The notes below the pieces were generated by a model, which was given only the letters and a program-made list of their open reading frames with translations, had not been told where the DNA came from and searched no databases. Shown here piece after piece: positions 1-64,000 of a DNA stretch of 64,000 bases (position 1 is the first letter of the stretch; the number at the start of each line of letters is the position of its first letter). The position numbers and the translations under genes are program-made. The DNA is taken from the IMG/VR virus record IMGVR_UViG_3300031873_001030; one strand, 5' to 3'. This DNA comes from a virus (taxonomy: Duplodnaviria > Heunggongvirae > Uroviricota > Caudoviricetes).

Positions 1-73
1 GAAGAATTTGAAGACGGAGAATGGAGAGAATACTATAATGACGATAGTGAAGACATAATGGAGATGATAGATA

Positions 74-295
74 ATGGGAAATGAAGATGAATGGGATAAG
101 GTAAGGACAATATGTAAGGATTTGCTATACTTGGCTAAGATGAATGGATATGAGAAAGAATCCTTCTTTACATCTATGATTATACTGACAAACTTGAGGA
201 AGTCTTTGGATAGTGAAGATAATGTATGTATGCTTGAGGAAATGGAAAAGGAATTGAGGGAAGAGATACGTAGAAGGATAGGTGGATTTTCTTGA
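74..295 (+). CDS. hypothetical small acidic protein
   Basis: ORF track; co-oriented small-gene block; no recognisable motif. Confidence 0.4.
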   Translation: MGNEDEWDKVRTICKDLLYLAKMNGYEKESFFTSMIILTNLRKSLDSEDNVCMLEEMEKELREEIRRRIGGFS

Positions 296-371
296 GAGAG
301 GGATTTTGTAAAATAAAGAATGAGTATGCCTTCTGTTATTATTTTTCATTTGGACAGACTTATAATAGTCT

Positions 372-695
372 TTGTGGAAAGTTCAAGATAACTCCCACGA
401 AGAATGGATTTATAGTCAGAGAGAGGTGATACACGTATGTTTGAGGAAGAGGAAGAGATTGAAGAGAATGAGGAAGAAGAAGATGAAAAAGTGGAATGAC
501 AAGAAGTTAGTGAAAAATATAATGAAATACGAAGAAGGACTTATGGAAGACAAAGAAGTTGTGCTATTCTTTCAGTATCTTGTTGATATAGGAATGGCTT
601 GGACTTTACAAGGACACTATGGAAGGACTGCCCAATATCTTATTGACAGAGGATTTGTTGAAGACAAAAGAGGTAGGACGAATGTTGAACATTAA
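372..695 (+). CDS. small protein with C-terminal LVDIGMAWTLQGHYGRTAQYLIDRGF motif; start uncertain (in-frame ATGs at 468, 483, 522)
   Basis: ORF track. The C-terminal AW.LQG.YGR-type motif looks like a conserved phage/plasmid small-protein family (from memory, unverified). Basic low-complexity N-terminus. Confidence 0.5.
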   Translation: MWKVQDNSHEEWIYSQREVIHVCLRKRKRLKRMRKKKMKKWNDKKLVKNIMKYEEGLMEDKEVVLFFQYLVDIGMAWTLQGHYGRTAQYLIDRGFVEDKRGRTNVEH

Positions 696-697
696 AT

Positions 698-715
698 CAT
701 TAACATATGTTAATG
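698..715. repeat. 18-bp perfect palindrome CATTAACATATGTTAATG (core TTAACATATGTTAA at 700-713)
   Basis: Read directly; 5 nt after the stop of 372..695 and 25 nt before ATG 739. Confidence 0.95.
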
Positions 716-738
716 TAAAAAATATGGGATTGGTGTGA

Positions 739-975
739 ATGTTTGACGAGAAATGGATAGCTCATTTGGAGAAGGAACACAACGAGAGATGTTCTGATAG
801 GGATTTGAGAAAGAAGAATAAGATATATGAAGTTTCTAAAAAGTATGCTAAGGATTGTATCAAGTGTCAATATATCTGTGAGAGAAGCAATAATTTTCAA
901 TCCACGTTGAAAGAGTTGAAGAGAATGGGTTGGAAGATATATTTTCCTAAAGTGAGACAAACCAGAGGAGATTGA
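739..975 (+). CDS. hypothetical protein
   Basis: ORF track; bracketed by two copies of the TTAACATATGTTAA palindrome. Confidence 0.5.
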   Translation: MFDEKWIAHLEKEHNERCSDRDLRKKNKIYEVSKKYAKDCIKCQYICERSNNFQSTLKELKRMGWKIYFPKVRQTRGD

Positions 976-987
976 AATCTTATGTCA

Positions 988-1001
988 TTAACATATGTTA
1001 A
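988..1001. repeat. TTAACATATGTTAA palindrome
   Basis: Read directly; 13 nt after stop 975 and 38 nt before ATG 1040. Confidence 0.95.
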
Positions 1002-1039
1002 ACATTTTTTTTCTAGCGAACCAAACAGGAAGGTGTAGA

Positions 1040-1195
1040 ATGAAAAAGAAAAAAACATATTGGATAATTGATTGGTGTAATGTGGAAAATTGTAAAGTAG
1101 CATATACATTAACAGAAGCAAGAAAATTTGCGAAAGAATTATATGAAGATAGTTCTCGCGTAATCATATTTCAATATATAGAAGAAAAGAGTTAG
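1040..1195 (+). CDS. hypothetical small protein (track start 995 lies inside the palindrome; ATG 1040 preferred)
   Basis: AGGTG at 1031-1035 precedes ATG 1040; in frame with track ORF 995..1195. Confidence 0.45.
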   Translation: MKKKKTYWIIDWCNVENCKVAYTLTEARKFAKELYEDSSRVIIFQYIEEKS

Positions 1196-1206
1196 AGGTG
1201 TAGAAA

Positions 1207-1578
1207 ATGGGAATGTATAGTTCTACTGATTGGTGTGAATTGAAAGTGAAAAGGGGAAAGGAAATAGAATTTTTTGATTGGCTTAAGAGGAATGAAGATT
1301 GGAAAGAAGCGATAGAAGTATTGAATGGCGAAGTAGAGATACAAGTCAGTTGGAAGATTATAAGTTATTGGTATGACAGCTTCCTTGACGAACTTGAACA
1401 GCTTGCTGAATATATTACAGGAAAATGGATATTGCTTTATGAGACAGGAGAAAGCAAAGCCATAATAACATTTACAGAAGATGACGAAGTGAAGATAGAA
1501 GTTGGGGAAATGGATTATCACAAAATTGATATAGATGATTTGAGAAAGGAAAATATGAAAATGGAAAGGAGTGATTAA
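1207..1578 (+). CDS. hypothetical acidic protein
   Basis: ORF track; stop codon TAA lies inside palindrome 1575-1588. Confidence 0.55.
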   Translation: MGMYSSTDWCELKVKRGKEIEFFDWLKRNEDWKEAIEVLNGEVEIQVSWKIISYWYDSFLDELEQLAEYITGKWILLYETGESKAIITFTEDDEVKIEVGEMDYHKIDIDDLRKENMKMERSD

Positions 1579-1626
1579 CATATGTTAAGAGAGTCGGCGG
1601 ACCCTGAGTTGCTTAACATATGTTAA
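1575..1626. repeat. pair of TTAACATATGTTAA palindromes (1575-1588, 1613-1626) enclosing a 24-bp GC-rich insert
   Basis: Read directly; insert gagagtcggcggaccctgagttgc is 16/24 G+C. Confidence 0.95.
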
Positions 1627-1796
1627 GAAGCTTCATCCCGTTTCCATAGTAAATTTAAATACTATGGAAACTAATATTACATATGGTTAGATGGAAAAAA
1701 GATAGCCATATGATATTTGACAGCAACAATATCTATAATGATTTAGGTAATTGTTGGATTGACTTGAAAGCAAAGAAAAAAATGAGGTGATATGAA

Positions 1797-1886
1797 ATGC
1801 CTGTTGGAAGACCTAAAGGTTATAGTCCTAAGAGAGATAATCAGAAGTGGAACTATTGCCCAAATTGTGGGAAGAAAGTAAATTGA
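1797..1886 (+). CDS. 29-aa AT-hook (GRPKG) plus CxxC mini-protein
   Basis: GAGGTGA at 1784-1790 precedes ATG 1797; translation MPVGRPKGYSPKRDNQKWNYCPNCGKKVN; below the ORF-track size cutoff. Confidence 0.35.
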   Translation: MPVGRPKGYSPKRDNQKWNYCPNCGKKVN

Positions 1887-1905
1887 ACTAAAGAGGTAAT
1901 GAATT

Positions 1906-2094
1906 GTGAATTTGGAGAAGATTGTAAAGAAGATACAATTCCATAAAGAGATATTGATAAAGTTGAAGAATGATATGATTAAGAAGCATAGTCCTTTAGC
2001 TCCTGCGTATATAACTCATATACGTAGTTTGGAAGGTTTCTTGGCATATCTTGAAAAGGAGTTCAAAGCTATTGGAGAACAGAAAGAAGATTGA
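1906..2094 (+). CDS. hypothetical small protein
   Basis: ORF track; AGAGGT upstream. Confidence 0.45.
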   Translation: MNLEKIVKKIQFHKEILIKLKNDMIKKHSPLAPAYITHIRSLEGFLAYLEKEFKAIGEQKED

Positions 2095-2313
2095 TATGCT
2101 GAAAGGAAGTCTTTATAGATATTTCTTTTGTAAGGAAAAGAAAGAAAAAGAATATAGGTGTCCAAAATGCGATTGTATTTTGGAGATAGAGATAAAATGT
2201 GGACCCAAGTGATATTGATGAATAAATTACACGTAGATATATTTGGTATGGATATGGATTTTGTTAAATGTAATTCTATAAAAAATTCTCAGACAAGCGC
2301 TTCTGAAGACAAC

Positions 2314-2504
2314 TTAACATATGTTAAGAATTCAGCAGTACCTGCAGCAAGCAACTCATTAACATATGTTAAGTATCTCCATCGAATCATCCTTGGCAAA
2401 CGCCAGACCCAGGAACACAAGTCTTTAACATATGTTAATGTAATCATTGGCCGCATTGCCTCAAACAAGAAAGAAAATCCCAGTCGCCCATTAACATATG
2501 TTAA
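2314..2504. repeat. four-copy TTAACATATGTTAA array (2314, 2359, 2425, 2491) with unique 31-, 52- and 52-bp spacers
   Basis: Read directly. It produces mirror-image artefact ORFs 2158..2559(+) and 2289..2564(-) with repeated LTYV(N/K). Confidence 0.95.
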
Positions 2505-2641
2505 TAAGTTGGTGCCAGCAATTGCTTGGCAACCAACAGCATACAAAGTGATATTATGAATCATATTCCTTTCATATGAAGCAGATATGTGGAAAATATT
2601 TGATACAATAATAGAAGGGAGAAAAAATGAGTTAAAAAGAG

Positions 2642-2854
2642 ATGCGAATAATGAAAATATTTAATTACAACGTGAGCATAACAATAAAGAAAGATTATCC
2701 TAATTGTAAAGCTCCTATTCAAAAGAGATATAGAGAAAAAAAGAGGATGCGTGGTTTTTGTATAAATGGTGGATGTTGGAACAAAGTTGAAAATAACCGT
2801 TCCAAATGTCCAATCTGTATGGAAAAAGATAGGAAGAGATGGAAAGTGAGATAG
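2642..2854 (+). CDS. small Cys-rich (zinc-ribbon-like) basic protein
   Basis: ORF track; CKAP...CINGGC...CPIC cysteine pairs. Confidence 0.5.
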   Translation: MRIMKIFNYNVSITIKKDYPNCKAPIQKRYREKKRMRGFCINGGCWNKVENNRSKCPICMEKDRKRWKVR

Positions 2855-2867
2855 TTAGTGATTATTT

Positions 2868-3089
2868 GTGGACATAATAATTTCAACATTGATAGCATTT
2901 GGCTCTTTGGTATTGGCGATATTTTTCATACTTATTGCGAGGTGGGACGCAAACAAAGTGATAGATAAGTTGTATAGAGAGGAATATAAAGAGAGAAATA
3001 GGATTGATGCGAATGTTGTCAAATCACTTGTAGGGAACTTGAAACAGAAAAGAGATGATGAAATATCTAGTTCGGAATATACAAAATGA
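2868..3089 (+). CDS. small membrane-anchored protein
   Basis: ORF track; N-terminal hydrophobic helix IISTLIAFGSLVLAIFFILIA. Confidence 0.5.
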   Translation: MDIIISTLIAFGSLVLAIFFILIARWDANKVIDKLYREEYKERNRIDANVVKSLVGNLKQKRDDEISSSEYTK

Positions 3090-3209
3090 TTTTTAAGTAG
3101 CAACGTGTAATTATTAGATTAGTTAGATATAGAGGAGTGAAGGAAGTAACTAAAGAATCTCGTTTCTTTGGATATTTTCTTTAAGAATAAAGTATAATGG
3201 AGGTGGCAA

Positions 3210-3296
3210 ATGTCATTCTACGAAAGATTGGAGAGGAGAGCAAAAGCACTTAATGATATAATGTGGGGTTCAGACGATGAGACTGAAAGTGAATAA
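3210..3296 (+). CDS. 28-aa hypothetical peptide
   Basis: GGAGGTG at 3199-3205 precedes ATG 3210; weak. Confidence 0.3.
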   Translation: MSFYERLERRAKALNDIMWGSDDETESE

Positions 3297-3365
3297 CTCT
3301 ACTATTAATACTTTAGCAATTAATTATACTATAGGGACTTTAGGAGTTCCTATGGTATAAAAAAT

Positions 3366-3409
3366 CTAGGGGCTTTGTTCCTAGTTAGAAAGGGATATTC
3401 TTCCTTTCT
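3366..3409 (+). promoter_or_regulatory. two adjacent short hairpins (CTAGG..CCTAG; AGAAAGG..CCTTTCT) upstream of the 3441 operon
   Basis: Inverted repeats read directly. The second resembles hairpin 7673-7699 (GAAAGGG..CCCTTTC followed by ATAAAA). Confidence 0.5.
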
Positions 3410-3440
3410 AAAAATATGGTAAAAATAAGGTGATATATAA

Positions 3441-4010
3441 ATGAAGACAATAGAAGTAGAAATAAAAGGTCCTATTTTGCTGATGCATAATCCGAAGTCT
3501 ATGCTAGACCCACAGACTACTGGAACGAAATCATCAACTGCGAAATATGACTATAATGTCGAAGCAGAGAAGTCTGCTTACAAGACGAAAAAAAATGAAT
3601 TATATATTCCTGCCCAAGCTATGTTCAGTTCCACATTGAATGGAGCTTCTTTCAAGAAAGTAGGAAAATATACTGCCAAGAGCATTATAGCTGGCAATAT
3701 GAGAATAGAGCCAGAAGAAATCCTGATTCTAGATAGCAAAGGGAAAGTCATGACAAAATATGAGATAGACTTGAGGACTGTGGTTATTGCTCAAGGTAAG
3801 AAAAGAAACCGAATAGTCAGGGCAAGAGCTATGGTAAAGGATTGGAGTGCTAGATTCAGAATAGTCTATAACGACCAATTCATAGGCGACCCTGCTATAA
3901 TAGAAGATTGCTTGAAGGATGCAGGTTCAAGGATAGGTCTGTTGGAATACAGACCACAGACAAGTGGAAGCTACGGAACATTTGAGATAGTGAAATTCAA
4001 GGTGATATAA
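3441..4010 (+). CDS. hypothetical protein, translationally coupled to the ParB-like gene
   Basis: ORF track; AAGGTGA upstream; stop abuts ATG 4011. Confidence 0.65.
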   Translation: MKTIEVEIKGPILLMHNPKSMLDPQTTGTKSSTAKYDYNVEAEKSAYKTKKNELYIPAQAMFSSTLNGASFKKVGKYTAKSIIAGNMRIEPEEILILDSKGKVMTKYEIDLRTVVIAQGKKRNRIVRARAMVKDWSARFRIVYNDQFIGDPAIIEDCLKDAGSRIGLLEYRPQTSGSYGTFEIVKFKVI

Positions 4011-4895
4011 ATGGCACTATGGGATAGGGAAGAAAGAAAGCATACGGAAAATAAAGTATTGCCACTCAAGGATATAGTATTTGATGAGAACATATATCCA
4101 AGACAAAGTTCATGGTGGCAAACTTCGTATAAATATGCCGAAGAGATGAAAGCAGGCGCAAGGTTTCCTCCAATCACAGTAGGTTTTGTGAATGGAAGAT
4201 ACGTGCTTGTGGATGGGAAGCATAGGAATGACGCACTTCTGATGAATAAGGAGACACATACATCAGTAGTAGTTCTCTATGGTTACACTTTGGATGAACT
4301 CTATATTGAAGCTGTAAAACTCAATAGGGCTCACGGTGTAGGACTTACTTCTTTCGACAAGGTCAAGATAATCAAGAGACTTGAAGATATGAAATATTCA
4401 TTGGGAGACATAGCCACGATAGTCCAGATTCCTTTGGGAAGCATAGAGAAATTTGTAGCACAGAGGATTACGTTAAATCCATTAGGACAAGTCACAGTAT
4501 TGAAATCTCCTCTCAAGTTTATGGCAGGAGGAACTATAACGATGACTGACGAAGAGCAAGATACTCTAAGTGTGAGGAGTGAGATAAGTCTGGTAAATCA
4601 GATGACACAGATATTCTCAAATCCGAAGATGCTAAGGGTTGATATAACATTCGTTGATGCTATCGAGAAGCTTTACCAACTGATTCAAGATTTCCTCAAA
4701 GAACAGAAAATTTTGAATGGAGCTGGAAATACAATAGAAGAAGTTCCAAAAGAGAAAATATACAAGAAAAGAGGAAGACCTAAGAAAATCAAGACTGAAA
4801 GTGAGACTTCAGAACCAAAGAAAAAGGGAAGACCTAAAGGTTCTAAGAACAAGCTTAAAGAACTTGATGTCAGTAACGTCAAAGAACAAGCATAA
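4011..4895 (+). CDS. ParB/Srx-fold (ParB-like nuclease domain) protein with two C-terminal AT-hooks
   Basis: N-terminal LPLKDIVFDENIYPR ... RFPPITV ... YVLVDGKHR matches the ParB N-domain pattern (DGxHR). C-terminal KKRGRPKK and KKKGRPKGSK are AT-hook cores. Confidence 0.7.
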   Translation: MALWDREERKHTENKVLPLKDIVFDENIYPRQSSWWQTSYKYAEEMKAGARFPPITVGFVNGRYVLVDGKHRNDALLMNKETHTSVVVLYGYTLDELYIEAVKLNRAHGVGLTSFDKVKIIKRLEDMKYSLGDIATIVQIPLGSIEKFVAQRITLNPLGQVTVLKSPLKFMAGGTITMTDEEQDTLSVRSEISLVNQMTQIFSNPKMLRVDITFVDAIEKLYQLIQDFLKEQKILNGAGNTIEEVPKEKIYKKRGRPKKIKTESETSEPKKKGRPKGSKNKLKELDVSNVKEQA

Positions 4896-4944
4896 ATAGT
4901 TAATCAGTTAGACTTTATTTGGAAAGAATGAAGCAGGGTTTAGT

Positions 4945-5015
4945 GACAACGAACCTCAGAGATAGAACTTACTGATTCTTAGAATCAGTTGGTTCTTACT
5001 GCGAGGTTCGTTGTC
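4945..5015 (+). repeat. 71-nt imperfect-hairpin element, copy 1 (candidate structured RNA or DNA cruciform site)
   Basis: Outer 13-bp stem GACAACGAACCTC/GAGGTTCGTTGTC, inner stems AGAAC/GTTCT and ACTGATTCT/AGAATCAGT; 50 nt after the ParB-like stop. Confidence 0.8.
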
Positions 5016-5431
5016 ATAGTTCCTTCCCTCTTCATACTTTCTTTAATATTAGGGAATTTATAAAAACTGTAGGTTTTTATTATGAGATAAGGTTCGGTTG
5101 GGTCAGTTGGGGTGGGTTCCGTTCCGATATGGTATGGTAAGATTATATTTATTGGACGTGGTAGGATAGGGTAGGATGCGATATGGTATTGTTACTTGTT
5201 CCGATATGGTTCGGTGATTTGGGGTTAGGTTAGGTCTGTTCCGATAGGGCAAGGTATGGTATTTTATTTATTCGATACGGTTCGGTTTGGTGGGTTTGGG
5301 TTAGGCAAGATAAGATAGGGTTAGACAAGGTATCTTACTTTTGTATCCGATTGGGTAAGGTCTGGTAGTATTCGGTCCGTTGTGGTTAGGCACGATATGG
5401 TGTGGTAAGGTTTGACATTTATAGTCAGTCA

Positions 5432-5491
5432 TTAACATATGATAAAGAGTTGGACCCAGTGCACGGGTGGCATTCCATTAACATATGTTAA
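5432..5491. repeat. palindrome pair (5432-5445 TTAACATATGATAA with 1 mismatch; 5478-5491 perfect) enclosing a 32-bp GC-rich insert
   Basis: Read directly; insert agagttggacccagtgcacgggtggcattcca is 19/32 G+C. Confidence 0.9.
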
Positions 5492-5525
5492 TGAGAAAAG
5501 ATAAGAAATAATGTAAAATGATAAT

Positions 5526-5798
5526 ATGAAGAAGATAAAGGAAGAATTTTGCTTTCGCAGGAATGATACTAGAACTTCATATGATATGCAGAAAGGCTAT
5601 CTGATATATGGCAAGATTGATGACATTTATAATATCATCACTTACAATCTATTTGAGATGTGGAATACTACAAAGTGTTTTAAAAGGTTTAGGAAATTGT
5701 TCGTCACTACTTCAAATCACGAATGGATACATTATCTTGTTCCAGATATAAAAGATGGAAGTCTGATGAAGAAGATTGAAAATTGGTTTAACTGGTAA
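5526..5798 (+). CDS. hypothetical protein embedded in the GGTNN tract
   Basis: ORF track; bracketed by a 42-bp perfect direct repeat that contains the palindrome. Confidence 0.45.
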   Translation: MKKIKEEFCFRRNDTRTSYDMQKGYLIYGKIDDIYNIITYNLFEMWNTTKCFKRFRKLFVTTSNHEWIHYLVPDIKDGSLMKKIENWFNW

Positions 5799-5822
5799 AA
5801 TGTATCGTTAACCAAAATTCCA

Positions 5823-5836
5823 TTAACATATGTTAA
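5823..5836. repeat. TTAACATATGTTAA palindrome (within the 42-bp direct repeat 5817-5858 = 5472-5513)
   Basis: Read directly. Confidence 0.95.
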
Positions 5837-5881
5837 TGAGAAAAGATAAGAAATAATGAAAATCAAAAAGAGGTAAAAAAA

Positions 5882-5989
5882 ATGAGATACTATTGCCGAG
5901 AACATAAGGAAAGTTTTGAGACTACTGTCTGCTTTCTTCAACATGTTCTTAAGGAACACCATAGCATATTTGACATCACAAGTGAATAG
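5882..5989 (+). CDS. 35-aa Cys/His-containing peptide
   Basis: ATG 5882 lies 45 nt after the palindrome; translation MRYYCREHKESFETTVCFLQHVLKEHHSIFDITSE; below the track cutoff. Confidence 0.3.
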   Translation: MRYYCREHKESFETTVCFLQHVLKEHHSIFDITSE

Positions 5990-6151
5990 ATATTTATGTG
6001 ATGAGGTGGGGTCAAGTCAGGTCGGTTCTGGTTGCGATACTGACCTTATCACACCAAACCTCACCTTACCAGGGTTCGATAAGTTGTGATTTGGTAGGAT
6101 AGGGTAAAGTTATTTATATTTGAAACACGTAATTATATGTCAAGGAAGTCT

Positions 6152-6223
6152 GACAACAAACCTCAGAGTTGGAACTTTCTGGTTCTAAAAAATCACTTAG
6201 TTCTTTCTGCGAGGTTTGTTGTC
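6152..6223 (+). repeat. imperfect-hairpin element, copy 2
   Basis: Outer stem GACAACAAACCTC/GAGGTTTGTTGTC. Confidence 0.8.
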
Positions 6224-6949
6224 TTTGTATCGACTTTATCATTCGGTCAGGTAAGGCGGGTTCAGGTGGGGTATAGTTTCGGTTCGGTATGGTAGTTTGA
6301 CATTTATACGATACGGTAAGGTGAGGTTTGGAAGATAGTCTTTATGATTCGGTAAGGTGGGGTCAGTTGCGATTGTGTGAGGTTTGATTTGGTTTGGTCT
6401 GATTTGGTAGTTTGAGGCAAGGTAAAGTTAATTCCTTTTATATGATAAGGTATGGTCTAATTCGGTCTGGTTTGGTTGGATGGGCTACGTTCCGATAAGG
6501 TTCGGTATGGTAATATGACACTTATACGATTAGGTTCGGTCAGGTAAGGTTGGGTCAAATGCGATTAGGTAAGATGAGGTTCGGTCAGATACGGCAAGAT
6601 ATGGTATAATATTTATTCGGTTAGGTGAGGTCAGTTTAGGTCTGGTCTGATGTAGTTTGGCATGGTAGTATAACACTTATCGGTTTGGTTCGGTATGATG
6701 CGATATGGTCAGATTCGGTTTGATATGGTAGTATGACACTTATTGGTCAGGTTTAGTAGAATATGGTAAGGTTCGGTTCGATACGGTGGGATATGGTCAG
6801 TTAGGATTTGGAAAAGGAGAGAATAGTTTCAAGAAAGAATCAGCCCTTGGGTGAGTCCCTTGAAATGAAAAATGCCGCACCAGAGATGGTGATATTAGGT
6901 AAACTAATATAAATCAAGGTTCGAACCGTCCGTTAGGCAACGGTTCTCT

Positions 6950-7020
6950 GACAACAAACCTCAGAGTTAGAACTTACTGGTTCTTGAAATCAGTTGGTTC
7001 TTTCTGCGAGGTTTGTTGTC
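6950..7020 (+). repeat. imperfect-hairpin element, copy 3
   Basis: Outer stem GACAACAAACCTC/GAGGTTTGTTGTC; preceded by hairpin GAACCGT..ACGGTTC (6923-6946). Confidence 0.8.
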
Positions 7021-7201
7021 TTCCTCCAAAAAATTACTTATTCGATAGGGTAAGGATAGGTATGCTATGTCAGGGTCAGGTTTGGTTAGGTTTGATATGG
7101 TATGGTAAGGTAATTTAATACTTTTGCTTTGGTGCAATATGGTAATATTCGGTAGGGTATAATTCGGTGGGTTCCGTTAAGGTATGGTAAGGATTATATT
7201 T

Positions 7202-7321
7202 ATGAAATACGTATATAGGAATAGAGATGATGAAAGGGAACTTAAATTTGAAGTTCCAGATAGTATGTCAATAGCTGAAGCATTTGAATTTGCAGAAAGG
7301 AAATGCGCCAGCATGGAGTGA
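7202..7321 (+). CDS. 39-aa hypothetical peptide inside the GGTNN tract
   Basis: Only non-repetitive, protein-like composition in this part of the tract (MKYVYRNRDDERELKFEVPDSMSIAEAFEFAERKCASME); weak. Confidence 0.3.
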   Translation: MKYVYRNRDDERELKFEVPDSMSIAEAFEFAERKCASME

Positions 7322-7672
7322 TTATAATTTTTGGTCTGGTAGGGTGCGATTAGGTACGATTGGGTTTGGTCAGATAGGATATGATATGGACTATTGTAAT
7401 TTTCGGTTAGGTGCGGTTAGGTCTGGTTTGGTGCGTTCGAGGTGTGGTCAGATAGGATATGGAACTTTCATTCGTACTTTTCGGTAGGGCATTATTCGGT
7501 CCGATATGGTCTGGTCAATTCCGCTCTGGTTCGGTTAGATAGTGTATGGTGATATATGTTAAGTCGTGGTTTGGTTCGGTCTGGTAGAATGAGGTTTATC
7601 TTTTTTGATAGGCTATCGTTCGGTCTGGTGAGGTATGGTTCGGTAGGGTTCGGCAAGGTTTAATCCTTTTAG

Positions 7673-7787
7673 GAAAGGGTCTTTGATTCATTCCCTTTCT
7701 ATAAAAGATTTATCCCACGTCTTCGGGATTTATCCCTTCTTTCAGAAGGGATTTATATATCACCGAATCTCGTTTTAAACGAGATTC
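7673..7787 (+). promoter_or_regulatory. cluster of four hairpins (7673-7699; 7707-7758 double ATCCC/GGGAT unit; 7765-7787 GAATCTCGTTT/AAACGAGATTC)
   Basis: Inverted repeats read directly. The GATTTATCCC-N6-8-GGGATTTAT unit recurs at 25703 and 43483. Confidence 0.6.
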
Positions 7788-7963
7788 ACAAAGAACTTGT
7801 GGTCGGGTCTGATACGGCAAGGTGTGATACGGTAAGATAAGATTGGGTTATGGTCTGGCAAGGAACTTTTTACTTATATGGTTTGGCACGGTCCATTCCG
7901 TTGCGTTTAGGTGTGGTAAGGCTTGGTATGGTTACGATTTATTTGGCGTAACATATGTAATAC

Positions 7964-8632
7964 GTGTATTTAAGGTTTCTTATGTATAGTTATGCTATGG
8001 CAAAAGATGAGAATAGGGAAATAAACGTCAGTGGAAAGACAATTGCCTTAATCCTTATGGTAATCATTACAATATTTTCAGTAGGCAGTCTGATAGTAGC
8101 CATAAATGATAAAGGTCAAGCTTCCTCAGATTCAACTAGCTGGCAGAACAAATATACAACTTGCAGTTCTGGATTAAGCTCTTGCAACTCTCAACTAAGC
8201 TCTTCTCAATCAAGCTCCTCTTCATGCGCTTCACAACTCAATACTTGCAATAGCAACCTTGATTATTATCAGAACACAGGAGGAACTTGCAGTTCAGATT
8301 TGAGCAATTGCAATGCCAATTATAATACCTGCAATGCCAATCTTAACAATTATAAGACACTTTATTCTAATTGCGGTGGCAGTCTGACTAACTATCAGAC
8401 ACTTTATTCTAACTGCCAGTCAAGCTATTCTACTTGTAATTCTAATTTCAATACTCTGACTTCCACTTACAATTCTCTGAAGTCAAATTCTGATGTCATG
8501 GCACAGAATTATGCCAGTATGAAATGCTGTCCAAGCTGGCCATCCACCAAATACAGCTATTACTATACAAGCAATGGAAATGTCTATTGCACTGATACAG
8601 CAACAGCAAGCACAAAACTTACAGGATGCTAA
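7964..8632 (+). CDS. membrane-anchored Ser/Asn/Cys-rich low-complexity protein
   Basis: ORF track; TM helix TIALILMVIITIFSVGSLIVAI followed by recurring C-N-S/A-N-(L/Y/F) motifs; start may be ATG 7982. Confidence 0.6.
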   Translation: MYLRFLMYSYAMAKDENREINVSGKTIALILMVIITIFSVGSLIVAINDKGQASSDSTSWQNKYTTCSSGLSSCNSQLSSSQSSSSSCASQLNTCNSNLDYYQNTGGTCSSDLSNCNANYNTCNANLNNYKTLYSNCGGSLTNYQTLYSNCQSSYSTCNSNFNTLTSTYNSLKSNSDVMAQNYASMKCCPSWPSTKYSYYYTSNGNVYCTDTATASTKLTGC

Positions 8633-8635
8633 ATC

Positions 8636-8761
8636 ATGAGAAAATATACATCCGACAAATGGTTGAAACCTGGTGAAAAATATATCAGCACTGCAGAGAA
8701 AGAACCTGTTCCTAAAAAGAAATATGGTCATGTAGAAATTCCAGATATAGAAGACGATTGA
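8636..8761 (+). CDS. 41-aa hypothetical peptide
   Basis: ATG 4 nt after the previous stop; below the track cutoff. Confidence 0.35.
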   Translation: MRKYTSDKWLKPGEKYISTAEKEPVPKKKYGHVEIPDIEDD

Positions 8762-8793
8762 TAACTAATATTATAATAGTTTTTAAGTGGTAA

Positions 8794-9276
8794 GTGATGA
8801 GTTACGACGAGACAAGTGATTTAGCATATCTGATATTATTCGTCGGTTGTATAATTGGATTGCTCATACTTATCGTTGGCTTAGTCGGATTTTTCAATCT
8901 TGTCCAAGGATTATATTTTTGGGATTGGTTCATACTATTTATCTTGACATTCCTAGCTTCAGAAGTTTTCTTCCTTCTTGTATTCAAGAAAAAACCGACA
9001 GGAAATGTATTCTGGAAGACATTTGGAAATAAGATTTTATCTTGGATGTCAGGTTCGTTGATAATCGCAGAATTTACTTCTTTCTATTATTACATTATTC
9101 TGAACATAATCAGAGATTGGCTTACCGTATTGGAAGTATTGACTACTATAGGAAAAATAATTGGAATAGGTGTGATGATTGCATCACTTATTGCTTTTTA
9201 CGTATGGTTCAACACTTTGAGATATAAAAATATCAAAGAACCTAAAGGGAAACTTAAAAAAGTATACAAGAGGTGA
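8794..9276 (+). CDS. polytopic membrane protein
   Basis: ORF track; four to five hydrophobic helices. Confidence 0.65.
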   Translation: MMSYDETSDLAYLILFVGCIIGLLILIVGLVGFFNLVQGLYFWDWFILFILTFLASEVFFLLVFKKKPTGNVFWKTFGNKILSWMSGSLIIAEFTSFYYYIILNIIRDWLTVLEVLTTIGKIIGIGVMIASLIAFYVWFNTLRYKNIKEPKGKLKKVYKR

Positions 9277-9280
9277 TTAG

Positions 9281-9610
9281 TTTCTGATAATTACTCAGAC
9301 ATTCACATTCGGACATAGTGAAAATCTTCTGGCAAGGATATTCTCCTCAAGCACAACACTTGCAAGATGCACATTTGTTTTCAATGAAAGACGCATAATA
9401 GAATATTATATCCGTGAAGAATGGGGTGGAAAAATTGCTGATACAAAAACTATTAATGGTTTCATAGACAGATTATGTAGAGACACCACGCATGAATTTG
9501 TTCATGCTCTTGGAAATTGCCATGTGGAATGGGTACCAAAGATGATGGATAGATGGATGAAAAAACGAATCATATATGCACATTCTGTGGGACAAAGGAA
9601 GGACCTATGA
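9281..9610 (+). CDS. HExxH (HEFVH) putative metallopeptidase-like ORF with no ATG/GTG/TTG near its 5' end
   Basis: Open frame from the stop at 9278-9280 to TGA 9608-9610. Its stop overlaps the next ATG (ATGA at 9607-9610). First canonical start is 87 codons in (GTG 9542); first ATG is 93 codons in (9560). Confidence 0.35.
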   Translation, partial: FLIITQTFTFGHSENLLARIFSSSTTLARCTFVFNERRIIEYYIREEWGGKIADTKTINGFIDRLCRDTTHEFVHALGNCHVEWVPKMMDRWMKKRIIYAHSVGQRKDL

Positions 9611-9681
9611 TACAGTTTGACTATGACGACTGGGAATGTGAAAAATGCCATAGGATGGGAAGACACATATCACGTAAATAA
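9607..9681 (+). CDS. 24-aa CxxC peptide
   Basis: ATGA overlap with the preceding ORF; MIQFDYDDWECEKCHRMGRHISRK. Confidence 0.3.
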   Translation: MIQFDYDDWECEKCHRMGRHISRK

Positions 9682-9702
9682 ATATGAATATCAAAATCAG
9701 AA

Positions 9703-10209
9703 TTGAAATATATGGAAGGATATAGTGTAAAGATTGGAAAGTGTTGTAATTGTAAAAAGGATATAACTAAAATGGGATTGAAAATAATAAAAGCAGAAGT
9801 TTTCACGAAAGAAGTATTTGACAAGATAATGAAAGGTGATTATATCGAAAATGCTAAGAAAGAGTATGAAAGCTTTTCCAATCAAAATCAGAGAAAAGGC
9901 CAATGGTTGTGGAATAAAATATGGGATAAAGTAGTTGATAAAGCAAAGAGACCAGAGAGTGAAAAAGATATTCTTGAAAATGAACAATTAGTTTCACATC
10001 ATCTATGGACTATGAAAGATTCTGAATTTGATGAGATGATGTCAAAGAGGGTAGATTGTTCTAAAATCTTGAAACTGATTGACGAATTTAGTAAAAAGTT
10101 TGATGTTAAGACTTTAGAATTATGTGGAGAAACTATAGAATATATTCCTATAACAATTGCAGACTGGAACAACTTTAAGGAAAAACTCAAGCAAGAGATT
10201 TTGAAATGA
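9703..10209 (+). CDS. hypothetical protein
   Basis: ORF track. Confidence 0.55.
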   Translation: MKYMEGYSVKIGKCCNCKKDITKMGLKIIKAEVFTKEVFDKIMKGDYIENAKKEYESFSNQNQRKGQWLWNKIWDKVVDKAKRPESEKDILENEQLVSHHLWTMKDSEFDEMMSKRVDCSKILKLIDEFSKKFDVKTLELCGETIEYIPITIADWNNFKEKLKQEILK

Positions 10210-10343
10210 TGATAACAACAGCAATATTCATATTACTGAAACTTTTTGTAGAGAATAATAGTGTATCTTGGTGGTGGATGTTACTTTTCATACTCTTTGA
10301 TTTGATGATGGTTCTTACTATCAGAGTAGATTTTGGAAGATGA
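10206..10343 (+). CDS. 45-aa small membrane protein
   Basis: ATGA overlap with the 9703..10209 stop; two hydrophobic helices (MMITTAIFILLKLF...WWWMLLFILFDLMMVLTI). Confidence 0.4.
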   Translation: MMITTAIFILLKLFVENNSVSWWWMLLFILFDLMMVLTIRVDFGR

Positions 10344-10347
10344 AATT

Positions 10348-10524
10348 ATGAGTTATAAATGTGAAAATTGTAAAGGAACAGTTCCAAACTGTATGCCACA
10401 AATAAAGATAATTGTAGAAAAGAGAGATAAGACATATCCGAATGGAAGCATTGGTTGGGAAACAGTCAAAGAGAAAGTATTGTGCAGTTCATGCAATAAG
10501 GATAAAGAGGTCAAAAAATCATAG
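10348..10524 (+). CDS. small zinc-ribbon protein (CENC...CSSC)
   Basis: ORF track (track start TTG 10333; ATG 10348 preferred). Confidence 0.5.
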   Translation: MSYKCENCKGTVPNCMPQIKIIVEKRDKTYPNGSIGWETVKEKVLCSSCNKDKEVKKS

Positions 10525-10649
10525 ATTTCAATCAGATAATTGACAAGTATCTGGATAGGGAAAGGAGAGAAAGAAAGATAGGGGAATATTATGTTAGCGA
10601 GATTCCATATTGTTTAAGATTAACTTGGTTTAGATTCAAACAGCCTAAA

Positions 10650-11186
10650 GTGACATCCAAAAAAACACTCAGGCTATTCGAGAGGGGCAATGTGATTCAT
10701 CAATTCATATCAAAAGTCCTATTGAGTTCGGAAGCAGTAAGGGAAGTAAAAAGTGAACAGTCACTAAGGATACCAAGGATATCTGACAACCCTAAGGAAA
10801 ATTTTCTAATCACAGGCAGATTTGATAACTTTATTGAATTAGTAGAAGGGGAAAATGTGCTGATTGAAGTGAAGACGACAAGAAATCTGGATTATCAGAA
10901 ATCAGCTTCATTGCATCATATCATGCAACTGACACCATATCTTTTATACAAGCAAGGTCTGAAAGGTGCCATATTGTATATAGACATGAACTTCCAGACA
11001 AAAGTATTTGAAGTGATTTATGACCCTAAATTGATGCTGGAAATAATGAAAAGGGCAGAAAATTTGCATATGTATTTAGTGGAAGACAAAATGCCGCTAC
11101 CAGAAGCCAAAGACATACCAGAAAAAAATTGGGAATGCAAATACATATGCAATTATAAAGAGGAATGTGATAAATGTGTTACCTAA
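10650..11186 (+). CDS. Cas4-like / RecB-family PD-(D/E)xK nuclease with Fe-S cysteines; the real N-terminus lies upstream of the track start
   Basis: GNVIH, GRFDNF...LIEVKT (D..ExK), QLTPY (QxxxY) and C-terminal CKYICNYKEEC. The conserved N-terminal SEIPYCLR with the fourth Cys is in frame upstream (10587-10610), where no canonical start exists. Confidence 0.7.
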   Translation: MTSKKTLRLFERGNVIHQFISKVLLSSEAVREVKSEQSLRIPRISDNPKENFLITGRFDNFIELVEGENVLIEVKTTRNLDYQKSASLHHIMQLTPYLLYKQGLKGAILYIDMNFQTKVFEVIYDPKLMLEIMKRAENLHMYLVEDKMPLPEAKDIPEKNWECKYICNYKEECDKCVT

Positions 11187-12039
11187 AGTCACATTTGCAG
11201 TCTGCGCATACAATGAGGAAAAGATTATCGCAGAATGTCTGAGACACATAAAGAACGTCGATTATCCTAACAAGGAGATAATAGTCGGAAGCGATGGGAC
11301 TGACAGGACAACTGAGATAGCACAAAATATTGGTGGTGTGGAAGTCATATCATCTGGAGAGAGGCTTGGAAAGACTCAGATGCTGATGAAGATAATAGAG
11401 CAAGCCAAAGGAGATATAATAATCATAAATGATGCTGAATTTTTCCTATTTCCAAATGACGCTGTCTACAAGATTGTAGAAAGTTTTGAGAACGAAAGGA
11501 TAGGAGGATTGTCATTTGGCTCTTCAGCTCCTCATGAGATTGACTTCACAAATTGGTGGGGACTCGTGGAACACGTGATACAGGACATATTCAGATATCA
11601 TAGGATGAAAAAGAACCCACTCACGTCATTGAAAGATGCTAATTTTATCATCGTAGCAAATGCTTTCAGAAAGGATATCATAACAAAGCTTGAGACGATA
11701 AATGATGATGCTGAGATAGGATATCAATTACTGTCTAAAAATCATTATCTGCTATATGTCCCTTCAGTCAGTTTCTATACACCTGGAGGTTCTGCAAAGA
11801 ACATAAAGGATAATATAAACCAGAGGTCAAGGACTGCAGTAGGATGGATACAGATAGGAAAGTTGTATAAGATAAACTTCTTGAGATTCTATATAATCTC
11901 TTTCTGGATGATTGTCAAACTGATATTCAGCCTGATAATCTGGACTGGAGTATTCATATTCAGCTACCTGAAAGGAAGATTCCTCTACATCATAGGCAGA
12001 AGGTCTTCAAAGCAAGTATGGACAAAGGTAAGAAGATGA
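11167..12039 (+). CDS. family-2 glycosyltransferase with C-terminal membrane helices
   Basis: VTFAVCAYNEEKII...YPNKEIIVGSDGTDRT and IIINDAEF (DxD-like) match the GT2 pattern. Confidence 0.8.
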   Translation: MINVLPKVTFAVCAYNEEKIIAECLRHIKNVDYPNKEIIVGSDGTDRTTEIAQNIGGVEVISSGERLGKTQMLMKIIEQAKGDIIIINDAEFFLFPNDAVYKIVESFENERIGGLSFGSSAPHEIDFTNWWGLVEHVIQDIFRYHRMKKNPLTSLKDANFIIVANAFRKDIITKLETINDDAEIGYQLLSKNHYLLYVPSVSFYTPGGSAKNIKDNINQRSRTAVGWIQIGKLYKINFLRFYIISFWMIVKLIFSLIIWTGVFIFSYLKGRFLYIIGRRSSKQVWTKVRR

Positions 12040-12374
12040 GAAAAAAATTCAATTATGAAAACTATTACAAGAAATATTATGAAAGTCATAAGGATAAGCA
12101 CTTGTATTATGTCAATGAATGGAAGAAGAAGCATAAAGATAGTGTAAGAATTTATTCCAAACGTTATTCCAAAAGTTGGAGATTGAGAAACAAAGAAAGA
12201 TTGAAGAAAACTTCAAAAAGATATTATGACAGGCATATCAGAAGTTCTTGGTTCGATAGGATATTTGGTTTCAAATGCAAAGTATGCGGCAAGAGATATA
12301 AAGATAAAAAGGCTTTGGGTGGGCATACCACATATTGTAAAAGAAAAAGGATTGAACTTATTAACATATGTTAA
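12018..12374 (+). CDS. basic Tyr/Lys-rich protein with C-terminal CxxC...HxxxC zinc finger
   Basis: ORF track; stop codon inside palindrome 12361-12374. Confidence 0.5.
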   Translation: MDKGKKMRKKFNYENYYKKYYESHKDKHLYYVNEWKKKHKDSVRIYSKRYSKSWRLRNKERLKKTSKRYYDRHIRSSWFDRIFGFKCKVCGKRYKDKKALGGHTTYCKRKRIELINIC

Positions 12375-12411
12375 AAAGATTGCATGCAGATAACTTCTTA
12401 ACATATGTTAA
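12361..12411. repeat. palindrome pair (12361-12374, 12398-12411) enclosing a 23-bp insert
   Basis: Read directly; insert aaagattgcatgcagataacttc. Confidence 0.95.
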
Positions 12412-12446
12412 TTGCTCGGAAATTCCGAAAAGCAGAAGGTAATGAC

Positions 12447-12995
12447 ATGGACCCATTGTGGAACAAGAAATTAGAGATAATAAAGAAGCATGGTATAGAC
12501 AATGCTATTTTGGATTTAGGATGCAACATAGGTGACTTCTCCTCATATTTCGTGAGAAATGGATATGATGTGACTGGCGTCGACATAGACAATGAAAATT
12601 TGCTCATAGCAAACAGCAGAGGGATACATACGAAAAAATGCAATCTGAATCTGAAATTGCCTATGAAAAGCAATTCATATCCTACCATCTTCGCATTGGA
12701 GATAATAGAGCATCTCATCAATCCAGACAATGTCATAAAGGAAGCGCATAGACTGCTCAAAGATGGCGGGAAGTTTTATGTGTCAGTCCCATACTTCGGA
12801 CTAGTAAAAAGAACAGCGATATCGCTGTTCTTTTTTGATGATGTCTTTCTATATAATGGTCCGCATATAAGATTTTTCTCTGAAAAATCTTTCCGTAATA
12901 TATTGACAAAAAATGGATTCAAGATTCTCAAGATTTATAAACTTGGAAGATTCTATCCAGTCTATATGGACATGCTTGCCGTATGCTCTAAATAA
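12447..12995 (+). CDS. class I SAM-dependent methyltransferase (Methyltransf_11-like)
   Basis: ILDLGCNIGDF motif I, LEIIEHL, LKDGGKFYVSVP. Track start 12405 is the ATG inside the palindrome; ATG 12447 preferred. Confidence 0.75.
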   Translation: MDPLWNKKLEIIKKHGIDNAILDLGCNIGDFSSYFVRNGYDVTGVDIDNENLLIANSRGIHTKKCNLNLKLPMKSNSYPTIFALEIIEHLINPDNVIKEAHRLLKDGGKFYVSVPYFGLVKRTAISLFFFDDVFLYNGPHIRFFSEKSFRNILTKNGFKILKIYKLGRFYPVYMDMLAVCSK

Positions 12996-13353
12996 GCAAT
13001 ATGCCTACTACAATCAATAACGAAAGCATTACGAAATTTATAAATCTCGAAGAATCAAATGAGATATTCTTCCCATTATACCAAAGGAATACAAAAGGTG
13101 ACATCCAGAAAAAATGTTTGTGCTTCAGTATGAACAGAGTATCTTCAAGAGTAAATTTGCTATGCCTCAAATCTTCTTTATAATCCTTTATGAAACTTTT
13201 TTCTACCAGATGCTTTTCCTCATGCTTTCTGAGCCTTAAGAACAAGCTTCTATTTTTTTTTAGAAATGGTTCCATGTAGATATTGCCATCTTCGACATAG
13301 GCTATGTTGAACGGGTCAAGCTTCTTATAGATAATCTGGTATTTCAAAGTCAT
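12988..13353 (-). CDS. hypothetical protein with C-terminal TM helix
   Basis: ORF track; start of the minus-strand block. Confidence 0.5.
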   Translation of the reverse strand: MTLKYQIIYKKLDPFNIAYVEDGNIYMEPFLKKNRSLFLRLRKHEEKHLVEKSFIKDYKEDLRHSKFTLEDTLFILKHKHFFWMSPFVFLWYNGKNISFDSSRFINFVMLSLLIVVGILLI

Positions 13354-13583
13354 TTATCATCATCAGAATCTTTTGTAAACAGAATTCCCAGATATTTCAA
13401 TCTATCTTCCTCTATTCTTTCAAATCTCAATCTTGTATTTCCAAGCCTGTATACTTCATGGTTGGTGCTATAGTTGTAAAACATGAACCTCAATTGGAAT
13501 TGTTCCAAATCTTTTTTCCCATATAATCTTCCTATCTCAAGTTCATTGTCATCCATCATTTCCTTTCTCCTATACATGAGCAA
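13350..13583 (-). CDS. hypothetical protein
   Basis: ORF track; 4-nt overlap with the downstream gene. Confidence 0.45.
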   Translation of the reverse strand: MLMYRRKEMMDDNELEIGRLYGKKDLEQFQLRFMFYNYSTNHEVYRLGNTRLRFERIEEDRLKYLGILFTKDSDDDK

Positions 13584-13723
13584 TTTTCACAAATCCAATA
13601 CATTGAATTTTTCATTTTGTCATGCCTTATTTTTATGCATTTATTTATGCAGGCAGACTTCCCACAGATGACACATGCTGCCAAAGCTGTCCTTTCGGCT
13701 CTACATATTTCACATGCCATTTA

Positions 13724-14488
13724 TTATCCTTTCCAATTATAATAATTTTTGCAATCATCTTTTGATTCGCACTGTTGGCATGATGTATCATCCTTATCAA
13801 AAAGTGTGAAGCAGTCATGAAAAGGTGGTCTCTTTATTATTTTTTTATTGCCCATGAACAATCCTAATTCGACCAATCTATCTGAACATTCGCTATCTTT
13901 AGCAGATATCACTTCTTCTAATTTGATTTTAAATAGCGCTAGCAAGACCATCGCTTGTCCTCTTTCTTTGCTCTCTCCTTTTGGAAAGTGCTTGTCCAGT
14001 TCATCAATAAGTTCTTCTATTACATTTGCAGACAAGATTTCAGAACAAGGATGCTGTTCTGTCCCTCTTGTTTTACAGGATGAATTGTTTGGGTTATCTG
14101 ACTTGCCTTTCAAAAAATTATTACGAACCTTTTTGAAATCATTAATCTCACCTTCAAGAGCTATGCCTCCGCTCCAATGTAATTGCTTCAGTTTTCTCAT
14201 GTTTTCCAATCTCTTGATTTCACTGTCCAGAATCTTAATTACATTGTCTTTTGCAATTCTTTTTTCATATCTGCTTGGATTGAATGAACACTTTTCCCAG
14301 CTCCTTACTTTCCCATCATTATATTCTCCATCCTCAGAAGTTCCGCATATCAAATCACAATGCAGGGCGACTAATCCCAAATCATTATCAGCATGTTTGC
14401 AACTGCCACAAGTCATCAGTTCTTCTTTGTTGCAACTTTTTATTATTATTTTTTTCATATTCATTTTCATTTTTTCATCTTCTGTCAT
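13724..14488 (-). CDS. Cys-rich hypothetical protein
   Basis: ORF track; preferred over the low-complexity antisense ORF 13848..14588. Confidence 0.55.
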   Translation of the reverse strand: MTEDEKMKMNMKKIIIKSCNKEELMTCGSCKHADNDLGLVALHCDLICGTSEDGEYNDGKVRSWEKCSFNPSRYEKRIAKDNVIKILDSEIKRLENMRKLKQLHWSGGIALEGEINDFKKVRNNFLKGKSDNPNNSSCKTRGTEQHPCSEILSANVIEELIDELDKHFPKGESKERGQAMVLLALFKIKLEEVISAKDSECSDRLVELGLFMGNKKIIKRPPFHDCFTLFDKDDTSCQQCESKDDCKNYYNWKG

Positions 14489-14822
14489 ATTTCACTACAA
14501 CAACTGTTTTGTTTTTCATAACGGCAGTAGCGATAGTATGTGCTGTTCCATAACTCCAACCATCCCAGAACGCAATGACAATATTTGAATCATTTACCAT
14601 TTCAATATTCCTTTTGAGATAATTGCCACTATCAGCAGGGAAATGTTCTATTTCAATATTATTCTCTCTTGCATATTCTTCTGCATATTCGTCAGCACTA
14701 TTCTTACAACAACCTTCAATAATTATGTCATCTTTATGCAAATGACATTTCAATGTATCAAATACTAATTCCTTATAAGATTCTTTCGTTCTTGTTCCAC
14801 ATATCAAGACTTTATTCATCAT
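14475..14822 (-). CDS. SLOG-fold / DUF2493-like protein
   Basis: VLICGTR...IIIEGCCKNSADEYAEEYA...AFWDGWSYGTAHTI matches the DUF2493 pattern (G.R...G...GaD...FWdG.S.GT) from memory. Confidence 0.55.
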   Translation of the reverse strand: MMNKVLICGTRTKESYKELVFDTLKCHLHKDDIIIEGCCKNSADEYAEEYARENNIEIEHFPADSGNYLKRNIEMVNDSNIVIAFWDGWSYGTAHTIATAVMKNKTVVVVKYDRR

Positions 14823-15055
14823 TTCACCTTTCTTTTTTTCTTATTCAAAGGCATCAAGTCATTCGTACCAATAGCAAAATAACCCATCTTTATCATAGGC
14901 GTGCTGTCTCGCAATATCTTTTTGGGATTATTCTTGTCAGCATAGATTGTAGTATTTCCAAATTGCCCTACTATCATGTCTTCACTTTCAAATGTCTCTA
15001 TCCTTGTATTTTTCACCCTCTCTATGAAATCCTTTAATTCTAATTTTATATCCAA
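14819..15055 (-). CDS. hypothetical protein
   Basis: ORF track; overlapping stop/start chain. Confidence 0.45.
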   Translation of the reverse strand: MDIKLELKDFIERVKNTRIETFESEDMIVGQFGNTTIYADKNNPKKILRDSTPMIKMGYFAIGTNDLMPLNKKKRKVK

Positions 15056-15059
15056 ATCA

Positions 15060-15419
15060 TTACCTCTTTAATTTCTTTTTTCGAAAGAAGGCATTGTCAT
15101 AAGTGCAATTCCATTCTGGTTTTCCAACGAGATAAAATCGTTCCTTGCTCAACTTGCCTCTTTTATATTTCTTCTTTTCAATCTTTCCGTAATGATAGCA
15201 TTTGCCTTCATCAAGGACATCATTGACCACATGCCAGAATTTCCTGAACATCAGATTTGCAGGCTTGTCCATATAATTAATCTTCAACCAATGCTGCATA
15301 TTCTTGTTCATCATGAAGAATCCCATGTCAAACATGGCTCTCAATTCATCTTCAGATATCGGTATCTGCAACCAATCCATATTTTTGTCATCAACTATGT
15401 TAATCGTCACTCTCTTCAT
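15060..15419 (-). CDS. hypothetical protein
   Basis: ORF track. Confidence 0.5.
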   Translation of the reverse strand: MKRVTINIVDDKNMDWLQIPISEDELRAMFDMGFFMMNKNMQHWLKINYMDKPANLMFRKFWHVVNDVLDEGKCYHYGKIEKKKYKRGKLSKERFYLVGKPEWNCTYDNAFFRKKKLKR

Positions 15420-15682
15420 AAGATATTCGCTCCTAGATTTCCTATGTTGAGTGCAAGTTTTTCACATCGCAGCCCATCATCAGTCACATCTATCACTTTA
15501 TATAATACTCCATTTTTATCCATGATTACTTTTCCGATATAGTTCTGCTTGTTGACTCTCATGTCTTTCAGCACTTCTGAAGTTATCGAACTCATGTCAA
15601 GAAATCCTCTTATATCATTTTTTTCTGTCCTTGCTCCAAAAATAATCCTTATGTCTCCCATATCATTCATCCTCCAACTCAT
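15416..15682 (-). CDS. hypothetical protein
   Basis: ORF track; 4-nt overlap. Confidence 0.45.
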   Translation of the reverse strand: MSWRMNDMGDIRIIFGARTEKNDIRGFLDMSSITSEVLKDMRVNKQNYIGKVIMDKNGVLYKVIDVTDDGLRCEKLALNIGNLGANIL

Positions 15683-15765
15683 TCAAATCCTTGTCAAATT
15701 CATATATGGCATTCTCATCTTCTGGCATGCACCATTTTTTCAAGAACTTTTTTAATTTCATTTAA

Positions 15766-15984
15766 TCAACCCTGGCAATAATGTCTTGTTCTCTTCTCAC
15801 CTTTGAAAATCCTTCTCGCTTTCCATATTTCCCGATTCTTGTTTACGACGAAGTTCAGGTATTCGCCATCATTATCCATCTTCTCCAAGTCAGCACAAAG
15901 CATGTTCTCATGATATGGACATGGATAATAGTTTCCTCCGCTTGTCCTGCATCCGCAGGCAAAGTCTGTTCCGATTTGAATCAC
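15766..15984 (-). CDS. small Cys-rich protein
   Basis: ORF track. Confidence 0.45.
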   Translation of the reverse strand: MIQIGTDFACGCRTSGGNYYPCPYHENMLCADLEKMDNDGEYLNFVVNKNREIWKARRIFKGEKRTRHYCQG

Positions 15985-16499
15985 CTAAGCTTTCGTATCT
16001 TGACTTCGATGAATGTCTCGGCATCGAAAAACTTTCCAAACTTCAGAGGAATCCATATTATCTTCCCTCTTTTTCCCATCTGACCCACCTTACATCTAAA
16101 ACTTATTTCATTTATCATAAAATATATTAGTTTCATTAGAATATAAAGTTTTAAATTCAATTATAATACAGCAAATAGAAGTGACAATTATACCAAACCC
16201 AAGTTGAGTCACTGAAATGAGGATTTATAGTTCAATCCAATCTTTACAATTTCCACAGAAGTCTCCACCACTCTTACAGCTTCCATCATAAAAATTTTTA
16301 CAACTACTGCAGCATCTCAAGTTTTAACCTATTTTTAGCTTCTTCTTCCAACTTACATATTTCATTTATCGTATACATCACAATAACCTCCACATCTTCA
16401 ATCTGACAGCGAGTTTATACATATTATGCCAAAACCAACTGCCTTCATTCTTTCTCGCAAACATATATATTCCAACATATGTTATCAATGACATAATTG

Positions 16500-16775
16500 T
16501 AAACCACAGATTACCAGACCATACCCGAACCTATAAGACCACATCACACCTGAGCGAAAAGTGTTAACCATACCACATCAGACTTTATCATGCCTTACCA
16601 GTCCTTAACATATCGTAACTTACCACAACGTAGCATAAATGACAATCCATATCTTACCACACACCAACATATCTTACCAAAACCCACCCTAACCCATCTA
16701 ACCCAATCATAAATATAATCCCTATCTTACCAAATCCCATCACAACGGACCCTACCAAATCAGACCCCGTTAAAT
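16500..16775 (-). repeat. GGTNN pentanucleotide tract on the minus strand (NNACC on +)
   Basis: 5-nt reading ttacc agacc atacc ... accaa aaccc accct aaccc; lies downstream (sense) of minus-strand gene 16869..17171. Confidence 0.8.
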
Positions 16776-16803
16776 AATTATAAGTTTCCCTTTAAAGAAA
16801 CAT

Positions 16804-16826
16804 GGAAGAGGACTTGTTCCTCTTCC
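16804..16826 (-). terminator. hairpin GGAAGAGGA-cttgt-TCCTCTTCC, 43 nt downstream of the 16869..17171 stop
   Basis: 9-bp perfect stem read directly, followed on the minus strand by a T-rich stretch. Confidence 0.5.
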
Positions 16827-16868
16827 CAACCAAATAATACCTTCTTGCCCTCTAAGTCAGTTACTTCT

Positions 16869-17171
16869 TTATCGAATAAAAACGTCGAAAGCTTTTGCCT
16901 TTCGTCCGCTTTTAGTTGAAACTAGACCCTTGAAGACAATTTTCAGTTCCTGACCAATTTTCACTGAACCCATCTGTCTCTCTAAAATCATAGAACCAAA
17001 GACAGTTCTGACTTTTCCAGTGTTGTCTTTGATGTCGTAGACTCTGGACTTACTTCCATCTGGCCTGAAGTAATTTCCATCTCGAATTTGCATGAGAGTT
17101 CCTTCCAGTGAGTCGTCTTCATTTTCGAATCTGAATATTTCTCCACTTGTAGATTGCCAATTTCCTGGCAT
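16869..17171 (-). CDS. hypothetical beta-rich protein (possible OB-like fold; speculative)
   Basis: ORF track; first gene of the minus-strand block. Confidence 0.55.
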   Translation of the reverse strand: MPGNWQSTSGEIFRFENEDDSLEGTLMQIRDGNYFRPDGSKSRVYDIKDNTGKVRTVFGSMILERQMGSVKIGQELKIVFKGLVSTKSGRKAKAFDVFIR

Positions 17172-17440
17172 GAATTATCAACTCCATTATTAATTAATAG
17201 AAACTATCAGTCTCTATCTAGATTATTTCATAACTTGGGAATAGTCTAGAATACAGACAAGCTCTTCAGTCTATATAAACATAATTGAAATCTGTGAGAT
17301 AAACTTCAGAAACTTTATCTCATGACTTATATCTTTCAAGATAAAGTTTCCCTGATAGAAAAGAGTATTTATAATCAAACATCAATATAATGACCGATAG
17401 CTTTTTAAAGCTATGCTTTATGTGATAAAGGAGAATAGGA

Positions 17441-17638
17441 ATGATAATAGACTATGGCAAGTTGAAAGGAAAGAAAGTGAAATTGTTATGCGTATTTGAA
17501 GGTCTGAGTCAGACTATCTATTACGATGGCATAATACTAGATTCATCTGAAGTCAATAAGGTTGTGACCATATCAGATAGATTTAGCAAGACAGTTCACA
17601 TTGATATGGATAGTATAAAACAAGTGGTAGAGTTATGA
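17441..17638 (+). CDS. small beta-rich protein (possibly Sm/KOW-like; speculative)
   Basis: ORF track; AAGGAG upstream. Confidence 0.45.
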   Translation: MIIDYGKLKGKKVKLLCVFEGLSQTIYYDGIILDSSEVNKVVTISDRFSKTVHIDMDSIKQVVEL

Positions 17639-17742
17639 TTGAGAGAAAGAAAGACAGAACAAAGGTGGATAACCATTAGTCCTGCCCTTCATCTGTATAA
17701 GATATTGCTTTTTCTAGTATATAAGTCTTACTTGGTGGTATT

Positions 17743-18933
17743 ATGACGTTGAAGAATCTTGTAACGCCATTGGAACTTAAGACTCTCTGGGATTCTGAAT
17801 ATTACAAATCAATATTGACAGCTACAGCTAGCAGCTGCCAATTTGGAAGGATAAGAGAACACCAACGTAATAATACATTCAAAGAAATCAGAGCCAATCT
17901 GAATGCTCTGATAGTTGGAGAATATGGAATTGGGAAATCCACAATGTTGGACATTAAGAATGTCCCAATAGTCAGGGCTAATACAGTTTCAGTTGCTGGA
18001 CTAGCTGGAACTACGACAAGAAGTGGGGAACACGTTATTGGAGCTGCATATAAAGCTAATAATAAATTACTAATTATAGATGACGTTGGTAGTGGTGAAA
18101 ATTCTTATATAGATAATTCTGTAAAACGATGCATGAATCTGCTATTGGAACCTCCGCATACTTTTTCACGAATGTTAGGATTTAAGATGAACATTCCTGT
18201 GAAAGAGAAGAAGGGTGGAGCTTGGGTGAAAGGAAGTGAGAATCAGTTTACATTGCGTTCTAAGTTCAGTTGCATCGTAGCTACAACATCAGTTGTAATT
18301 CGAAATACTGATGACAAAGCTTGGATGTCAAGATTCGTACCAGTAAAACTACATGGTAGTGTGGATTACATGTTTGAATTTTTATCTGGTTCTAATCCAT
18401 TTACAATTACTGGTTTGAATCGGAAAGTCAAGTTATTTGAATTTCCAGATTATCTGGAATTCTTGGAATTCTATGAAGAACATTTTCGTGGAAGTCTGTG
18501 GGAGAAAAGCATAATAGAAAAGGAAGATGAAGTCGGTTCTATAGCGAGAAATACTGGTGACTTGGTAAGATTGGCTGCTTTCAATTGCGCTGTCGATGAT
18601 AGAATAAATATAGAATTTGAAGATGCCAAGAAAGTTTTTGATAGGTTCTACAATCAGATATGGTTCAATATCCAAGTTGGACCACTGACTCATGAACAAT
18701 ATAGAGTTCTATTACTTCTCAATAAGAAGTTGACTGAAGATGAGATAGCAGAAACTATACAAAGGTCACAGCCTTACGTATCTAAGATGATAGAGAAATT
18801 TGAAAGTAAGGGAATACTTGTAGACAGAAAAGTTGCGAAAGAAGTTGAAAACTTTAAACAAACTTCATGGGAAAAACTCGAACCACAGCAGACTTTATCA
18901 GAATCTGTAAAGTTAGATGGTAGTCATGAGTGA
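17743..18933 (+). CDS. MCM-like AAA+ ATPase with C-terminal winged helix-turn-helix
   Basis: Walker A VGEYGIGKST, Walker B LLIIDDVG, sensor-1-like CIVATTS, Arg-finger-like MSRF (MCM SRFD), and C-terminal LTEDEIAETIQRSQPYVSKMIEKFESKGIL. Confidence 0.65.
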   Translation: MTLKNLVTPLELKTLWDSEYYKSILTATASSCQFGRIREHQRNNTFKEIRANLNALIVGEYGIGKSTMLDIKNVPIVRANTVSVAGLAGTTTRSGEHVIGAAYKANNKLLIIDDVGSGENSYIDNSVKRCMNLLLEPPHTFSRMLGFKMNIPVKEKKGGAWVKGSENQFTLRSKFSCIVATTSVVIRNTDDKAWMSRFVPVKLHGSVDYMFEFLSGSNPFTITGLNRKVKLFEFPDYLEFLEFYEEHFRGSLWEKSIIEKEDEVGSIARNTGDLVRLAAFNCAVDDRINIEFEDAKKVFDRFYNQIWFNIQVGPLTHEQYRVLLLLNKKLTEDEIAETIQRSQPYVSKMIEKFESKGILVDRKVAKEVENFKQTSWEKLEPQQTLSESVKLDGSHE

Positions 18934-19090
18934 TTATAAAGATAAATTGCATTATAGTGAACGTGATGATAGATATTACACAATGAGTGACTATGAAAAA
19001 AAATATCGACAAACTAAAAAGTACAAGGAATATAGAAAAAAATATCGGAAAAAACTGAAAGAGAAAAGGTTGATGAGAAGTTACAAATGA
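18926..19090 (+). CDS. 54-aa basic Tyr/Lys-rich peptide
   Basis: Overlaps the ATPase stop by 8 nt; YEKKYRQTKKYKEYRKKYRKK; below the track cutoff. Confidence 0.4.
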   Translation: MSDYKDKLHYSERDDRYYTMSDYEKKYRQTKKYKEYRKKYRKKLKEKRLMRSYK

Positions 19091-19236
19091 TATTACAAAA
19101 TCGGCGCGCGCAAGTTTAACTAAAGCTATTAGCTGATGTGATGAGACTACTATGTAGGAGTAATGCTATATGAAGAACTCTAAGTAGTAAAAATAAAAAA
19201 ATTATATAATATATATATTAGAGTATATGAATGAAA

Positions 19237-19452
19237 TCGTTGTTGGAGTTAAGGCGTAGAATGTCTCCGTTGGGGTAATTCATCTAGTCTGTATAGAGTA
19301 GAGGAAGAATATTCCAAATCGCAGAACATAGAGAGAGAGAGAGAGAAAATCTTGACTTCTTGTTTTGCCAAATGGAATATTTTGCTAGTAGTCTATAAAG
19401 ACTAGATGAACAAGGCTAACGGAGACAATTTACGCCTTCTTTCCAATAACGA
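19237..19452. repeat. 216-bp imperfect palindrome (~66-bp arms) centred on a (GA)8 microsatellite
   Basis: Left arm 19237-19304 aligns to the reverse complement of 19385-19452 at roughly three quarters identity by eye. Inner inverted pair AATATTCCA/TGGAATATT. (GA)8 at 19331-19346. Confidence 0.8.
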
Positions 19453-19672
19453 AAAACGCAGTTTTTTTGCCAAAAATGATATTGAAAAAAGCCACTTTTT
19501 CGTTGTTTTTTGAAACAGCACTAAATTCATAGACTAGTAGTAAAAAAAACTCAAATTAAGTATATGCTTCAAAACATACTTCATATGATATAATTTAACG
19601 AAGGATGACATTTCATGCATTGAAGATATTTAAACTTGAAAAACGAAAGTTATCATTAGTTTAAGTGATAAG

Positions 19673-20074
19673 ATGTTGGAAGAAAAACATAAAGGTTCTT
19701 CAAGTTTTTTACTGATTTTGCTTGGAATTTTTATTGGTGTAGCTATTATGTTTTTGATTGGTTTCATTTCAGATTCAAATCCAGATTTTGATTCACCTTC
19801 AGTCAAACTTTTGGGAACTTGGCAGACTTTCATACCAATCAATGGTGTTCAGAATTTATTCACATTCAGTTTTGACAAGAACGCTAGCACAATCATAGCT
19901 TCAGAAACTGCATCAGTCAGTGGAAAATATGAGATTAAAGGTTCAAGTCTGACTATCTTCGATTCCAGCAATCAGACAATTTCAGTTTATACTTATCAAT
20001 TTATTACAGATAACTCTTTGAGTCTGATTCAGTCTGGACAAAATTTAGGAATTATTCTGACTAGATTGGCATAA
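19673..20074 (+). CDS. signal-anchored secreted/membrane protein
   Basis: ORF track; N-terminal hydrophobic FLLILLGIFIGVAIMFLIGFI. Confidence 0.55.
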   Translation: MLEEKHKGSSSFLLILLGIFIGVAIMFLIGFISDSNPDFDSPSVKLLGTWQTFIPINGVQNLFTFSFDKNASTIIASETASVSGKYEIKGSSLTIFDSSNQTISVYTYQFITDNSLSLIQSGQNLGIILTRLA

Positions 20075-20128
20075 AAATTTTAAAACTTTATAAAGAATGA
20101 TTCCTAAATGAATTGTAGGAAATTTTAA

Positions 20129-20344
20129 TTGGTAAATATGGATTTTATACCTGGAAAATTTTACAGTGTTAAGGAAATAGATGAAGGACTTACAGATTTG
20201 AGAGTCATACACAAGATTAAGGGTGTCGATTATCATCTTTTTAGGAATAAATCACATGATGATGGGAATAGGTATTATCTTATGTATGTTTCAAAAGCGT
20301 ATTGGTTGAAAGAAATACGGGAACGAGGTTTGTTGAAAATATGA
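20129..20344 (+). CDS. hypothetical protein
   Basis: ORF track. Confidence 0.4.
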   Translation: MVNMDFIPGKFYSVKEIDEGLTDLRVIHKIKGVDYHLFRNKSHDDGNRYYLMYVSKAYWLKEIRERGLLKI

Positions 20345-20502
20345 CAAGAGAAGATAGAAGAAACAAAGTCGCACCAGGATGGAAATTTCTCCATAGCAAG
20401 AATAAGACCCTGCTGTTGAGATACGACAATGAAAATAAATAAAATCAGGAAAGTGAAAAATAGATGACTCACCAAATATAAAGAATAATGAAAGTGAAAT
20501 AG

Positions 20503-21249
20503 ATGAGTATCATAGAAGTCAGAAAAGATGCTGCTTATAGAGCTATGAAAGATATTATTTCGCTGATTAATAATGTTAATACAGTTTATGATGTGGGTGG
20601 GAGGAATGGTTGTGACAAACTTTTGAAGAAAGTGAAAAATGTTATCATTTTGGATAGGAATAAAGAGATGCTTGCAAGAGCACGGAGGAAAGGATTCAGA
20701 ACTATCTGTTGTGATTTGAATTACAAGCTTCCATTGAAAAGCAATTCTATAGAAGCATATTTTTGTGCTAATCTAGTGGAGCACATAGTAAATATAGATA
20801 TACTCATATCTGAGATGTGGAGGACTTTGAAACCAGGTGGAACTTTATTTATTCTGACGCCGAATTTGGTCTCGCTGCATAATCGGTTCTTGTTCTTATT
20901 TGGAAAATTACCGACTTGTTGCTGTGTATCTGATTTGTTCTATGTTGGAAGTTCTGGAGAAGAGGGGATATCCCATCGGCATATAAGAATGCATACATTC
21001 TCGTCTCTTGCGAGACTATTTGAACTTCATGGTTTTGATTCTGTGCTTATGAAGGGTTCTGGGTTCTATCCAAGTTTCCTCAATTTCATGTCAGGTGTAG
21101 TGCCTACATTCTCGGTGTATATAATAGCGGTATTTAGAAAGGGAAAAGTTCCAAAAGATGATGTCAGGAGACTTTTGTATAGGAAGCTATATGATGATGA
21201 TATGGAACTGTTAAAAAGAAAATTGTTAGATAGCAGATATGATTTATAG
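20503..21249 (+). CDS. class I SAM-dependent methyltransferase
   Basis: VYDVGGRNG, LVEHIVN, LKPGGTLFILTPN. Confidence 0.7.
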   Translation: MSIIEVRKDAAYRAMKDIISLINNVNTVYDVGGRNGCDKLLKKVKNVIILDRNKEMLARARRKGFRTICCDLNYKLPLKSNSIEAYFCANLVEHIVNIDILISEMWRTLKPGGTLFILTPNLVSLHNRFLFLFGKLPTCCCVSDLFYVGSSGEEGISHRHIRMHTFSSLARLFELHGFDSVLMKGSGFYPSFLNFMSGVVPTFSVYIIAVFRKGKVPKDDVRRLLYRKLYDDDMELLKRKLLDSRYDL

Positions 21250-21672
21250 AGACTATGTTTTGGATGTCGGTTGTGGAAAAGGAAATCTTGAAGTGATATT
21301 GGAAAGAAGGGGATTTGAAAATCTTTTTGCATTGGACAGTTCCAAAATGGCATTGGCAGAACTTAAATTGAGAACAAGAAAAAGCAAGACATCCAAAATC
21401 CTATGCAAGTCATAAAGGAATGCATGAGAGTTGGCAGACAAGCTATCATAGCCGTTCCTAATGGATTTTGGGTCGAACTGATACCTAAGAATTGGACTAT
21501 GCCAATTCCAAATTACTATGCACCTACAAAGAAATTGTTGAAATCTGCTGTGCATTGGTTGGGAGGAGAGATAATAGAATGGAATTATTACTATTCAGAT
21601 TTCAGATTCATAAGAAAATTCTTTCCAAGATGGTTCAGTACTAGCTTCATAGTAAGAGTAAAAAAACGATAA
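21239..21672 (+). pseudogene. decayed methyltransferase: N-fragment 21239..21415 (motif I VLDVGCGKGN) and C-fragment 21403..21672 (RVGRQAIIAVPN) in different frames, middle missing
   Basis: Translated by hand. Premature TAA at 21413-21415. The C-part is open in another frame from 21367. The motif II region is absent. Confidence 0.5.
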
Positions 21673-21728
21673 GTTTATATACTTTCACAAACAATATATA
21701 ATATGCTTCAGAGACATGAAGTTAACTA

Positions 21729-22961
21729 TTGGAGATGAAAGTGATGAACATAGGTGAAGTTGAAATTGGAAAACCTTGGCAATATAAGGAAAATTCTATT
21801 GGAATTGTTGTTCCACTTTTAAGGAAGAATCAAGTCAAAAGAAATTATAAGACAGTTGAGGAAGTTAAGGAGATGATGAATATCAAGGATACTGGAAATA
21901 TAGACAGTGTTGAAATTTCCTCAAAAGTCAATGAACCAGTTTTTATCAGGAGCGGGACGATGTTTGAAGGGGTTGGAACTCAGAGCAGGACGCCAACAAC
22001 TAGCATTGTCATAATTCCAAATCAACAGCCTATGAAAGTTCCTGTAAAATGCATACATGCTTCTCATCACATATCTTCTGGAAGCAACTTTAAAGTCGCA
22101 GGTAGTATTCCCCACTATATTGGTTATGCAGCTTTTGGACCAAGGGCTAGTCAATCTCGTGTGTGGTCTTCTGTAAGCATGCAAGCAAGTTCTGTAAGCC
22201 ATCATGCTATGCATCTTTCTGACAATCTTATCGATAACGTAAGAAAAATAGAAACTTTTAAGAAAGATATTGGCGAAGCAGTTAAAAACTATCCGATATT
22301 GAAAAATCAAGTTGGTATAGTTGTTCTTGATTTTAACGGGGTTGTTGGTCTTGAGATGTTTGATAATTCTGAATCTTGGGCAGCAGTATGTAAAGACATA
22401 ATCAATAAGTATTCTGACACAATAACACAGCTTGTTGACAGTCCTTTATTTTCATTGAATGAAGAAAGCATAAAACCAAAGATATTGGAATTCTTGAAGA
22501 AGCTGACAGAAGCAAAAGAAGAGATTATCTTTCAAGCAGATGTGATGAAAACAATCTTATTGGAAAATGGAGATATCATTGGAGAATGTACGAGTATTGA
22601 TGGCAGGATGATACATCTCATGGGAATGAAAAAGAAGGATGAGGAAAGGACATATGGTTCAGTTGCTCCAAATAATTTACCATTTACACCACAAAATTGG
22701 ACAACCAGAGGTTCTAACTATTCTGTGCTATCTGCACTTGGAGATGGAAGTAGGAGATTTTCAGAAATAGAGAAAACAACTAAATTATCCCCAGCTACAG
22801 TAAGCAAAAATTTAAGCAAGTTCCATTCTCTTGGATTTATTGACAAGTCAGCAGAAATAATAAACAACAAGGCCCGTGAAGTTTATAGCCTTACAAGCAA
22901 CGGTAAAAATGCATTTTTTACTATGCATGATGTCAGGAAGAAATTGATGAAGCTTGGATAA
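21729..22961 (+). CDS. uncharacterised N-domain fused to a C-terminal wHTH (ArsR/TrmB-like)
   Basis: C-terminal YSVLSALGDGSRRFSEIEKTTKLSPATVSKNLSKFHSLGFI. Confidence 0.6.
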   Translation: MEMKVMNIGEVEIGKPWQYKENSIGIVVPLLRKNQVKRNYKTVEEVKEMMNIKDTGNIDSVEISSKVNEPVFIRSGTMFEGVGTQSRTPTTSIVIIPNQQPMKVPVKCIHASHHISSGSNFKVAGSIPHYIGYAAFGPRASQSRVWSSVSMQASSVSHHAMHLSDNLIDNVRKIETFKKDIGEAVKNYPILKNQVGIVVLDFNGVVGLEMFDNSESWAAVCKDIINKYSDTITQLVDSPLFSLNEESIKPKILEFLKKLTEAKEEIIFQADVMKTILLENGDIIGECTSIDGRMIHLMGMKKKDEERTYGSVAPNNLPFTPQNWTTRGSNYSVLSALGDGSRRFSEIEKTTKLSPATVSKNLSKFHSLGFIDKSAEIINNKAREVYSLTSNGKNAFFTMHDVRKKLMKLG

Positions 22962-23109
22962 GCCTTAAATACTTTAACAGCCAATATTTTTTAGATATCA
23001 AATGAGAATCTACGATAATGTCACGATATAAGTTACACATTATGTGTAACCTCTCTATCTTTGCCTAGCAAGTGAAGACAGGGACATAAAAGAAAAAGAG
23101 GTAGATTCA

Positions 23110-23427
23110 ATGGTATTAATGTATAGGCAGGGAGACTTGCTTTTCAGAAAAGTAGAGAAGATTCCTTCTAATGCAGATGTCGTTAAAAATGGCGTTATTC
23201 TAAAAGGTGAAGCGACTGGACATGCTCACAAGCTTGTAGGCGGTACAGTATTTTCACAGTCAACTGGATTCATGGGAAATGGTCCAAGACAAATGTTCCT
23301 TCAAGTTGAAAAGAGCGGAAGAGTTGTTCATGAAGAACATAAAACAATTGAACTTGAAATTGGGTTCTACATCGTAATCCGTCAACGTGAATATAACCCA
23401 TACAGAATCTCATTAGTCGGGGATTAG
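23110..23427 (+). CDS. hypothetical protein (QGDLLF...GEATGHAH motif)
   Basis: ORF track. The motif resembles a small family seen in phage genomes (memory only). Confidence 0.55.
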   Translation: MVLMYRQGDLLFRKVEKIPSNADVVKNGVILKGEATGHAHKLVGGTVFSQSTGFMGNGPRQMFLQVEKSGRVVHEEHKTIELEIGFYIVIRQREYNPYRISLVGD

Positions 23428-24054
23428 ATGATGGACGAATTCAAGAACACAATGAAAGGATTCTTTCACAGTTTTGATTATCTTCCTGAAGTGTTCAAGA
23501 CTCTTCATATCATAAGGCTAGTTCCAGGAAAGTTCGAGGTCAAGATGAAGCAGCCAATGATAATCCTTGGAAACCTGAGATTCCTGAATGAGACAAAACA
23601 TAGATGGCAGGAATACAATTTCGAAACTTTCTTCCTCAAAAAGAGAATTCCAGATTGCCAATGCAAAGAAGTCATGGATGCTGCAAAGGAATACATCCTA
23701 TTCAAAAGACTGCATGAGAACCAGAAAATCAGTGCAAGAGAAATAATGAATTGCAAAAATCTCGAATTGAGGAGAGCATTACTTGAAAGGTTTGGTTATG
23801 AGAAAATGTTGAATGAGCTTGGTGGACATATGATAGATGCAGAAGGAAATTACATTCTTTTCAAAATGGATTTCAGGGAAGTAAATGAATCTGTAAAATT
23901 AAATGAGGATGTAAAACTTTTGAAGATGAAGGATTCCTCAACAGAAAGATGGTATGTATTAAGGGTTCCTCCAAATGTAAAAAATTGCACTGAAGCTGTG
24001 TCATGGTCTTTCAATACGCCAGTTGAAGAATACAAATTAGAAGTGGAAACATAG
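23428..24054 (+). CDS. hypothetical protein
   Basis: ORF track; abuts the previous stop. Confidence 0.55.
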   Translation: MMDEFKNTMKGFFHSFDYLPEVFKTLHIIRLVPGKFEVKMKQPMIILGNLRFLNETKHRWQEYNFETFFLKKRIPDCQCKEVMDAAKEYILFKRLHENQKISAREIMNCKNLELRRALLERFGYEKMLNELGGHMIDAEGNYILFKMDFREVNESVKLNEDVKLLKMKDSSTERWYVLRVPPNVKNCTEAVSWSFNTPVEEYKLEVET

Positions 24055-24110
24055 TGCGTGTGACAGGATTTGAACCTGTAAGGCACTAAGCAACGGATAT
24101 CCAAGTCCTA
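24055..24110 (-). other. tRNA 3'-part-like fragment (T-arm ACAGG-TTCAAAT-CCTGT plus acceptor strand CACACGC plus A); no matching 5' acceptor strand found
   Basis: Read on the minus strand. The complementary GCGTGTG occurs once (31075-31081), inside ORF 31056..31520 and about 7 kb away, so it cannot be the 5' acceptor strand. Confidence 0.35.
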
Positions 24111-24415
24111 ATCGTTTAAGTTTACTCTTGGTTTGAGCCTTTGAGTTTGGGCCTCTAAGTCCGCCTATCTTTTAAATAATTATATATGCTGTAATATATA
24201 TTATGAAAAAGCGAAAACTAATTTAACTGTTGAAATTAAAGTTATTGGATATGTCTTACTGTAAAGCATGCAGAATATGCCTTCCTTTCTTAATTCATCA
24301 TGCAATTTTATAATTAAGAAGGTTATAATGTTGACTTTGATACTCTTCTTTCCAGCACAAGCTCATATCTTTTTAATACCTTCCTTATTGCAGCAATGAT
24401 ACTTATCTTTTTCTC

Positions 24416-24479
24416 TTAACATATGTTAATCAGTGATGCAGCATAATGCAAAATTCCTTCAGTCTTTAACATATGTTAA
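24416..24479. repeat. palindrome pair (24416-24429, 24466-24479) enclosing a 36-bp insert
   Basis: Read directly; lies between the tRNA fragment and tRNA-Tyr. Confidence 0.95.
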
Positions 24480-24527
24480 TGTCAAATTAGAAATGCAATA
24501 CGATTGTTAACAAGAAAGTTAACAAAG

Positions 24528-24598
24528 TCTCACCTGCCAGAATTGCACCAGCATCTACGAGGCTACAGCTCGTTGTTCTACTGTTGAACTAAGGCGAG
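24528..24598 (-). tRNA. tRNA-Tyr (GTA)
   Basis: Hand fold CTCGCCT-TA-GTTC-AACAGTA-GAAC-A-ACGAG-CTGTAGC-CTCGT-AGAT-GCTGG-TGCAATT-CTGGC-AGGTGAG-A; C1-G72 as in archaeal/eukaryal tRNA-Tyr. Confidence 0.75.
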
Positions 24599-24601
24599 TT
24601 G

Positions 24602-24674
24602 TGGGGATGCTGAGATTTGAACTCAGATTATTCGCTTCCAGAGCGAAGGTTCTAACAAGTTATACTACATCCCC
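24602..24674 (-). tRNA. tRNA-Pro (TGG)
   Basis: Acceptor GGGGATG/CATCCCC, anticodon arm TTCGC-TCTGGAA-GCGAA, T arm CTGAG-TTCAAAT-CTCAG. Confidence 0.85.
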
Positions 24675-24677
24675 AAG

Positions 24678-24751
24678 GGAGAATAGAGGGATTTGAACCC
24701 TCTCTAACAAGTTCACAGCTTGACGTGCTCGCCTACTACACCATATTCTCC
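24678..24751 (-). tRNA. tRNA-His (GTG) with genomically encoded G-1
   Basis: G-GAGAATA...TATTCTC-C, D stem GTGT/GCAC, anticodon loop CTGTGAA, T arm GAGGG-TTCAAAT-CCCTC. Confidence 0.8.
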
Positions 24752-25212
24752 ATTTTATTATGTTCTTCTCTATGGCAATTTGCACATAGAAGTTTGCATT
24801 TCTGCAATTCTTTTCGTATCACCTCGAGACTATTATGCCATATTCTGGATATTTCATATTTCTTTTCTCCGTTCATATGATGAAATTCAAGTGCTGCGAA
24901 ACATTTGTTATATCCACATTTTTGACATTTACCTCCAAATTCCATTTTCATAATTTTTGTTTTTTCTTGGTTTTTACGCTTTTGTGCTATATACCACAAA
25001 TGTCTCTGAGGGAGAGATGATTTTTGTTTATGTTGTTTTATATATTTTCTCATATATTCTCTATGATATTTTTTCCTTTTTTCTCTGTTTTCAGGGTTTG
25101 ACAACCAAATTTTCCATCGTTCTTTTTCTTGCTCACGGTGTGATTTTCTATATAATCTATTTATTTCACACAATCGTTCTTTGTTTTTTTCATAATATTT
25201 TTTACTGGTCAT
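24736..25212 (-). CDS. HNH endonuclease with N-terminal basic Tyr/Lys-rich region, inserted in the tRNA cluster
   Basis: CQKCGY...LEFHH...N...CANCHREEH; its 3' end overlaps tRNA-His by 16 nt. Confidence 0.8.
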   Translation of the reverse strand: MTSKKYYEKNKERLCEINRLYRKSHREQEKERWKIWLSNPENREKRKKYHREYMRKYIKQHKQKSSLPQRHLWYIAQKRKNQEKTKIMKMEFGGKCQKCGYNKCFAALEFHHMNGEKKYEISRIWHNSLEVIRKELQKCKLLCANCHREEHNKMENMV

Positions 25213-25255
25213 ATAATGTAATTGTTTAATACCATTTATATTTGTTGTTGAACTA

Positions 25256-25330
25256 CGCTCTGGGCAAGACTCGAACTTGCAATTTCTCCGTTAACAGCGG
25301 AGCGCTTGTACCTGTTTAAGCTGCCAGAGC
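25256..25330 (-). tRNA. tRNA-Asn (GTT)
   Basis: GCTCTGG-CA-GCTT-AAACAGGTAC-AAGC-G-CTCCG-CTGTTAA-CGGAG-AAATT-GCAAG-TTCGAGT-CTTGC-CCAGAGC-G. Confidence 0.85.
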
Positions 25331-25333
25331 AAG

Positions 25334-25437
25334 TACTCCCCGAATGATTCGAACATTCGTCTCTTGGTTTCTCCAAGTTTCAGATTCTTGTTGAAATTAT
25401 CAAAGCCAAGCATCTTTGTCCACTGGACGAGGGGAGT
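25334..25437 (-). tRNA. tRNA-Gln (TTG) with a ~31-nt intron after position 37
   Basis: Acceptor ACTCCCC/GGGGAGT (A1-U72); anticodon stem CTTGG/CCAAG enclosing CTTTGA-[intron]-A; T arm GAATG-TTCGAAT-CATTC. Confidence 0.65.
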
Positions 25438-25466
25438 ATATTGATTGTAGTTCTTTTTAAAAACTA

Positions 25467-25538
25467 TGGACACAAGCGGGAATCGAACTCGCATCTCTTT
25501 CTTGCAAGGGAAGTATCCTACCATTAAACGATTGGCCC
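25467..25538 (-). ncRNA. degenerate tRNA-like element (Ala TGC-like anticodon loop CTTGCAA) with mismatches in the acceptor, anticodon and T stems
   Basis: GGGCCAA...TTGTGTCCA pairs at only 5 of 7 acceptor positions (2 mismatches). Anticodon stem CTTCC/GAAAG and T stem GCGAG/CCCGC each carry an A-C mismatch. Confidence 0.35.
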
Positions 25539-25702
25539 GTCATTGAAGAAAAAAGAACTAGCTCTATTGATTTGCCTTATGGGCGGGCTGTTGATTATAT
25601 GCTTCAATAGACATATTAGAAAATTTAGTCTTGATGATTGATTTGATTTTGTATTATGTGATATATAGAATGCAATATATATTTTAGAAGCATTATTTTC
25701 TA

Positions 25703-25729
25703 GATTTATCCCTCTAACGGGATTTATAT
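25703..25729. promoter_or_regulatory. GATTTATCCC-tctaac-GGGATTTATAT hairpin unit overlapping the XPF stop codon
   Basis: Read directly; same unit as 7707-7758 and 43483-43508. Confidence 0.5.
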
Positions 25730-26358
25730 TTTTCAGTCAATATCTTCTTGATTCTAGTTGAAAGTACGTCTCCTATTCCCTTTGCTTTCTGCAAGTCTTC
25801 CTCACTGGCTAAAAGTACTTTTTCAACAGAACCGAGATTTTCCAACAGCCTTTTGGATATTGTCGAATTTACTCCAGGAATGGAGGAGACTATCTGCTCT
25901 TGTATCTTTGACATTTCTGTCGGCACCTTTTCAAATTTGTATGATACAGTTCTTTTGCTTTCAACTTGCTCTTTTTTCGCAAGATGATATATCATTCTGG
26001 CAGTGTCCATTTTGTCCTTAGTATTTACTATGGAAATGTTGAATCTGATGATTAGACTTGCCATAGCGGCTTTCACAATGTTCACATCTATGCGTTCATT
26101 TGGAAATCCTTCTATGATTATGATGACAATCTTAAAATTGTCCTTCATCCTAGTTGTCTGTTCAAATAACCTTCCATCAAATATTGACGCTACAAAATCT
26201 TGATATGTCTTCCTTTCAATCACTGTCCTATCCGAAACTATGAAGTCTCCAACTTCCAAGAAAGATTCATTCAAGTTGACGTTGGCAAAATTTCTCAGAA
26301 AGTATATCAGCTCTTTTTCCCTGGAATCTGCTGATATCGTGATTTTAAATTCTTCCAT
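25714..26358 (-). CDS. short-form XPF/Hef-type ERCC4 nuclease with C-terminal (HhH)2
   Basis: DSRE...VGDFIV...VIERKTYQDFVASIFDGRLFEQ...IIIIEG; C-terminal IPGVNSTISKRLLENLGS...AKGIGDVLSTRI. Confidence 0.85.
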   Translation of the reverse strand: MEEFKITISADSREKELIYFLRNFANVNLNESFLEVGDFIVSDRTVIERKTYQDFVASIFDGRLFEQTTRMKDNFKIVIIIIEGFPNERIDVNIVKAAMASLIIRFNISIVNTKDKMDTARMIYHLAKKEQVESKRTVSYKFEKVPTEMSKIQEQIVSSIPGVNSTISKRLLENLGSVEKVLLASEEDLQKAKGIGDVLSTRIKKILTEKYKSR

Positions 26359-26598
26359 AGTATTATCAGTAATTGCAAAAATATATCTCCGAAATCGGGA
26401 AGGTTACAGATTCACTGGAAACCAGCGAAGCATTGTCGATGCTATGAAATCCTTCCCAGTAGGAGATAAATTTATTTGTGCAGATAATCTTAAATACTTT
26501 AACAACCGATATAATTGTATCTCTCATACAGCTATGGGATTCATAATACAACAACAGGATGTAGTACAGTTTCCGTAGCGATTTTGGAGGGTACATTT

Positions 26599-26859
26599 AT
26601 GGATACCATCACGCTATATATACTTAGAACAAAGCCAGAGACACATTTCTATGTTGGAATTACTAAAGACCTTGATAAGAGATTAGAACAGCATAAAAAT
26701 AATCCAAATGTCTCTTGGGTAAAAAGAAGAAACTTTAAATTTGATTTAGTATGGAGAGAGAAATTTCCTGATTTGAAATCTGCAAGGAAAAAGGAGAAAT
26801 ATTATAAGAAAATGGAAAGGAAAAGACTCTTAAAAATCATTGGGATAAAAGGAGTGTGA
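26599..26859 (+). CDS. GIY-YIG nuclease-domain protein (paralog 1)
   Basis: LYILRTKPETHFYVGITKDLDKRLEQH...RKKEKYYKK; GGAGGG precedes ATG 26599 (track start 26515 is less likely). Confidence 0.8.
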   Translation: MDTITLYILRTKPETHFYVGITKDLDKRLEQHKNNPNVSWVKRRNFKFDLVWREKFPDLKSARKKEKYYKKMERKRLLKIIGIKGV

Positions 26860-26863
26860 TGGT

Positions 26864-28279
26864 ATGGAACTAAACAAAGGTTCAAAAAGAACGAGAAAAG
26901 TAATTAATCCTGAAGGTTCTATAGTATTGAAACGTTCAGATGAAATCCAGCTATATCTTGAAGCAAGCAATCTCAACATAAAGGAAGATAAGTTCTATCA
27001 GAGTGCTAAGGACAAGCTGGCAAGCTTGATAAAGATGGCTAGGGAAGCCAATCAGGCATACGTCTTTGGTCTTGGAAGATTCTTAACTGACAACGGATTG
27101 AAACTTTCTCCAGTTGTGTTATATTCAGTACTGTCTGACAGACATGTTCCAATTAATGCAAGTGCAATAAAGACATTCAACACTCCTCAAAGAATAGCAG
27201 AAGCTGTATCATTGCAGAATCTTAAGATAGTTAAATTGAACAACCAATTCAAGAAAAAGATTCTTAAGAAAGCCTTGGAAAACATGTCAGAATTTACTTT
27301 GAGAAAGAACAAGATGCTTAAGAGAAAAGTCAAGGAAAAGGACTTGATTAAACTTTTGAGGCCTAAGCCAGCAAATGCAGAAATGGCAAAGCTATACAAG
27401 GCAATTATAGAAGATGACAAGCTTTCAAAGATGAAGGAGACTGAAACATTTGTAAGAGTGAAGTCTTCAAAAGAAATGAACACTAAAGATAAGCTTGATT
27501 ATTTGACAAATAACGTAGACAGGCTTCCAATAAATGAATTGATAAGAAATCTTAAGTTCATCTCTGAAAATGCAGACTTCAGGAAAGACTTTGAATTGAA
27601 GAGCAAAGTGATAGCAAAATTGCAGAATATAAAGGACATGAGGTTCTTGAACGTTTTTGATTTGATAACCACTGTGGTTTATGTTCCAGACTTCAGCAAG
27701 GCACTGTCAGAAGTTGTAAAGAAATTTTGCGATGATGTTAAAGCTAAGTTTGACTACAATGAAAGTGCAACTGTATTATTTGACTTGTCTGGAAGTATGG
27801 AAGGGGAGGGAATAGAAAAAGGTTTTAAGTACTTGGTACTGTTTGCAAATATATTTGGCAATTTGAAATTGAGATGCTTTAGTGAAGAATTGCTTAAGGA
27901 CACTTACCAGAATGTCATCACTGACATAAATAAAGGAAATTACAAGATTGCATTGAACAAGCTTGACACTATCGGTGGAACTGCATTGCTTGATTCTTTG
28001 GACAAACTTATAGATGAGGGAAAGACTGAATCTAATATAATCATTATAAGCGATGAAGTGAGCTGGCTTGAAGGAGATGACTTGAGTGTGAGAATAAAGG
28101 AAATTTCAGACAAGCTTAAGGGAAAGAAAGTGATACTGGTAAATCCTGTAGTTTATAAGGGAACAGTATTCAGGGACAATATAATTGCATTTGCAAGCCT
28201 TACCTCAAATGTCATTTACAATCTGATGATAGGAACAAAGCCAGAAGCATTTGTAAAGATGATAAAAGAATATAAGTGA
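26864..28279 (+). CDS. Ro60-like TROVE domain plus vWA (MIDAS) protein
   Basis: NPEGS...FYQS, KDLIKLLRPKP (compare Ro60 KDLLRLSHLKP), LIRNLKF; vWA MIDAS residues DLSGSM, GGT, SDE. Confidence 0.65.
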   Translation: MELNKGSKRTRKVINPEGSIVLKRSDEIQLYLEASNLNIKEDKFYQSAKDKLASLIKMAREANQAYVFGLGRFLTDNGLKLSPVVLYSVLSDRHVPINASAIKTFNTPQRIAEAVSLQNLKIVKLNNQFKKKILKKALENMSEFTLRKNKMLKRKVKEKDLIKLLRPKPANAEMAKLYKAIIEDDKLSKMKETETFVRVKSSKEMNTKDKLDYLTNNVDRLPINELIRNLKFISENADFRKDFELKSKVIAKLQNIKDMRFLNVFDLITTVVYVPDFSKALSEVVKKFCDDVKAKFDYNESATVLFDLSGSMEGEGIEKGFKYLVLFANIFGNLKLRCFSEELLKDTYQNVITDINKGNYKIALNKLDTIGGTALLDSLDKLIDEGKTESNIIIISDEVSWLEGDDLSVRIKEISDKLKGKKVILVNPVVYKGTVFRDNIIAFASLTSNVIYNLMIGTKPEAFVKMIKEYK

Positions 28280-28299
28280 TAAAAAAGGAAGTGAAATAA

Positions 28300-28599
28300 A
28301 TGGGAATGTTTGATTATGTATTGGCAGATTTCAAATGTCCTTACTGCAAATTTATTGTTGCACAAGAAAGCATGCAGAAAAGTGTAAACACTGGGGAATA
28401 TGACACATGGCAAACAAAAGATTTGAGTTGCGGTTTGAGGATAATAAAGGTTGGTGACAAGATAAAATTAAGTGGGATGCATATCGGAAAAGGATTCCTA
28501 AACATTCATCACATATGCCCAAAATGCGACAAGCTTGTCGAAGCAAGAATCAAAATAAAGAATTACAAGCTTACAAACAAAAAGAGATACATAATATGA
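28300..28599 (+). CDS. zinc-ribbon protein (CPYC...CPKC)
   Basis: ORF track. Confidence 0.55.
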   Translation: MGMFDYVLADFKCPYCKFIVAQESMQKSVNTGEYDTWQTKDLSCGLRIIKVGDKIKLSGMHIGKGFLNIHHICPKCDKLVEARIKIKNYKLTNKKRYII

Positions 28600-28844
28600 A
28601 CTTTGAAGACTCATCAAGAGAAAGGATAGAATCCATGAAGAAATTAAAGGACGAATTTTTAGAGGAAGTATTCAAGAAATTTGGAATGTCCAAAACTGGA
28701 AGTAATGATATCTATAAGGTGAAGGACATGTCAATAGGTATCGTTAGAGATGAACTATATCAAGTGTTCAGAAAATTGGCAAAGCAGGAATTGCGAAATA
28801 CCTTTACTAAATTATGCAAGGAAATAGATGGTGATGAAGATTAA
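28596..28844 (+). CDS. hypothetical protein (ATG 28596 overlaps the previous stop; track start 28515 is less likely)
   Basis: ATATGA overlap; in frame with the track ORF. Confidence 0.45.
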   Translation: MNFEDSSRERIESMKKLKDEFLEEVFKKFGMSKTGSNDIYKVKDMSIGIVRDELYQVFRKLAKQELRNTFTKLCKEIDGDED

Positions 28845-29322
28845 GCAATACAAGATAGTCTATCCAAAAGAGTTTGAGGTCAACGAAACTTGGGGAAAAT
28901 CATTTGTTTTTCCATTTGAACCATTGGATTTGTCAAATAAGCCAGATAGCTTGGGAAGAATTGAGTGGCATATAGAACTTGTAATGGATAAGAAAAAGAG
29001 CAAGGTCAGCAAATCATTTTCAAAATATTACATAAAGGAATTGTGGGTATTTGCCACACAGACAAAAGATAAGAGGTACATAGGTAAAATATTCAAGATA
29101 CCGTGCCATACAGAAACTCTTACTGCTTCTTCTTTCCATCCTGAGGACTATTTGAACAACTTATGGAAATTCACATTCTGCGATGAGCACAAGAACCCAC
29201 TCTTTTCTGCATATCCAAAAGATGAGCACAAATATTTTGTGATTGATGCATCAAGTTCCATTTCAATAGAACCAAAATTCATGTCAAAATTACCTGTTAA
29301 AGATGTACTGCATAAGAGTTAG
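28828..29322 (+). CDS. hypothetical protein
   Basis: ORF track. Confidence 0.5.
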   Translation: MVMKIKQYKIVYPKEFEVNETWGKSFVFPFEPLDLSNKPDSLGRIEWHIELVMDKKKSKVSKSFSKYYIKELWVFATQTKDKRYIGKIFKIPCHTETLTASSFHPEDYLNNLWKFTFCDEHKNPLFSAYPKDEHKYFVIDASSSISIEPKFMSKLPVKDVLHKS

Positions 29323-29483
29323 AATAAAGTAATGATGTAAAATGTATGTTGCGATATATAATTTCTGAAATCTAAAACAATATTAATCATCTTTCATAAA
29401 TTTTATTCTGCTCCTAAAAGTTTGTCTTAATAAGCTAGCTTTACGGAGTATTTGATAAGTAAGTAAGTAACTAGGTAATAATA

Positions 29484-29903
29484 ATGGATAAGCCTAAATC
29501 AAATGAAGAGGAAAAGTTTGAGAAGGGAGCAGAGGCTAGTTCATCTACCCTTGCTCCTTCTTCAAAATTAAAAGAAGAGAGAAAAATTCCTGAGGCGACT
29601 TTTGTGGTTCCTACTTCTACTATTGGGACTTTTGTGAAGAAGGATGATAAAGACGTTTCATTTCCAGAATGGGAGGGACGGTATAGGAAACGGGCTAGGA
29701 GGCTTGGGATTATTTTCACGGTCTGCTGTATTTTGGCTGTCATTTGGTTGTTATACATTTACATTGCTGGAAACAAGGATGTCCTTAGTACGATAACATA
29801 TACTCTTCTGATGTGGATACTTGTGATAGTGTTCCTGAAGTTTGCTGTGAATAGGAGAGTAAAGCAGAAAGAGAATTCCTATAGAAAGAAAGCGGAGGGC
29901 TAG
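29484..29903 (+). CDS. membrane protein (two TM helices, acidic/basic N-tail)
   Basis: ORF track. Confidence 0.55.
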   Translation: MDKPKSNEEEKFEKGAEASSSTLAPSSKLKEERKIPEATFVVPTSTIGTFVKKDDKDVSFPEWEGRYRKRARRLGIIFTVCCILAVIWLLYIYIAGNKDVLSTITYTLLMWILVIVFLKFAVNRRVKQKENSYRKKAEG

Positions 29904-29905
29904 TT

Positions 29906-30238
29906 GTGGGAAATTACAGATTTCTTATAACTCTTGAGCTCCTTGGGAGATTAGTCTTGGGTGTGAGCTGGCTTATTTTCGTCAGCGCTTTTGTGCGGTT
30001 TGGTGAATATTTTTCGGCTTTTGCGTTTGTAGTTTTTGGATTGTCATCTATCGCAATGGTTTACTGGATGTTCGTTCCATTCTTCATTCCTGTTGCTTTA
30101 TTGACCCCACTGATGGGGTTGACAAGAAAGAAAGATGAGAAACTGGATAGCAGAAGGAAACCAGAGGAATTTTCTGGAATGATACTTTTCAACTTGGCCT
30201 ATGAAAGATTAAAACAGAGAGTAGAGCGAGGTTCATAA
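29906..30238 (+). CDS. membrane protein (three TM helices)
   Basis: ORF track. Confidence 0.5.
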   Translation: MGNYRFLITLELLGRLVLGVSWLIFVSAFVRFGEYFSAFAFVVFGLSSIAMVYWMFVPFFIPVALLTPLMGLTRKKDEKLDSRRKPEEFSGMILFNLAYERLKQRVERGS

Positions 30239-30241
30239 TCA

Positions 30242-31066
30242 ATGGCTAAACTTACTGCTACTGTAAATGATGTTGTCATGTTCAAGTCTCTTTTTGGTCT
30301 GTTGTGCAGGAATTCTGATATGCTAAAATTTAAAGTCGATAAGGAAGGTATAAGTTCTGTTACTATGCCTGCGGATATGGCGACTTTTCTTAGTGTTTTG
30401 ATAAAGCCAAATTTCTTTGAGGAATGGAATTTTGAAGGTTCGTTCATGTATTGCTATTTTGACCCGCAGCAATTTTCTCGGATGATGAAGAATCTTACCT
30501 CGAAGAAGATTGAGATGGTGCTTGATGAGAATTATATAAATTTCAGTCTTGAGAACGAGGGAAGAAAGAAACATATCTCATTGGTACAGATTACTGGAGA
30601 ATTGTCAGAGCTTCCTGGGAATTTGGGAACTGATTTTGATTTTTCATGGATTATTGAGATAGAGACTTTGAAAAGCATTGTGGATGATATTGTCAATGTC
30701 GATGACAATGCGGATTTGTCTTCCATCTATTTCACATGGGAAAAAGACAGTCTGAAAGTTGAAGCAAGGGAGAGTAAGGTCATGAAGTTTGAGACTATTA
30801 TTGGCCCACCTTTTGTGAAATGTGGTAGCGGGCATTCTTCTTTTAGGACCAATTATTTTTCAAAGATAGTCTGGGCTGGTCTTGGTAAGATTAGATTTTC
30901 AATCTTGAATACTGACGGTCCAGCTTTTATGGAGACTTGTGATGATAGCAAGTTCTCATTGAAATTTATTGTGGCGCCTTTTGTGGCAAGTAATCCTGAT
31001 ATGGATATCACGTCCGAGAATGACGGTAAAAGTTCACAAGATAGTGAGGTGGTAAGTGATGGGTAA
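30242..31066 (+). CDS. divergent PCNA-like sliding clamp with acidic C-terminal tail
   Basis: Colinear resemblance to archaeal PCNA recalled from memory: FKVDKEGISSVTMPADMATFLSV vs FKVTEDGISMRAMDPSRVVLIDL, and terminal LKFIVAPFV vs LTFLLAPRV; ~250-aa core. Confidence 0.65.
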   Translation: MAKLTATVNDVVMFKSLFGLLCRNSDMLKFKVDKEGISSVTMPADMATFLSVLIKPNFFEEWNFEGSFMYCYFDPQQFSRMMKNLTSKKIEMVLDENYINFSLENEGRKKHISLVQITGELSELPGNLGTDFDFSWIIEIETLKSIVDDIVNVDDNADLSSIYFTWEKDSLKVEARESKVMKFETIIGPPFVKCGSGHSSFRTNYFSKIVWAGLGKIRFSILNTDGPAFMETCDDSKFSLKFIVAPFVASNPDMDITSENDGKSSQDSEVVSDG

Positions 31067-31520
31067 ATGTACAGCGTGTGGAAAAAACATAGGAATGTTT
31101 GGTAGCAGCAAGTCTTGCGATGCTGAAGATTGTAAAGTTGAAGGTCTGTGCAAGGAATGTTCGTCTGCCAAATTGTCAGACTGCGAAAAATGCGGATATA
31201 CATTCTGCATTGCTCACATAAAAAATCATGAATGCGAAGAGGAAAGTGATAAGGAAGAGAGTGAGGATTCTGAAGATGGAGAAGAGGAGGAAGAGCCTGT
31301 TGAATTGTCTGAAGATGATGTCCATATCTCAAAGGATAAGAAATTTAAGATGCTTCTTTTGGAAGATTACTATAATGAAGATATTGTAAACTTCCTTGAA
31401 GAGACGGAAAAGGAAGGGTATGTGCTTATCGGCACCGATATGGGCAATAGCATGTACTTATTCAAGAACTTTTCTTTAGAAAAGAAAAGTTCACAAAAGA
31501 AAGAAGGAGAAAGTGCATGA
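31056..31520 (+). CDS. Cys-rich zinc-finger (AN1-like second half CxxCx4CxxHx3HxC) protein with an acidic linker
   Basis: CEKCGYTFCIAHIKNHEC; Glu/Asp-rich run. Confidence 0.5.
   Translation: MMGKCTACGKNIGMFGSSKSCDAEDCKVEGLCKECSSAKLSDCEKCGYTFCIAHIKNHECEEESDKEESEDSEDGEEEEEPVELSEDDVHISKDKKFKMLLLEDYYNEDIVNFLEETEKEGYVLIGTDMGNSMYLFKNFSLEKKSSQKKEGESA
31466..31492. repeat. GAACTTTTCTT-tagaa-AAGAAAAGTTC palindrome plus ACAAAAGAAA tail, inside the 3' end of ORF 31056..31520
   Basis: Read directly. Confidence 0.9.
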
Positions 31521-31547
31521 AGAATCAAGAATCAGAAAATTCTTTGT

Positions 31548-31569
31548 ATACTTTCTTTGAAGAAAGTAT
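31548..31569. promoter_or_regulatory. ATACTTTCTT-tg-AAGAAAGTAT palindrome upstream of the SPFH gene
   Basis: Part of the 29-bp block TTCTTTGTATACTTTCTTTGAAGAAAGTA (31541-31569), repeated exactly at 33876-33904; followed by GGAGGT and ATG 31587. Confidence 0.85.
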
Positions 31570-31586
31570 TTGGAGGTTATAAAGAA

Positions 31587-32483
31587 ATGATAATGACAAC
31601 AGGAAGTTGGATATTGGCAGGATTAGGTGCCTTCATATTCATAATGTTTCTTTCTGGAATAAGGATAGTAAGGCCTTTGGAAAGGGGTTTGGTTGAAAGG
31701 TTTGGTAAGTATCATAGGTTTGCCATGCCAGGTTTCAATTGGATAATCCCAGTATTTGACAGCATGTACAGAATCAACATCACCGAGACTATGGTGAATG
31801 CTGAACCTCAGCAGATTATTACTATGGATAAACTGAATGCCACAGTTGATGCGCAGGTTTATTTCAAGGTAAAAGATGATGAGACTTCTGTGAAGGCTTC
31901 TCAATATAACGTCTACAACTACAGGTACCAGATTGTAAATCTTGCGAGGACTACTCTGAGAAACATCATAGGTACGATGTCCCTTACTGATGCAAATAGC
32001 AAGAGGGATGTGATAAACAAGGATTTGATGGATACTCTCAGTGTCGAGACAAAGAATTGGGGTATACAAGTTGTGAGGACTGAATTGAAGGAGATAGACC
32101 CGCCAGAAGATGTACAAGCTACAATGAACAGGGTAGTGAAAGCGGAGAATGAAAAGATGGCTGCCATAGACTTTGCAACAGCTGCAGAGACTCAGGCAGA
32201 TGGTCTTAAGAGAGCGAAGATAAAGGAAGCGGAAGGTCTGAGGCAATTTGAGATATTGCGTGCAGAAGGTAATAAGCAGGCGACTATACTTGAAGCTGAC
32301 GGAAGAGCTCAGGCTATCAAGCTTGTGAATGAGGCTGCAGAAAAGTATTTCATTGGAAATGCCCAGAAATTGAAGACTCTCGAAGTCACTCAGAGTTCAT
32401 TGGAAAGCAATACAAAAATAATAGTTCCGAACGACCAGAAAATCATAAATGTGATAGGAAACTTAATCGGCGAAAAATTATAG
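31587..32483 (+). CDS. SPFH/band-7 (stomatin/prohibitin-like) membrane protein
   Basis: N-terminal TM, then IRIVRPLERGLVERFGKY...GFNWIIPVFD...VDAQVYFKV and a C-terminal coiled Ala/Glu-rich region. Confidence 0.85.
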   Translation: MIMTTGSWILAGLGAFIFIMFLSGIRIVRPLERGLVERFGKYHRFAMPGFNWIIPVFDSMYRINITETMVNAEPQQIITMDKLNATVDAQVYFKVKDDETSVKASQYNVYNYRYQIVNLARTTLRNIIGTMSLTDANSKRDVINKDLMDTLSVETKNWGIQVVRTELKEIDPPEDVQATMNRVVKAENEKMAAIDFATAAETQADGLKRAKIKEAEGLRQFEILRAEGNKQATILEADGRAQAIKLVNEAAEKYFIGNAQKLKTLEVTQSSLESNTKIIVPNDQKIINVIGNLIGEKL

Positions 32484-32484
32484 A

Positions 32485-32506
32485 GAAACTTTTTCAAAAA
32501 AGTTTC
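32485..32506. repeat. GAAACTTTTT-ca-AAAAAGTTTC palindrome 1 nt after the SPFH stop
   Basis: Read directly. Confidence 0.85.
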
Positions 32507-32564
32507 ATCAAAAAATCTGTGGTAGGGTTTGGTATATTGATTTTGTTAGTGAGGAGTATATAAA

Positions 32565-32807
32565 ATGACGAAAACAATAGTTGAGGAAAGTGTGATGCCG
32601 CATAAAAATGATTTCAGTTTTGACGAAGGAAAATCTTTTCTTGTAGAGGAATTTAAGATTAATGATAATCTTAGAAGAAGATATGTGAAGCTTATTGACC
32701 AGCATGGAAAATTCGAATTGTCTTTGTCACAGTTCAAATGGATTGTTGAAAAAGTCAATTGCATAGAATCTGAAGTAAATGTATATGAAAAACAATTGAG
32801 ATTGTGA
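32565..32807 (+). CDS. hypothetical protein
   Basis: ORF track. Confidence 0.45.
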   Translation: MTKTIVEESVMPHKNDFSFDEGKSFLVEEFKINDNLRRRYVKLIDQHGKFELSLSQFKWIVEKVNCIESEVNVYEKQLRL

Positions 32808-33193
32808 ATATGAAAAATATAAAGATAACGACAAAAATTTGTGACAAGCATTTTGCAATTTTGAGATATGAAAGTGATGATATGATTAGTGCGAAGAAGG
32901 TTTTCAATAAGCTGAATTGTAAGTTTAATTTCAAAGAGACTTGGTTCGTATCTGTTGATGGGATGATTTTTTCCATATCTTTCTGCCTTTATACTTGGTC
33001 GAAATACAAGTCGATGATTTATGCAAAAGGTATTTCAAAGAATTTCCGTGAAGGATGTTTGAAGGATAGGTGCGGTTGTCTTGTGTTGAAACCTGGCTGC
33101 AAGTTTAAAGTATTGTACAAATTCAATCAGGAGCGTTCGAATCAGGAACTTAAGAATAGCATTCAAGATATATTAACTAGGAAAGAATTATAA
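32804..33193 (+). CDS. hypothetical protein
   Basis: ORF track; 4-nt overlap. Confidence 0.45.
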   Translation: MNMKNIKITTKICDKHFAILRYESDDMISAKKVFNKLNCKFNFKETWFVSVDGMIFSISFCLYTWSKYKSMIYAKGISKNFREGCLKDRCGCLVLKPGCKFKVLYKFNQERSNQELKNSIQDILTRKEL

Positions 33194-33200
33194 TTATGGA

Positions 33201-33222
33201 GAACTTTCTTCAAAGAAAGTTC
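33201..33222. promoter_or_regulatory. GAACTTTCTT-ca-AAGAAAGTTC palindrome plus ACAAAGAAA tail
   Basis: Read directly; followed by GGAGGT and ATG 33247. Confidence 0.85.
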
Positions 33223-33246
33223 ACAAAGAAATTGGAGGTAACTGGT

Positions 33247-33501
33247 ATGAGTAAAGAAGCTGCAAGTAAGGAAGATGGTAGAGGAAGAAACGCAGTTTCT
33301 TCCCTAATGCATAAGCTGAAGATGGAAAAAAGATATAAAGGTAAGAAGATTGTTTCGATGAAGGAACGGTTCCTTAAGACTGCGCATCAGAGAGGGAAGA
33401 TGAAAAAAGGAATGACTAAATCCCAGATGAAGAAAGAAATCAAGCAAAGATTAAAAGATAAAAAACCAATATATCAATCAAGGCTTACCGATTATGTTTA
33501 A
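33247..33501 (+). CDS. small basic Lys-rich protein (track start 33196 lies before the palindrome)
   Basis: GGAGGT 8 nt before ATG 33247; in frame with the track ORF. Confidence 0.45.
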   Translation: MSKEAASKEDGRGRNAVSSLMHKLKMEKRYKGKKIVSMKERFLKTAHQRGKMKKGMTKSQMKKEIKQRLKDKKPIYQSRLTDYV

Positions 33502-33829
33502 GAAGAAAAAAGTTTCGGCGAGACAGGAAGTAGAAGATATACGGAATAAAGTACATCAATCTGTACATTCTAAAGATAGGATGTCTTTAAAGGAAGAGCT
33601 TGATGAACTTCATGCACAGATACATGAGTCTGGAAAAGTTCGGATGCCTACTAGGGGGGAGATATATGGACATCCAACAAAGCCGATTGGAATCTGCTTG
33701 AAATGCAAAAAGATGTTTCCGACTGAGCAGCTTCAACGTTATTATATAAATCCAGAAGAGTGTTATTGGTTGTGTCCAAAGTGCGGTTTCAAGAAAAGAA
33801 TGAGAGAAAAGTTTTCATCGAGATTATAA
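33494..33829 (+). CDS. protein with C-terminal zinc ribbon (CLKC...CPKC)
   Basis: ORF track. Confidence 0.5.
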   Translation: MFKKKKVSARQEVEDIRNKVHQSVHSKDRMSLKEELDELHAQIHESGKVRMPTRGEIYGHPTKPIGICLKCKKMFPTEQLQRYYINPEECYWLCPKCGFKKRMREKFSSRL

Positions 33830-33882
33830 TTAAGTGATAAGAGGCAATAGAAAGTGAAAGAAGAAATCATTAATTTCTTTGT

Positions 33883-33904
33883 ATACTTTCTTTGAAGAAA
33901 GTAT
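33883..33904. promoter_or_regulatory. ATACTTTCTT-tg-AAGAAAGTAT palindrome abutting the PrimPol-like start
   Basis: Identical to 31548-31569. Confidence 0.85.
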
Positions 33905-33905
33905 T

Positions 33906-34622
33906 ATGATAGAAGATGAAATTATAAGCGGGAGAATTTCTATTGGTCGGGTTGGTATTTATCTTAATGCTAAGACTAAAGGTGGTTACAATATAGGATT
34001 TAATTTTCTTAATAGTCCAGAGCTGAGGACTGCGGGCGTGTGCAATATCACGAAGGACCAGATGTTTATAATGTTTGCTGATTTTGACAATATAGGTTAT
34101 GAAAAACTTAAAGACCAGTTGGATTTCATAAATAGGAATCATGATGTGAGCAATTTTCTTGTTCTTACGACTGGAAAGAATCGATATCATGTGATAAGTT
34201 TTGAAAAATTCTGGAAACAGGAATTAGTTGACATATTGAAGAATACTTTCTGCGATTATACGTATAAAAGTTTTGTTCCGTTGAAAGTTGACAAGGGCTG
34301 GATACTTAGGGTGACTGAAAAGAGGGATTTGGATAATAATGTTGTGAAGGACAGGCCTGAATATGTAGAATCGTTTTCTTATTCTGAAGTCCCTAAGAGG
34401 AGATTGTCGCGTGCTCACGTAGAATTTTTTTCGAGAATGTATCCTGAATTCAGGAAATTTGCAGAGGAGAAGCTTGATAAAAATTATTGGGATGAGTTTA
34501 CTGTGATTCAGCTGCTGAAATATGGGACAAGCCATGAGAATCTTATTGCAAAATTTGACTTGAAGGATTTGATAGATTCCAAGAAGCTTGAAATAGTGTG
34601 GAAGGACAATATATTTGATTAG
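33906..34622 (+). CDS. archaeo-eukaryotic primase (AEP)/PrimPol-like replication protein (tentative)
   Basis: FIMFADFDNI (hhhDxD) and LTTGKNRYHVISF (sGxxxH) occur in the order and spacing of AEP motifs I and II; motif III is unclear. Confidence 0.5.
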   Translation: MIEDEIISGRISIGRVGIYLNAKTKGGYNIGFNFLNSPELRTAGVCNITKDQMFIMFADFDNIGYEKLKDQLDFINRNHDVSNFLVLTTGKNRYHVISFEKFWKQELVDILKNTFCDYTYKSFVPLKVDKGWILRVTEKRDLDNNVVKDRPEYVESFSYSEVPKRRLSRAHVEFFSRMYPEFRKFAEEKLDKNYWDEFTVIQLLKYGTSHENLIAKFDLKDLIDSKKLEIVWKDNIFD

Positions 34623-34623
34623 T

Positions 34624-34694
34624 GACAATGAACCTCAGAGTAGGAACCAACTGGAAAGTGGAATCAGCAAGTCATAACTGCGAGGTTCATTGTC
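34624..34694 (+). repeat. imperfect-hairpin element, copy 4
   Basis: Outer stem GACAATGAACCTC/GAGGTTCATTGTC; starts 2 nt after the stop of 33906..34622. Confidence 0.75.
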
Positions 34695-34739
34695 AGGCTT
34701 TTATTGTACAAAAACGAAGATTAATATTGAGGACCTTTT

Positions 34740-35402
34740 ATGACCGATATCGATGCCGAAAAAGTTTGGAGCTCTCTTAGAAGGGAAAAGACATTGGATT
34801 TGTTAGGGCTTACTGACAGTGAATTGAGGGATATTGTTGATTCGCTTATTGATGAGGCTGGATTTCCTGCGACTAATTTGGGAGATGAAGCTAGGGAATT
34901 GCTGACAGATGAGGCTAGAAAGGAAGCTGGTCCTGAGGAGGAAGTTGAAAGAGAAAAAGAGATAGAGGAAGCAGAAGAAGTCACTGAAGAAGAGCTTGAA
35001 GCTGCTAGGGAAGGAAGAGCTGAAGAGAGAAGGGAAGAGCGTCTTGAACGTCTTGGAGAAAGGAGACCAAGAAGGGAAAGAGGAGTTGGAATTGAGCCTA
35101 TGGAATTGCCTAAAGTGAAGATTCCAGAAGAGAGGATTCCAGAAATAAGAGTTCCTCCTGGAGTTGAACTTCCAGTTATTCGGGAATTTGAAACTCCATC
35201 TAAGCGCATGGAAAGGGTCATAGGTGAAGTTGAGGGTGGTGTAGAGAAGAGAATAAAAGAGACTGATGAAAAGACAAAAGAGATTAGTAAAGGTCCAGTT
35301 AGTTTTGGCCAGAGAGTTGCCGATACTGCAAGAAATGTGAGGGATACTGTTATTAATGTTTCAAAGCGTATAATTGATAGAATAAGGCAATTAGGTAGAT
35401 AA
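34740..35402 (+). CDS. Glu/Arg-rich acidic protein
   Basis: ORF track; preferred over the Ser-rich antisense ORF 34721..35221. Confidence 0.55.
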   Translation: MTDIDAEKVWSSLRREKTLDLLGLTDSELRDIVDSLIDEAGFPATNLGDEARELLTDEARKEAGPEEEVEREKEIEEAEEVTEEELEAAREGRAEERREERLERLGERRPRRERGVGIEPMELPKVKIPEERIPEIRVPPGVELPVIREFETPSKRMERVIGEVEGGVEKRIKETDEKTKEISKGPVSFGQRVADTARNVRDTVINVSKRIIDRIRQLGR

Positions 35403-35408
35403 TCTTTA

Positions 35409-35490
35409 TGTGATGAGTTAGGGTCCGATGGGGTAAGTTAGGATATTGTGAGGTCGGATGTGGTATGTTTGGTGAGGTAAGGTATGGTCC
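35409..35490 (+). repeat. short GGTNN tract filling the intergenic gap
   Basis: gttag ggtcc gatgg ggtaa gttag ... ggtga ggtaa ggtat ggtcc gatat ggttt. Confidence 0.7.
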
Positions 35491-35502
35491 GATATGGTTT
35501 AA

Positions 35503-35982
35503 GTGATTGATATGAAAATTGAAGTAAGGATGCACCATCTTAGCGAACTTAAGAGAAAGTTGCTTGATTCTGATATGAATCATACCAAGTATATTTTACT
35601 GGATGAGATGAGAGCGACGATAGATAAGTTGAAGGGTGACAGGAATCTCATGTTCAAGATTGTTGCTATGATGTCGAAAGTGACTACTGCTTCTCGGTTG
35701 ACTACTGAAGGGATGATAATGGCTTTGGAAAATATGGTTTTGTTTGATATAATGCAATATGATATTTTACAGGATGGTGATGTGACTGTTTTGAATCTGA
35801 ATGTTGATGATAATTATTTTGAGATTTTTAACAAGATTCCTCTGATTGGCAGGTTTATCTCAACTCTTTCTGGAGGAAGAAAAAGATATTTGGAAGAGGT
35901 GAGAAAAACTATAGAGGAGGATTATACAAAAGATTATACACTGAAAATAATCATGGATGATACAAAGGAGGTTCATGAATAA
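35503..35982 (+). CDS. hypothetical protein
   Basis: ORF track. Confidence 0.5.
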   Translation: MIDMKIEVRMHHLSELKRKLLDSDMNHTKYILLDEMRATIDKLKGDRNLMFKIVAMMSKVTTASRLTTEGMIMALENMVLFDIMQYDILQDGDVTVLNLNVDDNYFEIFNKIPLIGRFISTLSGGRKRYLEEVRKTIEEDYTKDYTLKIIMDDTKEVHE

Positions 35983-36239
35983 TGAATCGCGTCACATTGT
36001 ACATATTAAAATGCGATAATGGAATGTTTTATACTGGTATTACTAGAGATTTAAAAAAGAGACTTTTTCAGCATAGAAATTGTAAAAGTTCTTCATTTGT
36101 AAAAAGAAGAAATTTAAATTTTGATGTTGTTTATACTGAAACTTTTGGGAATTGGACACTTGCTAGAAAAAAGGAAAAATATTATAAGAAGATGAATAGG
36201 GAAAAATTAAAAAAAATTATAAAGAGTGTGACGCGATGA
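35982..36239 (+). CDS. GIY-YIG nuclease-domain protein (paralog 2)
   Basis: LYILKCDNGMFYTGITRDLKKRLFQH...RKKEKYYKKM; colinear with 26599..26859. Confidence 0.8.
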   Translation: MNRVTLYILKCDNGMFYTGITRDLKKRLFQHRNCKSSSFVKRRNLNFDVVYTETFGNWTLARKKEKYYKKMNREKLKKIIKSVTR

Positions 36240-36646
36240 ATTCACTTGTGTGGATTTTGTTGATACTTTATGTTCTGATAGGTGTTGGAGTAGCTGTCAG
36301 CAAGAAATGGATAACGAATAGCACGGGTGAGATAAACTTGCAGAATGTGTTGAGGCTGCAGACTTGGACAAGATTGTTTTTCAATCCATGGACTGTTTTG
36401 ATTTTAGCGGTCTCTATAGGATTGTTCGGAGTTTCTATGTGGGTGTTTTCTCTTGAGAAAGCTAACAGTATAATTTTAGTGAGCATGGTTCTTGGATTAC
36501 CAGCTACGTTGTTCAACGTATTCTTGAATAAGAGGATTCTTGGTGAGATTGTGTCATCTTCACAGTACGTTCCAATTTCTATGACTGTTGTCGGTTATAT
36601 GCTGATGATTGCTGGAGTCTGGTATTTCGTTGGAGGGATAAAGTGA
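36236..36646 (+). CDS. four-TM small transporter-like protein (EamA/SMR-like; possible lipid-sugar flippase subunit)
   Basis: Four hydrophobic helices; function inferred only from the glycan-cluster context. Confidence 0.5.
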   Translation: MNSLVWILLILYVLIGVGVAVSKKWITNSTGEINLQNVLRLQTWTRLFFNPWTVLILAVSIGLFGVSMWVFSLEKANSIILVSMVLGLPATLFNVFLNKRILGEIVSSSQYVPISMTVVGYMLMIAGVWYFVGGIK

Positions 36647-36771
36647 AATTGTCAGATGAAGATAAAAAAGTCTTGAAGGATAAGAAATGGTGGGTTCTTT
36701 TAGCGTTTTCTTTGCTGCTTCTTGGAGTTTTTATATGGTTTGTTAGTTCTCACAGTGGAGCAGGTTTATGA
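36643..36771 (+). CDS. 42-aa single-TM peptide
   Basis: GTGA and ATGA overlaps with both neighbours. Confidence 0.35.
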   Translation: MKLSDEDKKVLKDKKWWVLLAFSLLLLGVFIWFVSSHSGAGL

Positions 36772-37862
36772 AGATAGCAATTCTATTTGATTTCATAGAA
36801 GGATGTGCGGGTGGAGAGAAGTTGTTAAAATTCCTAGCTCAAAAATATGATGCTGATATTTATACTGGCTATGTGGATTGGGACAATACTTATCCAGAAT
36901 TTAAGAATATGCGTATAACTGTCATAGGAAAAATATCAAAGATTCAGATATTGAAGCAGGAGATGCTGATAAGAAGTTTCAGGAAATTGGATTTGTCTGG
37001 ATATGATAAGATAATATGTCTTGGATTGTATTCAATCTACGCAGCGGAGAACTTTTCTTTGAAGAAAAGTTCACAAAAGAAATCAGAGATAATTTGGTAT
37101 CCTTATGGAGTGAGTCCTTTCTACAAAAAGAGAGCCAATATGGATGATAGTTTTGCTAATCAGAGTTTGATTTGGAAGATAGGTGCTTGGATATTGACGC
37201 AAAGGACTAAAGGATATAATAAAAAGATTGTTCAAAATAATATTGACAGGATAGTGACGATATCCACGTATTCAAGGAAATCTTTCAGGGAATATTATGG
37301 AAGGGATTCTGCTGTGATATCGCCGCCAGTGGATATGGATAAACATTATTGGAAACAAAACAAAGGATACTATCTGATTGTATCAAGGTTGCTTGCTGGA
37401 AAGAGAGTTGACTTGGTGATAGAGGCTTTCAAAAAAATGCCAGACAAGATTCTTTATATCGAAGGGATAGGTCATATGGAAAATAAATTGAAGGAGCTTG
37501 CAAATGGATATGATAATATAAAATTTCTTGGAAGGATTCAGTCTGACAAGCTTCCAGAACTTTATTCTGAATGCATAGCTTTTGTGGGAACTGCTCTATA
37601 TGATGATTGGAGCATGCCTATGGTGGAAGCTTTGGCATCAGGGAAACCTTGCATAGCTGTGAATAAGGGGGCATATCCTGAAATCATAAATGACAGGGTT
37701 GGCATATTGGTTGAAGGGACGCCAGAAGGGATAATTGCAGGTGTGAATAAGATTACTCCAGGAATCGCTGAGAGCATGAAGGATGAGTGCATCAAAAGGG
37801 CAAGAAGATGGGGCATGGTAGAATTTGGAAATAAATGGGATAAGATATGCGAAGTATATTAA
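36768..37862 (+). CDS. GT-B glycosyltransferase (GT4-like)
   Basis: C-terminal WSMPMVEALASGKPCIAVNKGAYPEII (E-x7-E type motif). Confidence 0.8.
   Translation: MKIAILFDFIEGCAGGEKLLKFLAQKYDADIYTGYVDWDNTYPEFKNMRITVIGKISKIQILKQEMLIRSFRKLDLSGYDKIICLGLYSIYAAENFSLKKSSQKKSEIIWYPYGVSPFYKKRANMDDSFANQSLIWKIGAWILTQRTKGYNKKIVQNNIDRIVTISTYSRKSFREYYGRDSAVISPPVDMDKHYWKQNKGYYLIVSRLLAGKRVDLVIEAFKKMPDKILYIEGIGHMENKLKELANGYDNIKFLGRIQSDKLPELYSECIAFVGTALYDDWSMPMVEALASGKPCIAVNKGAYPEIINDRVGILVEGTPEGIIAGVNKITPGIAESMKDECIKRARRWGMVEFGNKWDKICEVY
37049..37072. repeat. GAACTTTTCTT-tg-AAGAAAAGTTC palindrome plus ACAAAAGAAA tail, in frame inside the GT4 gene
   Basis: Read directly; encodes ENFSLKKSSQKK. Confidence 0.9.
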
Positions 37863-39082
37863 AATGCAGGTCATGTGGTAGTAAAAAATTGATTCCTTTA
37901 CTGTCATTGGGAAATCAATACATATCTAATTTTGTAAAAAAATCTGAAGAGAGGGGAAAGAAGATACCTCTGACTCTTCTGTTGTGTGAAAATTGCAAAT
38001 TGGTGCAGTCGAAATATACAGCGCCTCGGGAATTGCTATATTCAAAGTATTGGTACAAATCTGGGATAAGTTCTACAATCAGGGATGACTTGAAAGATAT
38101 AGTAGATAGTGTGAAAAAATTTGTTGCTTTGGAGAGGAATGACAAAGTGATTGACATAGGTTGCAATGATGGGACTTTGCTGCGGTATTATAAGAATGAT
38201 GTGGTCAAGATAGGATTTGAACCGTCGGATTTGTATAAGGAAGCTGAAGATGGAAATGATTGGATAGTCCATGATTATTTCAGTCTGCATCCCAAAGGGT
38301 TGGGATATGAAAATTTCTTTGATGTCAGGGCAAAAGTTGTGACTGCAATCTCGATGTTCTATGACTTGGATGACCCGAACCAATTTCTTGAGGATGTGAA
38401 AAATATTCTGCATGAGGATGGCATATTTGTCATACAGCAGAATTATCTTGTGTCCATGATGGAGCAGAATGCTTTTGATAACATTGTACATGAGCATCTG
38501 GAATATTATTCATTGTATTCTTTGGAGAAACTTTTGGACAGGCATGGCATGGAAATTTTTGATGTCAAGATAAGCGGCATAAATGGCGGAAGTTTTAGGA
38601 CATACATAAGATTGAAGAAAGGAAATAAAATCCCGTCAAGACGGGATAAATGTTCTTCTTATTCTCTAAAGTCAATGAGAAAAAAAGAAAAACTTTTGAA
38701 GTTGGACAAAAAAGAAATTTATATGAGATTTGGAAAAAGGGTAAAAAAAATAAGAAGAGATTTGAAATCATTGCTGCTAAAGCTGAAAAAACAGAAGAAG
38801 AGCATAGGGATATATGGGGCATCGACAAGGGGAAATACGATTCTCCAATATTGCGGCATAGACAAATCCATAGTTGATTTTGCGACAGACAAGAATCCAG
38901 ATAAATGGGGCAAGCATACAATCACGATGATACCGATAATATCAATAGAAGAATATAGGAAAAGAAAACCAGATGTCCTTCTTGTGATGACTTGGCATTT
39001 CTTTGACGAGATAAAAAAACAGGAAAAAGATTATGAAGGTGTATTCATAATTCCAATGCCTAAGGTGAGGCTAGTAGCATGA
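37847..39082 (+). CDS. sugar C-methyltransferase-type SAM enzyme (N-terminal Zn-ribbon, SAM domain, C-terminal C-MT domain)
   Basis: CRSCGS...CENC, VIDIGCNDGTLL; overall architecture of NDP-hexose C-methyltransferases. Confidence 0.75.
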   Translation: MRSILKCRSCGSKKLIPLLSLGNQYISNFVKKSEERGKKIPLTLLLCENCKLVQSKYTAPRELLYSKYWYKSGISSTIRDDLKDIVDSVKKFVALERNDKVIDIGCNDGTLLRYYKNDVVKIGFEPSDLYKEAEDGNDWIVHDYFSLHPKGLGYENFFDVRAKVVTAISMFYDLDDPNQFLEDVKNILHEDGIFVIQQNYLVSMMEQNAFDNIVHEHLEYYSLYSLEKLLDRHGMEIFDVKISGINGGSFRTYIRLKKGNKIPSRRDKCSSYSLKSMRKKEKLLKLDKKEIYMRFGKRVKKIRRDLKSLLLKLKKQKKSIGIYGASTRGNTILQYCGIDKSIVDFATDKNPDKWGKHTITMIPIISIEEYRKRKPDVLLVMTWHFFDEIKKQEKDYEGVFIIPMPKVRLVA

Positions 39083-39213
39083 TGTTATGGATAAAAATTG
39101 TGATTGGAATTGCATCGTTCATAGTTGCTGCATTCATATTTTTGGTGATTTCTTTCTACTTTCTGATGAAAGAGCTTGAGAAACGGGAAAGGGAGATGGG
39201 GGAATCTCAATGA
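39079..39213 (+). CDS. 44-aa single-TM peptide
   Basis: ATGA overlaps at both ends. Confidence 0.35.
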   Translation: MMLWIKIVIGIASFIVAAFIFLVISFYFLMKELEKREREMGESQ

Positions 39214-40823
39214 TGGAAATAAAATTTGACCCATATCTGATTGTTTTTATTATCATCGCTCTCGGTGTTTTGGTATTTGAATTGATTGTGACTGTCGGCA
39301 AGCCTCTGGCTTTCGGTGACGAGGCATATCATGCTTACATCGGAAAATATATTGGAACTACGCATACATTTCCAAAGGACCTTCCAGGATTCGGAGGTCT
39401 TTACACGTATTCTCCATTGTTGCATATCATATTGGGTGTGATATATGTATTGCCTTCTGCGTTATGGGTATTGGCAAAGACTGTAGTGCCATTGACTGTT
39501 CTTGTGATAGGGATGTCGATGTTCATTCTTCTGTCGAAATTATATAATAGCAGGCTGGCATTTGTAGCTTCAGTGATAATAATCGCATTGCCGATATTTG
39601 TGACTTATTCAGTTTTGATTTATACTGACATGCTGATGGTATTGTTTTTCTTCCTTTCATTTGCTTTCACATTATTGGCAGATAAATTTGGTAGTAAAAA
39701 ATATTGGTTTCTTGCTGTCGTATTTGCATCTCTTTCTTACTTGTCAAAAACTCCAGGAATAGTGAGTTTCTTGTTCATCGGTGGGTTGCTGGTATATAAA
39801 TTTGCGAAGAAGGAATTGTCTCTGAAACAATTCTTGGCAATATCATTGATATCTATCGGGATTGTGGCAGCATTAGTCGGTTGGTGGTGGGTGAGGAATT
39901 ATGTTGATTTCAAGACGATTGATTGCAATCTTCCTCTTACATTTTTCAACACCGTTATCGGTGTCAAATCAGAATGTTACAATCTGTCGGATGTGATTAC
40001 TAAGGAGAGTGCTGATAAGTTTGCTGGATATGTTGCACCGACTGGTTCGAATCTGGACGTGCTTCATTTTGGATTGAAAGGATTCATGGAATTTGTGTAT
40101 GGAAAAATGTTGTTGGTTCCACTGTTCGTATTTTGTGGAATAATTCTGATGTTGAGAAGGAGAGAACGGAATGACATTTATTTGCTGGTATTATTGCTGC
40201 TGTCTGTATTGCCAGTGATATTTGTAAGTTCTGCAAGAGTGGAGGATGTTGGAAGGTATATAATTCTGTCAACTGTGACTTTTGCCCTGATGTCTGCAGT
40301 TTTTCTTGAGGAGTTTTTCAAGTCAGTGCAAAAGTTTTGGAAATACATACCTGTGTTAATCATCATTGTGATGCTGATATTGTTTTGGCCTGTGTTTAAG
40401 AGCAGGTTGGATACGATGTCACAAGTGAAGACTTTCTCTCCATTGTTCTTTGATGCGTGCGATTGGATAAAAGGAAATACGCCAAATGATGGGATATTCC
40501 TGTCTTTATGGTCAGCTCCTACTGCATATAATTGCGAAAGGACATCAAAATGGAGCACTAATGATTTGCCTGATATTGTACTGAGTCAGAATGTGACGAT
40601 TGTATTGGATGCGTTGGAAAGTGAAAAAATAAATTATATATTCATCCAGAAATTTGCAATGAGCGGTGCTGCATATATAACCATGGTTCCTTACAATTTT
40701 GTAGTATTTCTAGAGAGTAATCCAAATAACTTTCAGAAGGTTTATGAGAATGGACCTTCCTTGAATGATTGTGCGAGTGCTGGCGGATGTGACGGAACTA
40801 TAGTTTATAAAGTGATAAAATGA
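39210..40823 (+). CDS. GT-C family glycosyltransferase (PMT/ArnT-like)
   Basis: ~12 TM helices, a first-loop FGDEAYHAY acidic motif, and a C-terminal soluble domain. Confidence 0.7.
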   Translation: MMEIKFDPYLIVFIIIALGVLVFELIVTVGKPLAFGDEAYHAYIGKYIGTTHTFPKDLPGFGGLYTYSPLLHIILGVIYVLPSALWVLAKTVVPLTVLVIGMSMFILLSKLYNSRLAFVASVIIIALPIFVTYSVLIYTDMLMVLFFFLSFAFTLLADKFGSKKYWFLAVVFASLSYLSKTPGIVSFLFIGGLLVYKFAKKELSLKQFLAISLISIGIVAALVGWWWVRNYVDFKTIDCNLPLTFFNTVIGVKSECYNLSDVITKESADKFAGYVAPTGSNLDVLHFGLKGFMEFVYGKMLLVPLFVFCGIILMLRRRERNDIYLLVLLLLSVLPVIFVSSARVEDVGRYIILSTVTFALMSAVFLEEFFKSVQKFWKYIPVLIIIVMLILFWPVFKSRLDTMSQVKTFSPLFFDACDWIKGNTPNDGIFLSLWSAPTAYNCERTSKWSTNDLPDIVLSQNVTIVLDALESEKINYIFIQKFAMSGAAYITMVPYNFVVFLESNPNNFQKVYENGPSLNDCASAGGCDGTIVYKVIK

Positions 40824-40978
40824 AATCAAAGGAACGGAGATTGCTATTGGCATGTGAAAAGCTGTCTAAGTTAAAACAAGAGGAAAGAGAATTGGAAGAT
40901 AAGTTATATCATGTAAGGATAAAAATTGAAGAATTGTATTATGGGAAGAGGCAAGCAAATGAAATCAGTAAATATTAG
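40820..40978 (+). CDS. 52-aa coiled-coil peptide
   Basis: ATGA overlap with the GT-C stop. Confidence 0.35.
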   Translation: MKSKERRLLLACEKLSKLKQEERELEDKLYHVRIKIEELYYGKRQANEISKY

Positions 40979-41090
40979 GACAGAATCAAAATCAGTGACT
41001 TATGTTTCTTATGAGGATAATCCAGATGAAAAGGAAATGAGAGACTATATTTTGAAGACATTGAACTTTAGAGGTGACTTTCTTTTATGA
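40959..41090 (+). CDS. 43-aa peptide
   Basis: Overlaps both neighbours (ATGA at 41087). Confidence 0.3.
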   Translation: MKSVNIRTESKSVTYVSYEDNPDEKEMRDYILKTLNFRGDFLL

Positions 41091-41671
41091 CAGATTTGAG
41101 CAGAGTGATAGAAAATAGCGGGGTAGTGTTGAAATATTGCGAGGGGATTAAGAATCCGAAGATAATAGAATTTGGCGGTGGAAACAATAGGTTGGTGCTT
41201 CCATACAAAGTTGATGAATTGGATTACATAAGATTGAAGAAAGGCGATATGATTGCGGATTTGGAAAAGAGACTTCCGATAAAGAGCAATTCTTATGATA
41301 TCATATTCTCATCATCAGTCTTCGAACATGTGTTCAACATCAAGCAGCTTTTCAATGAATGCCATAGGATACTCAGACCAGAAGGGAAATTGATATGTTT
41401 CATTCCGCATTTTGCATCGTTATCGTCTATACACTTTCTGCATCAGAAATTCTTTTCAACAACATCTTTTGGAGTTCTGACCGAAATTGATACTGATTTC
41501 AATTATGAGTTTAGAGGAAAGTTGTGGAAGATAGTTGAGATGAGAATAACTTGTCCGTTGAAATTCTTGGAGCCATTGATAAACTTGAACCAGAGATTTT
41601 ATGAAGGTACGATACTGAAAAATATAGTTCCTCCACGATTCTTGGTTGTTGTGCTGGAAAAGGTTTTATAA
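41087..41671 (+). CDS. class I SAM-dependent methyltransferase
   Basis: IIEFGGGNN, LPIKSNSYDIIFSSSVFEHV, LRPEGKLICFIPH. Confidence 0.7.
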   Translation: MTDLSRVIENSGVVLKYCEGIKNPKIIEFGGGNNRLVLPYKVDELDYIRLKKGDMIADLEKRLPIKSNSYDIIFSSSVFEHVFNIKQLFNECHRILRPEGKLICFIPHFASLSSIHFLHQKFFSTTSFGVLTEIDTDFNYEFRGKLWKIVEMRITCPLKFLEPLINLNQRFYEGTILKNIVPPRFLVVVLEKVL

Positions 41672-41696
41672 ACTTTGATTACCAATTATTATGACA

Positions 41697-41745
41697 GCGT
41701 ATGGTTAGGTCTGGTTGGATGTGATAAGATAAGGTTTGGTAAGAT
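41697..41745 (+). repeat. short GGTNN tract in the intergenic gap
   Basis: gcgtatggttaggtctggttggatgtgataagataaggtttggtaagat. Confidence 0.65.
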
Positions 41746-41763
41746 AATAAAGAGGTAATGTAA

Positions 41764-42054
41764 ATGGGAATACTTGATATGTTTACGCAATCTGACAGAC
41801 TGAAAAATGTTTTGTTGGGAATTATTAATATGTTGCTTCTTTTGGGAATTTTTCTTCTTGGCCATAATTCTGCGATATGGACAAATGAACAAATACAAAC
41901 ATATTGTTCCATAGATTGGTGCAATGCTTATCGCATGAATACAGGAATTTTCAATACTTCTATCATAACTGGTGTGAATGATACTTTTAATATTTCAGAT
42001 TTAGGTCTGAATCCGAAATTGAATTTTACATTGGTGAATGTAAGTGGTAGCTAG
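41764..42054 (+). CDS. small signal-anchored protein with N-x-S/T sequons
   Basis: ORF track. Confidence 0.45.
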   Translation: MGILDMFTQSDRLKNVLLGIINMLLLLGIFLLGHNSAIWTNEQIQTYCSIDWCNAYRMNTGIFNTSIITGVNDTFNISDLGLNPKLNFTLVNVSGS

Positions 42055-42583
42055 AATCTTGAATGTCGGTTGTGGTAATGATACCTATGGAACGGATTTT
42101 ATAGACATGTATCCGATGAGAAAGGAAGTAAGAAGATGCGATATTGAGAATGAGAAGCTTCCATTCAAGGATAATACTTTTGACGAAGTGTATTCTGAAA
42201 ACTTTTTTGAGCATCTGAAAAATCCAAGCAATGTGTTGAAGGAAATGAGAAGAGTGTTGAAGCATGGAGGCAAGCTTGTAGTCATAACAGATAATGCTGG
42301 ATTCTGGGCATTTCATATTGCTGGTGCTACTACTCACTATGGAGGATATGAGAAGAAAAGTTTTGGAAAATTGGACAGGCATTTCGGATTGTTCACCCCT
42401 TGGCATCTGAAAAATCATTTTGAAGATATCGGACTGAAAAATATCATGTATAAATATAGGTTATTGAGAAAGAAAAATCCTTATTGGTATGTGAGAATAA
42501 TTTCAAATGTCATAAGTGTTGTGACTAAGAGAATGGGACAATCGCAGATAAGGATTGAAGGTATTAAACAATTTACCAAATAA
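42044..42583 (+). CDS. class I SAM-dependent methyltransferase
   Basis: ILNVGCGND, LPFKDNTFDEVYSENFFEHL, LKHGGKLVVITDN. Confidence 0.8.
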   Translation: MVARILNVGCGNDTYGTDFIDMYPMRKEVRRCDIENEKLPFKDNTFDEVYSENFFEHLKNPSNVLKEMRRVLKHGGKLVVITDNAGFWAFHIAGATTHYGGYEKKSFGKLDRHFGLFTPWHLKNHFEDIGLKNIMYKYRLLRKKNPYWYVRIISNVISVVTKRMGQSQIRIEGIKQFTK

Positions 42584-43328
42584 TTTGGTACAATTCAATT
42601 GTTCTATTTGGAAAACCAAAAGAATTTGATGTGTTTACTTCTTCATCATTTTGAGGTTCGATGAAAATTCTACCTTTGTCTGTAGTGTTGAATATTATTA
42701 TTGCATGCCCTATTGTGTAATTTTTCCATTCAATATATACTAAGCCAATACTGATGTGTTGTTTAAGAGAATTTAATATGATGTCTCGACTAAAGTCCCA
42801 ACAATTATAAGTTTCATTATATGTGTTTTCATTTGTCTTATCAGTAGCTATGAAATTTTTCATATCATTATATGTTGGGTCTTGAGAATTTTCATAGAAA
42901 AGGTAGTCATTTAAATTCCACGTATTACGATAGAATGTTGTCAAGTTAGTTGTGTTAAAGACTGATATATTTGTTATGTTCAATACTGTCAAATTAGTTG
43001 TGTTAAAGACTGATATATTTGTTATGTTCAATACTGTCAAATTAGTTGTGTTAAAGACTGATATATTTGTTATGTTCAATGTTGTCAATTCTGTTATGTT
43101 CGTTACGTTTAATACTGTGATATTAGTTATGTTAAGAATTTTGATGTTTGATATCGAACTGTTGACTAAATTTATCTTATCGTCTAAAAGAGTTTTTACA
43201 CTGCTTAGTTCATTTTGTGTGGAAGTTAGACTTTTTTGTATTTCAGATGTTTTTTGAATCTGAAAAATTATTGTAATCAAGGTTGCAATAAAAATTGTGG
43301 AAAAGACGAAGATTGTCTTTGAATCCAT
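42573..43328 (-). CDS. membrane-anchored protein: NIT/NTT 16-aa repeats plus a C-terminal Cys-His domain (possible thiol-peptidase/transglutaminase-like core)
   Basis: TM helix near the N-terminus; NITNISVFNTTNLTVL x3; YNCWDF...IGHAIIIF...IEPQNDE. Confidence 0.65.
   Translation of the reverse strand: MDSKTIFVFSTIFIATLITIIFQIQKTSEIQKSLTSTQNELSSVKTLLDDKINLVNSSISNIKILNITNITVLNVTNITELTTLNITNISVFNTTNLTVLNITNISVFNTTNLTVLNITNISVFNTTNLTTFYRNTWNLNDYLFYENSQDPTYNDMKNFIATDKTNENTYNETYNCWDFSRDIILNSLKQHISIGLVYIEWKNYTIGHAIIIFNTTDKGRIFIEPQNDEEVNTSNSFGFPNRTIELYQIIW
42939..43082 (-). repeat. 48-bp tandem repeat x3 (near perfect), with degenerate copies to ~43140, inside CDS 42573..43328
   Basis: Units start at 42939, 42987 and 43035. 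Confidence 0.9.
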
Positions 43329-43482
43329 AATTTATCATAGTGTTCGTTGAACTTAAGACAATCGCAGATTCTGCAACATACAGGTTGAGTCTTGTATATA
43401 CGTAGAATCATGTCCTAAACTATATGATTAAGCTTATATATTTCCAAAGCTTAATTACTAATTGTGACCAAATTACATAAAA

Positions 43483-43508
43483 CTTTTATCCCGAAGACGG
43501 GATTTAAG
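43483..43508. promoter_or_regulatory. CTTTTATCCC-gaagac-GGGATTTAAG hairpin unit upstream of the RHH gene
   Basis: Near reverse complement of the 7711-7730 unit (ATCCCGAAGACG(T)GGGAT). Confidence 0.5.
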
Positions 43509-43538
43509 AGAAATTTGTTGAATCCTATTTCACAGAGG

Positions 43539-43721
43539 ATGAGTTTTGTATTTCCTGTTTCTTTTTACAGATTGTTGGGAGGCATCAGTATGAAGTACAA
43601 TCGTGATATGACATATATCATGATGGAAGCTGTGAATGAATGGACGATGAAGAGGGAAGGAATAAATCTTGCAGAACTTTCAAACAATGGAAGAAAAATA
43701 AAAATAGGAGGTAGATTGTAA
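43539..43721 (+). CDS. ribbon-helix-helix (CopG/MetJ-like) DNA-binding protein
   Basis: FVFPVS (strand), FYRLLGGISMKYN (helix), RDMTYIMMEAVNEW (helix); first gene of the plus-strand surface module; start uncertain (43464/43539/43590). Confidence 0.5.
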   Translation: MSFVFPVSFYRLLGGISMKYNRDMTYIMMEAVNEWTMKREGINLAELSNNGRKIKIGGRL

Positions 43722-43919
43722 ATGGGCGGTGAATCGATAGAAGATAAGATTGCAGGTACGATACCATTAGTCATAACTACTGGAGTTGCTATGAATGTCT
43801 ATGAGAGGACTTTGGGCAGTAGCGGAAAGAAACCGAAGAAAAAGATGGTGAATAAAGTATTTGGTGCGAAGAAAATTTCTTTCGGGAATTCAAAGAAAAA
43901 TGGATTGTATGACTTGTGA
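43722..43919 (+). CDS. hypothetical small protein
   Basis: ORF track. Confidence 0.4.
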   Translation: MGGESIEDKIAGTIPLVITTGVAMNVYERTLGSSGKKPKKKMVNKVFGAKKISFGNSKKNGLYDL

Positions 43920-44162
43920 TGTGAGTTGAAGAAAACATGTCACATGGGGAAAAAAGACAGAGAAGGAAAAAAACTAAGAAGCAAAGGCAAAGAAAAAGGA
44001 TGAAAGAGAGGAGAGACAAAGGGAGGTAATCTATGAATGAGATTGACATCCATGAAATGAATTATTTCATCGACATGGTGTCACCAGCTTATCAAGATGA
44101 GTTGTGAAAAAAATGAGATGCGAAAACAATAGGGGTAATTGCCCAATTTGGAGGGTTTTGTA

Positions 44163-47100
44163 ATGGCAAATAGTATTTTTGGTCAGCCTCAGCCAAATCC
44201 ATTTTCACCAGGCACGACATTGCCGTCATCAAATGTAAGTGTGACGCCAAGTATGCCCATTGGTGGATTGACTGTAGGATTAGGAGGAAGTGGAAATGTT
44301 TATTATGGAGGAGCGCCTGCTGGAGGAGTTGGTCAGACTACAACAACAACTGGAGGTCCTGCGATTTATATTCCTCCACAGGAGACTGCAAAAGCAGCAG
44401 AAAAAACAATAACTCCTGCTTTGATTCCTGAAATAAAACCGCCAACTTTAAAAGTTGGTGTCGGCGGATTGGTAGAAGGTTTGGGAAAATCTGGTAATGT
44501 ATATGAAGGTGGTGTGCTTGTTGGAGGTACTACTCCATGGGGTCCTGTAGTTAAGGAAGGTGGTGTCAGTTATGTCCCAACTGGAAGGACAGCTGAAACT
44601 GGAGAGACAATTTATTCTGGAACTCAGATAAGTTCTGCAACACCTATTGGAACTTTTGTGCCTGCAAAGAGAATTGAAATAACTCCACTGATGCCAGAGA
44701 TTAGTGTACAACCAGCTACAGCTGGTGCTATAGGTCTTTCATTTCCTGCAGGTGTTTTGTCTGTAAAATCTGGTCCAGTTGATGTGAGCAAACTTTCTCC
44801 AGATGTGCAGACTGCGTTGGGAAATCTTCAAGGAAAGGTGCAGGCTGAATATCCAGGATTCAAGCTTGCAAGTTGGACTCGTGAAGGTGATGAGCTGAAA
44901 GGTGTTTTGGAACCTGTGAAGTATGTCTCACTTGGAACTGATGTTACGAAAGCGACTGCTGCCATAAAGGATTTGGGATTGAAAGAAGGTGATTATAAAT
45001 TATATACTGGAATTGGTGGGGATTATCAGCTTGTGACTGATAAGGTGTCAAGCCAGAAATACGTGAGTGGTCTTCTTTCCAGTTATTCAGTTATTCCTAT
45101 AACTGGGTATGGACAGTATAGAGGGTCTGATGAGAGGATTGCATTGAAGTTTCTTGATAAGGAAGGTTATATCAAAGATGGTGTGATAAGCAAAGATGTT
45201 CAAGTGATAGGGGATATAGGAGTAGGAGGAACTGGTGCGATGATAGTTTTAAAGGGAAGTACAAAGAGTTCTGAAGATTTGTCAAAGACTTATTTTTCTT
45301 CCTTGACTGAAGTGCAGAAGGAAGATACTGCGATGGCAAGAGGAGAGTTGCAGATTGCTCAGGAAAAGGAACTTTTGAGACAACCTGGTATGAGTGTTGA
45401 AAAGGGAGCTGCTTGGTGGAATTTGAATGTTGGTCCTTATATGCTTTCTCCAAAGGACCCTCTTGGTCTGAGGAGTGCTTACATAGGAGTTGAAGGTTTG
45501 GTAAAAGGAACTCCTGTCAGTGTCATACAAAAGGACATAGAAGCTAGCAGGCTTTCTGCAGAACAGGAATTTCTTCAGAGAAAATATATGGGAGAGTCTT
45601 GGACTAAATCATTATGGGAAGCTCCTGCAACGCAGCCTTTGAAAGTTGCTGCTACTTGGTATGGCGGTGGTCTTTTGTTGGGAGGTGCTGCTGGAGTTCT
45701 TAAAACTGCTGAAGTAGGTGCTGGTATAGTATCAAAAGCTCCATGGCTTGCAACTACAGGAAGAGTTATTTCAACTGCTGGAAAAGTTGCGACAAGTGTT
45801 CCAGGACAAGTTGTAATTGGTTCAGGATTGTATGGTTTTACTGAAAGAGGAAATATAATGGCACTTGCAAAAGGAGGTGTTCCAAGAGACATTGTTCCTG
45901 GAATGATTTTTGACGCATCACAATTTGGATTTGCATATGGCGGTGCAGCTGCAGGTTTTCCAGTTGGTTATTCTAGAGGTGCTGGATTGGGTTATGCTTT
46001 CAAGCCTGGTGCATTGCCTCCATCTGAAACATTCGTGGCAGAAATCAGAGGGACTGGAGTATCTGGAATTCCAGGTGAATTGCAAGGATTGAAACTTGGG
46101 ACAAGGGTTGCTGGAGAAGTTCCAAAGGGTTTTGTTCCAAAAGGATTTAGTGAAGGTGTTCCTTATAGGGCGTTCTTGCAGGAGGGTGTGACAGTTACAA
46201 GAGCTGGAGAAGTTGTACCTTCTGGGACTTTGATGCCAACTATTGCAGAAATGGAACCTGCAAAACCTTTGATGCAGAGGATTGCCACTGCAATGACAAA
46301 GCCAAGCGAATTGATTCCTAAGATGCTTCCTGGAGGACCTACTGTTGAAGCTCCTTTTCTTGAATCAATCAGATATGGTGAAGAAAAGATAGCGAAAGGA
46401 GGAACTAAGGATATTTATGCTGCAGGTTATCAGCCAGGAACTACAATATGGTCAAGATTGAAGATGCCTGTTGAAGGAGCGCAGTATGGGATTGCTGAAG
46501 GTTTTAAGACTGTTACAGCTGAGAGTCCTCTTGCTTCGTTGACAGAAAAATACACTACAAGGATGGCATTGAGAGCTACTGGCGCTCCTATTGAAGCGGG
46601 AGATGTTGTTCCAGTGAAAATAATGGCAAAGACAGATTTTATTGTAAATGATGAAGGGATAGCTGCGATGTTGAAATCTGGAAAGAATCTTGCAGATATT
46701 GAAAAATTGAAAGGTGCTGATATAATACAGCGTGATATTGAATTTGCAGATAAGCCTGCTGTAAGGTACACTAGATTTATTGATAAGGAAACTGGAAAAT
46801 CTTTGGTTGTGTTGAAGCAGACTGCAGCTCCTACAATAGAGGAAGTTGTTGCTTTGGCAGAGGAAGGAAAGACTTTGATAAAACCTGAATATGTTGGAGG
46901 AAAGGTTGCAGGCTATAGTATAAGAGGTACTGAAATAGTTGGAGAGGGGAAAGAATTTGCAGGAGGAGTGCGTTATAAAAAGGGTGTTGAAGTAGTTGGT
47001 AAGGAACAAGTGACAGGAATAGCTCTTGATGATAAGACATTTAACGCATTGATGGATAAATATGGAAACAAGATATTGAGGGTTTCATCTCCGACAACTG

Positions 47101-48161
47101 CAAGAGATATAGCAGCTCTTGAGGCAAGTGCTGAAGGCGGTGTCACAAGAGGGACAAGCGAGCTTTCTGTCATCAGATACGTCTCAAGGGGACAATTTGA
47201 AGATTATCTGAAATCAAGAACTGGAGTAAGTAGTGTGAAGGGTGGTGAATATCCTCCTACTGAAGCTGGAACTTTTGGAACTGTTTCAATTGAAAGGCCT
47301 GAAGTTCCTAGACTTCCTAAGGTACCAGAAGAAAAAATAGTTCCACCTGAAGCTGGAGTTTCAAAAGGAGGTCTTATGTCTGAAGGCGAGAGAGTGATGT
47401 CAATTGCTCTTTCAGAAGAAGTTGGAAGACCAGCAGTCGGATTGGAAGAACGTCCTTTGAGATTCACTGAAAAGTATTTTGGGATGCAAACTCCATCCTT
47501 TGGAGTGACATCTGTTGAAGGTGCAGGGATAATAAGTTCTGACATAGCCATTGCTACAAAGTCTGCTGTTGGAATGCGTGAACAATTAGTTGCAGCTCCA
47601 GAGATTAGTGTTAGAACTATGTTGAAACCATCTGCAATTATGACTAGTGTAAATATTGAGGATGTGTTGCTTAAGATTTCTGAAAGTATTTTAGGCAAGT
47701 TGCAGCCAAGGATAAGTACTGATATCACTGATGTAGGAATGAGGATTGAACCGATAACTTCTCCTATTGTTACAACTAAGGTTACAACTGCTGTTGATAT
47801 AACACCTATACCTATGAATTTGATAGCTCCTATTACAACTTTTAAAGGACCAATTGTGACTGTCAGACCTCCAATAATACCTCCTGGTGGTGGGGGCGGT
47901 GGTGGAGAAGGTAAAAAACCTGAAAGAGAATATTTTGGATATTTCGGTCGTAAAAAAGCAGGAAAGAGAATTTTAAGTTCTGATTTGTTTTCTGTTGCTG
48001 TGTCTCAGGCTGCGTATGGAAAAGCCACTACTCCAAAGTTTAGTAGGAAAGAAGTTTCTGAACTTGAGAGCAGAGGTTTGATAAGAGTTCCTACAGCTGA
48101 GATATCTGGAATCCCAAGTTCTGGAGAATTATTGAAAAGATTGTTAGGAGGTAGAAAATGA
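44163..48161 (+). CDS. 1332-aa Gly/Val/Ala/Pro/Thr-rich protein of unknown function
   Basis: Uninterrupted ORF; GGAGGG precedes ATG 44163; no TM helix seen; G7 run and basic tail near the C-terminus. Confidence 0.8.
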   Translation: MANSIFGQPQPNPFSPGTTLPSSNVSVTPSMPIGGLTVGLGGSGNVYYGGAPAGGVGQTTTTTGGPAIYIPPQETAKAAEKTITPALIPEIKPPTLKVGVGGLVEGLGKSGNVYEGGVLVGGTTPWGPVVKEGGVSYVPTGRTAETGETIYSGTQISSATPIGTFVPAKRIEITPLMPEISVQPATAGAIGLSFPAGVLSVKSGPVDVSKLSPDVQTALGNLQGKVQAEYPGFKLASWTREGDELKGVLEPVKYVSLGTDVTKATAAIKDLGLKEGDYKLYTGIGGDYQLVTDKVSSQKYVSGLLSSYSVIPITGYGQYRGSDERIALKFLDKEGYIKDGVISKDVQVIGDIGVGGTGAMIVLKGSTKSSEDLSKTYFSSLTEVQKEDTAMARGELQIAQEKELLRQPGMSVEKGAAWWNLNVGPYMLSPKDPLGLRSAYIGVEGLVKGTPVSVIQKDIEASRLSAEQEFLQRKYMGESWTKSLWEAPATQPLKVAATWYGGGLLLGGAAGVLKTAEVGAGIVSKAPWLATTGRVISTAGKVATSVPGQVVIGSGLYGFTERGNIMALAKGGVPRDIVPGMIFDASQFGFAYGGAAAGFPVGYSRGAGLGYAFKPGALPPSETFVAEIRGTGVSGIPGELQGLKLGTRVAGEVPKGFVPKGFSEGVPYRAFLQEGVTVTRAGEVVPSGTLMPTIAEMEPAKPLMQRIATAMTKPSELIPKMLPGGPTVEAPFLESIRYGEEKIAKGGTKDIYAAGYQPGTTIWSRLKMPVEGAQYGIAEGFKTVTAESPLASLTEKYTTRMALRATGAPIEAGDVVPVKIMAKTDFIVNDEGIAAMLKSGKNLADIEKLKGADIIQRDIEFADKPAVRYTRFIDKETGKSLVVLKQTAAPTIEEVVALAEEGKTLIKPEYVGGKVAGYSIRGTEIVGEGKEFAGGVRYKKGVEVVGKEQVTGIALDDKTFNALMDKYGNKILRVSSPTTARDIAALEASAEGGVTRGTSELSVIRYVSRGQFEDYLKSRTGVSSVKGGEYPPTEAGTFGTVSIERPEVPRLPKVPEEKIVPPEAGVSKGGLMSEGERVMSIALSEEVGRPAVGLEERPLRFTEKYFGMQTPSFGVTSVEGAGIISSDIAIATKSAVGMREQLVAAPEISVRTMLKPSAIMTSVNIEDVLLKISESILGKLQPRISTDITDVGMRIEPITSPIVTTKVTTAVDITPIPMNLIAPITTFKGPIVTVRPPIIPPGGGGGGGEGKKPEREYFGYFGRKKAGKRILSSDLFSVAVSQAAYGKATTPKFSRKEVSELESRGLIRVPTAEISGIPSSGELLKRLLGGRK

Positions 48162-48304
48162 AACTTACAAAGGAAAAGATAGCGTATTTCATCAAGGACG
48201 AGAAGAAAGCTGTGAAGGAATATCACAAGTATGGCCTGCACAATCTTGAAAAGGACGAGCGCAAGCATAAGAAATTCCTGCTTAAAAAATTAGGGGGAAA
48301 GTAA
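48158..48304 (+). CDS. 48-aa basic peptide
   Basis: ATGA overlap with the previous stop; abuts ATG 48305. Confidence 0.4.
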   Translation: MKLTKEKIAYFIKDEKKAVKEYHKYGLHNLEKDERKHKKFLLKKLGGK

Positions 48305-48928
48305 ATGCCAGAAGAAAAATGGAGGAAAAGATTAACATTTCAACCTTCTCCTGGAGCTTCTATAATGGATGCTTTTAAGATTGCAGAAGATTTGCCGCAA
48401 CTGACTACAGGAAAATTGCCATTGGGAGAAACAGAAAGAGAAATCAAGTCAAAAGAATGGTATGGGGCGACACGTCCAGAGGAATATGAGGAAAGGGAAC
48501 GGATAAAGAGAGAGGCTATGGTAAGGGAAGGAGTTAGGAGAAATCCGAAGTTGCCTGAACCTGAGATGGTTGGTGGGAAGGAAGGAATTGAAATTTTTAG
48601 TCCTGCTAAATCCTCGCTAACTTATGGTAGTCAGCCTCAAATAAGGGAAGCTGAAGATGTTCTCTCAAGGAAAGAAAAACTTAGAGCTAGGGCGCAAGTA
48701 TTGTCTGAAAAGGTTGAAGCAGAAAGTTTAAGAAGAAGAGAATTTGAAGAATGGAGAAGTTCTCCGAAAGGTGCTCCATTGAGATTTGCAGAGACTGTTG
48801 GTGCAAGATTTCTTAATCCAAGAGAGCTTCGTAGGATTCCCGCAATACCAAAAATGCCATTTGGCGGGTATAAAAAATATGGAAGGGGAATTGAAAGGAG
48901 AAAAGCTAAATTGCTTTTCAGCAGGTAA
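48305..48928 (+). CDS. Arg/Glu/Lys-rich protein
   Basis: ORF track. Confidence 0.55.
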   Translation: MPEEKWRKRLTFQPSPGASIMDAFKIAEDLPQLTTGKLPLGETEREIKSKEWYGATRPEEYEERERIKREAMVREGVRRNPKLPEPEMVGGKEGIEIFSPAKSSLTYGSQPQIREAEDVLSRKEKLRARAQVLSEKVEAESLRRREFEEWRSSPKGAPLRFAETVGARFLNPRELRRIPAIPKMPFGGYKKYGRGIERRKAKLLFSR

Positions 48929-49089
48929 AATAAAAATGGGAGATTCAAGATGAAATTAGTTAAAAGGAATGGTCAGTTCTTGGAGGAATGAACTAAGATG
49001 AATATCACTAGACAATTGTGGTTAGAAAAAAATAGAGATATGATTAGTGATTATAATAAAAATTATTATCTGAAGGAGGAAAAAAAATA

Positions 49090-49320
49090 ATGAGATTAAA
49101 AAAAGTCAAAGGTCAGTTTCTCATAGTTTCCATGATTGCCACATTTATGACAGTGACGGCATTCATCGTAATCTATCCGATATTGAGCAGCCAGATAAAT
49201 TCAGCAGTTGGAGATATGGATGTTTATTCTGCAACTATGCTGAAACTGACTCCGTTCTTCATATTGGTTAGCATAATACTGACGATAGTGTTCGCATCAA
49301 TGCCTATGAGAGAAGGTTGA
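49090..49320 (+). CDS. type IV pilin-like small protein (class III signal peptide)
   Basis: MRLKKVKG/QFLIVSMIATFMTVTAFIV: basic N-terminus, KG-Q junction, then a hydrophobic helix. Confidence 0.55.
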   Translation: MRLKKVKGQFLIVSMIATFMTVTAFIVIYPILSSQINSAVGDMDVYSATMLKLTPFFILVSIILTIVFASMPMREG

Positions 49321-49388
49321 ACACCGATAACGGTGTTGAAGAACTTTTTCAAATTAGGAGGAACTGACATGAAAGTAAAGAGTACAAT

Positions 49389-52300
49389 ATGCATTGGAAA
49401 CATTTACTTACTCATAAGTCTCTTTTTCTGGAGGGGATTCGAATCAGTATAAGATTGTCAAAGGCAACTGTAAAGATTACAAGCTTGATATTCGCATTGG
49501 CTCTGATTGGAACTTTTGGCTATCTTTTTATCTCCAATGTCAGCAACAAAGTGAGTGGAGATTCTTATAATGACATAAATATGAGTGATATAGTCAATAA
49601 TACTATAGTGACAGCATCTAGTTATTCGAATTATGAATATGAGGTGACTAAAAATGTATACAAGACTTATTTCCAAGACAATATCAATTCAGGTGAAGCT
49701 GTAAGGTTTGAGAAGGATGGATATTATTTCATATATGATTTGAGTGGTGGAAAGATTCAGTGGGCAGAACAAGATGGAAACCCTACGAAGACAAAGTCCA
49801 TAGGAGCAATATTATCTTCTCCGATAAGTCTTGCTGGTGATAAAGTTTATTACAATGATGCTTTTGCATATACAAATGTGAGTTATCTTATCTTGAATGA
49901 CATGCTCAAAGAGAATTTCATATTGTCATCATCGTTGCCGATAGATGACACATACTTGTATTTGGAATATACTGGTGAGATAAAGCATTCGGATAGTCTG
50001 ATGATTTATGCAAATGATAAGAATCAGACTGAAAAGAATTTTGTAACTCAAGGTAAGATAGAATTCAAGGATGTAAATGGAACTACGATATTTTTCTTAC
50101 CAGCACCTACAGTAACTGATTCGAATGGAAAGTCGGAATATGGTTTTTATGATATAAAAATTTCCAGTGGAAAGATTGCATTCAATCTTAGAGTGAACAG
50201 CACTTTCTTGAAAAATGCCGCTTACCCAGTGTATATAGACCCAACTATTAGAACTTTCAATGATACATTATCATCAAAAAACTTGACATTTATATGGAAT
50301 CAGAATCAGACACTTTATATATCAATACCAAAAAATGCTATAGTTACAAATGCTTACTTGAATTTGAGTGGATTCCCGGCACAGAATAATGTAAATTTCT
50401 TTGACCCCTTAGACAATGGAAATTATATTAGTTCAACCAATGCTATAGTAAGTGGCGGGCAAATAACATTAAATCGTCAAAACAATACAGGGGAAAGTTT
50501 TACTTCACCTCCCTGCAGTGAAATACAATATATAGGCGGTACCGTACCAGGTACTTATGCAACTGCACAATCCTTTAGAGCATCGGGTGTGTATCTTTCA
50601 TATATTAAAGTCAAGTTCTTCAATCAAGTCACCGCAACATTATCAATAAGGTCGAGTTTAGCTGGAGCCAATCTTGTTTCTACAAGTGTTGCAAGCGGAG
50701 ATGAGAGATATTATGAATGGTATATCACAAACCCACCAGCGCTCACTGTTGGTAATACTTACTACATAGTTCTTACATGGAGTTCTGACGGAAGCAATTA
50801 TGGAGGCTTGAGACAGGCTTGCTACAATTATTTGTATCCGAACGGAACTTATTATGCTTACTTGTTAAGTTCCTGGAACACTGAACCGAATGGGGCTTAC
50901 TATGACCATGCTTTTGAAACAAAATACTGGGAGTATGATACAAGCAATTATGTTAATTCAGTTGCAATAGACACCACATCATATTATTTGAATGCAACCT
51001 TAACAAAATCAGATAACATACCAGCAGGAACATCAATAACTTATTATTTAAGTTCAAATGGTGGCGCGTCTTGGGAACAAGTCACCTCAGGCATAAATCA
51101 TACATTCTCTAATATCGGGCAAGATATCAGATGGAGAGGAGTATTGACAACAAATTCTGATAGGTCATCAACACCAACACTTTATAACATGACTGTGAAT
51201 GCATCTCAAGGGTATTGGCCAATGAATCCTTATCTTGATATTTCTGGGGATGGAGACGTGGAATGGAATTATACAGGAACATTTAATCAATCAAACAATA
51301 GGACAGCAAACTTATCCTCTGAAATAAACACATATTTGTCGACTTGTACACCAACAAGTGGGAATTGCACAATGCCATTAGTATTCCATTCAGATACAGC
51401 AGGAATAATTCAGGTTTCAGATATCAACATAACATATAATGTGCCTTTTATATCGGTTTGGAATACTTCAAAGGCAGGAACTAGCAACTCTACACAGATT
51501 GAATTGCCTTTATACAATGGAGGCACTTATGCATTTACAGTGGACTGGGGTGATGGAACAACAGATTACATCACTTCATATCTGAATGATAACCACACTT
51601 ATGCGACAGCAGGGGTTTACGTTGTGAACATAGCTGGGACTATAAATGGATTCAGGTTCAACAATGGTGGCGACAGATTAAAGATTATCAACATCACACA
51701 ATGGGGAGACTTGAATGTAGGAAATTCTGGTAATTATTTTCACGGTTGTGCTAATTTGAATAGCAATGCCACTGATAACTTGAATTTGGCAGGAACTACG
51801 GATTTGTCTAATATGTTTTATTCAGCTACTTCCTTCAATGGAAGTATTTCAGGCTGGGATACAAGTGGTGTCACTTCCATGTATACTATGTTCTATGGCG
51901 CTTCTAATTTTAATTCGAATATTTCAAGCTGGAATACAGGAAATGTAATCAATATGGAATATATGTTTTATACCGCTTCTTCCTTTAATCAGAATATTTC
52001 AAACTGGAATACAGGAAAAGTCACTAGTATGTTAAGTATGTTTCATGGTGCCACTTCTTTCAATCAGAACATAAGCAATTGGGATGTCAGTAAAGTCACT
52101 ACTATGTCTGATATGTTTCATAGTGCTACTTCCTTCAATGGAAATATTTCAGGCTGGAATGTAGTCAATGTCACTACTATGTATGATATGTTCCATAGTG
52201 CCACTTCTTTCAATCAGAGTATGAGTAGTTGGAATACAGGAAATGTTGCTACTATGTTTTCCATGTTTTATGGTGCTACTGCTTTCAATGGCAATATTTC

Positions 52301-55300
52301 AGGCTGGAATACAGGAAATGTCAATAATATGGTAGCTATGTTTTATAATACTCCTTTTAATCAGAATATTGGAAATTGGAATGTCAGCAGTGTCACTACC
52401 ACATATCAGATGTTTTATAGTGCTTCTATTTTCAATCAGAATATCAGTAGTTGGAACACAAGTAAAGTCATTACTATGAGTGAGATGTTTCGTGGTGCTT
52501 CTGCTTTCAATCAGAATATAAGCAATTGGGATACAAGCAAAGTCACTACTATGACCAATATGTTTTATGATGCTACTTCATTCAATGGCAATGTTTCAGG
52601 CTGGAATATAGGAAATGTCACTACTATTGATTATATGTTCCGTGGTGCTACTTCTTTCAACCAGAGTATGAATAATTGGAACACAAGTAAAGTCACTACT
52701 ATGTATGCTATGTTCTATGGCGCTTCTAATTTTAATGGAAATATTTCAAATTGGAATACAAGCAATGTCATTGCCATGGATTATATGTTTTATAATACTG
52801 CTTTCAATCAGAATATTTCAAGCTGGAATACAGGAAAAGTCGCTAGTATGGCAGGTATGTTTCAGAGTGCTGCTTCCTTCAATCAGAATCTTAGTTCTTG
52901 GAATGTCAGTTCAGTGACTAATGCGGCAAATATGTTTTTGTCTGTGACATTATCTACTCCCAATTATGATTCCTTGCTTGTTGGATGGGGCAGCAGGGTT
53001 GAAAAGAATGCTACTGTTTTTTCGGGAGGTAATTCCAAGTATTCTGCTGCTGGTCTTGCTGGCAGGAATAATTTGACTGGTATTTATAATAATTGGACTA
53101 TCACTGATGGTGGTCCTGTGGACATAATTAATCCGACATATACTAACTTCGGTTCAGATTACACGAATAACACAGCAGTAAATGGCGGAAGTATTTTAAC
53201 TTATTATGCGAAATGGATAGATAATATCCAATTAGACAAATGTGTAAACTCAAGCAAGATAAATACCTCAGGCAGCTGGACTAATGGAACTTGGGCATCA
53301 GCAGGAACAGGTAACTGGACTAACTACACAGTAAAATTTCCAGCAGAAGTAGGAAGCAACTATACAGTAAAAATCTATTGTAACGATACTTCTGGATACA
53401 TGAATGTGACTGGAACTTTATTCTGGTGGGCAGAGAGTTTTGTGATAACTCAGAATCATACTTGGCAAGGTACGACATTGGAAGATGACAATACATTCGC
53501 ATATTCTCCAACGTTGAATGTGAGTTTCCAGATGACTGCATTGAATTTTGACAATGGAACATTTGAATTTGACGGAGCTAATTATACAATTTCTACAAAT
53601 CCAAAAGTTTACAACAATACCAATGGAGTTTATTGGATTAATTTTACAAATAAAAAACCAGGAAATTATAATTTCAAATGGTATGCCAGTACGATTAGTG
53701 GAATATGGAAAAATACAAGTCAAGTGACTTTGATAGTTACAAAGGCATATCCTGCATTTTCAAATTCAGTTACAACACCGATAAATTATCTTACTGCATC
53801 TGATTATGCAAGTAATGGAAATAATTTAGGTTGTGATGACTGTACATATTATACAAAAAGGAATGGAACTCAGATATGTGTTGGAGCTTGTTCAGATACG
53901 ACTGTATTAGGAGCAAGTGCATATAATTATACAATCTATACGGCTGGAGGTGAGAATTATACTTCAGGCCAGAGTGAATTGGATTTGACTGTGAATAAAA
54001 TCATATTGTCAGGTACGATAAATTCTCCTGATGTGACTTATCCTACTGGAATGTCAATAACTGGAAGCGAATCAAATACTGGAGATGGAGATGTCGCATA
54101 TCAAACTTGTTTAGATAATGTATGTACATTAGGCAAGGGACCAAATACTTTTAATTATGGTGCGAATACTTACACTTGCAAGTTCAACACCACTGGAGCT
54201 ACTTTTGAAAACTATACGGCAAGTGCAAGCATAGCTATAGACTCATGCACTATAAACAAAGGTACGTCACTTTCGCTGTCGATAAATTCAAATGTGACAT
54301 CACCGATAACATATCCTATACCATCATCGATAAACGGAAGTGGGTGTGTGTTTGGAGCTGGTTATGGGACAGATATAGTTTGTACTTTATACAGAGGAAA
54401 TTCAACTTGGTCAGGAACTGGAAATGATACGGCAATCTTAGGAGCGGGCATCTATGCATATAATTATTCTACTCCAGGAGGAACAAACTGGACTGCAACA
54501 TCTGCAAGCAATTATACACTGATAGTGAACAGGGGAAGTCTTTCTTTATCGATAAATTCCAATGTCACGTCTCCGATAACATATCCTACACCATCATCGG
54601 TAAATGGAAGTGGATGTGCAGGAAGTGATGTAGTCTGCACTTTATACAGAGGAAATTCGTCTTGGTCTGGAACAGGAAATGATTCTGCAGTTTTATCTGC
54701 AGGTGTGTATGCATATAATTATTCCACTCCAGGTGGAACTAACTATTCAGCAGCATCTGCTGTTAATTATACATTGGTAGTGCTTGGTAATACTCCGCCA
54801 ACATATTCGTATTTTGGTGCAACTGTTCCAAATAATACAGTAGTGGTTGGTGGAAGTGTTGTGACTTATTATGCAAAATGGTCAGATGATGTCCAATTGG
54901 ATAAGTGTGCAAATTCTTCGAGAGTGAATAATTCAGCATGGGTTAATGGGACATGGGTATCTCCAGGAACAGGCAATTGGACGAACTATACAGTAGCATT
55001 TCCATCTGAGCGTGGGAGCAACTTGACAATAAGGATTTATTGCAATGATAGTGTCGGGCAGATGGTTGAGACTGGAACTTTGTTCTGGATTATAGATTAT
55101 TATCCATATTCAAATTCTACAGGACAAGCAAGCAATTCGATACCTTCAGGGACTAACAACACGTTATTTTCTAAATTATTTGCTGGTGGCGGAGGCACTA
55201 CACTTAGTTGGGCATGGCTATCTACAAATGAAACAGGAGCGTGGAAAAATTATACAATTACTAATTATACGTATTATAGTGTAATCTTAAATGAATCAAA

Positions 55301-58300
55301 TAGTGGTAATATTGGTGATACTTTTGAGGCAGGTAGTAGTAATCCTAATATAAATAATGGTATATATCCAAGTCTGGAAGTCTATGCATTTTATGGTATG
55401 CGAACATTTTTGTTGTGGAATTTGTCAATAATACCAACAGGTGCTACAATAGTTAGTGCTAATTTGTCTTTATATGGGTATGATATTGCACATGGTGGAC
55501 TTGGTTCAAGATTGTATAATGCATATAATACATCTACATATACTCTCAATGATTGTGGGCAGCAATGGATAGAAGGAACAAGGAACCAGTCAGCTAATGT
55601 GACCTGTAATGAATTGGTATATAACAATCAGCCATCTTTGAATATTTTACAGGATTCTATTTGGACTGGAACTACAAGTAATGTTTGGTTATCTTGGAAT
55701 GTGACAAACGCCACTATATCAACTTATTCAAATACAACCAATAAAAATATGAGCATAGTAATAAAAGAAAATACTGAAGTTGACAATATTTATTCACTTT
55801 TCTTCTCAAAAGAATATACAGGTAACATAGCATTAAGGCCACAATTGAATATAACATATGCATTGCCTTCTCCTTATATTGCTGGAAGTTTATTCAATTG
55901 GGTTAATTTCACGTGGCAGAACAATTCCATAATTGCTGGAAACATAATAGGTTGGAAGATATATTTCAATGATTCTTTAGGGCATGAAAATGTGACTGAG
56001 ACATATAACTTTACTATTGAGAGTAGCAAACCGATAATATCCCAGAATCATACTTGGCAAGGTACGACATTGGAAGATGATAATACATTTACATATTCTC
56101 CAACTTTGAATGTCAGTTTCCAGATTACTGCATGGGCTTATGATTTGAACATTCTTACTGCGACATTTGAATTTAACGGAGTCAATTATACAAATTCAAC
56201 AACAACTAGGGTCTATAATAATACAAATAATGTGTTCTGGATTAACTTCACTTCGATGAAAGCTGGCAATTATAATTTCAGGTGGTATGTCAATGATACT
56301 GTAGGTGGATGGAGCAATACAAGTCAAGTTGTATTGGCAATAGGTAAAGCTACATTGGTTGGAACAATATCCTCTCCAGATGTGTATTTTCCTGCTGACA
56401 TGTCACTGACTGGTTTGGAAAGCAATGCAGGAGATGTGGATGTTGCATATCAGACTTGTCTAGGTGATGCATGTAAACCTGGATTAGGACCAAATCTTTT
56501 TGGTTCATGTTGTGAATATCCTGCAGATACTTACACTTGCAAATTCAATACGACTGGAGCTGTCTTTGAGAATTATACTTCAAATGCCAACATAGCTACA
56601 GATTCTTGTACAATCAATAAAGGAGGACTTGTAGGAACAATAACAAGTCCAGATGTAACTTATCCAGCTGACTTATTTTTAACTGGTTCAGAGAGCAATG
56701 TAGGTGATACAGATGTCACATATCAGACTTGTGTCAGCAACATATGTAAGGCAGGTTTGGGTGCGAATAGTTTTGATATTGGAGGAGGAACATATAATTG
56801 CATATTCAATACTACAGGAGCTACTTTTGCAAATTGGACGGCAAGTGCAAGCATGCAGACTGACAGTTGCACTGTAAACAAAGGAATATTGACAGGAAGT
56901 TCTTCATCACCAGCAGTGACTTATCCTGCTGGATTGACAGCGACAGGAACTGAAACTAACACAGTGGATACTGATGTCGCATACAGGGAATATTGTGAAT
57001 TAGGAACAAAAGGAGTTTTGATGGGTTCTGCCTTAGGTGGAAATCCTTCAGGAACTGTTGTGCTTGATGTAGGGACATGGACATGCAAGCTTAACACCAC
57101 AGGCGGACCATTTGCCAATTGGACTGCATCCGCAAGCATAGGAACATCTGTTGGAATAGTAAGCATAGGAACATTGACTGGGACTATATCATCTCCAGAT
57201 GTCACTTATCCGACTGATATGACAATCACTGGAATTGAGACTAATACTGGTGATAGTGATGTTGCTTATAGGACTTGTTTAAGTGGCAGTGGTGAATGCA
57301 AGTCAGGAAAGGGACCAAATACTTTTGATTATCCTCCTGGAACTTATAGTTGCGTATTTAACACTACAGGTGCGGCATTTGCAAATTGGACGTCATCATC
57401 AAATATTGCTACGGATGTGTGTGTCATAAACAATGGAACGCTTACAATACAATTGTCAACACCAACTCCTATAACTTATGAAGCTGTAGCTGGTATCGAA
57501 GGATGGATTACTAATAACGCTGGAGATGGTGGATGTACTTATATCTTATTGAGGAATGGCACTCAAATCAATACCAGTATTCATGTCACTGATAACACAA
57601 TACTAGGTGCTGGATATTACAACTATACTTATTATACAGCAGGTTGTGCAAATTATACTATCAATAGGCTTGCTGATGTGCCATTGACTGTGAATCAGAA
57701 AAATGCATTTGTAAGAGTCTATCCATGGACAGGTCCTATAACATATGAGACAAGTGTATTTCAATATTGTACATCCTTATCTACATTGGTAAATTGTACG
57801 ATGTACAGGAATGGAACTACAGTTACGAATGGAACGAATATAGTATTAGGAGTTGGAGCTTATCTTTTCAAGGCTAACATATCAGATGCTGCCAATTATA
57901 CAAATTATGATGACTTGAATATTCTGACTGTCGATAAAAAACAGTTGGCAGCAAATTTATGGATTAATGGTCACTTGAATCAGAATACAACTGTGGTTCA
58001 AACATTCCCATACATTCCTAAATATGCGACTTCAAATGCGACGAATATCAATGGATTGAGTGGTTCTCTATATAGAGATGATGCACCTGTTGCAGGTGAT
58101 ACTGATACAATTCCACCTGTGCAAGGAACATATAAATACAAGGCCAATGCGACTGGAAATGTAAATTATACAAGCGATTCTGTAGGGCAGACATTTTATG
58201 CAAGTGTCATCTCAGCTCACAACATAACAATCTCAAGTCCAGTAAATGGAAGTTCGATTGGGATATTGCCAAATACAAATAAGAGTGTCCAAATAAATTA

Positions 58301-60647
58301 TACGGTTGGAAATCCAGTTTCAATTGTTTGCGCATATGCGATAGATGCTGGAATCAATACATCATATCGTGTAAATATGCTGACATGTGAGAATGTGACT
58401 TCTATTGGCATAAGTCAGATTGGGAGCCATAACTTGACAGTAGCTGTTTGGGATACGTTCTTCACTACATATAATGAAAGCAGTGTCTTCTTTGACATAG
58501 ATTTTGTCAATCAGTGGATTGTGACTAATGGCGGTGGTGTTGTGCTGACTGATGGAAATGTATCATTTTCAAATGGAACGTATAGCTTTAACTTGTCTAC
58601 AACTAATGGAACGTTTTCGACAAATACATCTCTGCTTCCGAAAGGTAATGTGTCAGCTACATTCAAAGATTTTGTGACGTATGCAGATAAAACTGTATAC
58701 TACAATGTGACTAATGAGACTCAAATTTCTACAACTATTGTTCTTTCATTTTCTGGAGTCACTATAAGGGTATTTGGAGAAGATTCGCTTTCTCCGATAA
58801 ATTGGTATAAAGTGACGATGACAAATGGGACTGCAAGCACTGGAGCGTATACTACGCAATTGACAGTTGGAAAGGGAAATCCTGGGGGTTACTTGATAAA
58901 TTTCCTTGATGATGATATCAATACTTATGAGAGCAATCTGAATGCCTTGTTCACTTATGAATTTGGATTTACAAATGCGACATTTGCATTGACATATAAT
59001 ATATCTGATGCTGTTGGAAATAGCACCAATCTTACATTGAAGATTTATAACAATACAGTAGGTGCATGGGATACTGTCTTCAATCTGACAAATTCTGGAA
59101 ATAGTGGAGGAATCACGACAAGATATTTCACGATAGACAATAGTCCGTCGATATATGCAAATTATGGGGACATATTCACAAGCTGTCTTGGAACATATTG
59201 CCCATTGTTCATGATGAACATGACACCAGCTGGTTCTGCAGTGATAAAAGTTTATGAGATGAGATTGACAGAACCATATACTTATGATACAAACGGATTT
59301 GCACAGATTAATTTCACAAAGTTCCCGATTACTAGCGGAACTAGCAGATTCATGTTTCAATCTCCTGTATATGCTTCATCATTGAATAATTATGGACTGA
59401 GGACTTATTTCATAAATCCATCTGCGATGGCTACGATAAATTTGGATGCATATCTTAGTAACTTATGTTATATACAGCAGTTCCAAACTGTCCAATCTAG
59501 TTTGGCTACTACAAATCCTATTCCAGTTCCTGATGTGTTGCTTACATTGATGAAGGTATTTGGAACTGAATTGAAGATAGTCGACCAGCAGAAGAGCGAT
59601 TATTCTGGCATTGCAAGATTGTGTGTGGAAGCTGGTTATCCATATACTATGACTTTTGTGAAGAGTGGATATCAGACACAGACTGCTTATGATGAAGTGT
59701 TTTCAAACGCTGGTCCTTATTATGTCAACATGTTTACAGTGAACGCAAGCGATTACTTTTCAAACCCATATTCTACAAACATTTCGATAACTCCTGCAGA
59801 TAATTATATACACAATTCTACAACAATCTATACATGTGCTGTACTGGCTCCATATAATCCATGGGGACCTTCTGGAAATGTATTACTCTCATCTTTCCTT
59901 AGAATATATCATTCTTATGAGTTTGCTGCATATCCTCCAAACATATCTTCAGCGTTATATCCACCAAGTTCTGGATTCTGTAATGGTACTGCTCCATTTT
60001 GCACTAACTATTATACAAATACGACTTGTGCAGCAGTTGTAGGATGTAATTGGGTAAATTGGATTGTTACTGGTGCTTGTAATGGACCACCAACTTGCCT
60101 TAGTCATCTGAAAGAATCAACTTGTTTGAATGAGACTGGATGTGATTGGACACGTTTTGGACCATTTGGAATATCAACATTGCATAATTCGACATTGGTA
60201 TCTAATCAGACTTCAACAAATCCGCTTGGAGCTATATTCACTTATGGATTGAATGAGTCTGGAACTTACAACATAACTTGTGGAGGATATTTTCGTGTAG
60301 TGAATGATACTTCAATCTTCAATGCGACTGGGAGTATTATCGAAATTTCTAAGCAGAGGGTAATATGGGTAGAACCTACTGGAGGTGGAATAGCTGGTGC
60401 TGGAAAAGACTTGATAGGAAACATAAGCGAATCTGCGTTATATTTTGTAGTGCTGATATTGGATATGATTATAACAAGTTTCTTTGTCCGTCACTTTGGT
60501 ATGAAAAGTGCGTTTATATTCCTTGTAGTATGGGCTATGGCAATGGTGATATTAGGAGGTTGGGGTTTCAATGCACAGACTGGAGTATTCTCAGTTGGAT
60601 TTTTGTTATGGATAGCACTCATGTTCTATCCATATAGGAGGGAATAA
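49389..60647 (+). CDS. 3752-aa giant surface protein with DUF285/BspA-type repeats, duplicated modules, a Cys-rich region and C-terminal TM helices
   Basis: Uninterrupted ORF; N-terminal TM; ~15 x 25-aa MFxxAxxFNxNISxWNTxxVxxMxx repeats; very dense N-x-S/T sequons; DNRLRE-like segment (LLWNLSIIPTGATIVSANLSLYGY). Confidence 0.9.
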   Translation: MHWKHLLTHKSLFLEGIRISIRLSKATVKITSLIFALALIGTFGYLFISNVSNKVSGDSYNDINMSDIVNNTIVTASSYSNYEYEVTKNVYKTYFQDNINSGEAVRFEKDGYYFIYDLSGGKIQWAEQDGNPTKTKSIGAILSSPISLAGDKVYYNDAFAYTNVSYLILNDMLKENFILSSSLPIDDTYLYLEYTGEIKHSDSLMIYANDKNQTEKNFVTQGKIEFKDVNGTTIFFLPAPTVTDSNGKSEYGFYDIKISSGKIAFNLRVNSTFLKNAAYPVYIDPTIRTFNDTLSSKNLTFIWNQNQTLYISIPKNAIVTNAYLNLSGFPAQNNVNFFDPLDNGNYISSTNAIVSGGQITLNRQNNTGESFTSPPCSEIQYIGGTVPGTYATAQSFRASGVYLSYIKVKFFNQVTATLSIRSSLAGANLVSTSVASGDERYYEWYITNPPALTVGNTYYIVLTWSSDGSNYGGLRQACYNYLYPNGTYYAYLLSSWNTEPNGAYYDHAFETKYWEYDTSNYVNSVAIDTTSYYLNATLTKSDNIPAGTSITYYLSSNGGASWEQVTSGINHTFSNIGQDIRWRGVLTTNSDRSSTPTLYNMTVNASQGYWPMNPYLDISGDGDVEWNYTGTFNQSNNRTANLSSEINTYLSTCTPTSGNCTMPLVFHSDTAGIIQVSDINITYNVPFISVWNTSKAGTSNSTQIELPLYNGGTYAFTVDWGDGTTDYITSYLNDNHTYATAGVYVVNIAGTINGFRFNNGGDRLKIINITQWGDLNVGNSGNYFHGCANLNSNATDNLNLAGTTDLSNMFYSATSFNGSISGWDTSGVTSMYTMFYGASNFNSNISSWNTGNVINMEYMFYTASSFNQNISNWNTGKVTSMLSMFHGATSFNQNISNWDVSKVTTMSDMFHSATSFNGNISGWNVVNVTTMYDMFHSATSFNQSMSSWNTGNVATMFSMFYGATAFNGNISGWNTGNVNNMVAMFYNTPFNQNIGNWNVSSVTTTYQMFYSASIFNQNISSWNTSKVITMSEMFRGASAFNQNISNWDTSKVTTMTNMFYDATSFNGNVSGWNIGNVTTIDYMFRGATSFNQSMNNWNTSKVTTMYAMFYGASNFNGNISNWNTSNVIAMDYMFYNTAFNQNISSWNTGKVASMAGMFQSAASFNQNLSSWNVSSVTNAANMFLSVTLSTPNYDSLLVGWGSRVEKNATVFSGGNSKYSAAGLAGRNNLTGIYNNWTITDGGPVDIINPTYTNFGSDYTNNTAVNGGSILTYYAKWIDNIQLDKCVNSSKINTSGSWTNGTWASAGTGNWTNYTVKFPAEVGSNYTVKIYCNDTSGYMNVTGTLFWWAESFVITQNHTWQGTTLEDDNTFAYSPTLNVSFQMTALNFDNGTFEFDGANYTISTNPKVYNNTNGVYWINFTNKKPGNYNFKWYASTISGIWKNTSQVTLIVTKAYPAFSNSVTTPINYLTASDYASNGNNLGCDDCTYYTKRNGTQICVGACSDTTVLGASAYNYTIYTAGGENYTSGQSELDLTVNKIILSGTINSPDVTYPTGMSITGSESNTGDGDVAYQTCLDNVCTLGKGPNTFNYGANTYTCKFNTTGATFENYTASASIAIDSCTINKGTSLSLSINSNVTSPITYPIPSSINGSGCVFGAGYGTDIVCTLYRGNSTWSGTGNDTAILGAGIYAYNYSTPGGTNWTATSASNYTLIVNRGSLSLSINSNVTSPITYPTPSSVNGSGCAGSDVVCTLYRGNSSWSGTGNDSAVLSAGVYAYNYSTPGGTNYSAASAVNYTLVVLGNTPPTYSYFGATVPNNTVVVGGSVVTYYAKWSDDVQLDKCANSSRVNNSAWVNGTWVSPGTGNWTNYTVAFPSERGSNLTIRIYCNDSVGQMVETGTLFWIIDYYPYSNSTGQASNSIPSGTNNTLFSKLFAGGGGTTLSWAWLSTNETGAWKNYTITNYTYYSVILNESNSGNIGDTFEAGSSNPNINNGIYPSLEVYAFYGMRTFLLWNLSIIPTGATIVSANLSLYGYDIAHGGLGSRLYNAYNTSTYTLNDCGQQWIEGTRNQSANVTCNELVYNNQPSLNILQDSIWTGTTSNVWLSWNVTNATISTYSNTTNKNMSIVIKENTEVDNIYSLFFSKEYTGNIALRPQLNITYALPSPYIAGSLFNWVNFTWQNNSIIAGNIIGWKIYFNDSLGHENVTETYNFTIESSKPIISQNHTWQGTTLEDDNTFTYSPTLNVSFQITAWAYDLNILTATFEFNGVNYTNSTTTRVYNNTNNVFWINFTSMKAGNYNFRWYVNDTVGGWSNTSQVVLAIGKATLVGTISSPDVYFPADMSLTGLESNAGDVDVAYQTCLGDACKPGLGPNLFGSCCEYPADTYTCKFNTTGAVFENYTSNANIATDSCTINKGGLVGTITSPDVTYPADLFLTGSESNVGDTDVTYQTCVSNICKAGLGANSFDIGGGTYNCIFNTTGATFANWTASASMQTDSCTVNKGILTGSSSSPAVTYPAGLTATGTETNTVDTDVAYREYCELGTKGVLMGSALGGNPSGTVVLDVGTWTCKLNTTGGPFANWTASASIGTSVGIVSIGTLTGTISSPDVTYPTDMTITGIETNTGDSDVAYRTCLSGSGECKSGKGPNTFDYPPGTYSCVFNTTGAAFANWTSSSNIATDVCVINNGTLTIQLSTPTPITYEAVAGIEGWITNNAGDGGCTYILLRNGTQINTSIHVTDNTILGAGYYNYTYYTAGCANYTINRLADVPLTVNQKNAFVRVYPWTGPITYETSVFQYCTSLSTLVNCTMYRNGTTVTNGTNIVLGVGAYLFKANISDAANYTNYDDLNILTVDKKQLAANLWINGHLNQNTTVVQTFPYIPKYATSNATNINGLSGSLYRDDAPVAGDTDTIPPVQGTYKYKANATGNVNYTSDSVGQTFYASVISAHNITISSPVNGSSIGILPNTNKSVQINYTVGNPVSIVCAYAIDAGINTSYRVNMLTCENVTSIGISQIGSHNLTVAVWDTFFTTYNESSVFFDIDFVNQWIVTNGGGVVLTDGNVSFSNGTYSFNLSTTNGTFSTNTSLLPKGNVSATFKDFVTYADKTVYYNVTNETQISTTIVLSFSGVTIRVFGEDSLSPINWYKVTMTNGTASTGAYTTQLTVGKGNPGGYLINFLDDDINTYESNLNALFTYEFGFTNATFALTYNISDAVGNSTNLTLKIYNNTVGAWDTVFNLTNSGNSGGITTRYFTIDNSPSIYANYGDIFTSCLGTYCPLFMMNMTPAGSAVIKVYEMRLTEPYTYDTNGFAQINFTKFPITSGTSRFMFQSPVYASSLNNYGLRTYFINPSAMATINLDAYLSNLCYIQQFQTVQSSLATTNPIPVPDVLLTLMKVFGTELKIVDQQKSDYSGIARLCVEAGYPYTMTFVKSGYQTQTAYDEVFSNAGPYYVNMFTVNASDYFSNPYSTNISITPADNYIHNSTTIYTCAVLAPYNPWGPSGNVLLSSFLRIYHSYEFAAYPPNISSALYPPSSGFCNGTAPFCTNYYTNTTCAAVVGCNWVNWIVTGACNGPPTCLSHLKESTCLNETGCDWTRFGPFGISTLHNSTLVSNQTSTNPLGAIFTYGLNESGTYNITCGGYFRVVNDTSIFNATGSIIEISKQRVIWVEPTGGGIAGAGKDLIGNISESALYFVVLILDMIITSFFVRHFGMKSAFIFLVVWAMAMVILGGWGFNAQTGVFSVGFLLWIALMFYPYRRE
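51790..52945 (+). repeat. ~15 tandem 75-bp (25-aa) DUF285-type repeats inside the giant ORF
   Basis: Successive ATGTT(T/C) unit starts at 51813 and 51888 are 75 bp apart. Confidence 0.9.
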
Positions 60648-60649
60648 TC

Positions 60650-61099
60650 ATGAAAATGATATATAGGAAAGCAGCATCGTTGACTTTATTATTATCCATA
60701 TGGGCTGGAATAATAGGAGTTGGTGTATTGGCATATCCAAGCGGATATAAATCTACTTGGGACCAGATACAGACAGTATATTCAAATCCAGTTGGTGCAA
60801 TTCCAGTGATAATTAAGAATGCATTTTCAGCAGGGAATCTTGGTATGTTTGGAGGATTGTTAGTTGCTGGAGCAGTATCTGCAGTGATATTTACAACTTC
60901 TGTCTTGGGTGGTGGATTTTCCCAGCTGTTTGCAATTCCACTATTGATTATATTTGCAGTTGTCAATATGTTTGTCTTGCCAACGACTCAGATATTGTCA
61001 GAAAGTGGTGCGCCTTATGCAGTGCAGGTAATCTATACGCTTTTCATAGGGACACTTACTATTTTGACGGCATTGACATTCACTTCAGGTAGACCATAA
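60650..61099 (+). CDS. polytopic membrane protein
   Basis: ORF track; 3 nt after the giant ORF stop. Confidence 0.6.
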   Translation: MKMIYRKAASLTLLLSIWAGIIGVGVLAYPSGYKSTWDQIQTVYSNPVGAIPVIIKNAFSAGNLGMFGGLLVAGAVSAVIFTTSVLGGGFSQLFAIPLLIIFAVVNMFVLPTTQILSESGAPYAVQVIYTLFIGTLTILTALTFTSGRP

Positions 61100-61149
61100 G
61101 AGGCAAATGATATGAAAAAAGAAGATACAGAGAAGGAGGGAATGAGAAA

Positions 61150-61425
61150 ATGGTAGTATCTTTTCCATTCTTATGGGATGAATTGATTCAACAATTGTTA
61201 CTTAGTGTGACAGGTAGCCCATTACTTGTTGGTCTAATCGGAATATTTTTCATCGGAGTGTTAGGATTGGCAATGAGATTGACATTAGAGATACAGCTAA
61301 TTGCGATGTTCTTTTTTATAATGCTAATTGCTGTCGCATATATACCATGGATAAGTGGAGTTGTGCTAATTGTAGCTGGAATATTCGTTGGAATGTTTTT
61401 CTTTTACACGTTTTTCAGAGGATAA
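61150..61425 (+). CDS. small membrane protein (three TM helices)
   Basis: ORF track. Confidence 0.55.
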   Translation: MVVSFPFLWDELIQQLLLSVTGSPLLVGLIGIFFIGVLGLAMRLTLEIQLIAMFFFIMLIAVAYIPWISGVVLIVAGIFVGMFFFYTFFRG

Positions 61426-61426
61426 T

Positions 61427-61615
61427 ATGGAATTTGAAAAAGAATTGCAGTGCCCAAGATGCAGGACAAATTCACTGATAGATATAGGTGATTGGGATGA
61501 TGAGAATCTTTTCAAGTGCGTGTCTTGCAGATATTGGTTTCTGGAATCTTACATAAGAGGAAAAAATAATGATGCGTTGTGTCTGCATGAAGTGCCGATA
61601 GGAGATTTAAAATGA
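61427..61615 (+). CDS. zinc-ribbon protein (CPRC...CVSC)
   Basis: ATG 61427 lies 2 nt after the previous stop; in frame with track ORF 61388..61615. Confidence 0.5.
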   Translation: MEFEKELQCPRCRTNSLIDIGDWDDENLFKCVSCRYWFLESYIRGKNNDALCLHEVPIGDLK

Positions 61616-61830
61616 AATATCTGTACAACAAAGTTTCAGAAAAAATAGATGAGCTGATAAGGAAGAGCCCGAAGAGGGAGTTGGATATGGAATTATTGAA
61701 GAGGAGTCTTCCAAATAAGATAAGGCTTACAAGATTTGACGTATTGAGCATTGTGAGAGAAATGGAAAAAGATGGTTGTTTCGTTATCGATGGCAATAAA
61801 CTCAGAAAGGAGGTGAAAACCGATGGTTGA
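61612..61830 (+). CDS. small wHTH-like protein
   Basis: ORF track; ATGA overlap. Confidence 0.45.
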   Translation: MKYLYNKVSEKIDELIRKSPKRELDMELLKRSLPNKIRLTRFDVLSIVREMEKDGCFVIDGNKLRKEVKTDG

Positions 61831-61942
61831 ATACATTGTGAAAATATATAAAAGGAAAAGAGACGGAACTCTGACTGCTAATCTTGTGAGGCATTCTTAT
61901 AAGAAAGGAAAGGCTATAAAGATGGCTAAAGTCAATATTTGA
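61823..61942 (+). CDS. 39-aa basic peptide
   Basis: Overlaps the previous stop by 8 nt. Confidence 0.3.
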   Translation: MVEYIVKIYKRKRDGTLTANLVRHSYKKGKAIKMAKVNI

Positions 61943-61978
61943 TGAATTAAGATATAAAATAGTGGAGGTGAAAAAGAA

Positions 61979-62053
61979 ATGGCAAAAAAATGTTCAAATA
62001 AAGGAAAATTACTCAAAGTCAAGGGAAAAGTTCCCAAAGGTTGGAAAAAATGA
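61979..62053 (+). CDS. 24-aa basic peptide ending GKVPKGWKK
   Basis: GGAGGTG 8 nt upstream; 3' end lies in the 37-bp repeat 62024-62060. Confidence 0.35.
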   Translation: MAKKCSNKGKLLKVKGKVPKGWKK

Positions 62054-62092
62054 AAGAGTTGAAAAATATAAGATGATGGGGGTGAAAAAGAA

Positions 62093-62206
62093 ATGCAAAA
62101 ATGGAAAATTGAAAAAAGCAAAGTGAAAAAATTGAAAAAAATGAAAGGGAAATTTGATAAGATTGACATATATGAAGGAAAAGTTCCAAAAGGTTGGAAA
62201 AAATGA
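62093..62206 (+). CDS. 37-aa basic peptide ending GKVPKGWKK (paralog)
   Basis: GGGGGTG upstream; 3' end lies in the 37-bp repeat 62177-62213. Confidence 0.35.
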   Translation: MQKWKIEKSKVKKLKKMKGKFDKIDIYEGKVPKGWKK

Positions 62207-62349
62207 AAGAGTTAGGAACTGTGAAAAGAGGCAAGGTGAAGATATATTCAGAGAAACAGATGAAGTATCTTCATTTTAAGGAATTGCCTCACACTCACTA
62301 TAAGTATGTTGGAGGAAAGTTAATAAAAAAGAGGCATATATATACATGA
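62203..62349 (+). CDS. 48-aa basic peptide
   Basis: ATGA overlaps at both ends. Confidence 0.35.
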   Translation: MKELGTVKRGKVKIYSEKQMKYLHFKELPHTHYKYVGGKLIKKRHIYT

Positions 62350-64000
62350 CGCTTAAATTTGGAAAAATCAATAAGTTTAGTATGAGATGGCTTATCCTAT
62401 TAGCTATAGTGCCACTGATATTTTTCTCAGGATGTACTAGTCAACCAGGCATAATTTTATCTGCACCAAGCGGTAATCAGACTATATTTTTGACTCATGT
62501 TAATACGACTGTATTTGCATGGAATGGAACAGCTTTATCAGATTTGAATATGAGCATGTATTCGATAATAAATGCGACTTGGGTTAATACCACAAATATA
62601 AATGTCAGTCAGATTTGTTTCAATGGAACTTGTCTATTGTCATGGCCTATAAATTCATCTGCACAGATTATTGCTGTAATAAATAATTCTGGATATTACA
62701 ATATCACAGCTGCGATAGCTTCATACATAAATAATGCGACTGAGAGAAATCTGTTTACTGCGACATATAACATAACTTACAATACATGGGCATACAACCA
62801 GACATCTCCAGCAGTCAGCTATATAGATTGGTTGATACTTGTTTTTAATTCCACTTGGAATTCTACGTATAATGTTACGTATGATACTTGGGCTTATAAC
62901 CAGACAACACCTGCAGTAAATTATGTAGATTGGATTGTAGATACTTTCAATTCAACTTGGAACACCACTTATAACTCGACGTATGACACATGGGCATATA
63001 ACCAGACCACTCCAGCAGTCAGTTATACAAATTGGATTGTAGATATTTTCAACGCGACTTGGAACACAACTTATAATTCTACTTATGACCAATGGACTTA
63101 TAATCAAACACTTCCTGCTATCACATATGCGAACAGTCAATTCATAAATATGTCAAATGCAACTGTAAACCAATGGTTATACAATCAGACAACTCCTGCT
63201 ATAGACTGGGTTATAGCTCAAGGGTACATTAGCCAAGAATCAGAATATAATTCCAATCCACTTGGTTACATAAATGATACTTCGTGGAACATAACTGCAT
63301 GGAACGGTACTTTAGCTTTCAATAATACTTTATCAACTTATGACACATGGGCATATAACCAGACTACACCAGCTATAGATTGGGTCATAGCTCAAGGATA
63401 TACTGGAAATGCTTCATGGAACCAATCGTTAGCTGATACGTTATATTACAGTATCTTGAATCCGAATAATTTCATAAACAGTAGTTATAATGCAACTTAT
63501 GATACATGGTCATACAATCAGACTACTCCAGCTATTGACTGGGTCACAGCTCAAAATTATACTACTAGTAATTTTACATGGAACCAGTCATTAGCAGATA
63601 CACTTTACTACTGGATAACAAATCCAGATAATTTTGTGAATAATACTTATAATTCTACCTATGATACATGGGCTTATAATCAAACAACTCCAGCTATAGA
63701 TTACATACTGTCAAATCCTTATGGCTGGCTTAATACGAGTTATAACTCAACGTATAACACTTATGCTTATAACCAGACACAGCCAGCAATAGATTGGGTT
63801 ATAGCTCAAGGGTACATTAGTCAAGAGTCAGAGTATAACTCAAATCCACTTGGTTACATAAATGATACAAGTTGGAACATATCAGCTTGGAATGGTACTT
63901 TAGCTTTTAACGACACATTGGCTACATATGATACTTGGGCATATAACCAGACACTTCCAGCAATAGATTATGCAAATAGCCAATTCATAAACATGACTAA
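62347..64000 (+). CDS. lipoprotein-like surface protein with (S/N)TYDTWAYNQTTPAIDW repeats; 3' end beyond the window
   Basis: Hand translation shows the frame open from ATG 62347 to the window end. It is not in the ORF track because no stop is reached. N-terminal MRWLILLAIVPLIFFSGC is lipobox-like. At least 11 W/Y-AYNQT units. Confidence 0.8.

Follow-up and report, generated by a model that had tools for sequence, protein, structure and literature searches.

What kind of genetic entity carries this stretch of DNA, and in which host does it reside? A first-pass annotation of the window, that is, the whole stretch of 64,000 nucleotides analyzed, proposed a mosaic of eight modules belonging to a large extrachromosomal element of a DPANN-type archaeon. 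ORF analysis, profile searches and repeat statistics showed that all eight modules are present in the order proposed. The profile searches confirmed the ParB-like (through phrog_1033 only), PD-(D/E)XK, GT2, methyltransferase, HNH (also by motif), XPF, GIY-YIG, TROVE/Ro60-like, PCNA-like and SPFH genes, the glycan cluster and the giant surface proteins. The reading that we favor, with a probability of about 45%, places a ~92-kb extrachromosomal element in an uncultured DPANN archaeon and leans toward a new lineage of large, non-tailed viruses.

The contig, its left terminus and its gene complement

The window represents the central ~70% of a contig of 91,950 bp (ENA) or 92,011 bp that was recovered in several assemblies, and in two of them it is no longer than ~92 kb. 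Two independent assemblies place the left end at most 48 bp apart: the Logan contig of a different sample begins 48 bp beyond that of ENA, and the two are 100% identical across their 2,049-bp overlap. This terminus carries a repeat array, with 6 of the 18 GGTTTGTAAA-like matches of the 11-kb locus lying within the first 136 nt. Judging in both respects only by the left end and the ~92-kb contig, the element is probably complete or nearly complete, and linear.

With 9.1 kb flanking the window on the left and 7.1 kb on the right, 80 of the 92 kb were read (87% of the contig). At profile-HMM sensitivity, these 80 kb contained no ribosomal, RNA polymerase, synthetase, metabolic, integrase, capsid, portal or terminase genes; neither Pfam nor PHROGs revealed a packaging ATPase or a known archaeal-virus structural protein. 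Within the window, integrase, transposase, capsid, portal, terminase, ribosomal, RNA polymerase and synthetase families had no match among ~60 proteins searched with Pfam and ~77 searched with PHROGs, in agreement with what had been noticed by eye; for the element as a whole, the stated lack of capsid and packaging genes applies to 87% of the contig at that sensitivity. Core chromosomal genes, which had been named as the mark of a chromosomal island, occurred in neither flank. Because ~92-kb contigs share their left end and the 80 kb yielded no core gene, we place the element outside the chromosome, as had been proposed, and the terminal repeat array agrees with this placement. Its genes are nearly unidirectional and its GC content is low.

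Repeats and putative regulatory and replication regions

An array of short ORFs at 1..3400 (+ strand) is punctuated by the perfect 14-nt palindrome TTAACATATGTTAA. The window contains 14 exact copies of it, whereas 0.03 would be expected, and 8 copies fall at 700-2504. An ORF at 468-695 (+) matched DUF7417 (E=2.8e-18). One operator-binding regulator probably controls this array, which would be a block of early or regulatory genes, and the left third of the element would serve regulation and maintenance, the small early genes sharing a single palindromic operator. The 189-aa protein encoded at 3441..4010 (+) belongs to a phage family (phrog_4652, PHROG E=2.3e-17) and has a homolog in the early region of Pseudomonas phage LESphi2. 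Its gene is translationally coupled to that of a 294-aa ParB-like protein (4011..4895, +), for which phrog_1033, "ParB-like partition protein" (E=6.4e-6, residues 17-140), was the sole family match, with none in Pfam or NCBIfam.

Mostly noncoding GGTNN pentamer arrays, recognized by GGT density and spacing, occupy 4927..7950 (+). They contain 174 GGT in 2.9 kb at dominant spacings of 5, 10, 15 and 20 nt, and peak at 28 per 300 bp compared with a mean of 3.8. A hairpin of 72 to 77 nt with a 28-bp stem (z=-4.9; one compensatory pair) recurs there in three ~90% identical copies (4944-5015, 6149-6225 and 6947-7022, +). From its sequence, this landscape is a candidate centromere or iteron region, and the pentamers may be loading or segregation sites of the adjoining ParB-like protein. 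Of the suggested repeat-based maintenance system, the adjacency of a weakly supported ParB-like gene and the GGTNN arrays was borne out, but the evidence does not go beyond this juxtaposition.

Two membrane proteins recognized by hydropathy scan and without family match (222 aa with one transmembrane [TM] segment and 160 aa with several; 7964..9276, +) precede a PD-(D/E)XK nuclease (10650..11186, +; PF12705, E=5.8e-7) and a GT2 glycosyltransferase (11167-12039, +; PF00535, 1e-21). Between the latter and a SAM methyltransferase (12405-12995, +; Methyltransf_23, 5.5e-20) lies a C2H2 zinc-finger protein (within 11167..12995, +; zf-C2H2_6, 2.5e-5). About nine small genes then form an inverted block (12988..17171, - strand), over which the GC skew is likewise inverted; it includes a SLOG/YAcAr domain gene (14475-14822, -; YAcAr, 1.3e-7) and, as seen from ACC density, a reverse-oriented GGTNN array (16330-16830, -).

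A canonical Walker A motif was found only in a 396-aa protein (17743..18933, +; residue 59) that had been annotated as an MCM-like ATPase. It is indeed a P-loop ATPase with a C-terminal winged helix (MarR/TrmB wHTH, ~1e-4), but the match to the MCM P-loop is weak (E=0.003, residues 42-92), and 5.8e9 clusters contained only two homologs. It is a candidate replication initiator or helicase loader with an Orc1/Cdc6- or MCM-like architecture. Between this gene and its counterpart in a sibling lineage there were 36 synonymous versus 5 nonsynonymous codon differences (7/1/34 by codon position); sibling differences in general fall mostly at third codon positions, a comparison indicating that the genes are real and under purifying selection.

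At 19190..19460 (+), an AT-rich tract leads into a 216-nt imperfect palindrome with 92-nt arms (19237-19328 and 19361-19452) that are 76% complementary. Its folding energy was -108.7 kcal/mol (z=-13.9) on the + strand versus -85.3 on the - strand and, like the 14-nt palindrome and the GGTNN arrays, it stands far above chance. This region is a candidate origin of replication or structured RNA; replication may start here, next to the private ATPase-wHTH initiator. Since the 80 kb read contained no polymerase gene, the host polymerase would be used, whereas the element would itself supply a PCNA-like clamp, a ligase, an XPF/Hef-like flap/fork nuclease, the PD-(D/E)XK nuclease and possibly a primase.

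The stretch 20503..24054 (+) encodes, in this order, a SAM methyltransferase, an ARPP-1+wHTH protein, a 105-aa product and a DUF6745 protein, the named families being assigned by profile matches; the order is kept in the sibling L091. Farther to the right are a divergent PCNA-like sliding clamp (30242..31066, +; NCBIfam archaeal clamp, 6.8e-11), whose ten best PDB matches are all archaeal PCNA, and an SPFH/HflK-like membrane protein (31557..32483, +; PF01145, 5.6e-37). The 247-aa protein at 33879..34622 (+) had been called PrimPol-like. Its translation shows DxD/GxxxH motifs by eye (FADFD, GKNRYH), but this label found no statistical backing in Pfam, PHROG, NCBIfam or PDB, and the AF2 pLDDT was 36.

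tRNA array, surface proteins and the choice between virus and plasmid

A tRNA array (24527..25538, -; ARAGORN and Rfam) comprises Tyr, Pro, His, Asn, Gln(UUG) and a weak Ala-like gene; five tRNAs meet the Rfam/ARAGORN thresholds and a sixth carries an intron. In tRNA-Gln(UUG) (25333-25437, -), the 31-nt intron (ARAGORN -i) occupies the canonical 37/38 position in a 3-4-3 bulge-helix-bulge. The default ARAGORN placement at 36/37, which yields a suppressor, was rejected, re-placement at 37/38 giving Gln. The Ala-like gene (25468-25538, -) has a tRNA-Ala at the homologous place in the sibling. The module further encodes an HNH endonuclease (24736..25212, -; CxxC...HH...N...CxxCH motif, HNH PHROGs down to 3.9e-22 in a pooled scan), a short XPF/Hef-type nuclease with ERCC4 and HhH2 domains (25714..26358, -; PF02732, 3e-26; Hef nuclease C-terminal domain, 3.6e-58), a GIY-YIG endonuclease (26515..26859, +; PF01541, 5.9e-14) and a TROVE/Ro60-like protein (26864..28279, +; PDB TROVE 9l5y and 9kop, E=3.1e-6, residues 15-398).

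The sibling lineage, a mosaic at 92-97% identity, has more tRNAs (at least 11 versus six in the window), including further intron-bearing ones. Across the two, HNH, GIY-YIG and LAGLIDADG endonucleases occur and segments are replaced mosaically. The variable array, with its archaeal introns, may aid translation, and the homing endonucleases may shuffle the tRNA region between lineages. The tRNA array, the homing endonucleases and the mosaic segment replacement all lean toward a virus.

A glycan cluster identified by profile matches and hydropathy (36768..42583, +) encodes GT1, a sugar C-methyltransferase, a GT-C/PMT_2-like protein for which some nine TM segments are predicted, and a pair of SAM methyltransferases. 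In the membrane-anchored protein at 42573..43328 (-), 48-bp tandem repeats (TRF, 3.1 copies, 97%) encode N-X-T sequons, of which there are 22 compared with 8.3 expected. A 1,340-aa protein (44139..48161, +) is by composition cysteine-free and rich in G, V, A, T and P, with neither a Pfam nor a PHROG match. By hydropathy, the 76-aa protein at 49090..49320 (+) has two hydrophobic helices, an architecture that by analogy makes it a candidate small membrane capsid protein. The 3,752-aa surface protein (49389..60647, +) has an anchor at its N terminus, DUF285 repeats and several TM segments in its C-terminal region; it matched PHROGs 17273 and 22899 (1e-110 and 1e-77) and holds 185 sequons versus 91 expected. 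Two small, very hydrophobic proteins by hydropathy (149 and 91 aa; 60650..61425, +) separate it from a 1,736-aa surface protein with a lipobox and 168 sequons versus 60 expected (62346..64000, continuing to window position 67556, +), after which the right flank encodes the 1,460-aa protein P0004. The N-X-S/T sequon enrichment, 2- to 2.8-fold, is confined to the secreted giants. In the right third of the element, giant, presumably heavily N-glycosylated proteins and small hydrophobic proteins may form a particle or cell-surface coat, for whose glycosylation the element would use its GT1, GT2, GT-C and methyltransferase enzymes; the coat proteins would mediate attachment to cells. The matches of phrog_4652, the HNH endonuclease and the DUF285 giants to phage families also lean toward a virus.

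Elsewhere, the P0004 family occurs in 13- to 38-kb ORFan elements with the same layout of giants plus small hydrophobic proteins. One of these carries an integrase, and one or two carry a fusellovirus-type "DnaA-like" ATPase (phrog_5484, 1.9e-14), a kinship that again leans toward a virus. Several have paired two-TM proteins of ~80 aa; the 76-aa protein showed no significant similarity to the two-TM proteins of such elements.

A plasmid-like replicon resembling a small Borg is a possible but less probable explanation. It would form no virions, would be maintained by its initiator and the ParB/GGTNN system, and would provide its DPANN host with alternative giant glycosylated adhesins and tRNAs for attachment to partner cells. 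Borgs are near-unidirectional in gene orientation and low in GC, as is this element; the ParB-like gene adjoins repeat arrays and, with the lack of an integrase, fits a plasmid equally well. Structural or packaging genes went undetected in 87% of the contig, which also counts against a virus, the element was not in IMG/VR, and giants are chromosomal in the putative host lineage as well, as illustrated by a 13,820-aa protein beside XPF. However, no ParA, conjugation or toxin-antitoxin genes were seen, and tRNA arrays with three kinds of homing endonucleases are more typical of large lytic viruses. Moreover, the relatives of P0004 belong to small elements among which an integrase and a fusellovirus-type ATPase occur, none of 185,579 GTDB genomes contains the P0004 family, and the only match to PLSDB plasmids is the XPF gene. 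The first-pass annotation had by default taken the element for non-viral, but the tRNA array with its homing endonucleases and the kinship of the giant point at least equally to one.

We consider it unlikely that the element is a head-tail archaeal virus (Caudoviricetes) with giants as tail fibers, the 1,340-aa protein as tape measure, and a capsid and terminase that are too divergent or lie in the remaining 11.7 kb. Large haloarchaeal tailed viruses are similar in size and likewise have tRNAs, PCNA, ligase and homing endonucleases. Large phage proteins are among the matches of the DUF285 giant, and short ERCC4 nucleases occur also in Methanobacteriales tailed viruses. However, a head-tail module normally spans 15 to 20 kb and is usually detectable with PHROGs, whereas none was detected in 80 kb and ~10.9 kb is left beyond P0004. 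No terminase-type ATPase motif was found, and the membrane anchors and lipobox of the giants are unusual for tail fibers.

Host affinity and relation to known systems

The intron-bearing tRNA-Gln, the further intron-bearing tRNAs of the sibling, the Hef-like nuclease and the archaeal PCNA-like clamp indicate that the element is archaeal, as had been proposed, and the sequon enrichment in the secreted giants points the same way. The DPANN-type host, which would be a tiny symbiont, is likewise supported, with Aenigmatarchaeota as the nearest signal, mainly through one horizontally transferable gene: the top eight GTDB matches of XPF are Aenigmatarchaeota or archaeal MAGs at 46-51% identity, compared with at most 42% for the next group. 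In addition, one homolog of the 1,736-aa giant is labeled Nanoarchaeota. The closest XPF outside such elements (53% identity) lies next to the 13,820-aa giant on a chromosome fragment that, within 20 kb, carries genes for tRNA synthetase, topoisomerase, PCNA, primase and PRPP synthetase.

That DPANN chromosomes carry giant surface proteins and such an XPF gene, at a similar GC content (36.4% versus 35.9%), would suit a hypervariable chromosomal island rather than a separate replicon. This is quite improbable given 0 core genes in 80 kb versus several per 20 kb in the chromosomal fragment, the same ~92-kb contigs with a common left end in different assemblies, an initiator-like ATPase of its own with two database homologs only, and the absence of the element from GTDB genomes. 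A bacterial element, such as a phage or plasmid of CPR/Patescibacteria, is highly improbable: ERCC4+HhH proteins with 30-35% identity that are encoded by Pseudomonas and other bacterial megaplasmids, a LigD-like ligase, DUF285, ARPP-1 and MoxR-VWA proteins common in bacteria and Shine-Dalgarno-like motifs ahead of many genes would fit it, but a 31-nt tRNA intron at 37/38 requires a splicing endonuclease of the archaeal or eukaryotic kind, the nuclease matches archaeal Hef best, the clamp is of the PCNA type, the closest XPF proteins are archaeal (46-53% versus at most 37% in bacterial genomes) and intrinsic terminators are not enriched (13 versus 8.4 expected, sd 3.2).

Taken together, the element is more likely a new kind of large virus than a plasmid, and it is missing from standard virus and genome-binning catalogs. 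No member of its family turned up in IMG/VR, GenBank phages, PLSDB or GTDB genomes, and the P0004 and XPF families are missing from IMG/VR as is the element itself. Similarity to GenBank archaeal viruses is limited to XPF at ~30%. A further parallel to known archaeal viruses is provided by the left flank, which contains a MoxR+VWA gene pair of the kind present in two-tailed archaeal viruses.

Extent and nature of the element

Exact protein look-ups placed the window, in reversed orientation, within ENA contig k141_1406800 of 91,950 bp, and the same genes were found on a 92,011-bp contig of a second assembly. Further pieces of this element were detected in Logan SRR9651338, SRR35959834 and SRR35959919 and in JGI 3300052989; at least five sequencing runs or assemblies contain it. 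Compared with the ENA contig (L002; 50650-64000), the window shows 5 differing positions over 13.3 kb, whereas on the left it matches the Logan contig L007 exactly over 2,049 bp. The window probably originates from a different assembly of this population, perhaps from the 92,011-bp contig. L007 provides a 9.1-kb left flank, and its start lies only 48 bp outside the end of the ENA contig. Given the same size of ~92 kb in two assemblies and the coincident left ends, we argue that the element is a separate replicon, probably linear, of which the left end and 80 of the 92 kb were read. The first 136 nt of L007 (window-equivalent -9173 to -9038) contain six GGTTTGTAAA-like units. Described as GGTT(T)GTAAA-like, these units at the terminus number six to seven, are spaced at 13-16 nt and are followed by one copy of the 14-nt palindrome. 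The left-terminal 26-mer, as an inverted terminal repeat, was not found in a JGI scan, and a JGI scan for the right end with the partial giant returned a single, irrelevant 1.7-kb match.

The left flank encodes a MoxR-type ATPase (L007 3267-4700; bpMoxR 7e-14, AAA_5), a VWA protein (L007 4987-6609; VWA_2 1e-5), a small LigD-like ATP-dependent ligase and orphan proteins. The right flank of 7.1 kb (L002) contains the rest of a 1736-aa surface protein, followed by P0004, a giant of 1460 aa. The first-pass annotation had seen no integrase, transposase, capsid, portal, terminase or core cellular protein, and the analysis of ~60 proteins with Pfam and ~77 with PHROG led to the same result.

Our tentative reading, to which we assign a probability of about 45%, is that the element is a non-tailed virus of a new lineage. 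The variable tRNA array with its three kinds of homing endonuclease, the phage-family matches, the MoxR-VWA pair and the relatives of P0004 point to a virus. The P0004 family, defined by its N-domain plus DUF2341, occurs in elements of 13-38 kb composed of orphan genes (L011, L012, L013 and L094). These have a fixed layout, namely, a large protein, small proteins, the giant, a ~140-aa hydrophobic protein and one of ~95 aa. The element repeats this layout, with hydrophobic proteins of 149 and 91 aa after its giant; the sequence similarity is not significant. Among the small elements, one encodes an integrase together with a PriCT primase domain, and one or two encode a fusellovirus-type 'DnaA-like' ATPase (phrog_5484, 1.9e-14). 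Several contain paralogous pairs of ~80-aa two-TM proteins whose loop bears a sequon, an architecture known from the capsid proteins of spindle viruses. The major capsid protein of Fuselloviridae and other spindle-shaped viruses is small (~70-100 aa) with two hydrophobic helices, and that of Bicaudaviridae-like large spindle viruses is a four-helix bundle of ~130-150 aa. In the element, a 76-aa protein with two hydrophobic helices (49090-49320) precedes the 3752-aa giant; it was not significantly similar to the two-TM proteins of the related elements and had no significant PHROG match. Of the marks of Fuselloviridae, neither an SSV-type integrase nor a DnaA-like AAA+ ATPase is present in the 80 kb read. 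The P0004 family was found neither in IMG/VR nor in the 185,579 GTDB genomes, which fits mobile elements that escape virus classifiers and binning. Similarly, IMG/VR scans with the ATPase, the TROVE protein, the P0004 N-domain alignment and the XPF alignment retrieved no relatives, nor the element itself.

It is possible that the element is instead a plasmid-like accessory replicon. Neither Pfam nor PHROG revealed a known structural or packaging protein in 80 of the 92 kb, and possible marks of a plasmid are a candidate initiator, the ATPase-wHTH protein, and a ParB-like protein with adjoining repeat arrays. On the other hand, ParA or another second P-loop protein and conjugation genes were not found, and PLSDB contains no related plasmid. 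When 19 concatenated proteins were compared with phages and plasmids by tblastn, matches were limited to XPF, the ligase and phrog_4652.

We consider it improbable that the element is a tailed virus with hidden structural genes. Large tailed viruses of haloarchaea and methanogens, e.g. HGTV-1, HVTV-1 and Methanobacterium virus PhiF1, resemble it in genome size and in having tRNAs, PCNA, ligase, nucleases and homing endonucleases, and PhiF1 and Drs3 encode a short ERCC4 nuclease with 29-31% identity to that of the element. However, the capsid, portal, terminase and tail genes of these viruses were undetected in the element, and no further shared protein was detected. The marks of Caudoviricetes, namely, an HK97-fold capsid, a portal and a large terminase, were absent according to Pfam/PHROG from ~77 proteins in 80 of the 92 kb, and megablast with 24 kb of the window revealed no nucleotide relatives among GenBank phages.

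A chromosomal island, the reading that the first-pass annotation tied to core chromosomal genes in the flanks, appears hardly likely, since the 9.1 kb on the left and the 7.1 kb on the right contain no such gene. The closest non-sibling XPF (53% identity) does come from a chromosome, being encoded on the 79.6-kb contig L095 (36% GC). The 20 kb read of this contig contain genes for Cys-tRNA synthetase, topoisomerase, PCNA, primase, PRPP synthetase and a 13,820-aa protein (1-2334). L095 is thus an example of a host-type chromosome, and the window is unlike it.

A bacterial element is very improbable: ERCC4 genes of bacterial megaplasmids share 30-35% identity with the XPF of the element, so that XPF alone is no proof of archaeal origin, but such evidence comes from the bulge-helix-bulge intron located at position 37/38 of a tRNA and from the PCNA-type clamp, which matches archaeal PCNA families. 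Together with the Hef/XPF nuclease, which aligns with the archaeal Hef nuclease domain at 3.6e-58, these features bear out the archaeal origin suggested by the first-pass annotation. Bacterial-type intrinsic terminators were not enriched around the mini-genes.

An exhaustive HMMER search identified 4,347 relatives of XPF, and a scan of 185,579 species genomes (GTDB) with a six-sequence alignment retrieved 77 loci. The best eight of these 77, all full length with 46-51% identity, belong to Aenigmatarchaeota or other archaeal MAGs. They are followed by loci of Bathyarchaeia (40-42%) and of Woesearchaeota, Methanobacteriales and bacterial genomes (at most 37%), and identities in Methanosarcinales were 30-41%. 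For the 1736-aa protein, one homologue carries the label Nanoarchaeota. The putative assignment to a DPANN host, with an Aenigmatarchaeota signal, comes mainly from one gene, XPF. Tetranucleotide similarity to candidate host loci was discarded as a host test, as it was dominated by GC content and not discriminating.

Repeats and replication genes of the window

The window has a GC content of 35.9% and a strongly purine-rich plus strand, on which nearly all long ORFs are located. The exception is the block 12988-17171, where the sign of the GC skew is flipped; it corresponds to the inverted block of small genes annotated initially, one of which has a SLOG domain. The mini-gene array described at the left end was also recovered, in the form of short ORFs, one for a DUF7417 protein, that occupy the left 3.4 kb and are punctuated by the perfect palindrome TTAACATATGTTAA. 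This 14-nt palindrome is present in 14 exact copies in the window, compared with 0.03 expected, which cluster at 700-5836, with pairs at 12361/12398 (12361-12411) and 24416/24466 (24416-24479). The copies are mostly paired at 40-70 nt directly upstream of genes, and a further copy is located at L007 148-161. To judge from their positions, they appear to be arranged like a shared operator.

The ParB-like gene (4011-4895) was identified by a match to PHROGs only (E=6e-6) and adjoins a gene at 3441-4010 for a protein of the phage family phrog_4652. Downstream lies, as proposed, a GGTNN/hairpin landscape (4927-7950, plus strand) with 174 GGT in 2.9 kb. Successive GGT are most frequently spaced at 5 nt (70 times) and 10 nt (31 times), followed by 15 and 20 nt, and a hairpin with a 28-bp stem is interspersed three times. 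A GGTNN array in reversed orientation (ACC) occurs at 16330-16830, within the minus-strand block. The arrays hold a strict 5-nt phase over up to ~50 nt, and their blocks of 23-58 nt are separated by AT-rich spacers. Their G-rich strand matches the local gene direction everywhere, and short GGTNN patches are also present upstream of the genes at 35503 and 41764. The membrane proteins, PD-(D/E)XK nuclease, GT2 and SAM methyltransferase assigned to the third module were all confirmed, and this module also encodes a C2H2 zinc-finger protein.

The gene at 17743-18933 had been annotated as an MCM-like ATPase. It encodes a P-loop ATPase whose C-terminal part is a winged helix; the MCM label was not established, since the PF00493 (MCM) match covers only a 50-residue Walker A stretch with E=0.003, below the gathering score. 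MCM proteins are characterized by an AAA+ domain with a helix-2 insert and a pre-sensor-1 hairpin and by an N-terminal OB/zinc domain. The order of AAA+ domain and wHTH in ~400 aa would fit an Orc1/Cdc6-like initiator at least as well as MCM. No PDB match was obtained, an AlphaFold2 model based on a 3-sequence alignment had a pLDDT of 30, and only two relatives were retrieved from 5.8 billion protein clusters.

Downstream of this gene, the long palindrome reported previously was verified as a 216-nt imperfect palindrome (19237-19452) that follows an AT-rich tract. The corresponding hairpin has a fold z of -13.9 and a (GA)n loop, and is 23 kcal/mol stabler on the plus than on the minus strand, which implies many G-U pairs. 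This suggests that it acts as an RNA or single-strand structure rather than as a plain DNA palindrome.

In the seventh module, the PCNA-like and SPFH genes and the glycan cluster were substantiated, whereas the PrimPol-like label of 33879-34622 was not established and relies on the motifs FADFD and GKNRYH, seen by eye in the translation. The corresponding motifs of archaeo-eukaryotic primase/PrimPol are DxD and sGxGxH. This protein had no match in Pfam, PHROG, NCBIfam or PDB, and its single-sequence AlphaFold2 model had a pLDDT of 36.

tRNA array, sibling lineage and surface proteins

All members of the sixth module (tRNA array, HNH, XPF, GIY-YIG and TROVE) were found as annotated. A search for introns with ARAGORN identified a sixth tRNA with a 31-nt intron (25333-25437, minus strand) that is missed by standard scans. 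The default placement of the intron at 36/37 results in a suppressor tRNA, whereas its shift to the canonical position 37/38 gives tRNA-Gln(UUG). In this arrangement, two 3-nt bulges flank a 4-bp helix between the anticodon stem and the intron helix, forming an archaeal bulge-helix-bulge, and the mature form folds into a cloverleaf. The bulge-helix-bulge conformer of the precursor lies 8 kcal/mol above the predicted minimum-energy fold; the intron has a copy of an anticodon-stem strand (CUUGG) that leads to an alternative, stabler fold. A weak tRNA at 25468-25538 (minus strand; Rfam 37.5 bits, no ARAGORN call) has a poor acceptor stem and a TGC anticodon. It is better explained as tRNA-Ala, since a good tRNA-Ala occupies the homologous place in a sibling, and this tRNA-Ala-like copy may be decaying. 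The TROVE/Ro60-like gene (26864-28279) is 1.3 kb away from the tRNA array (24527-25538). In bacteria, a tRNA-like Y RNA is usually encoded close to the Ro60 gene; no Y RNA was found beside the TROVE gene, as the Rfam E-value scan of 24000-29500 returned tRNAs only.

The sibling lineage is represented by L091, a 28.8-kb contig that encodes a 78%-identical XPF (P0073) and is collinear with window 17850-33383. Most segments share 92-100% identity, whereas those of XPF and the methyltransferase share only ~77%, which indicates mosaic replacement. L091 has a LAGLIDADG gene in place of the arrangement in the window, and its enlarged tRNA region comprises 11 or more tRNAs without introns as well as candidates with introns, e.g. 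a tRNA-Trp. The extra tRNA block measures 1.6 kb, and two of its tRNAs have similar introns, each a hairpin followed by an A-rich tail. The ATPase genes of window and sibling differ at 7/1/34 sites of the three codon positions, corresponding to 36 synonymous and 5 non-synonymous codons. The prevalence of third-position differences argues that the ORFs are real genes under purifying selection.

The operon of giant surface proteins proposed for the right end was equally borne out. N-X-S/T sequons are 2-2.8-fold more frequent in the secreted giants than their composition predicts, whereas cytoplasmic proteins show no enrichment, which fits archaeal N-glycosylation together with the element's own glycan genes. 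A 48-bp tandem repeat at 42939-43088 (3.1 copies, 97% match) was considered as an iteron and ruled out, since it lies inside the minus-strand gene of a membrane-anchored protein (42573-43328) and its translation repeats NITNISVFNTTNLTVL, a stack of N-glycosylation sequons (N-I-T). The gene at 44163-48161 encodes a cysteine-free protein of 1333 aa that is rich in G, V, A, T and P, with a poly-Gly tract and a basic tail at its end; its GC content is 42%, compared with 36% elsewhere, and no annotation was obtained from homologues. It is preceded by very basic mini-ORFs (43724-44031) and followed by a 207-aa E/R/K-rich protein.

Proposed working and comparison with known systems

If the element works as its gene content suggests, its early genes would be controlled by one regulator bound to the palindrome TTAACATATGTTAA. 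The ParB-like protein would be loaded onto the GGTNN arrays, serving segregation or end maintenance, and the ATPase-wHTH protein would open the adjacent AT-rich/hairpin origin. A host polymerase might then be brought to the element's own clamp, forks and flaps being processed by the ligase and by the XPF and PD-(D/E)XK nucleases. The tRNAs of the element could offset differences in codon usage, and the glycan cluster may decorate the giants, through which attachment would occur.

DPANN archaea are abundant, dependent on other cells and almost uncultured, and their mobile elements are known mainly through pipelines that need recognisable viral hallmark genes. As this element shows, replicons of ~90 kb escape virus catalogues and genome bins alike. 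It is equipped like a host-attachment specialist: it encodes several giant adhesins that are glycosylated, enzymes of its own for glycosylation and variable tRNAs. With this gene set, it may alter the partner choice of a DPANN cell, or be a virus that uses the same trick. The pentamer arrays beside the ParB-like gene are a candidate for a new archaeal segregation or telomere system. In its most far-reaching form, which we regard as doubtful when all parts are taken jointly, the element would be the first genome of a new family of ~92-kb linear DPANN viruses. Their DNA would be packaged without any capsid or packaging fold known so far, the particle being based on lipid or glycoprotein and coated with self-glycosylated proteins of 1.3-3.8 kaa, and the GGTNN arrays, telomere-like and centromere-like, would be bound by the ParB-like protein and serve maintenance. 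The element would then be the giant end of a wider, unrecognised group of 13-38-kb spindle- or pleomorphic-type elements with the same adhesin, missed by all hallmark-based catalogues.

Metagenomic DPANN viruses from acid mine drainage and groundwater infect the same host superphylum and are likewise known from metagenomes only. In contrast to these, the element has no detectable hallmark gene and is not in IMG/VR. DPANN virome catalogues were built with hallmark-gene classifiers, e.g. VirSorter2 (PMC12647753).

The Borgs and mini-Borgs of Methanoperedens are, in part according to PMC12660748, like the element in being extrachromosomal, possibly linear and unclassifiable as virus or plasmid, and in their low GC content, near-unidirectional genes, giant glycosylated surface proteins and own glycosylation genes. 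The element differs in being ten-fold smaller, in having few perfect tandem repeats and no metabolic genes, and in its DPANN host signal (XPF) instead of Methanoperedens. Borg and mini-Borg genomes are linear with long inverted terminal repeats.

Large spindle-shaped or two-tailed viruses of archaea, namely, Bicaudaviridae such as ATV and STSV1/2, and the Fuselloviridae consist, like the element, of tens of kb of mostly orphan genes, without HK97 or double-jelly-roll capsid genes. They share with it glycosyltransferases, C2H2 zinc-finger proteins and small, very hydrophobic proteins that adjoin large fibre-like glycoproteins. Of the Bicaudaviridae-like marks, the element has the MoxR-type AAA+ ATPase with a VWA partner, a pair that is present in ATV and not virus-specific; the integrase and DnaA-like ATPase of Fuselloviridae recur in the small relatives of the P0004 giant. 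On the other hand, there is no sequence similarity, their hosts are Sulfolobales and not DPANN, and their genomes are circular, whereas the contig of the element looks linear and lacks an integrase. Furthermore, the element has a tRNA array, PCNA, XPF, TROVE and proteins of 1.3-3.8 kaa, none of which is known as a feature of these two families.

Follow-up and report, generated by a model that had tools for sequence, protein, structure and literature searches.

On IncP plasmids, the KorB (OB) and KorA (OA) operators, like the Noc-binding sites, are perfect palindromes of 12-14 bp that lie at many promoter-proximal and distal positions. The attC sites of integrons are imperfect palindromes of 57-141 bp which act as folded single strands and need the IntI integrase. 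In phages, both the regulation of orphan genes and their turnover are attributed to short conserved motifs at gene junctions. The promoter-early stem-loops (PeSLs) of T4-type phages are directional composites of a sigma-70 early promoter and a terminator stem-loop (PMC2839356, PMC4122927), and the stoperators of cluster A mycobacteriophages (L5, Bxb1) are asymmetric 13-bp sites bound by a monomer in an orientation-dependent manner (PMC9283540, PMC6550527).

Here, we analysed a 64-kb stretch of DNA (the window) from an uncultivated virus-like genome, probably that of an archaeal head-tailed virus, in which TTAACATATGTTAA, a perfect 14-bp palindrome, occurs 14 times (starts at 700, 988, 1575, 1613, 2314, 2359, 2425, 2491, 5478, 5823, 12361, 12398, 24416 and 24466). 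These coordinates match exactly those given in a preliminary description of this DNA. The count compares with a chance expectation of 0, since a single copy appeared in none of 100 dinucleotide-preserving shuffles. Sites with 0, 1, 2 and 3 mismatches number 14, 1, 1 and 11, with about 11 sites at up to 3 mismatches expected by chance; the copies are perfect or absent, in an all-or-none manner. Among the near-copies listed earlier, that at 5432 (one mismatch) stands, the one placed at 16603 really starts at 16605 (two mismatches), and the one placed at 16473 starts at 16472 and has three mismatches but keeps the 10-bp core AACATATGTT, of which 0.14 copies are expected. The fourth, at 7948, has three mismatches and is indistinguishable from chance. 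The motif was also said to be absent from the right part, and indeed no copy with 0-2 mismatches lies beyond 24479 within the window; the nine independent loci all fall within its first 38% (P ~2e-4). With the 11 further perfect copies of L171, a contig from the same sample that extends the sequence 9.2 kb leftward, the total rises to 25 in 33.5 kb of the joined sequence, against 0 in the right 39.5 kb.

The copies are intergenic or overlap stop or start codons (Table 1), and the curated genes of the region contain no internal copy except for the stop overlaps, even though 68% of the region is coding. When the distances to start and stop codons were measured, the positional claims held. Single copies, described as lying 0-25 nt past a stop codon, follow it by 4, 12 and 24 nt, and the gaps to the next start, described as 25-45 nt, are 25, 38, 34, 45 and 35 nt; the two stop codons reported to lie inside the palindrome do so. 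The statement that each small gene is bracketed was too broad, as it is true of 739-975, 1040-1578 and 5526-5798 but not of the others. The four-copy array at 2314-2504 lies inside a mechanical ORF (2158-2559); its spacers are C-rich and not coding-like, yet ORFs are open on both strands. Within pairs and arrays, the spacers range from 22 to 68 nt, while most loci are single copies. An Rfam search returned tRNAs only.

Table 1. Copies of the 14-bp palindrome and associated promoter-like boxes in the window.
Feature	Coordinates	Strand	Context
Perfect palindrome	700..713		4 nt past stop of DUF7417 gene (372-695), 25 nt before ATG 739
Perfect palindrome	988..1001		12 nt past stop of 739-975, 38 nt before ATG 1040
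Perfect pair, 1575-1588 and 1613-1626	1575..1626		Spacer 24 nt; TAA of 1207-1578 inside first copy
Array of four perfect palindromes (2314, 2359, 2425, 2491)	2314..2504		Spacing 45, 66, 66 nt
Pair, 1-mismatch 5432-5445 and perfect 5478-5491	5432..5491		3' edge of GGTNN array
Promoter-like box AAGATAAgAAATAATG	5498..5525	+	6 nt downstream of palindrome 5478, directly before ATG 5526
Perfect palindrome	5823..5836		24 nt past stop of 5526-5798, 45 nt before ATG 5882
Perfect pair, 12361-12374 and 12398-12411	12361..12411		Stop of C2H2 zinc-finger gene 12018-12374 inside first copy
Degenerate copy CCAACATATGTTAT, 10-bp core intact	16472..16485		Downstream (3') edge, in minus-strand reading, of minus-strand GGTNN array
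2-mismatch copy	16605..16618		Inside minus-strand GGTNN array
Promoter-like box AAGATAAg	24380..24409	-	6 nt from palindrome 24416; geometry as at 5478 and 5823
Perfect pair, 24416-24429 and 24466-24479	24416..24479		Plus-strand genes meet 3' end of minus-strand tRNA cluster

A sequence logo of 27 copies showed that only a weak, symmetric TCA/TGA extension is conserved outside the 14-mer and that the flanks carry no directional conservation; in a comparison of 38 copies, the flanks were unrelated right up to the 14-mer. Half-sites on their own show no enrichment (~10 seen vs ~21 expected). A promoter-like box, AAGATAAtAAT..GTGCT, follows at least eight copies at a distance of 0-38 nt (nine sites, of which three are beyond the window), and at four sites, one of them on the minus strand, the gap between palindrome and box is an identical 6 nt. 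The box at 5498 belongs to a 26-nt module that recurs after palindrome 5823 (box at 5843) and after the copy at 7659 of the related contig L024, while many copies have no adjoining box. Scans for sigma-70 promoters and intrinsic terminators revealed nothing specific to the motif, with a -35/-10 pairing at only one copy. A T-run follows just 1 of the 27. Because the promoter-like boxes nearby are separate elements, and because the 14-mer has neither directional flanks nor sigma-70 geometry and is followed by a T-run at a single copy, the earlier suggestion that it is itself a bidirectional promoter/terminator is unlikely.

Four related metagenome contigs from other samples (L014, L018, L024 and L172) carry 4-5 perfect copies each. 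More distant relatives contained no perfect copies, and the contigs reached through homologues of the 189-aa protein and of the DUF7417 protein had neither the palindrome nor an equivalent motif. Several junction positions are kept between relatives although the neighbouring spacers and flanks have diverged, namely one past the DUF7417 gene, a paired one following gene D and one at the DNA ligase ATG. The position of palindrome 700 is kept in L172 (931), with homology ending right after it; the 1575/1613 pair follows the orthologous gene there too (1957/2001), around an unrelated spacer of 30 nt, and the 5432/5478 pair is syntenic with 7577/7659 in L024. None of 50,697 phage records matched the left 25 kb at near-identity, and the 14-mer sequence was not found in the literature. 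In IMG/VR, no paired copies were found; among the at least 120 loci listed there, each has one copy except for a single unrelated contig with two.

Several insertions and cassette replacements between these relatives start or end at a copy. A gene found intact in L014 and L172 is interrupted by 73 nt of inserted sequence starting exactly with the palindrome, an extra ORF directly adjoins the copy at 8597 of L171, and in L172 a zinc-finger cassette replaces gene B immediately past a shared palindrome. For the C2H2 zinc-finger gene, homology between the window and L172 ends at the palindrome in both genomes, and the cassette occurs in two genomic contexts with a copy at its end both times. At each indel, only one side abuts a copy. 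Indels end at gene ends anyway. A clean palindrome-to-palindrome deletion was considered for L024, which lacks window ~5526-12990, and was rejected, as only the left end of the gap is near a copy.

Taken together, we tentatively favour, at a little below an even chance, a dual role in which the 14-mer binds a dimeric protein controlling transcription in this arm, with its many small orphan genes, and is also the crossover point for cassette shuffling. A site for a dimeric protein, as proposed in the preliminary description, is the best fit to the perfect dyad symmetry with its weak TCA/TGA extension, to the lack of half-site enrichment and to the position just upstream of promoter-like boxes. 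Acting as a regulator, such a dimer, of viral or host origin, would occupy the 14-mer between genes, and the site would then serve as an operator or roadblock, with single copies inside transcription units and pairs or arrays at unit ends. Since the identical 14-mer marks so many junctions, it may also be a shared crossover point at which related genomes gain, lose or replace small cassettes. Protein binding, the sign of regulation and recombination at the 14-mer, rather than merely near gene ends, are what we infer from these patterns. The identical 14-mer also occurs in unrelated CPR-bacterial contigs, where it is paired and overlaps the promoter region of small HTH_17 genes, suggesting that this sequence can serve as a transcription-factor operator.

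The proteins considered as candidates did not yield the binder. An HTH_17 regulator was dismissed, as no homologue occurs in the 73 kb of window and L171 or in the relatives (all matches with E above 0.3), nor does a small HTH_17 gene lie beside a 14-mer pair in any of them. The RHH proteins of L014, L172 and the window, the last of which (43539) had been put forward as a candidate, lack conservation from one of these genomes to the next, and the motif-bearing relatives have no RHH protein in common. Pfam scans gave no repressor-like match. Another early candidate was the ParB-like protein encoded at 4011-4895, in which a ParB N-domain is combined with an HTH and AT-hooks. Its relatives in the ParB family, among them KorB, Noc and Spo0J, recognise palindromes of 13-16 bp at numerous positions, and this protein could similarly treat the 14-mer as a parS-like site, silencing or organising the left arm. 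Its remote homologues carry PF02195, the alignment shows an HTH-like segment, and in the window, L018 and L024 the gene is followed by copies no more than 0.6 kb away. However, homologues at 50-59% identity keep the same HTH region at palindrome-free loci: L025, L027 and L030 have the gene without the palindrome, and in L025 (58%) and L027 (50%), where the HTH region is near-identical, there is no repeated palindrome of any kind. Moreover, in the window and the four relatives whose downstream DNA could be read, the neighbour of the gene is the GGTNN array. ParB-type binding is therefore disfavoured and appears very doubtful. A role at the RNA level, with paired copies forming a 14-bp transcript stem as a processing, stabilising or termination hairpin at unit ends, seems highly improbable. 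The pairs do have folding energies of -15 to -24 kcal/mol (z-scores between -3.8 and -5.9) and tend toward the ends of apparent transcription units, for instance in front of the 1655 promoter-like box and at 24416, where the junction is convergent. Nevertheless, nearly half of the loci are single copies, a lone copy folds weakly even with three flanking bases per side (-6.3 kcal/mol), the spacers are variable and T-runs all but missing, and genuine strong hairpins are present elsewhere in the genome.

Most operator sets show graded degeneracy, and the all-or-none spectrum of the 14-mer thus fits copying or recombination, or enzyme-like recognition, better than an operator. The 14-mer could accordingly be a dedicated site-specific recombination site, on whose symmetric core a recombinase dimer would act with crossover at the central TA, so that cassettes between copies would be excised, inserted or inverted in an integron- or shufflon-like manner. 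Flanks that are unrelated up to the 14-mer, the 73-nt insertion, the zinc-finger cassette in its two contexts, copies at or near the edges of minus-strand blocks and the restriction of the motif to a narrow clade all agree with such a site, and the earlier proposal of recombination sites delimiting cassettes has gained real support from indels and a cassette replacement that border on copies. It is nonetheless unlikely: no integrase or recombinase domain was detected in the ~80 proteins scanned (window and L171, with ~19 kb of contig outside the scan), the indels abut copies on one side only, tight pairs and a four-copy array would be unexpected for crossover sites, and inversion is not seen for the MTase gene 12447-12995, which lies between 12398 and 16472. 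A bolder version, which we regard as quite unlikely, would make the 14-mer the core site of a so far undescribed system by which an archaeal virus exchanges cassettes, with a recombinase of an unrecognised kind or supplied by the host. Whichever strand is read, the 14-mer contains an ATG and, in two of the three frames, a stop codon, so any cassette joined there would be automatically punctuated. A miniature insertion, selfish or neutral, that spreads among junctions through insertion or gene conversion and has no regulatory role is also very unlikely. Besides the mismatch spectrum, this would account for the copy inserted into a coding sequence and for the absence of the motif from slightly more distant relatives, whose genes are tightly packed; a 75-nt hairpin, another small palindromic element, is likewise present or absent between relatives. 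Against it, orthologous junction positions are kept while the adjoining genes share 66-79% nucleotide identity and the spacers have diverged, the 6-nt distance to a promoter-like box is fixed at several copies, a single genome arm contains every copy, and no transposase was found.

With regard to described systems, the paired copies are not a CRISPR mini-array, which needs repeats of at least 21 bp and uniform spacers. A CRISPR-like or MITE reading was likewise dropped, as spacers between paired copies share only 8-9-nt matches in roughly the number expected by chance. The attC sites share with the 14-mer a palindromic nature, a position at cassette 3' ends and the recurrence of the same cassette beside the site in different contexts, while the 14-mer is no long imperfect palindrome with R''/L''/L'/R' boxes, and the proteins scanned include no IntI-type integrase. 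As in genomes with KorB, KorA or Noc sites, many palindromes of 12-14 bp coexist with a gene for a ParB-family protein with an HTH; in contrast to KorB and Noc, the gene and the motif do not co-occur in the relatives, where the constant neighbour of the gene is the GGTNN array.

The closest likenesses are to the two phage systems. Stoperators, spread over the genome, and the 14-mer each number more than 20 near-identical sites of repressor type, placed in promoters and in short gaps between genes and often touching stop or start codons, and all 25 perfect copies found here lie at junctions. Unlike the asymmetric stoperator, which is oriented with transcription, the 14-mer is a perfect palindrome with symmetric flanks, is confined to one arm and is often paired, and no homologous repressor was seen in the Pfam scans. 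The repressor of stoperator systems, of the L5 gp71 type, joins an HTH to a stoperator domain. PeSLs and the 14-mer are both short conserved intergenic motifs, repeated in orphan-rich hyperplastic regions, which bracket small genes and coincide with insertion, deletion or replacement boundaries between close relatives. The 14-mer differs as a bare perfect palindrome without the promoter geometry or strong hairpin of PeSLs, and in its probably archaeal host. Recombination between PeSL copies yields mini-circles. In the preferred reading, the 14-mer resembles PeSLs and stoperators in function and belongs to neither family. As these documented cases come from bacterial phages, the 14-mer would extend the idea of junction motifs to a previously unseen, probably archaeal, virus lineage, in which a perfect 14-bp palindrome offers an unusually clean and searchable marker, a handle on the regulator and a means of measuring cassette flux in metagenomic reads.

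The palindrome TTAACATATGTTAA occurs 14 times without mismatch in the window, exactly at the coordinates listed in the preliminary description, whereas none of 100 dinucleotide-preserving shuffles of the window contained a copy; the count thus departs clearly from a composition-matched expectation. No copy is found beyond position 24,480, in agreement with the restriction to the left ~25 kb described before. The overlapping contig L171, which stems from the same sample, extends the window 9,174 nt leftward and contributes 11 further perfect copies and one 1-mismatch copy; the combined total is 25 perfect copies, all within 33.5 kb, against 0 in the right 39.5 kb. In the window, a single mismatch is seen at just one site (5432) and two mismatches at another (16605), and the 11 sites with 3 mismatches compare with ~11 sites with ≤3 mismatches predicted by chance. 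Sites are thus either exact palindromes or no more frequent than background. Site 16472 is probably a decayed copy, since it retains a 10-bp core that chance would produce only 0.14 times. These three sites had also been proposed as near-copies; a fourth at 7948 was indistinguishable from chance. Half-sites outside full copies are rarer than expected (~10 vs ~21), which argues that the whole dyad is the functional unit.

Based on a hand-curated gene list for 1-24,500, of which 68% is coding, no palindrome lies within a gene except by overlapping a stop codon, and the short gaps previously reported from copies to neighbouring stops and starts agree with this list. On either strand, the palindrome carries ATG as well as TAA in two of three reading frames. 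It contains the ends of four genes (window 1207-1578 and 12018-12374, L171 4702-4929 and one in the related contig L014), and the DNA ligase gene of both L014 and L171 takes its ATG from a copy. Outside the 14-mer, a logo of 27 copies showed only a weak symmetric TCA...TGA to be conserved, and the flanks of 38 copies are unrelated up to the motif edge, with just two duplicated modules as exceptions. The spacings in the window's four-copy array (45, 66 and 66 nt) are all multiples of 3, so that ORFs remain open across it on both strands. Their base composition differs from that of the genome's genes, and a pair in the related contig L018 is out of frame; these ORFs are probably non-coding.

Related contigs from other samples carry the same 14-mer exclusively in perfect form (L014, 5 copies; L018, 4; L024, 4; L172, 5 in 2.3 kb). 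In more distant relatives, which have ParB-like proteins of 50-59% identity or DUF7417 in common, neither this nor any other repeated palindrome was found; the genes of these relatives are tightly packed. Orthologous junctions keep the palindrome position while the sequence next to them diverges. Window 700, which follows the DUF7417 gene (372-695), corresponds to L172 931; the 1575/1613 pair that follows gene D (1207-1578) corresponds to L172 1957/2001, with unrelated spacers; and relatives also share a copy that precedes gene X. The palindrome is a genuine and strongly non-random motif, specific to one narrow clade, within which the 14-mer and several junction positions are conserved. The conserved coding sequence of gene X itself holds a near-palindrome, TTAACATCTGTTAA in L172 (331-344) and TTGACATCTGTTAA in L014 (5715-5728), which encodes LTSVK and differs from the palindrome by 1-2 mismatches.

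The window is a portion of a 92-kb metagenome contig, has a GC content of 35% and showed no near relative among deposited phages. Nearly all genes lie on the plus strand with GGAGGTG-type ribosome-binding sites, and for the majority of proteins no family was detected. Its short XPF nuclease is of archaeal type (best match Aeropyrum pernix XPF, full length, E = 1e-32), and the palindrome pair 24416/24466 forms the left border of the minus-strand tRNA/XPF block. A C2H2 zinc finger, several methyl- and glycosyltransferases, a 3,752-aa DUF285 protein and proteins with N-X-S/T-rich repeats are also encoded. Contigs with DUF7417 homologues also carry head-tail virus genes (Phage_Mu_F, baseplate protein). 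Taken together, the gene content tentatively suggests a head-tailed virus of an archaeon. The 48-bp tandem repeats encode N-X-S/T sequon runs (NITNIS...), and between both tandem-repeat regions lie a 1,340-aa protein and the DUF285 protein; this suggests heavily N-glycosylated surface proteins.

Coordinates of the features in the window, its left extension (negative values, on L171) and related contigs
Feature	Position	Strand	Remark
Promoter-like box 1, TTAAATACtttaaca	1655, 3304, 22965, 26490	+	intergenic recurrence
Promoter-like box 1, TTAAATACtttaaca	17372	-	intergenic recurrence
Promoter-like box 2, ctAAGATAAtAATacGTGCTtATaGT / ctAAGATAAtAAT..GTGCT	5498, 5843, 28459	+	recurrence
Promoter-like box 2	24409	-	recurrence
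Promoter-like box 2	L171 1392-2600		recurrence
Palindrome overlapping box 2	-6652
Palindrome upstream of box 2	-6589, -4214, -2319, 5478, 5823
Palindrome upstream of box 2	24416	-
Palindrome upstream of box 2	L024 7659; L014 3758
ORF open through four-copy array	2158-2559	+	each copy reads LTYV(K/N)
ORF open through four-copy array	2289-2564	-	each copy reads LTYV(K/N)
GGTNN arrays	5061-5428, 6192-6816, 7005-7208, 7316-7692, 7831-7930, 35410-35500	+	degenerate repeats, 5-nt period
GGTNN array	16473-16775	-	degenerate repeats, 5-nt period
70-75-nt hairpin, four copies	4945-5015, 6152-6223, 6950-7020, 34624-34698
Five-tRNA-gene cluster and short archaeal-type XPF nuclease	24527-25538 and 25714-26358	-	minus block in otherwise plus-strand genome
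Tandem repeats, 48, 102 and 162 bp	42573-43328, 42939-43088; 62784-63700	- for 42573-43328	repeat units

The palindrome has neither sigma-70 geometry nor a terminator tail. Two separate promoter-like boxes, with the short forms TTAAATAC (box 1) and AAGATAA (box 2), recur in intergenic DNA. Box 2 is placed 25-40 nt ahead of ATG codons, a geometry that would suit TATA/BRE promoters of archaea whose transcripts have short leaders or none. At nine sites the palindrome lies 0-38 nt upstream of box 2, with an identical 6-nt gap at four of them, compared with ~1.7 such associations expected by chance per 25 copies, as roughly estimated from box density. Judged from sequence, the palindrome is placed as an upstream operator would be. 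Paired copies appear to tend toward apparent transcription-unit ends (before box 1655, and at the convergent junctions 24416 and L024 7577/7659) and singles toward internal junctions.

Gene content changes between relatives at several copies. Gene X, unbroken in L014 and L172, is divided into two ORFs in L171 by a 73-nt insertion starting with the palindrome. Compared with L014, an additional ~240-nt ORF lies immediately right of the palindrome at L171 8597, and the gene at 2642-2854, after the window's four-copy array, is absent from L018. The interval from the DUF7417 gene to gene D holds gene B in the window but a zinc-finger gene in L172; the latter shares 79% nucleotide identity with its window counterpart 11 kb away. 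Homology between both contigs is gone ~10 nt past the shared palindrome after the DUF7417 gene, and that of the zinc-finger gene stops at a palindrome in both. Such turnover could reflect a dedicated site-specific recombination site, which we consider unlikely; each indel or replacement adjoins a copy at one end only, and the proteins scanned, from the window and L171, gave no recombinase domain. Selfish insertion of the palindrome, as the interrupted gene X might suggest, appears improbable beside the retained junction positions. That the paired copies act as an RNA hairpin is least credible of all. In a separate comparison (L024 7659-8176 vs window 5478-13347), L024 is without ~7.5 kb, about 5526-12990, a stretch that holds most GGTNN arrays, ~8 genes and a glycosyltransferase.

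The ParB-like protein (4011-4895), previously suggested as a binder, contains a ParB N-domain, an HTH-like segment and C-terminal AT-hooks. It is a poor candidate, since homologues at palindrome-less loci retain the same HTH region and a GGTNN array of strict 5-nt periodicity adjoins the gene in the window and in 4/4 relatives with downstream DNA read. A KorB-like ParB site is about as improbable as selfish insertion. The GGTNN arrays are long and non-coding, their G-rich strand agrees with the direction of downstream genes, and one immediately follows the ParB-like gene in L018, L024, L025 and L027, two of these being without the palindrome; the arrays may be centromere-like or upstream regulatory elements. 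A 189-aa protein of no known function (3441-4010) neighbours the ParB-like gene in the same four contigs and in L030, where the order is reversed, and its distant homologues come from phages of Pseudomonas and Gordonia, where they lie in early or immunity regions. A 70-75-nt hairpin without Rfam match (-33 to -44 kcal/mol, z-scores -6 to -8 for the three copies folded) shows compensatory changes among copies in its outer stem (CAACGAACC, CAACAAACC, CAATGAACC, each with matching partner strand). Two copies directly follow stop codons, and the one downstream of the ParB-like gene is missing in L024.

The identical 14-mer also occurs in MAG and metagenome contigs of CPR bacteria (Patescibacteria) that are unrelated to the window. 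In these it immediately precedes a divergent small HTH_17 (excisionase-type) gene, as a pair in L003, L006, L007, L010 and L013/L023 and as a triplet in L015. There it overlaps likely HTH_17 promoters, with sequences resembling a -10 element, which suggests that the 14-mer can act as a transcription-factor operator. The arrangement resembles an autoregulatory operator, conserved among these contigs, for a regulator family that is undescribed and has no relation to the window. An HTH_17 regulator was rejected as the binder here, as the window, L171 and the relatives contain no homologue, and the RHH proteins encoded beside palindromes in L014 and L172 show no conservation from genome to genome. 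Candidate binders besides the ParB-like protein are the products of two wHTH genes (17743-18933 and 21744-22961), two zinc-finger genes (12018-12374 and 5882-5988) and an RHH gene (43539-43721), together with small proteins encoded beside copies.

Overall, we tentatively favour, at somewhat below even odds, a control site at gene junctions that is symmetric, binds a protein and also serves as a crossover point for cassette shuffling. Although it lacks the defining sequence features of either system, such a palindrome would work like the T4-type PeSLs (PMC2839356, PMC4122927) and the mycobacteriophage stoperators (PMC9283540).

Follow-up and report, generated by a model that had tools for sequence, protein, structure and literature searches.

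A virus-like genome of an uncultivated lineage carries a perfect 14-bp palindrome, TTAACATATGTTAA, scattered in the gaps between its small genes. The window, the 64,000-nucleotide stretch of DNA that was analysed, is part of a 92-kb metagenomic contig and holds 14 exact and 2 near copies of this word, against 0.91 ± 0.93 expected from dinucleotide shuffles. These copies may be the dispersed sites of a putative dimeric regulator, punctuating ORFan cassettes and doubling as joints for their exchange, a reading to which we give an even chance of being correct. If it is, one short dyad would organise both the expression and the modular exchange of dozens of ORFan cassettes, and would provide a clear case from an uncultivated, probably archaeal, virus-like lineage, the regulation of archaeal viruses being poorly known.

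Results

The palindrome is enriched in one region and occurs as singles, pairs and arrays

The same genome was followed for 9.2 kb upstream of the window on a contig from a second assembly of the same population (L024). This segment yielded 11 further exact copies of TTAACATATGTTAA, among which are three additional pair or triple modules. The genome thus carries at least 25 exact copies in 33.5 kb, or at least 27 when exact and near copies are taken together, and none in the next 39.5 kb; within the window, all copies fall between 700 and 24479 (Table 1). Logan contigs were 100% identical to the window, so that no variation could be drawn from the second assembly.

Most copies are single and stand at gene junctions, and the others are arranged in pairs, triples and a four-site array. 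Adjacent pairs are more frequent than random placement in non-coding DNA would produce (12 versus 5.7 ± 1.9 expected, p ~0.001), and the centre-to-centre distance in pairs and arrays is most often 44-46 bp. Conservation is strict over the 14 bp, beyond which there is just a weak symmetric preference (tcW-core-Wga). Identity is near-perfect in 25 of the 27 copies, which is unusual for a regulon that has evolved by point mutation and suggests spread via copying or recombination. A candidate second motif, ACACGTG, showed no enrichment in the window.

A preliminary description of the window had proposed, as a recurrent module, two palindromes enclosing a short insert at four loci. All four are present in the sequence, with inserts of 24, 32, 23 and 36 nt, and each has its two palindromes, the left copy at 5432 departing from the word by one mismatch (TTAACATATGATAA). 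They are common to the small-gene region, the G/T-rich tract and the tRNA locus, as had been proposed; the module at the last of these stops 47 nt short of tRNA-Tyr (24527-24598, minus strand), on its 3' side, and contains the last palindrome copies in the genome segment examined. The arrangement does recur, but the basic unit is a lone 14-bp dyad: most copies are single, others form triples or arrays, and pairs and arrays are clusters of the same TTAACATATGTTAA site. The TTAACATATCGTAA copy is probably non-functional.

Table 1 Palindromes, modules and associated repeats in the window
Feature	Position	Strand	Details
Single palindrome TTAACATATGTTAA	700..713	.	4 nt past the stop of ORF 372-695; 25 nt ahead of ATG 739
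Single palindrome	988..1001	.	12 nt past the stop of ORF 739-975; 38 nt ahead of ATG 1040; followed by a T8 run
Pair module	1575..1626	.	Palindromes 1575-1588 and 1613-1626; insert 1589-1612, 24 nt, GC 0.67 (16/24)
Four-site array	2314..2504	.	Palindromes at 2314, 2359, 2425 and 2491; inserts of 31, 52 and 52 nt, GC 0.46-0.50
Pair module inside the G/T-rich tract	5432..5491	.	5432-5445 TTAACATATGATAA (1 mismatch) and exact copy 5478-5491
Insert of the 5432..5491 module	5446-5477		32 nt, GC 0.59 (19/32)
Palindrome and leader, 42-bp direct repeat, copy 1	5472..5513	+	With TATA-like AAGATAAGAAATAA box; flanks ORF 5526-5798
Palindrome (5823-5836) and leader, 42-bp direct repeat, copy 2	5817..5858	+	Upstream of ORF 5882-5989
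Pair module	12361..12411	.	Palindromes 12361-12374 and 12398-12411; insert 23 nt, GC 0.35
Doubtful 2-mismatch copy TTAACATATCGTAA	16605..16618	.	Within a minus-strand gene block
Pair module	24416..24479	.	Palindromes 24416-24429 and 24466-24479; insert 36 nt, GC 0.39

Sites follow stop codons and in part adjoin promoter-like boxes

The sites lie 0-24 nt downstream of the preceding stop and 11-120 nt upstream of the next start, and their neighbours are co-directional plus-strand ORFans of an ORFan-rich, "early-type" region. The word parses as T-TAA-CAT-ATG-TTA-A, with a stop in two of the three frames on either strand and an ATG at its centre. Two loci had been described as sitting exactly at the stop codon of the preceding gene, and this is the case: the TAA of ORF 1207-1578 corresponds to positions 2-4 of the first palindrome of its module, and that of the C2H2 zinc-finger ORF 12018-12374 to positions 12-14 of the first palindrome. 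The coincidence arises because the word itself contains TAA stops, which also explain why two unrelated ORFs end in ...NIC followed by the stop. Because the palindrome carries both stops and an ATG, it misleads gene callers, a practical point for annotation: the start called for the methyltransferase ORF is the ATG in the second palindrome (12405), and a 130-aa ORF is made to run across the 2314-2504 array. All four palindromes of this array fall in one open frame (LTYV) at spacings of 45, 66 and 66, all multiples of 3, and we considered whether the array is a coding repeat. This was rejected because just 3 of the 12 spacings genome-wide are multiples of 3 and because the ORF is not conserved in two relatives (L019 and L031).

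Several genes are preceded by a promoter-like box, TTTAAGATAAWAWT...ACGTGCTTA. At two sites (-6652 and -6588) the palindrome's right arm merges with a box of the TTTAAGATAA type, and at two more (5478 and 5823) it stands 7 nt upstream of such a box, which there belongs to the 42-bp palindrome-and-leader repeat that is found on both sides of the 90-aa ORF 5526-5798. The box is fused to or near the palindrome at four sites, many other sites and junctions having no recognisable box.

Relatives keep, change or lack the dyad

Four contigs from other samples (L008, L015, L019 and L031; 45-88% amino acid identity) keep the exact 14-mer, at partly different positions. Five sites were counted in L015 and four each in L019 and L031, and L008 has a site after its 396-aa homolog, where the window has none. 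By contrast, the clade of L027 and L028 (75% by the 189-aa protein) carries the symmetric variant TTATCATATGATAA plus mixed forms, and thus differs at positions 4 and 11 (A/T), that is, in both arms. Over 20.6 kb, L027 matches TTAWCATATGWTAA perfectly 14 times. The sites are organised as in this genome, with singles, pairs and a five-site array whose inserts measure 30, 30, 41 and 34 nt, and the L027 inserts are likewise GC-enriched (0.432 versus 0.339).

No over-represented dyad at all was found in L025 (73%), L029/L030 (62%) or L033 (76%). These dyad-free contigs keep the 189-aa gene, the ParB-like gene and the G/T-rich tract, indicating that the system is lineage-specific. Among the genomes that carry sites, the cluster upstream of the 194-aa gene is conserved in this genome, L015 and L027. 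The persistence of the exact motif across coding DNA of ~73-77% nucleotide identity, together with these conserved positional clusters, points to purifying selection.

Gene content varies between relatives at the palindromes

In the comparisons with L015, L019 and L031, indels and replacements between relatives start or end at palindromes, a coincidence that is partly confounded because intergenic DNA diverges fastest anyway. Homology between L015 and this genome breaks at or beside palindromes. One homology block stops 2 bp before the site at -192, where an ORF that continues in L015 is truncated. The gap between the MoxR and VWA genes holds a DUF7557 ORF and a single site in L015, and a 75-aa membrane ORF and a pair in this genome. 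At the junction of the VWA and 194-aa genes, both have three sites, and the last inserts are almost equal in length (30 versus 31 nt) but unalignable, although the flanking genes are ~74% identical. Where a pair stands in this genome, L019 and L015 each show one site.

The G/T-rich tract of L031 (87% amino acid identity) aligns with that of the window over long invariant runs. Within it, L031 has a palindrome, 22 nt and a palindrome, where the window has the mismatch copy, 32 nt, a palindrome, an ORF, a palindrome and an ORF. At this orthologous junction the 22-nt insert is unrelated to the 32-nt insert of the window, so that the modules cannot be dismissed as ordinary intergenic sequence with identical inserts at orthologous loci. 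At the same point of the tract, L019 shows a duplicated palindrome-and-leader unit. L031 lacks any equivalent of the 2314-2504 array.

These comparisons raise the question of whether recombination is the primary function. The palindromes would then be cassette-boundary or crossover sites of the attC or PeSL kind, serving the excision, insertion and exchange of small gene cassettes, the short inserts minimal or empty cassettes, and regulation secondary. We take this to be a serious possibility, although a doubtful one. Segments that vary between relatives begin or end at palindromes, and the content between palindromes at a single junction goes from 22 nt up to whole ORFs. The 42-bp palindrome-and-leader repeat flanks an ORF, the sites come directly after the stops of co-directional ORFans, some ORFs are cut off by the palindrome at the ...NIC ending, the near-perfect identity of the copies fits copying, and PeSLs offer a documented precedent (PMC2839356, PMC4122927). 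However, no tyrosine or serine recombinase, transposase or Cas1 was detected in the scanned ORFs or the precomputed Pfam lists, and 14 bp is short for homologous exchange. Exchange between palindromes would, moreover, delete the short inserts, leaving their retention, their GC content and the 30-32-nt mode unexplained, and the breakpoints count for less given the fast divergence of intergenic DNA.

A selfish mobile element, a short palindrome of the REP/REPIN or MITE class that has multiplied across intergenic DNA with no viral function, would produce many near-identical copies in singles, doublets and clusters, as in REP/BIME, and could vary in presence at orthologous positions, settle within the 3' ends of ORFs, and occur in some lineages while missing from equally close ones, all of which is seen here. 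Yet the 14 bp are conserved without a flanking element, the copies are confined to one functional region, and the retention of the exact motif and of positional clusters indicates purifying selection; we therefore regard this explanation as improbable. The preliminary description had itself raised the possibility that the pairs belong to a longer conserved repeat of a MITE family, which does not agree with the finding that nothing is conserved beyond 14 bp and that the inserts are unlike one another. Membership of the MITE or REP-REPIN classes was rejected, with no internal conserved sequence between the repeats and no RAYT gene, IS200/IS605-type gene or other IS transposase among the scanned ORFs.

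The two arms vary independently, in favour of a protein site

It had been suggested that palindromes flanking an insert could form stem-loops or a dumbbell. Folding did not bear this out. As RNA, the single palindrome reaches -0.8 kcal/mol, and the 15 inserts that were folded did no better than their shuffles (mean z = +0.16). Two copies can form a 13-14-bp stem of -13 to -27 kcal/mol, but this is trivial because a self-complementary word is repeated. Positions 4 and 11 in L027 provide a further line of evidence: 7 sites are pairable and 7 mixed, against 5.3 mixed sites expected, and independence of the arms within a site is not rejected (Fisher p = 0.5). Mixed sites would be disfavoured if the palindrome acted as a hairpin, but tolerated by a dimer that reads TTAWCAT half-sites. 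Taken together, the independence of the arms, the negligible hairpin and the unstructured inserts make a dimeric DNA-binding protein more plausible than a structure formed by RNA or DNA.

An RNA-level signal is accordingly very improbable. Single hairpins, or a pair stem with the insert as its loop, would in that case mark where polycistronic transcripts are processed, stabilised or terminated, and the inserts would be released as small RNAs. The position of the sites at gene 3' ends in co-directional operons and the possible pair stem would suit such a role, as would the clade-level change from A:T to T:A at positions 4/11, which would preserve pairing. But the single hairpin, besides being so weak, comes without a U-tract; half of the L027 sites are mixed and unpairable at 4/11, with no covariation; and the inserts show no excess structure and are not conserved between relatives. 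No family match was found in Rfam, CRISPR-DR models included.

Inserts are unique, GC-enriched and rapidly replaced

Pooled inserts have a GC content of 0.449, compared with 0.320 for other intergenic DNA (binomial p = 8e-9), and the 20-nt outer flanks are at background (0.343). The description of the inserts as GC-rich thus holds for the pool and for two of the four modules originally cited (0.67 and 0.59), and not for the other two, which are at the genome level (0.35 and 0.39). Insert length ranges from 22 to 81 nt (27 inserts), with a mode at 30-32 nt (9 of 27), and pair modules measure 50-109 bp in total. The lengths display a weak periodicity of ~9.5 bp (p ~0.01) and no signal of helical phasing at 10.5 bp. 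Strand skew is 0.04 in the inserts versus 0.29 for the region, so that the inserts are strand-neutral.

The inserts are unique, as first described: they resemble neither each other, when compared with shuffles, nor their flanks, nor the rest of the genome. An origin by local duplication was rejected, there being no similarity to flanks or to one another. No match to the inserts was obtained in ~164 kb of relatives, nor to exact 20-22-mers of five insert cores in IMG/VR, and no k-mer or motif is common to the inserts. A 19-nt insert match in L027 turned out to be a second near-palindromic element and not a spacer-target pair. The inserts turn over faster than the adjacent non-coding DNA, which is still 84-97% identical between relatives.

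The enrichment in GC (0.45 and 0.43 in two clades) and the fast turnover of the inserts are not accounted for by the operator model. A capture model would explain both, yet it fails on other criteria. In this model, of a CRISPR- or casposase-like kind, a putative integrase would insert short foreign DNA at the palindrome and duplicate the 14-bp target, and the virus would carry dispersed repeat-spacer records, as memory or decoy, that turn over between close relatives. Casposon integration yields 14-15-bp target duplications, to which the 14-bp repeat compares. We nevertheless consider capture extremely unlikely: unique, strand-neutral inserts that are richer in GC than the genome in two clades, with a modal length of 30-32 nt and hypervariable between close relatives, in arrays of up to 4-5 repeats, are what it would leave, but the repeats are just 14 bp long, the inserts spread over 22-81 nt and measure 31, 52 and 52 nt within one array, most copies are single and at gene junctions, the scanned ORFs and Pfam lists contain neither Cas1, a casposase or Cas6 nor any other cas gene, Rfam gave no CRISPR-DR match, and no insert has a match in the genome or in ~164 kb of relatives, nor any of the five cores, as exact 20-22-mers, in IMG/VR.

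Candidate readers and a working model for the sites

Scans of the collection for the pair pattern recovered the same 14-mer pair directly upstream of one small-protein family, HTH_17 (Pfam), at at least 8 unrelated loci. The presence of the pair ahead of HTH_17 autoregulator genes identifies the word as a proven operator type. No HTH_17 homolog was found in this genome, and another protein must therefore read the site here. Candidates, by domain only, are two wHTH proteins (ORFs 17743-18933 and 21729-22961), the Zn-ribbon protein of 194 aa (L024 6946-7530), and small Zn or basic proteins such as that of ORF 2642-2854. DUF7557 was rejected as the reader, being absent here and present in a dyad-free relative. 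The ParB-like protein is disfavoured by its phyletic pattern, since dyad-free relatives keep the gene. The 194-aa gene lies outside the window.

These candidates belong to a genome for which DNA and protein searches returned no match among deposited phages. Pfam and PHROG comparisons identified an AAA/MCM-like protein with a wHTH, an ARPP-1 protein with a wHTH, a Cas4-like PD-(D/E)XK nuclease, C2H2 zinc-finger proteins, XPF (ERCC4-HhH2), DUF7417, bpMoxR and VWA, and an ATP-dependent ligase. The genome also has five tRNAs and a 3752-aa DUF285 protein. The conserved 189-aa protein matches phrog_4652, and the ParB-like ORF 4011-4895 has a weak match to phrog_1033 and homologs with PF02195. Relatives additionally encode Hjc and DUF7557. 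We take the genome to be a virus-like element whose host is probably archaeal rather than bacterial. The possibility of an element integrated at the tRNA cluster was rejected because relatives arrange the tRNA-adjacent HNH gene and XPF differently and because the palindromes reach 9 kb further upstream.

In the regulator model, TTAACATATGTTAA would be a recognition site in duplex DNA composed of two TTAWCAT half-sites, and its putative reader a sequence-specific homodimer encoded by the virus-like lineage. Occupancy would control, insulate or block the transcription of single small-gene cassettes, the sites lying in several cases on or beside a TATA/BRE-like box. Pairs and arrays would probably raise occupancy or permit dimer-dimer contacts, and the DNA that they enclose would not be recognised as such. 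The word may also act as, or mark, a joint for the insertion, deletion and replacement of cassettes between relatives, a double role that is suggested because the identical word bounds many cassettes. The model is experimentally approachable, with one 14-mer, a natural specificity variant (A/T at positions 4/11) and few candidate readers.

Discussion

Several known systems share parts of this organisation. The PeSLs of T4-type phages combine, in ~100 bp, a sigma-70 promoter with a stem-loop terminator rich in GC (PMC2839356, PMC4122927). Like them, the palindrome is a short conserved motif repeated between the ORFans of a hyperplastic, early-expressed region. It likewise stands at the borders of indels and replacements between close relatives, as seen here against L015, L019 and L031, and an ORF can lie between two copies in one genome where the relative has one copy. 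Unlike PeSLs, it is just a 14-bp AT-rich palindrome with a hairpin of -0.8 kcal/mol and a promoter-like box beside some copies only, and closely spaced pairs enclosing unique spacers of 22-60 nt are not reported for PeSLs.

Integrons offer a second parallel with exchange at its centre. In both, small ORFs run in one direction, an inverted repeat around a variable core comes right after each stop, the arms end in ...AAC and GTT..., and what lies between sites varies. An attC site is an imperfect palindrome of 57-141 bp with R''/L''-L'/R' boxes; the pair modules measure 50-109 bp and follow stops. The arms of the present modules are, however, perfect and identical, without extrahelical bases, and single 14-bp sites predominate. 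No IntI, attI or Pc was found, and Phage_integrase had no match in the scanned ORFs or in the precomputed Pfam lists of L006, L024, L025, L027, L029, L031 and L033.

The solitary repeats and mini-CRISPRs of viruses also place 2-5 identical repeats around unique spacers of ~30 nt in a viral genome. Their repeats are of CRISPR size, ~21-48 bp, versus 14 bp here, and spacer length in this genome is irregular. No cas domains were present in the scanned ORFs or precomputed Pfam lists, the 92-kb contig having been covered over all but ~19 kb.

At the sopC locus of the F plasmid and the N15 sites of SopB, a ParB-family protein, the palindromes are set ~43-45 bp apart or distributed along a phage or plasmid genome, close to the ParB-family gene, as in this genome. 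But sopC consists of tandem repeats with conserved spacers, and in the present case the palindromes are missing from relatives that retain the ParB-like gene and the G/T-rich tract. Assignment to the CRISPR, MITE, integron or ParB-parS classes failed in each case.

Global operator sets are known from mobile elements, such as the KorB OB sites of the IncP-1 plasmid RK2 and the C1 operators of phage P1. There, as here, a dozen or more near-identical short sites are dispersed over tens of kb, promoter-proximal or distant, single or doubled, and in those systems one element-encoded protein reads them all. They differ in having no pairs with GC-rich, fast-evolving spacers of ~30 nt, and the ParB-like protein encoded among the sites of this genome is probably not the reader. 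The word itself has its closest counterpart in the operators of HTH_17 (excisionase/MerR-like) proteins in CPR bacteria and other uncultivated genomes, where the identical 14-mer occurs as a pair. Those operators form one pair per locus, directly upstream of the regulator's own gene, and the promoter lies in the AT-rich spacer of 20-29 nt. This genome differs in its at least 25 copies, its GC-enriched spacers and the lack of an HTH_17 homolog.

Set beside these systems, the palindrome has two properties of a dimeric operator: it is a many-copy dyad under purifying selection, and its half-sites vary independently. The part that could prove new lies in the inserts, GC-enriched, strand-neutral, most often 30-32 nt long and swapped between close relatives. 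The palindrome most likely marks dispersed sites of a dimeric regulator that double as swap points, an interesting variant of a known theme and not a new kind of system.

Palindrome clusters, the G/T-rich tract and neighboring features

A conserved Zn-ribbon protein of 194-221 aa is encoded in the second assembly of the same population (L024), which extends upstream of the window, in a relative with the exact 14-mer (L015) and in the relative with a symmetric variant dyad (L027). In all three, the largest cluster of palindromes (3-5 sites) lies shortly upstream of its gene, and a DNA ligase gene comes next after it. We consider this protein a candidate for either an autoregulated palindrome reader or a key regulated gene.

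A non-coding 'GGTNN' tract, with a GC content of 0.41 and a marked excess of G over C, is located immediately 3' of the ParB-like gene, a placement kept in all relatives, the palindrome-free ones included; within the tract of L025, GGTTCATGCTTA occurs seven times. The tract is a candidate centromere or origin serving the ParB-like protein. The inverted repeat preceding it in the window folds as DNA with -34.5 kcal/mol (z = -9), and the 32 bp after this repeat (5019-5050) share 97% identity with L031.

Positions of features in the window and its relatives (negative positions lie upstream of the window start)
Feature	Genome	Position	Strand	Remark
Zn-ribbon locus with upstream palindrome cluster	L024	6946-7530		window -2228 to -1644
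Same	L015	3850-4380		
Same	L027	2895-3560		
G/T-rich 'GGTNN' non-coding tract	window	5060-5431, 5990-7960		
Same	L019	2245-2450		
Same	L031	6660-7340		
Same	L025	11500-13700		
Inverted repeat, ~120 nt	window	4922-5041		between ParB-like gene stop and G/T-rich tract
Hairpin, 11-bp stem (tttccatagta-aatttaaa-tactatggaaa)	window	1641-1670		directly 3' of 1575-1626 module
HNH-like ORF	window	24736-25212	minus	inside tRNA cluster
3752-aa protein	window	49389-60647		multiple DUF285 (BspA-like) repeats, E = 3e-138
Second near-palindromic element TGTTACATCTGTAACA	L027	7394-7409, 12741-12756, 15839-15854		
Tandem (GGGAGTAT)n repeat	L029	15407-15600		

Among other repeats, TGTTACATCTGTAACA recurs in L027, with one copy within the insert of a palindrome pair, and the (GGGAGTAT)n tandem repeat belongs to the 62% relative L029, which lacks palindromes.

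Gene content of the window

The palindrome misleads gene callers at two places. A called ORF of 130-133 aa (2158-2559) spans the whole four-site array, each copy translating as LTYV, and the called start of the methyltransferase ORF is a palindrome-internal ATG (12405); translation seems more likely to begin at 12447, where there is a GAAGGT ribosome-binding site. A fifth tRNA was detected on the minus strand (25468-25538; Rfam, 37.5 bits) that is absent from the ARAGORN output. The DUF285 protein is unusually large given the size of the element.

The 14-mer pair in unrelated genomes

Unrelated genomes of CPR bacteria and other uncultivated organisms (L001, L002, L004, L005, L011, L014/L023 and L016) carry the same 14-mer pair, with an AT-rich spacer of 15-42 nt, directly upstream of a conserved gene for a small HTH_17 protein. 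Gene and pair constitute an apparently undescribed autoregulator-operator family.
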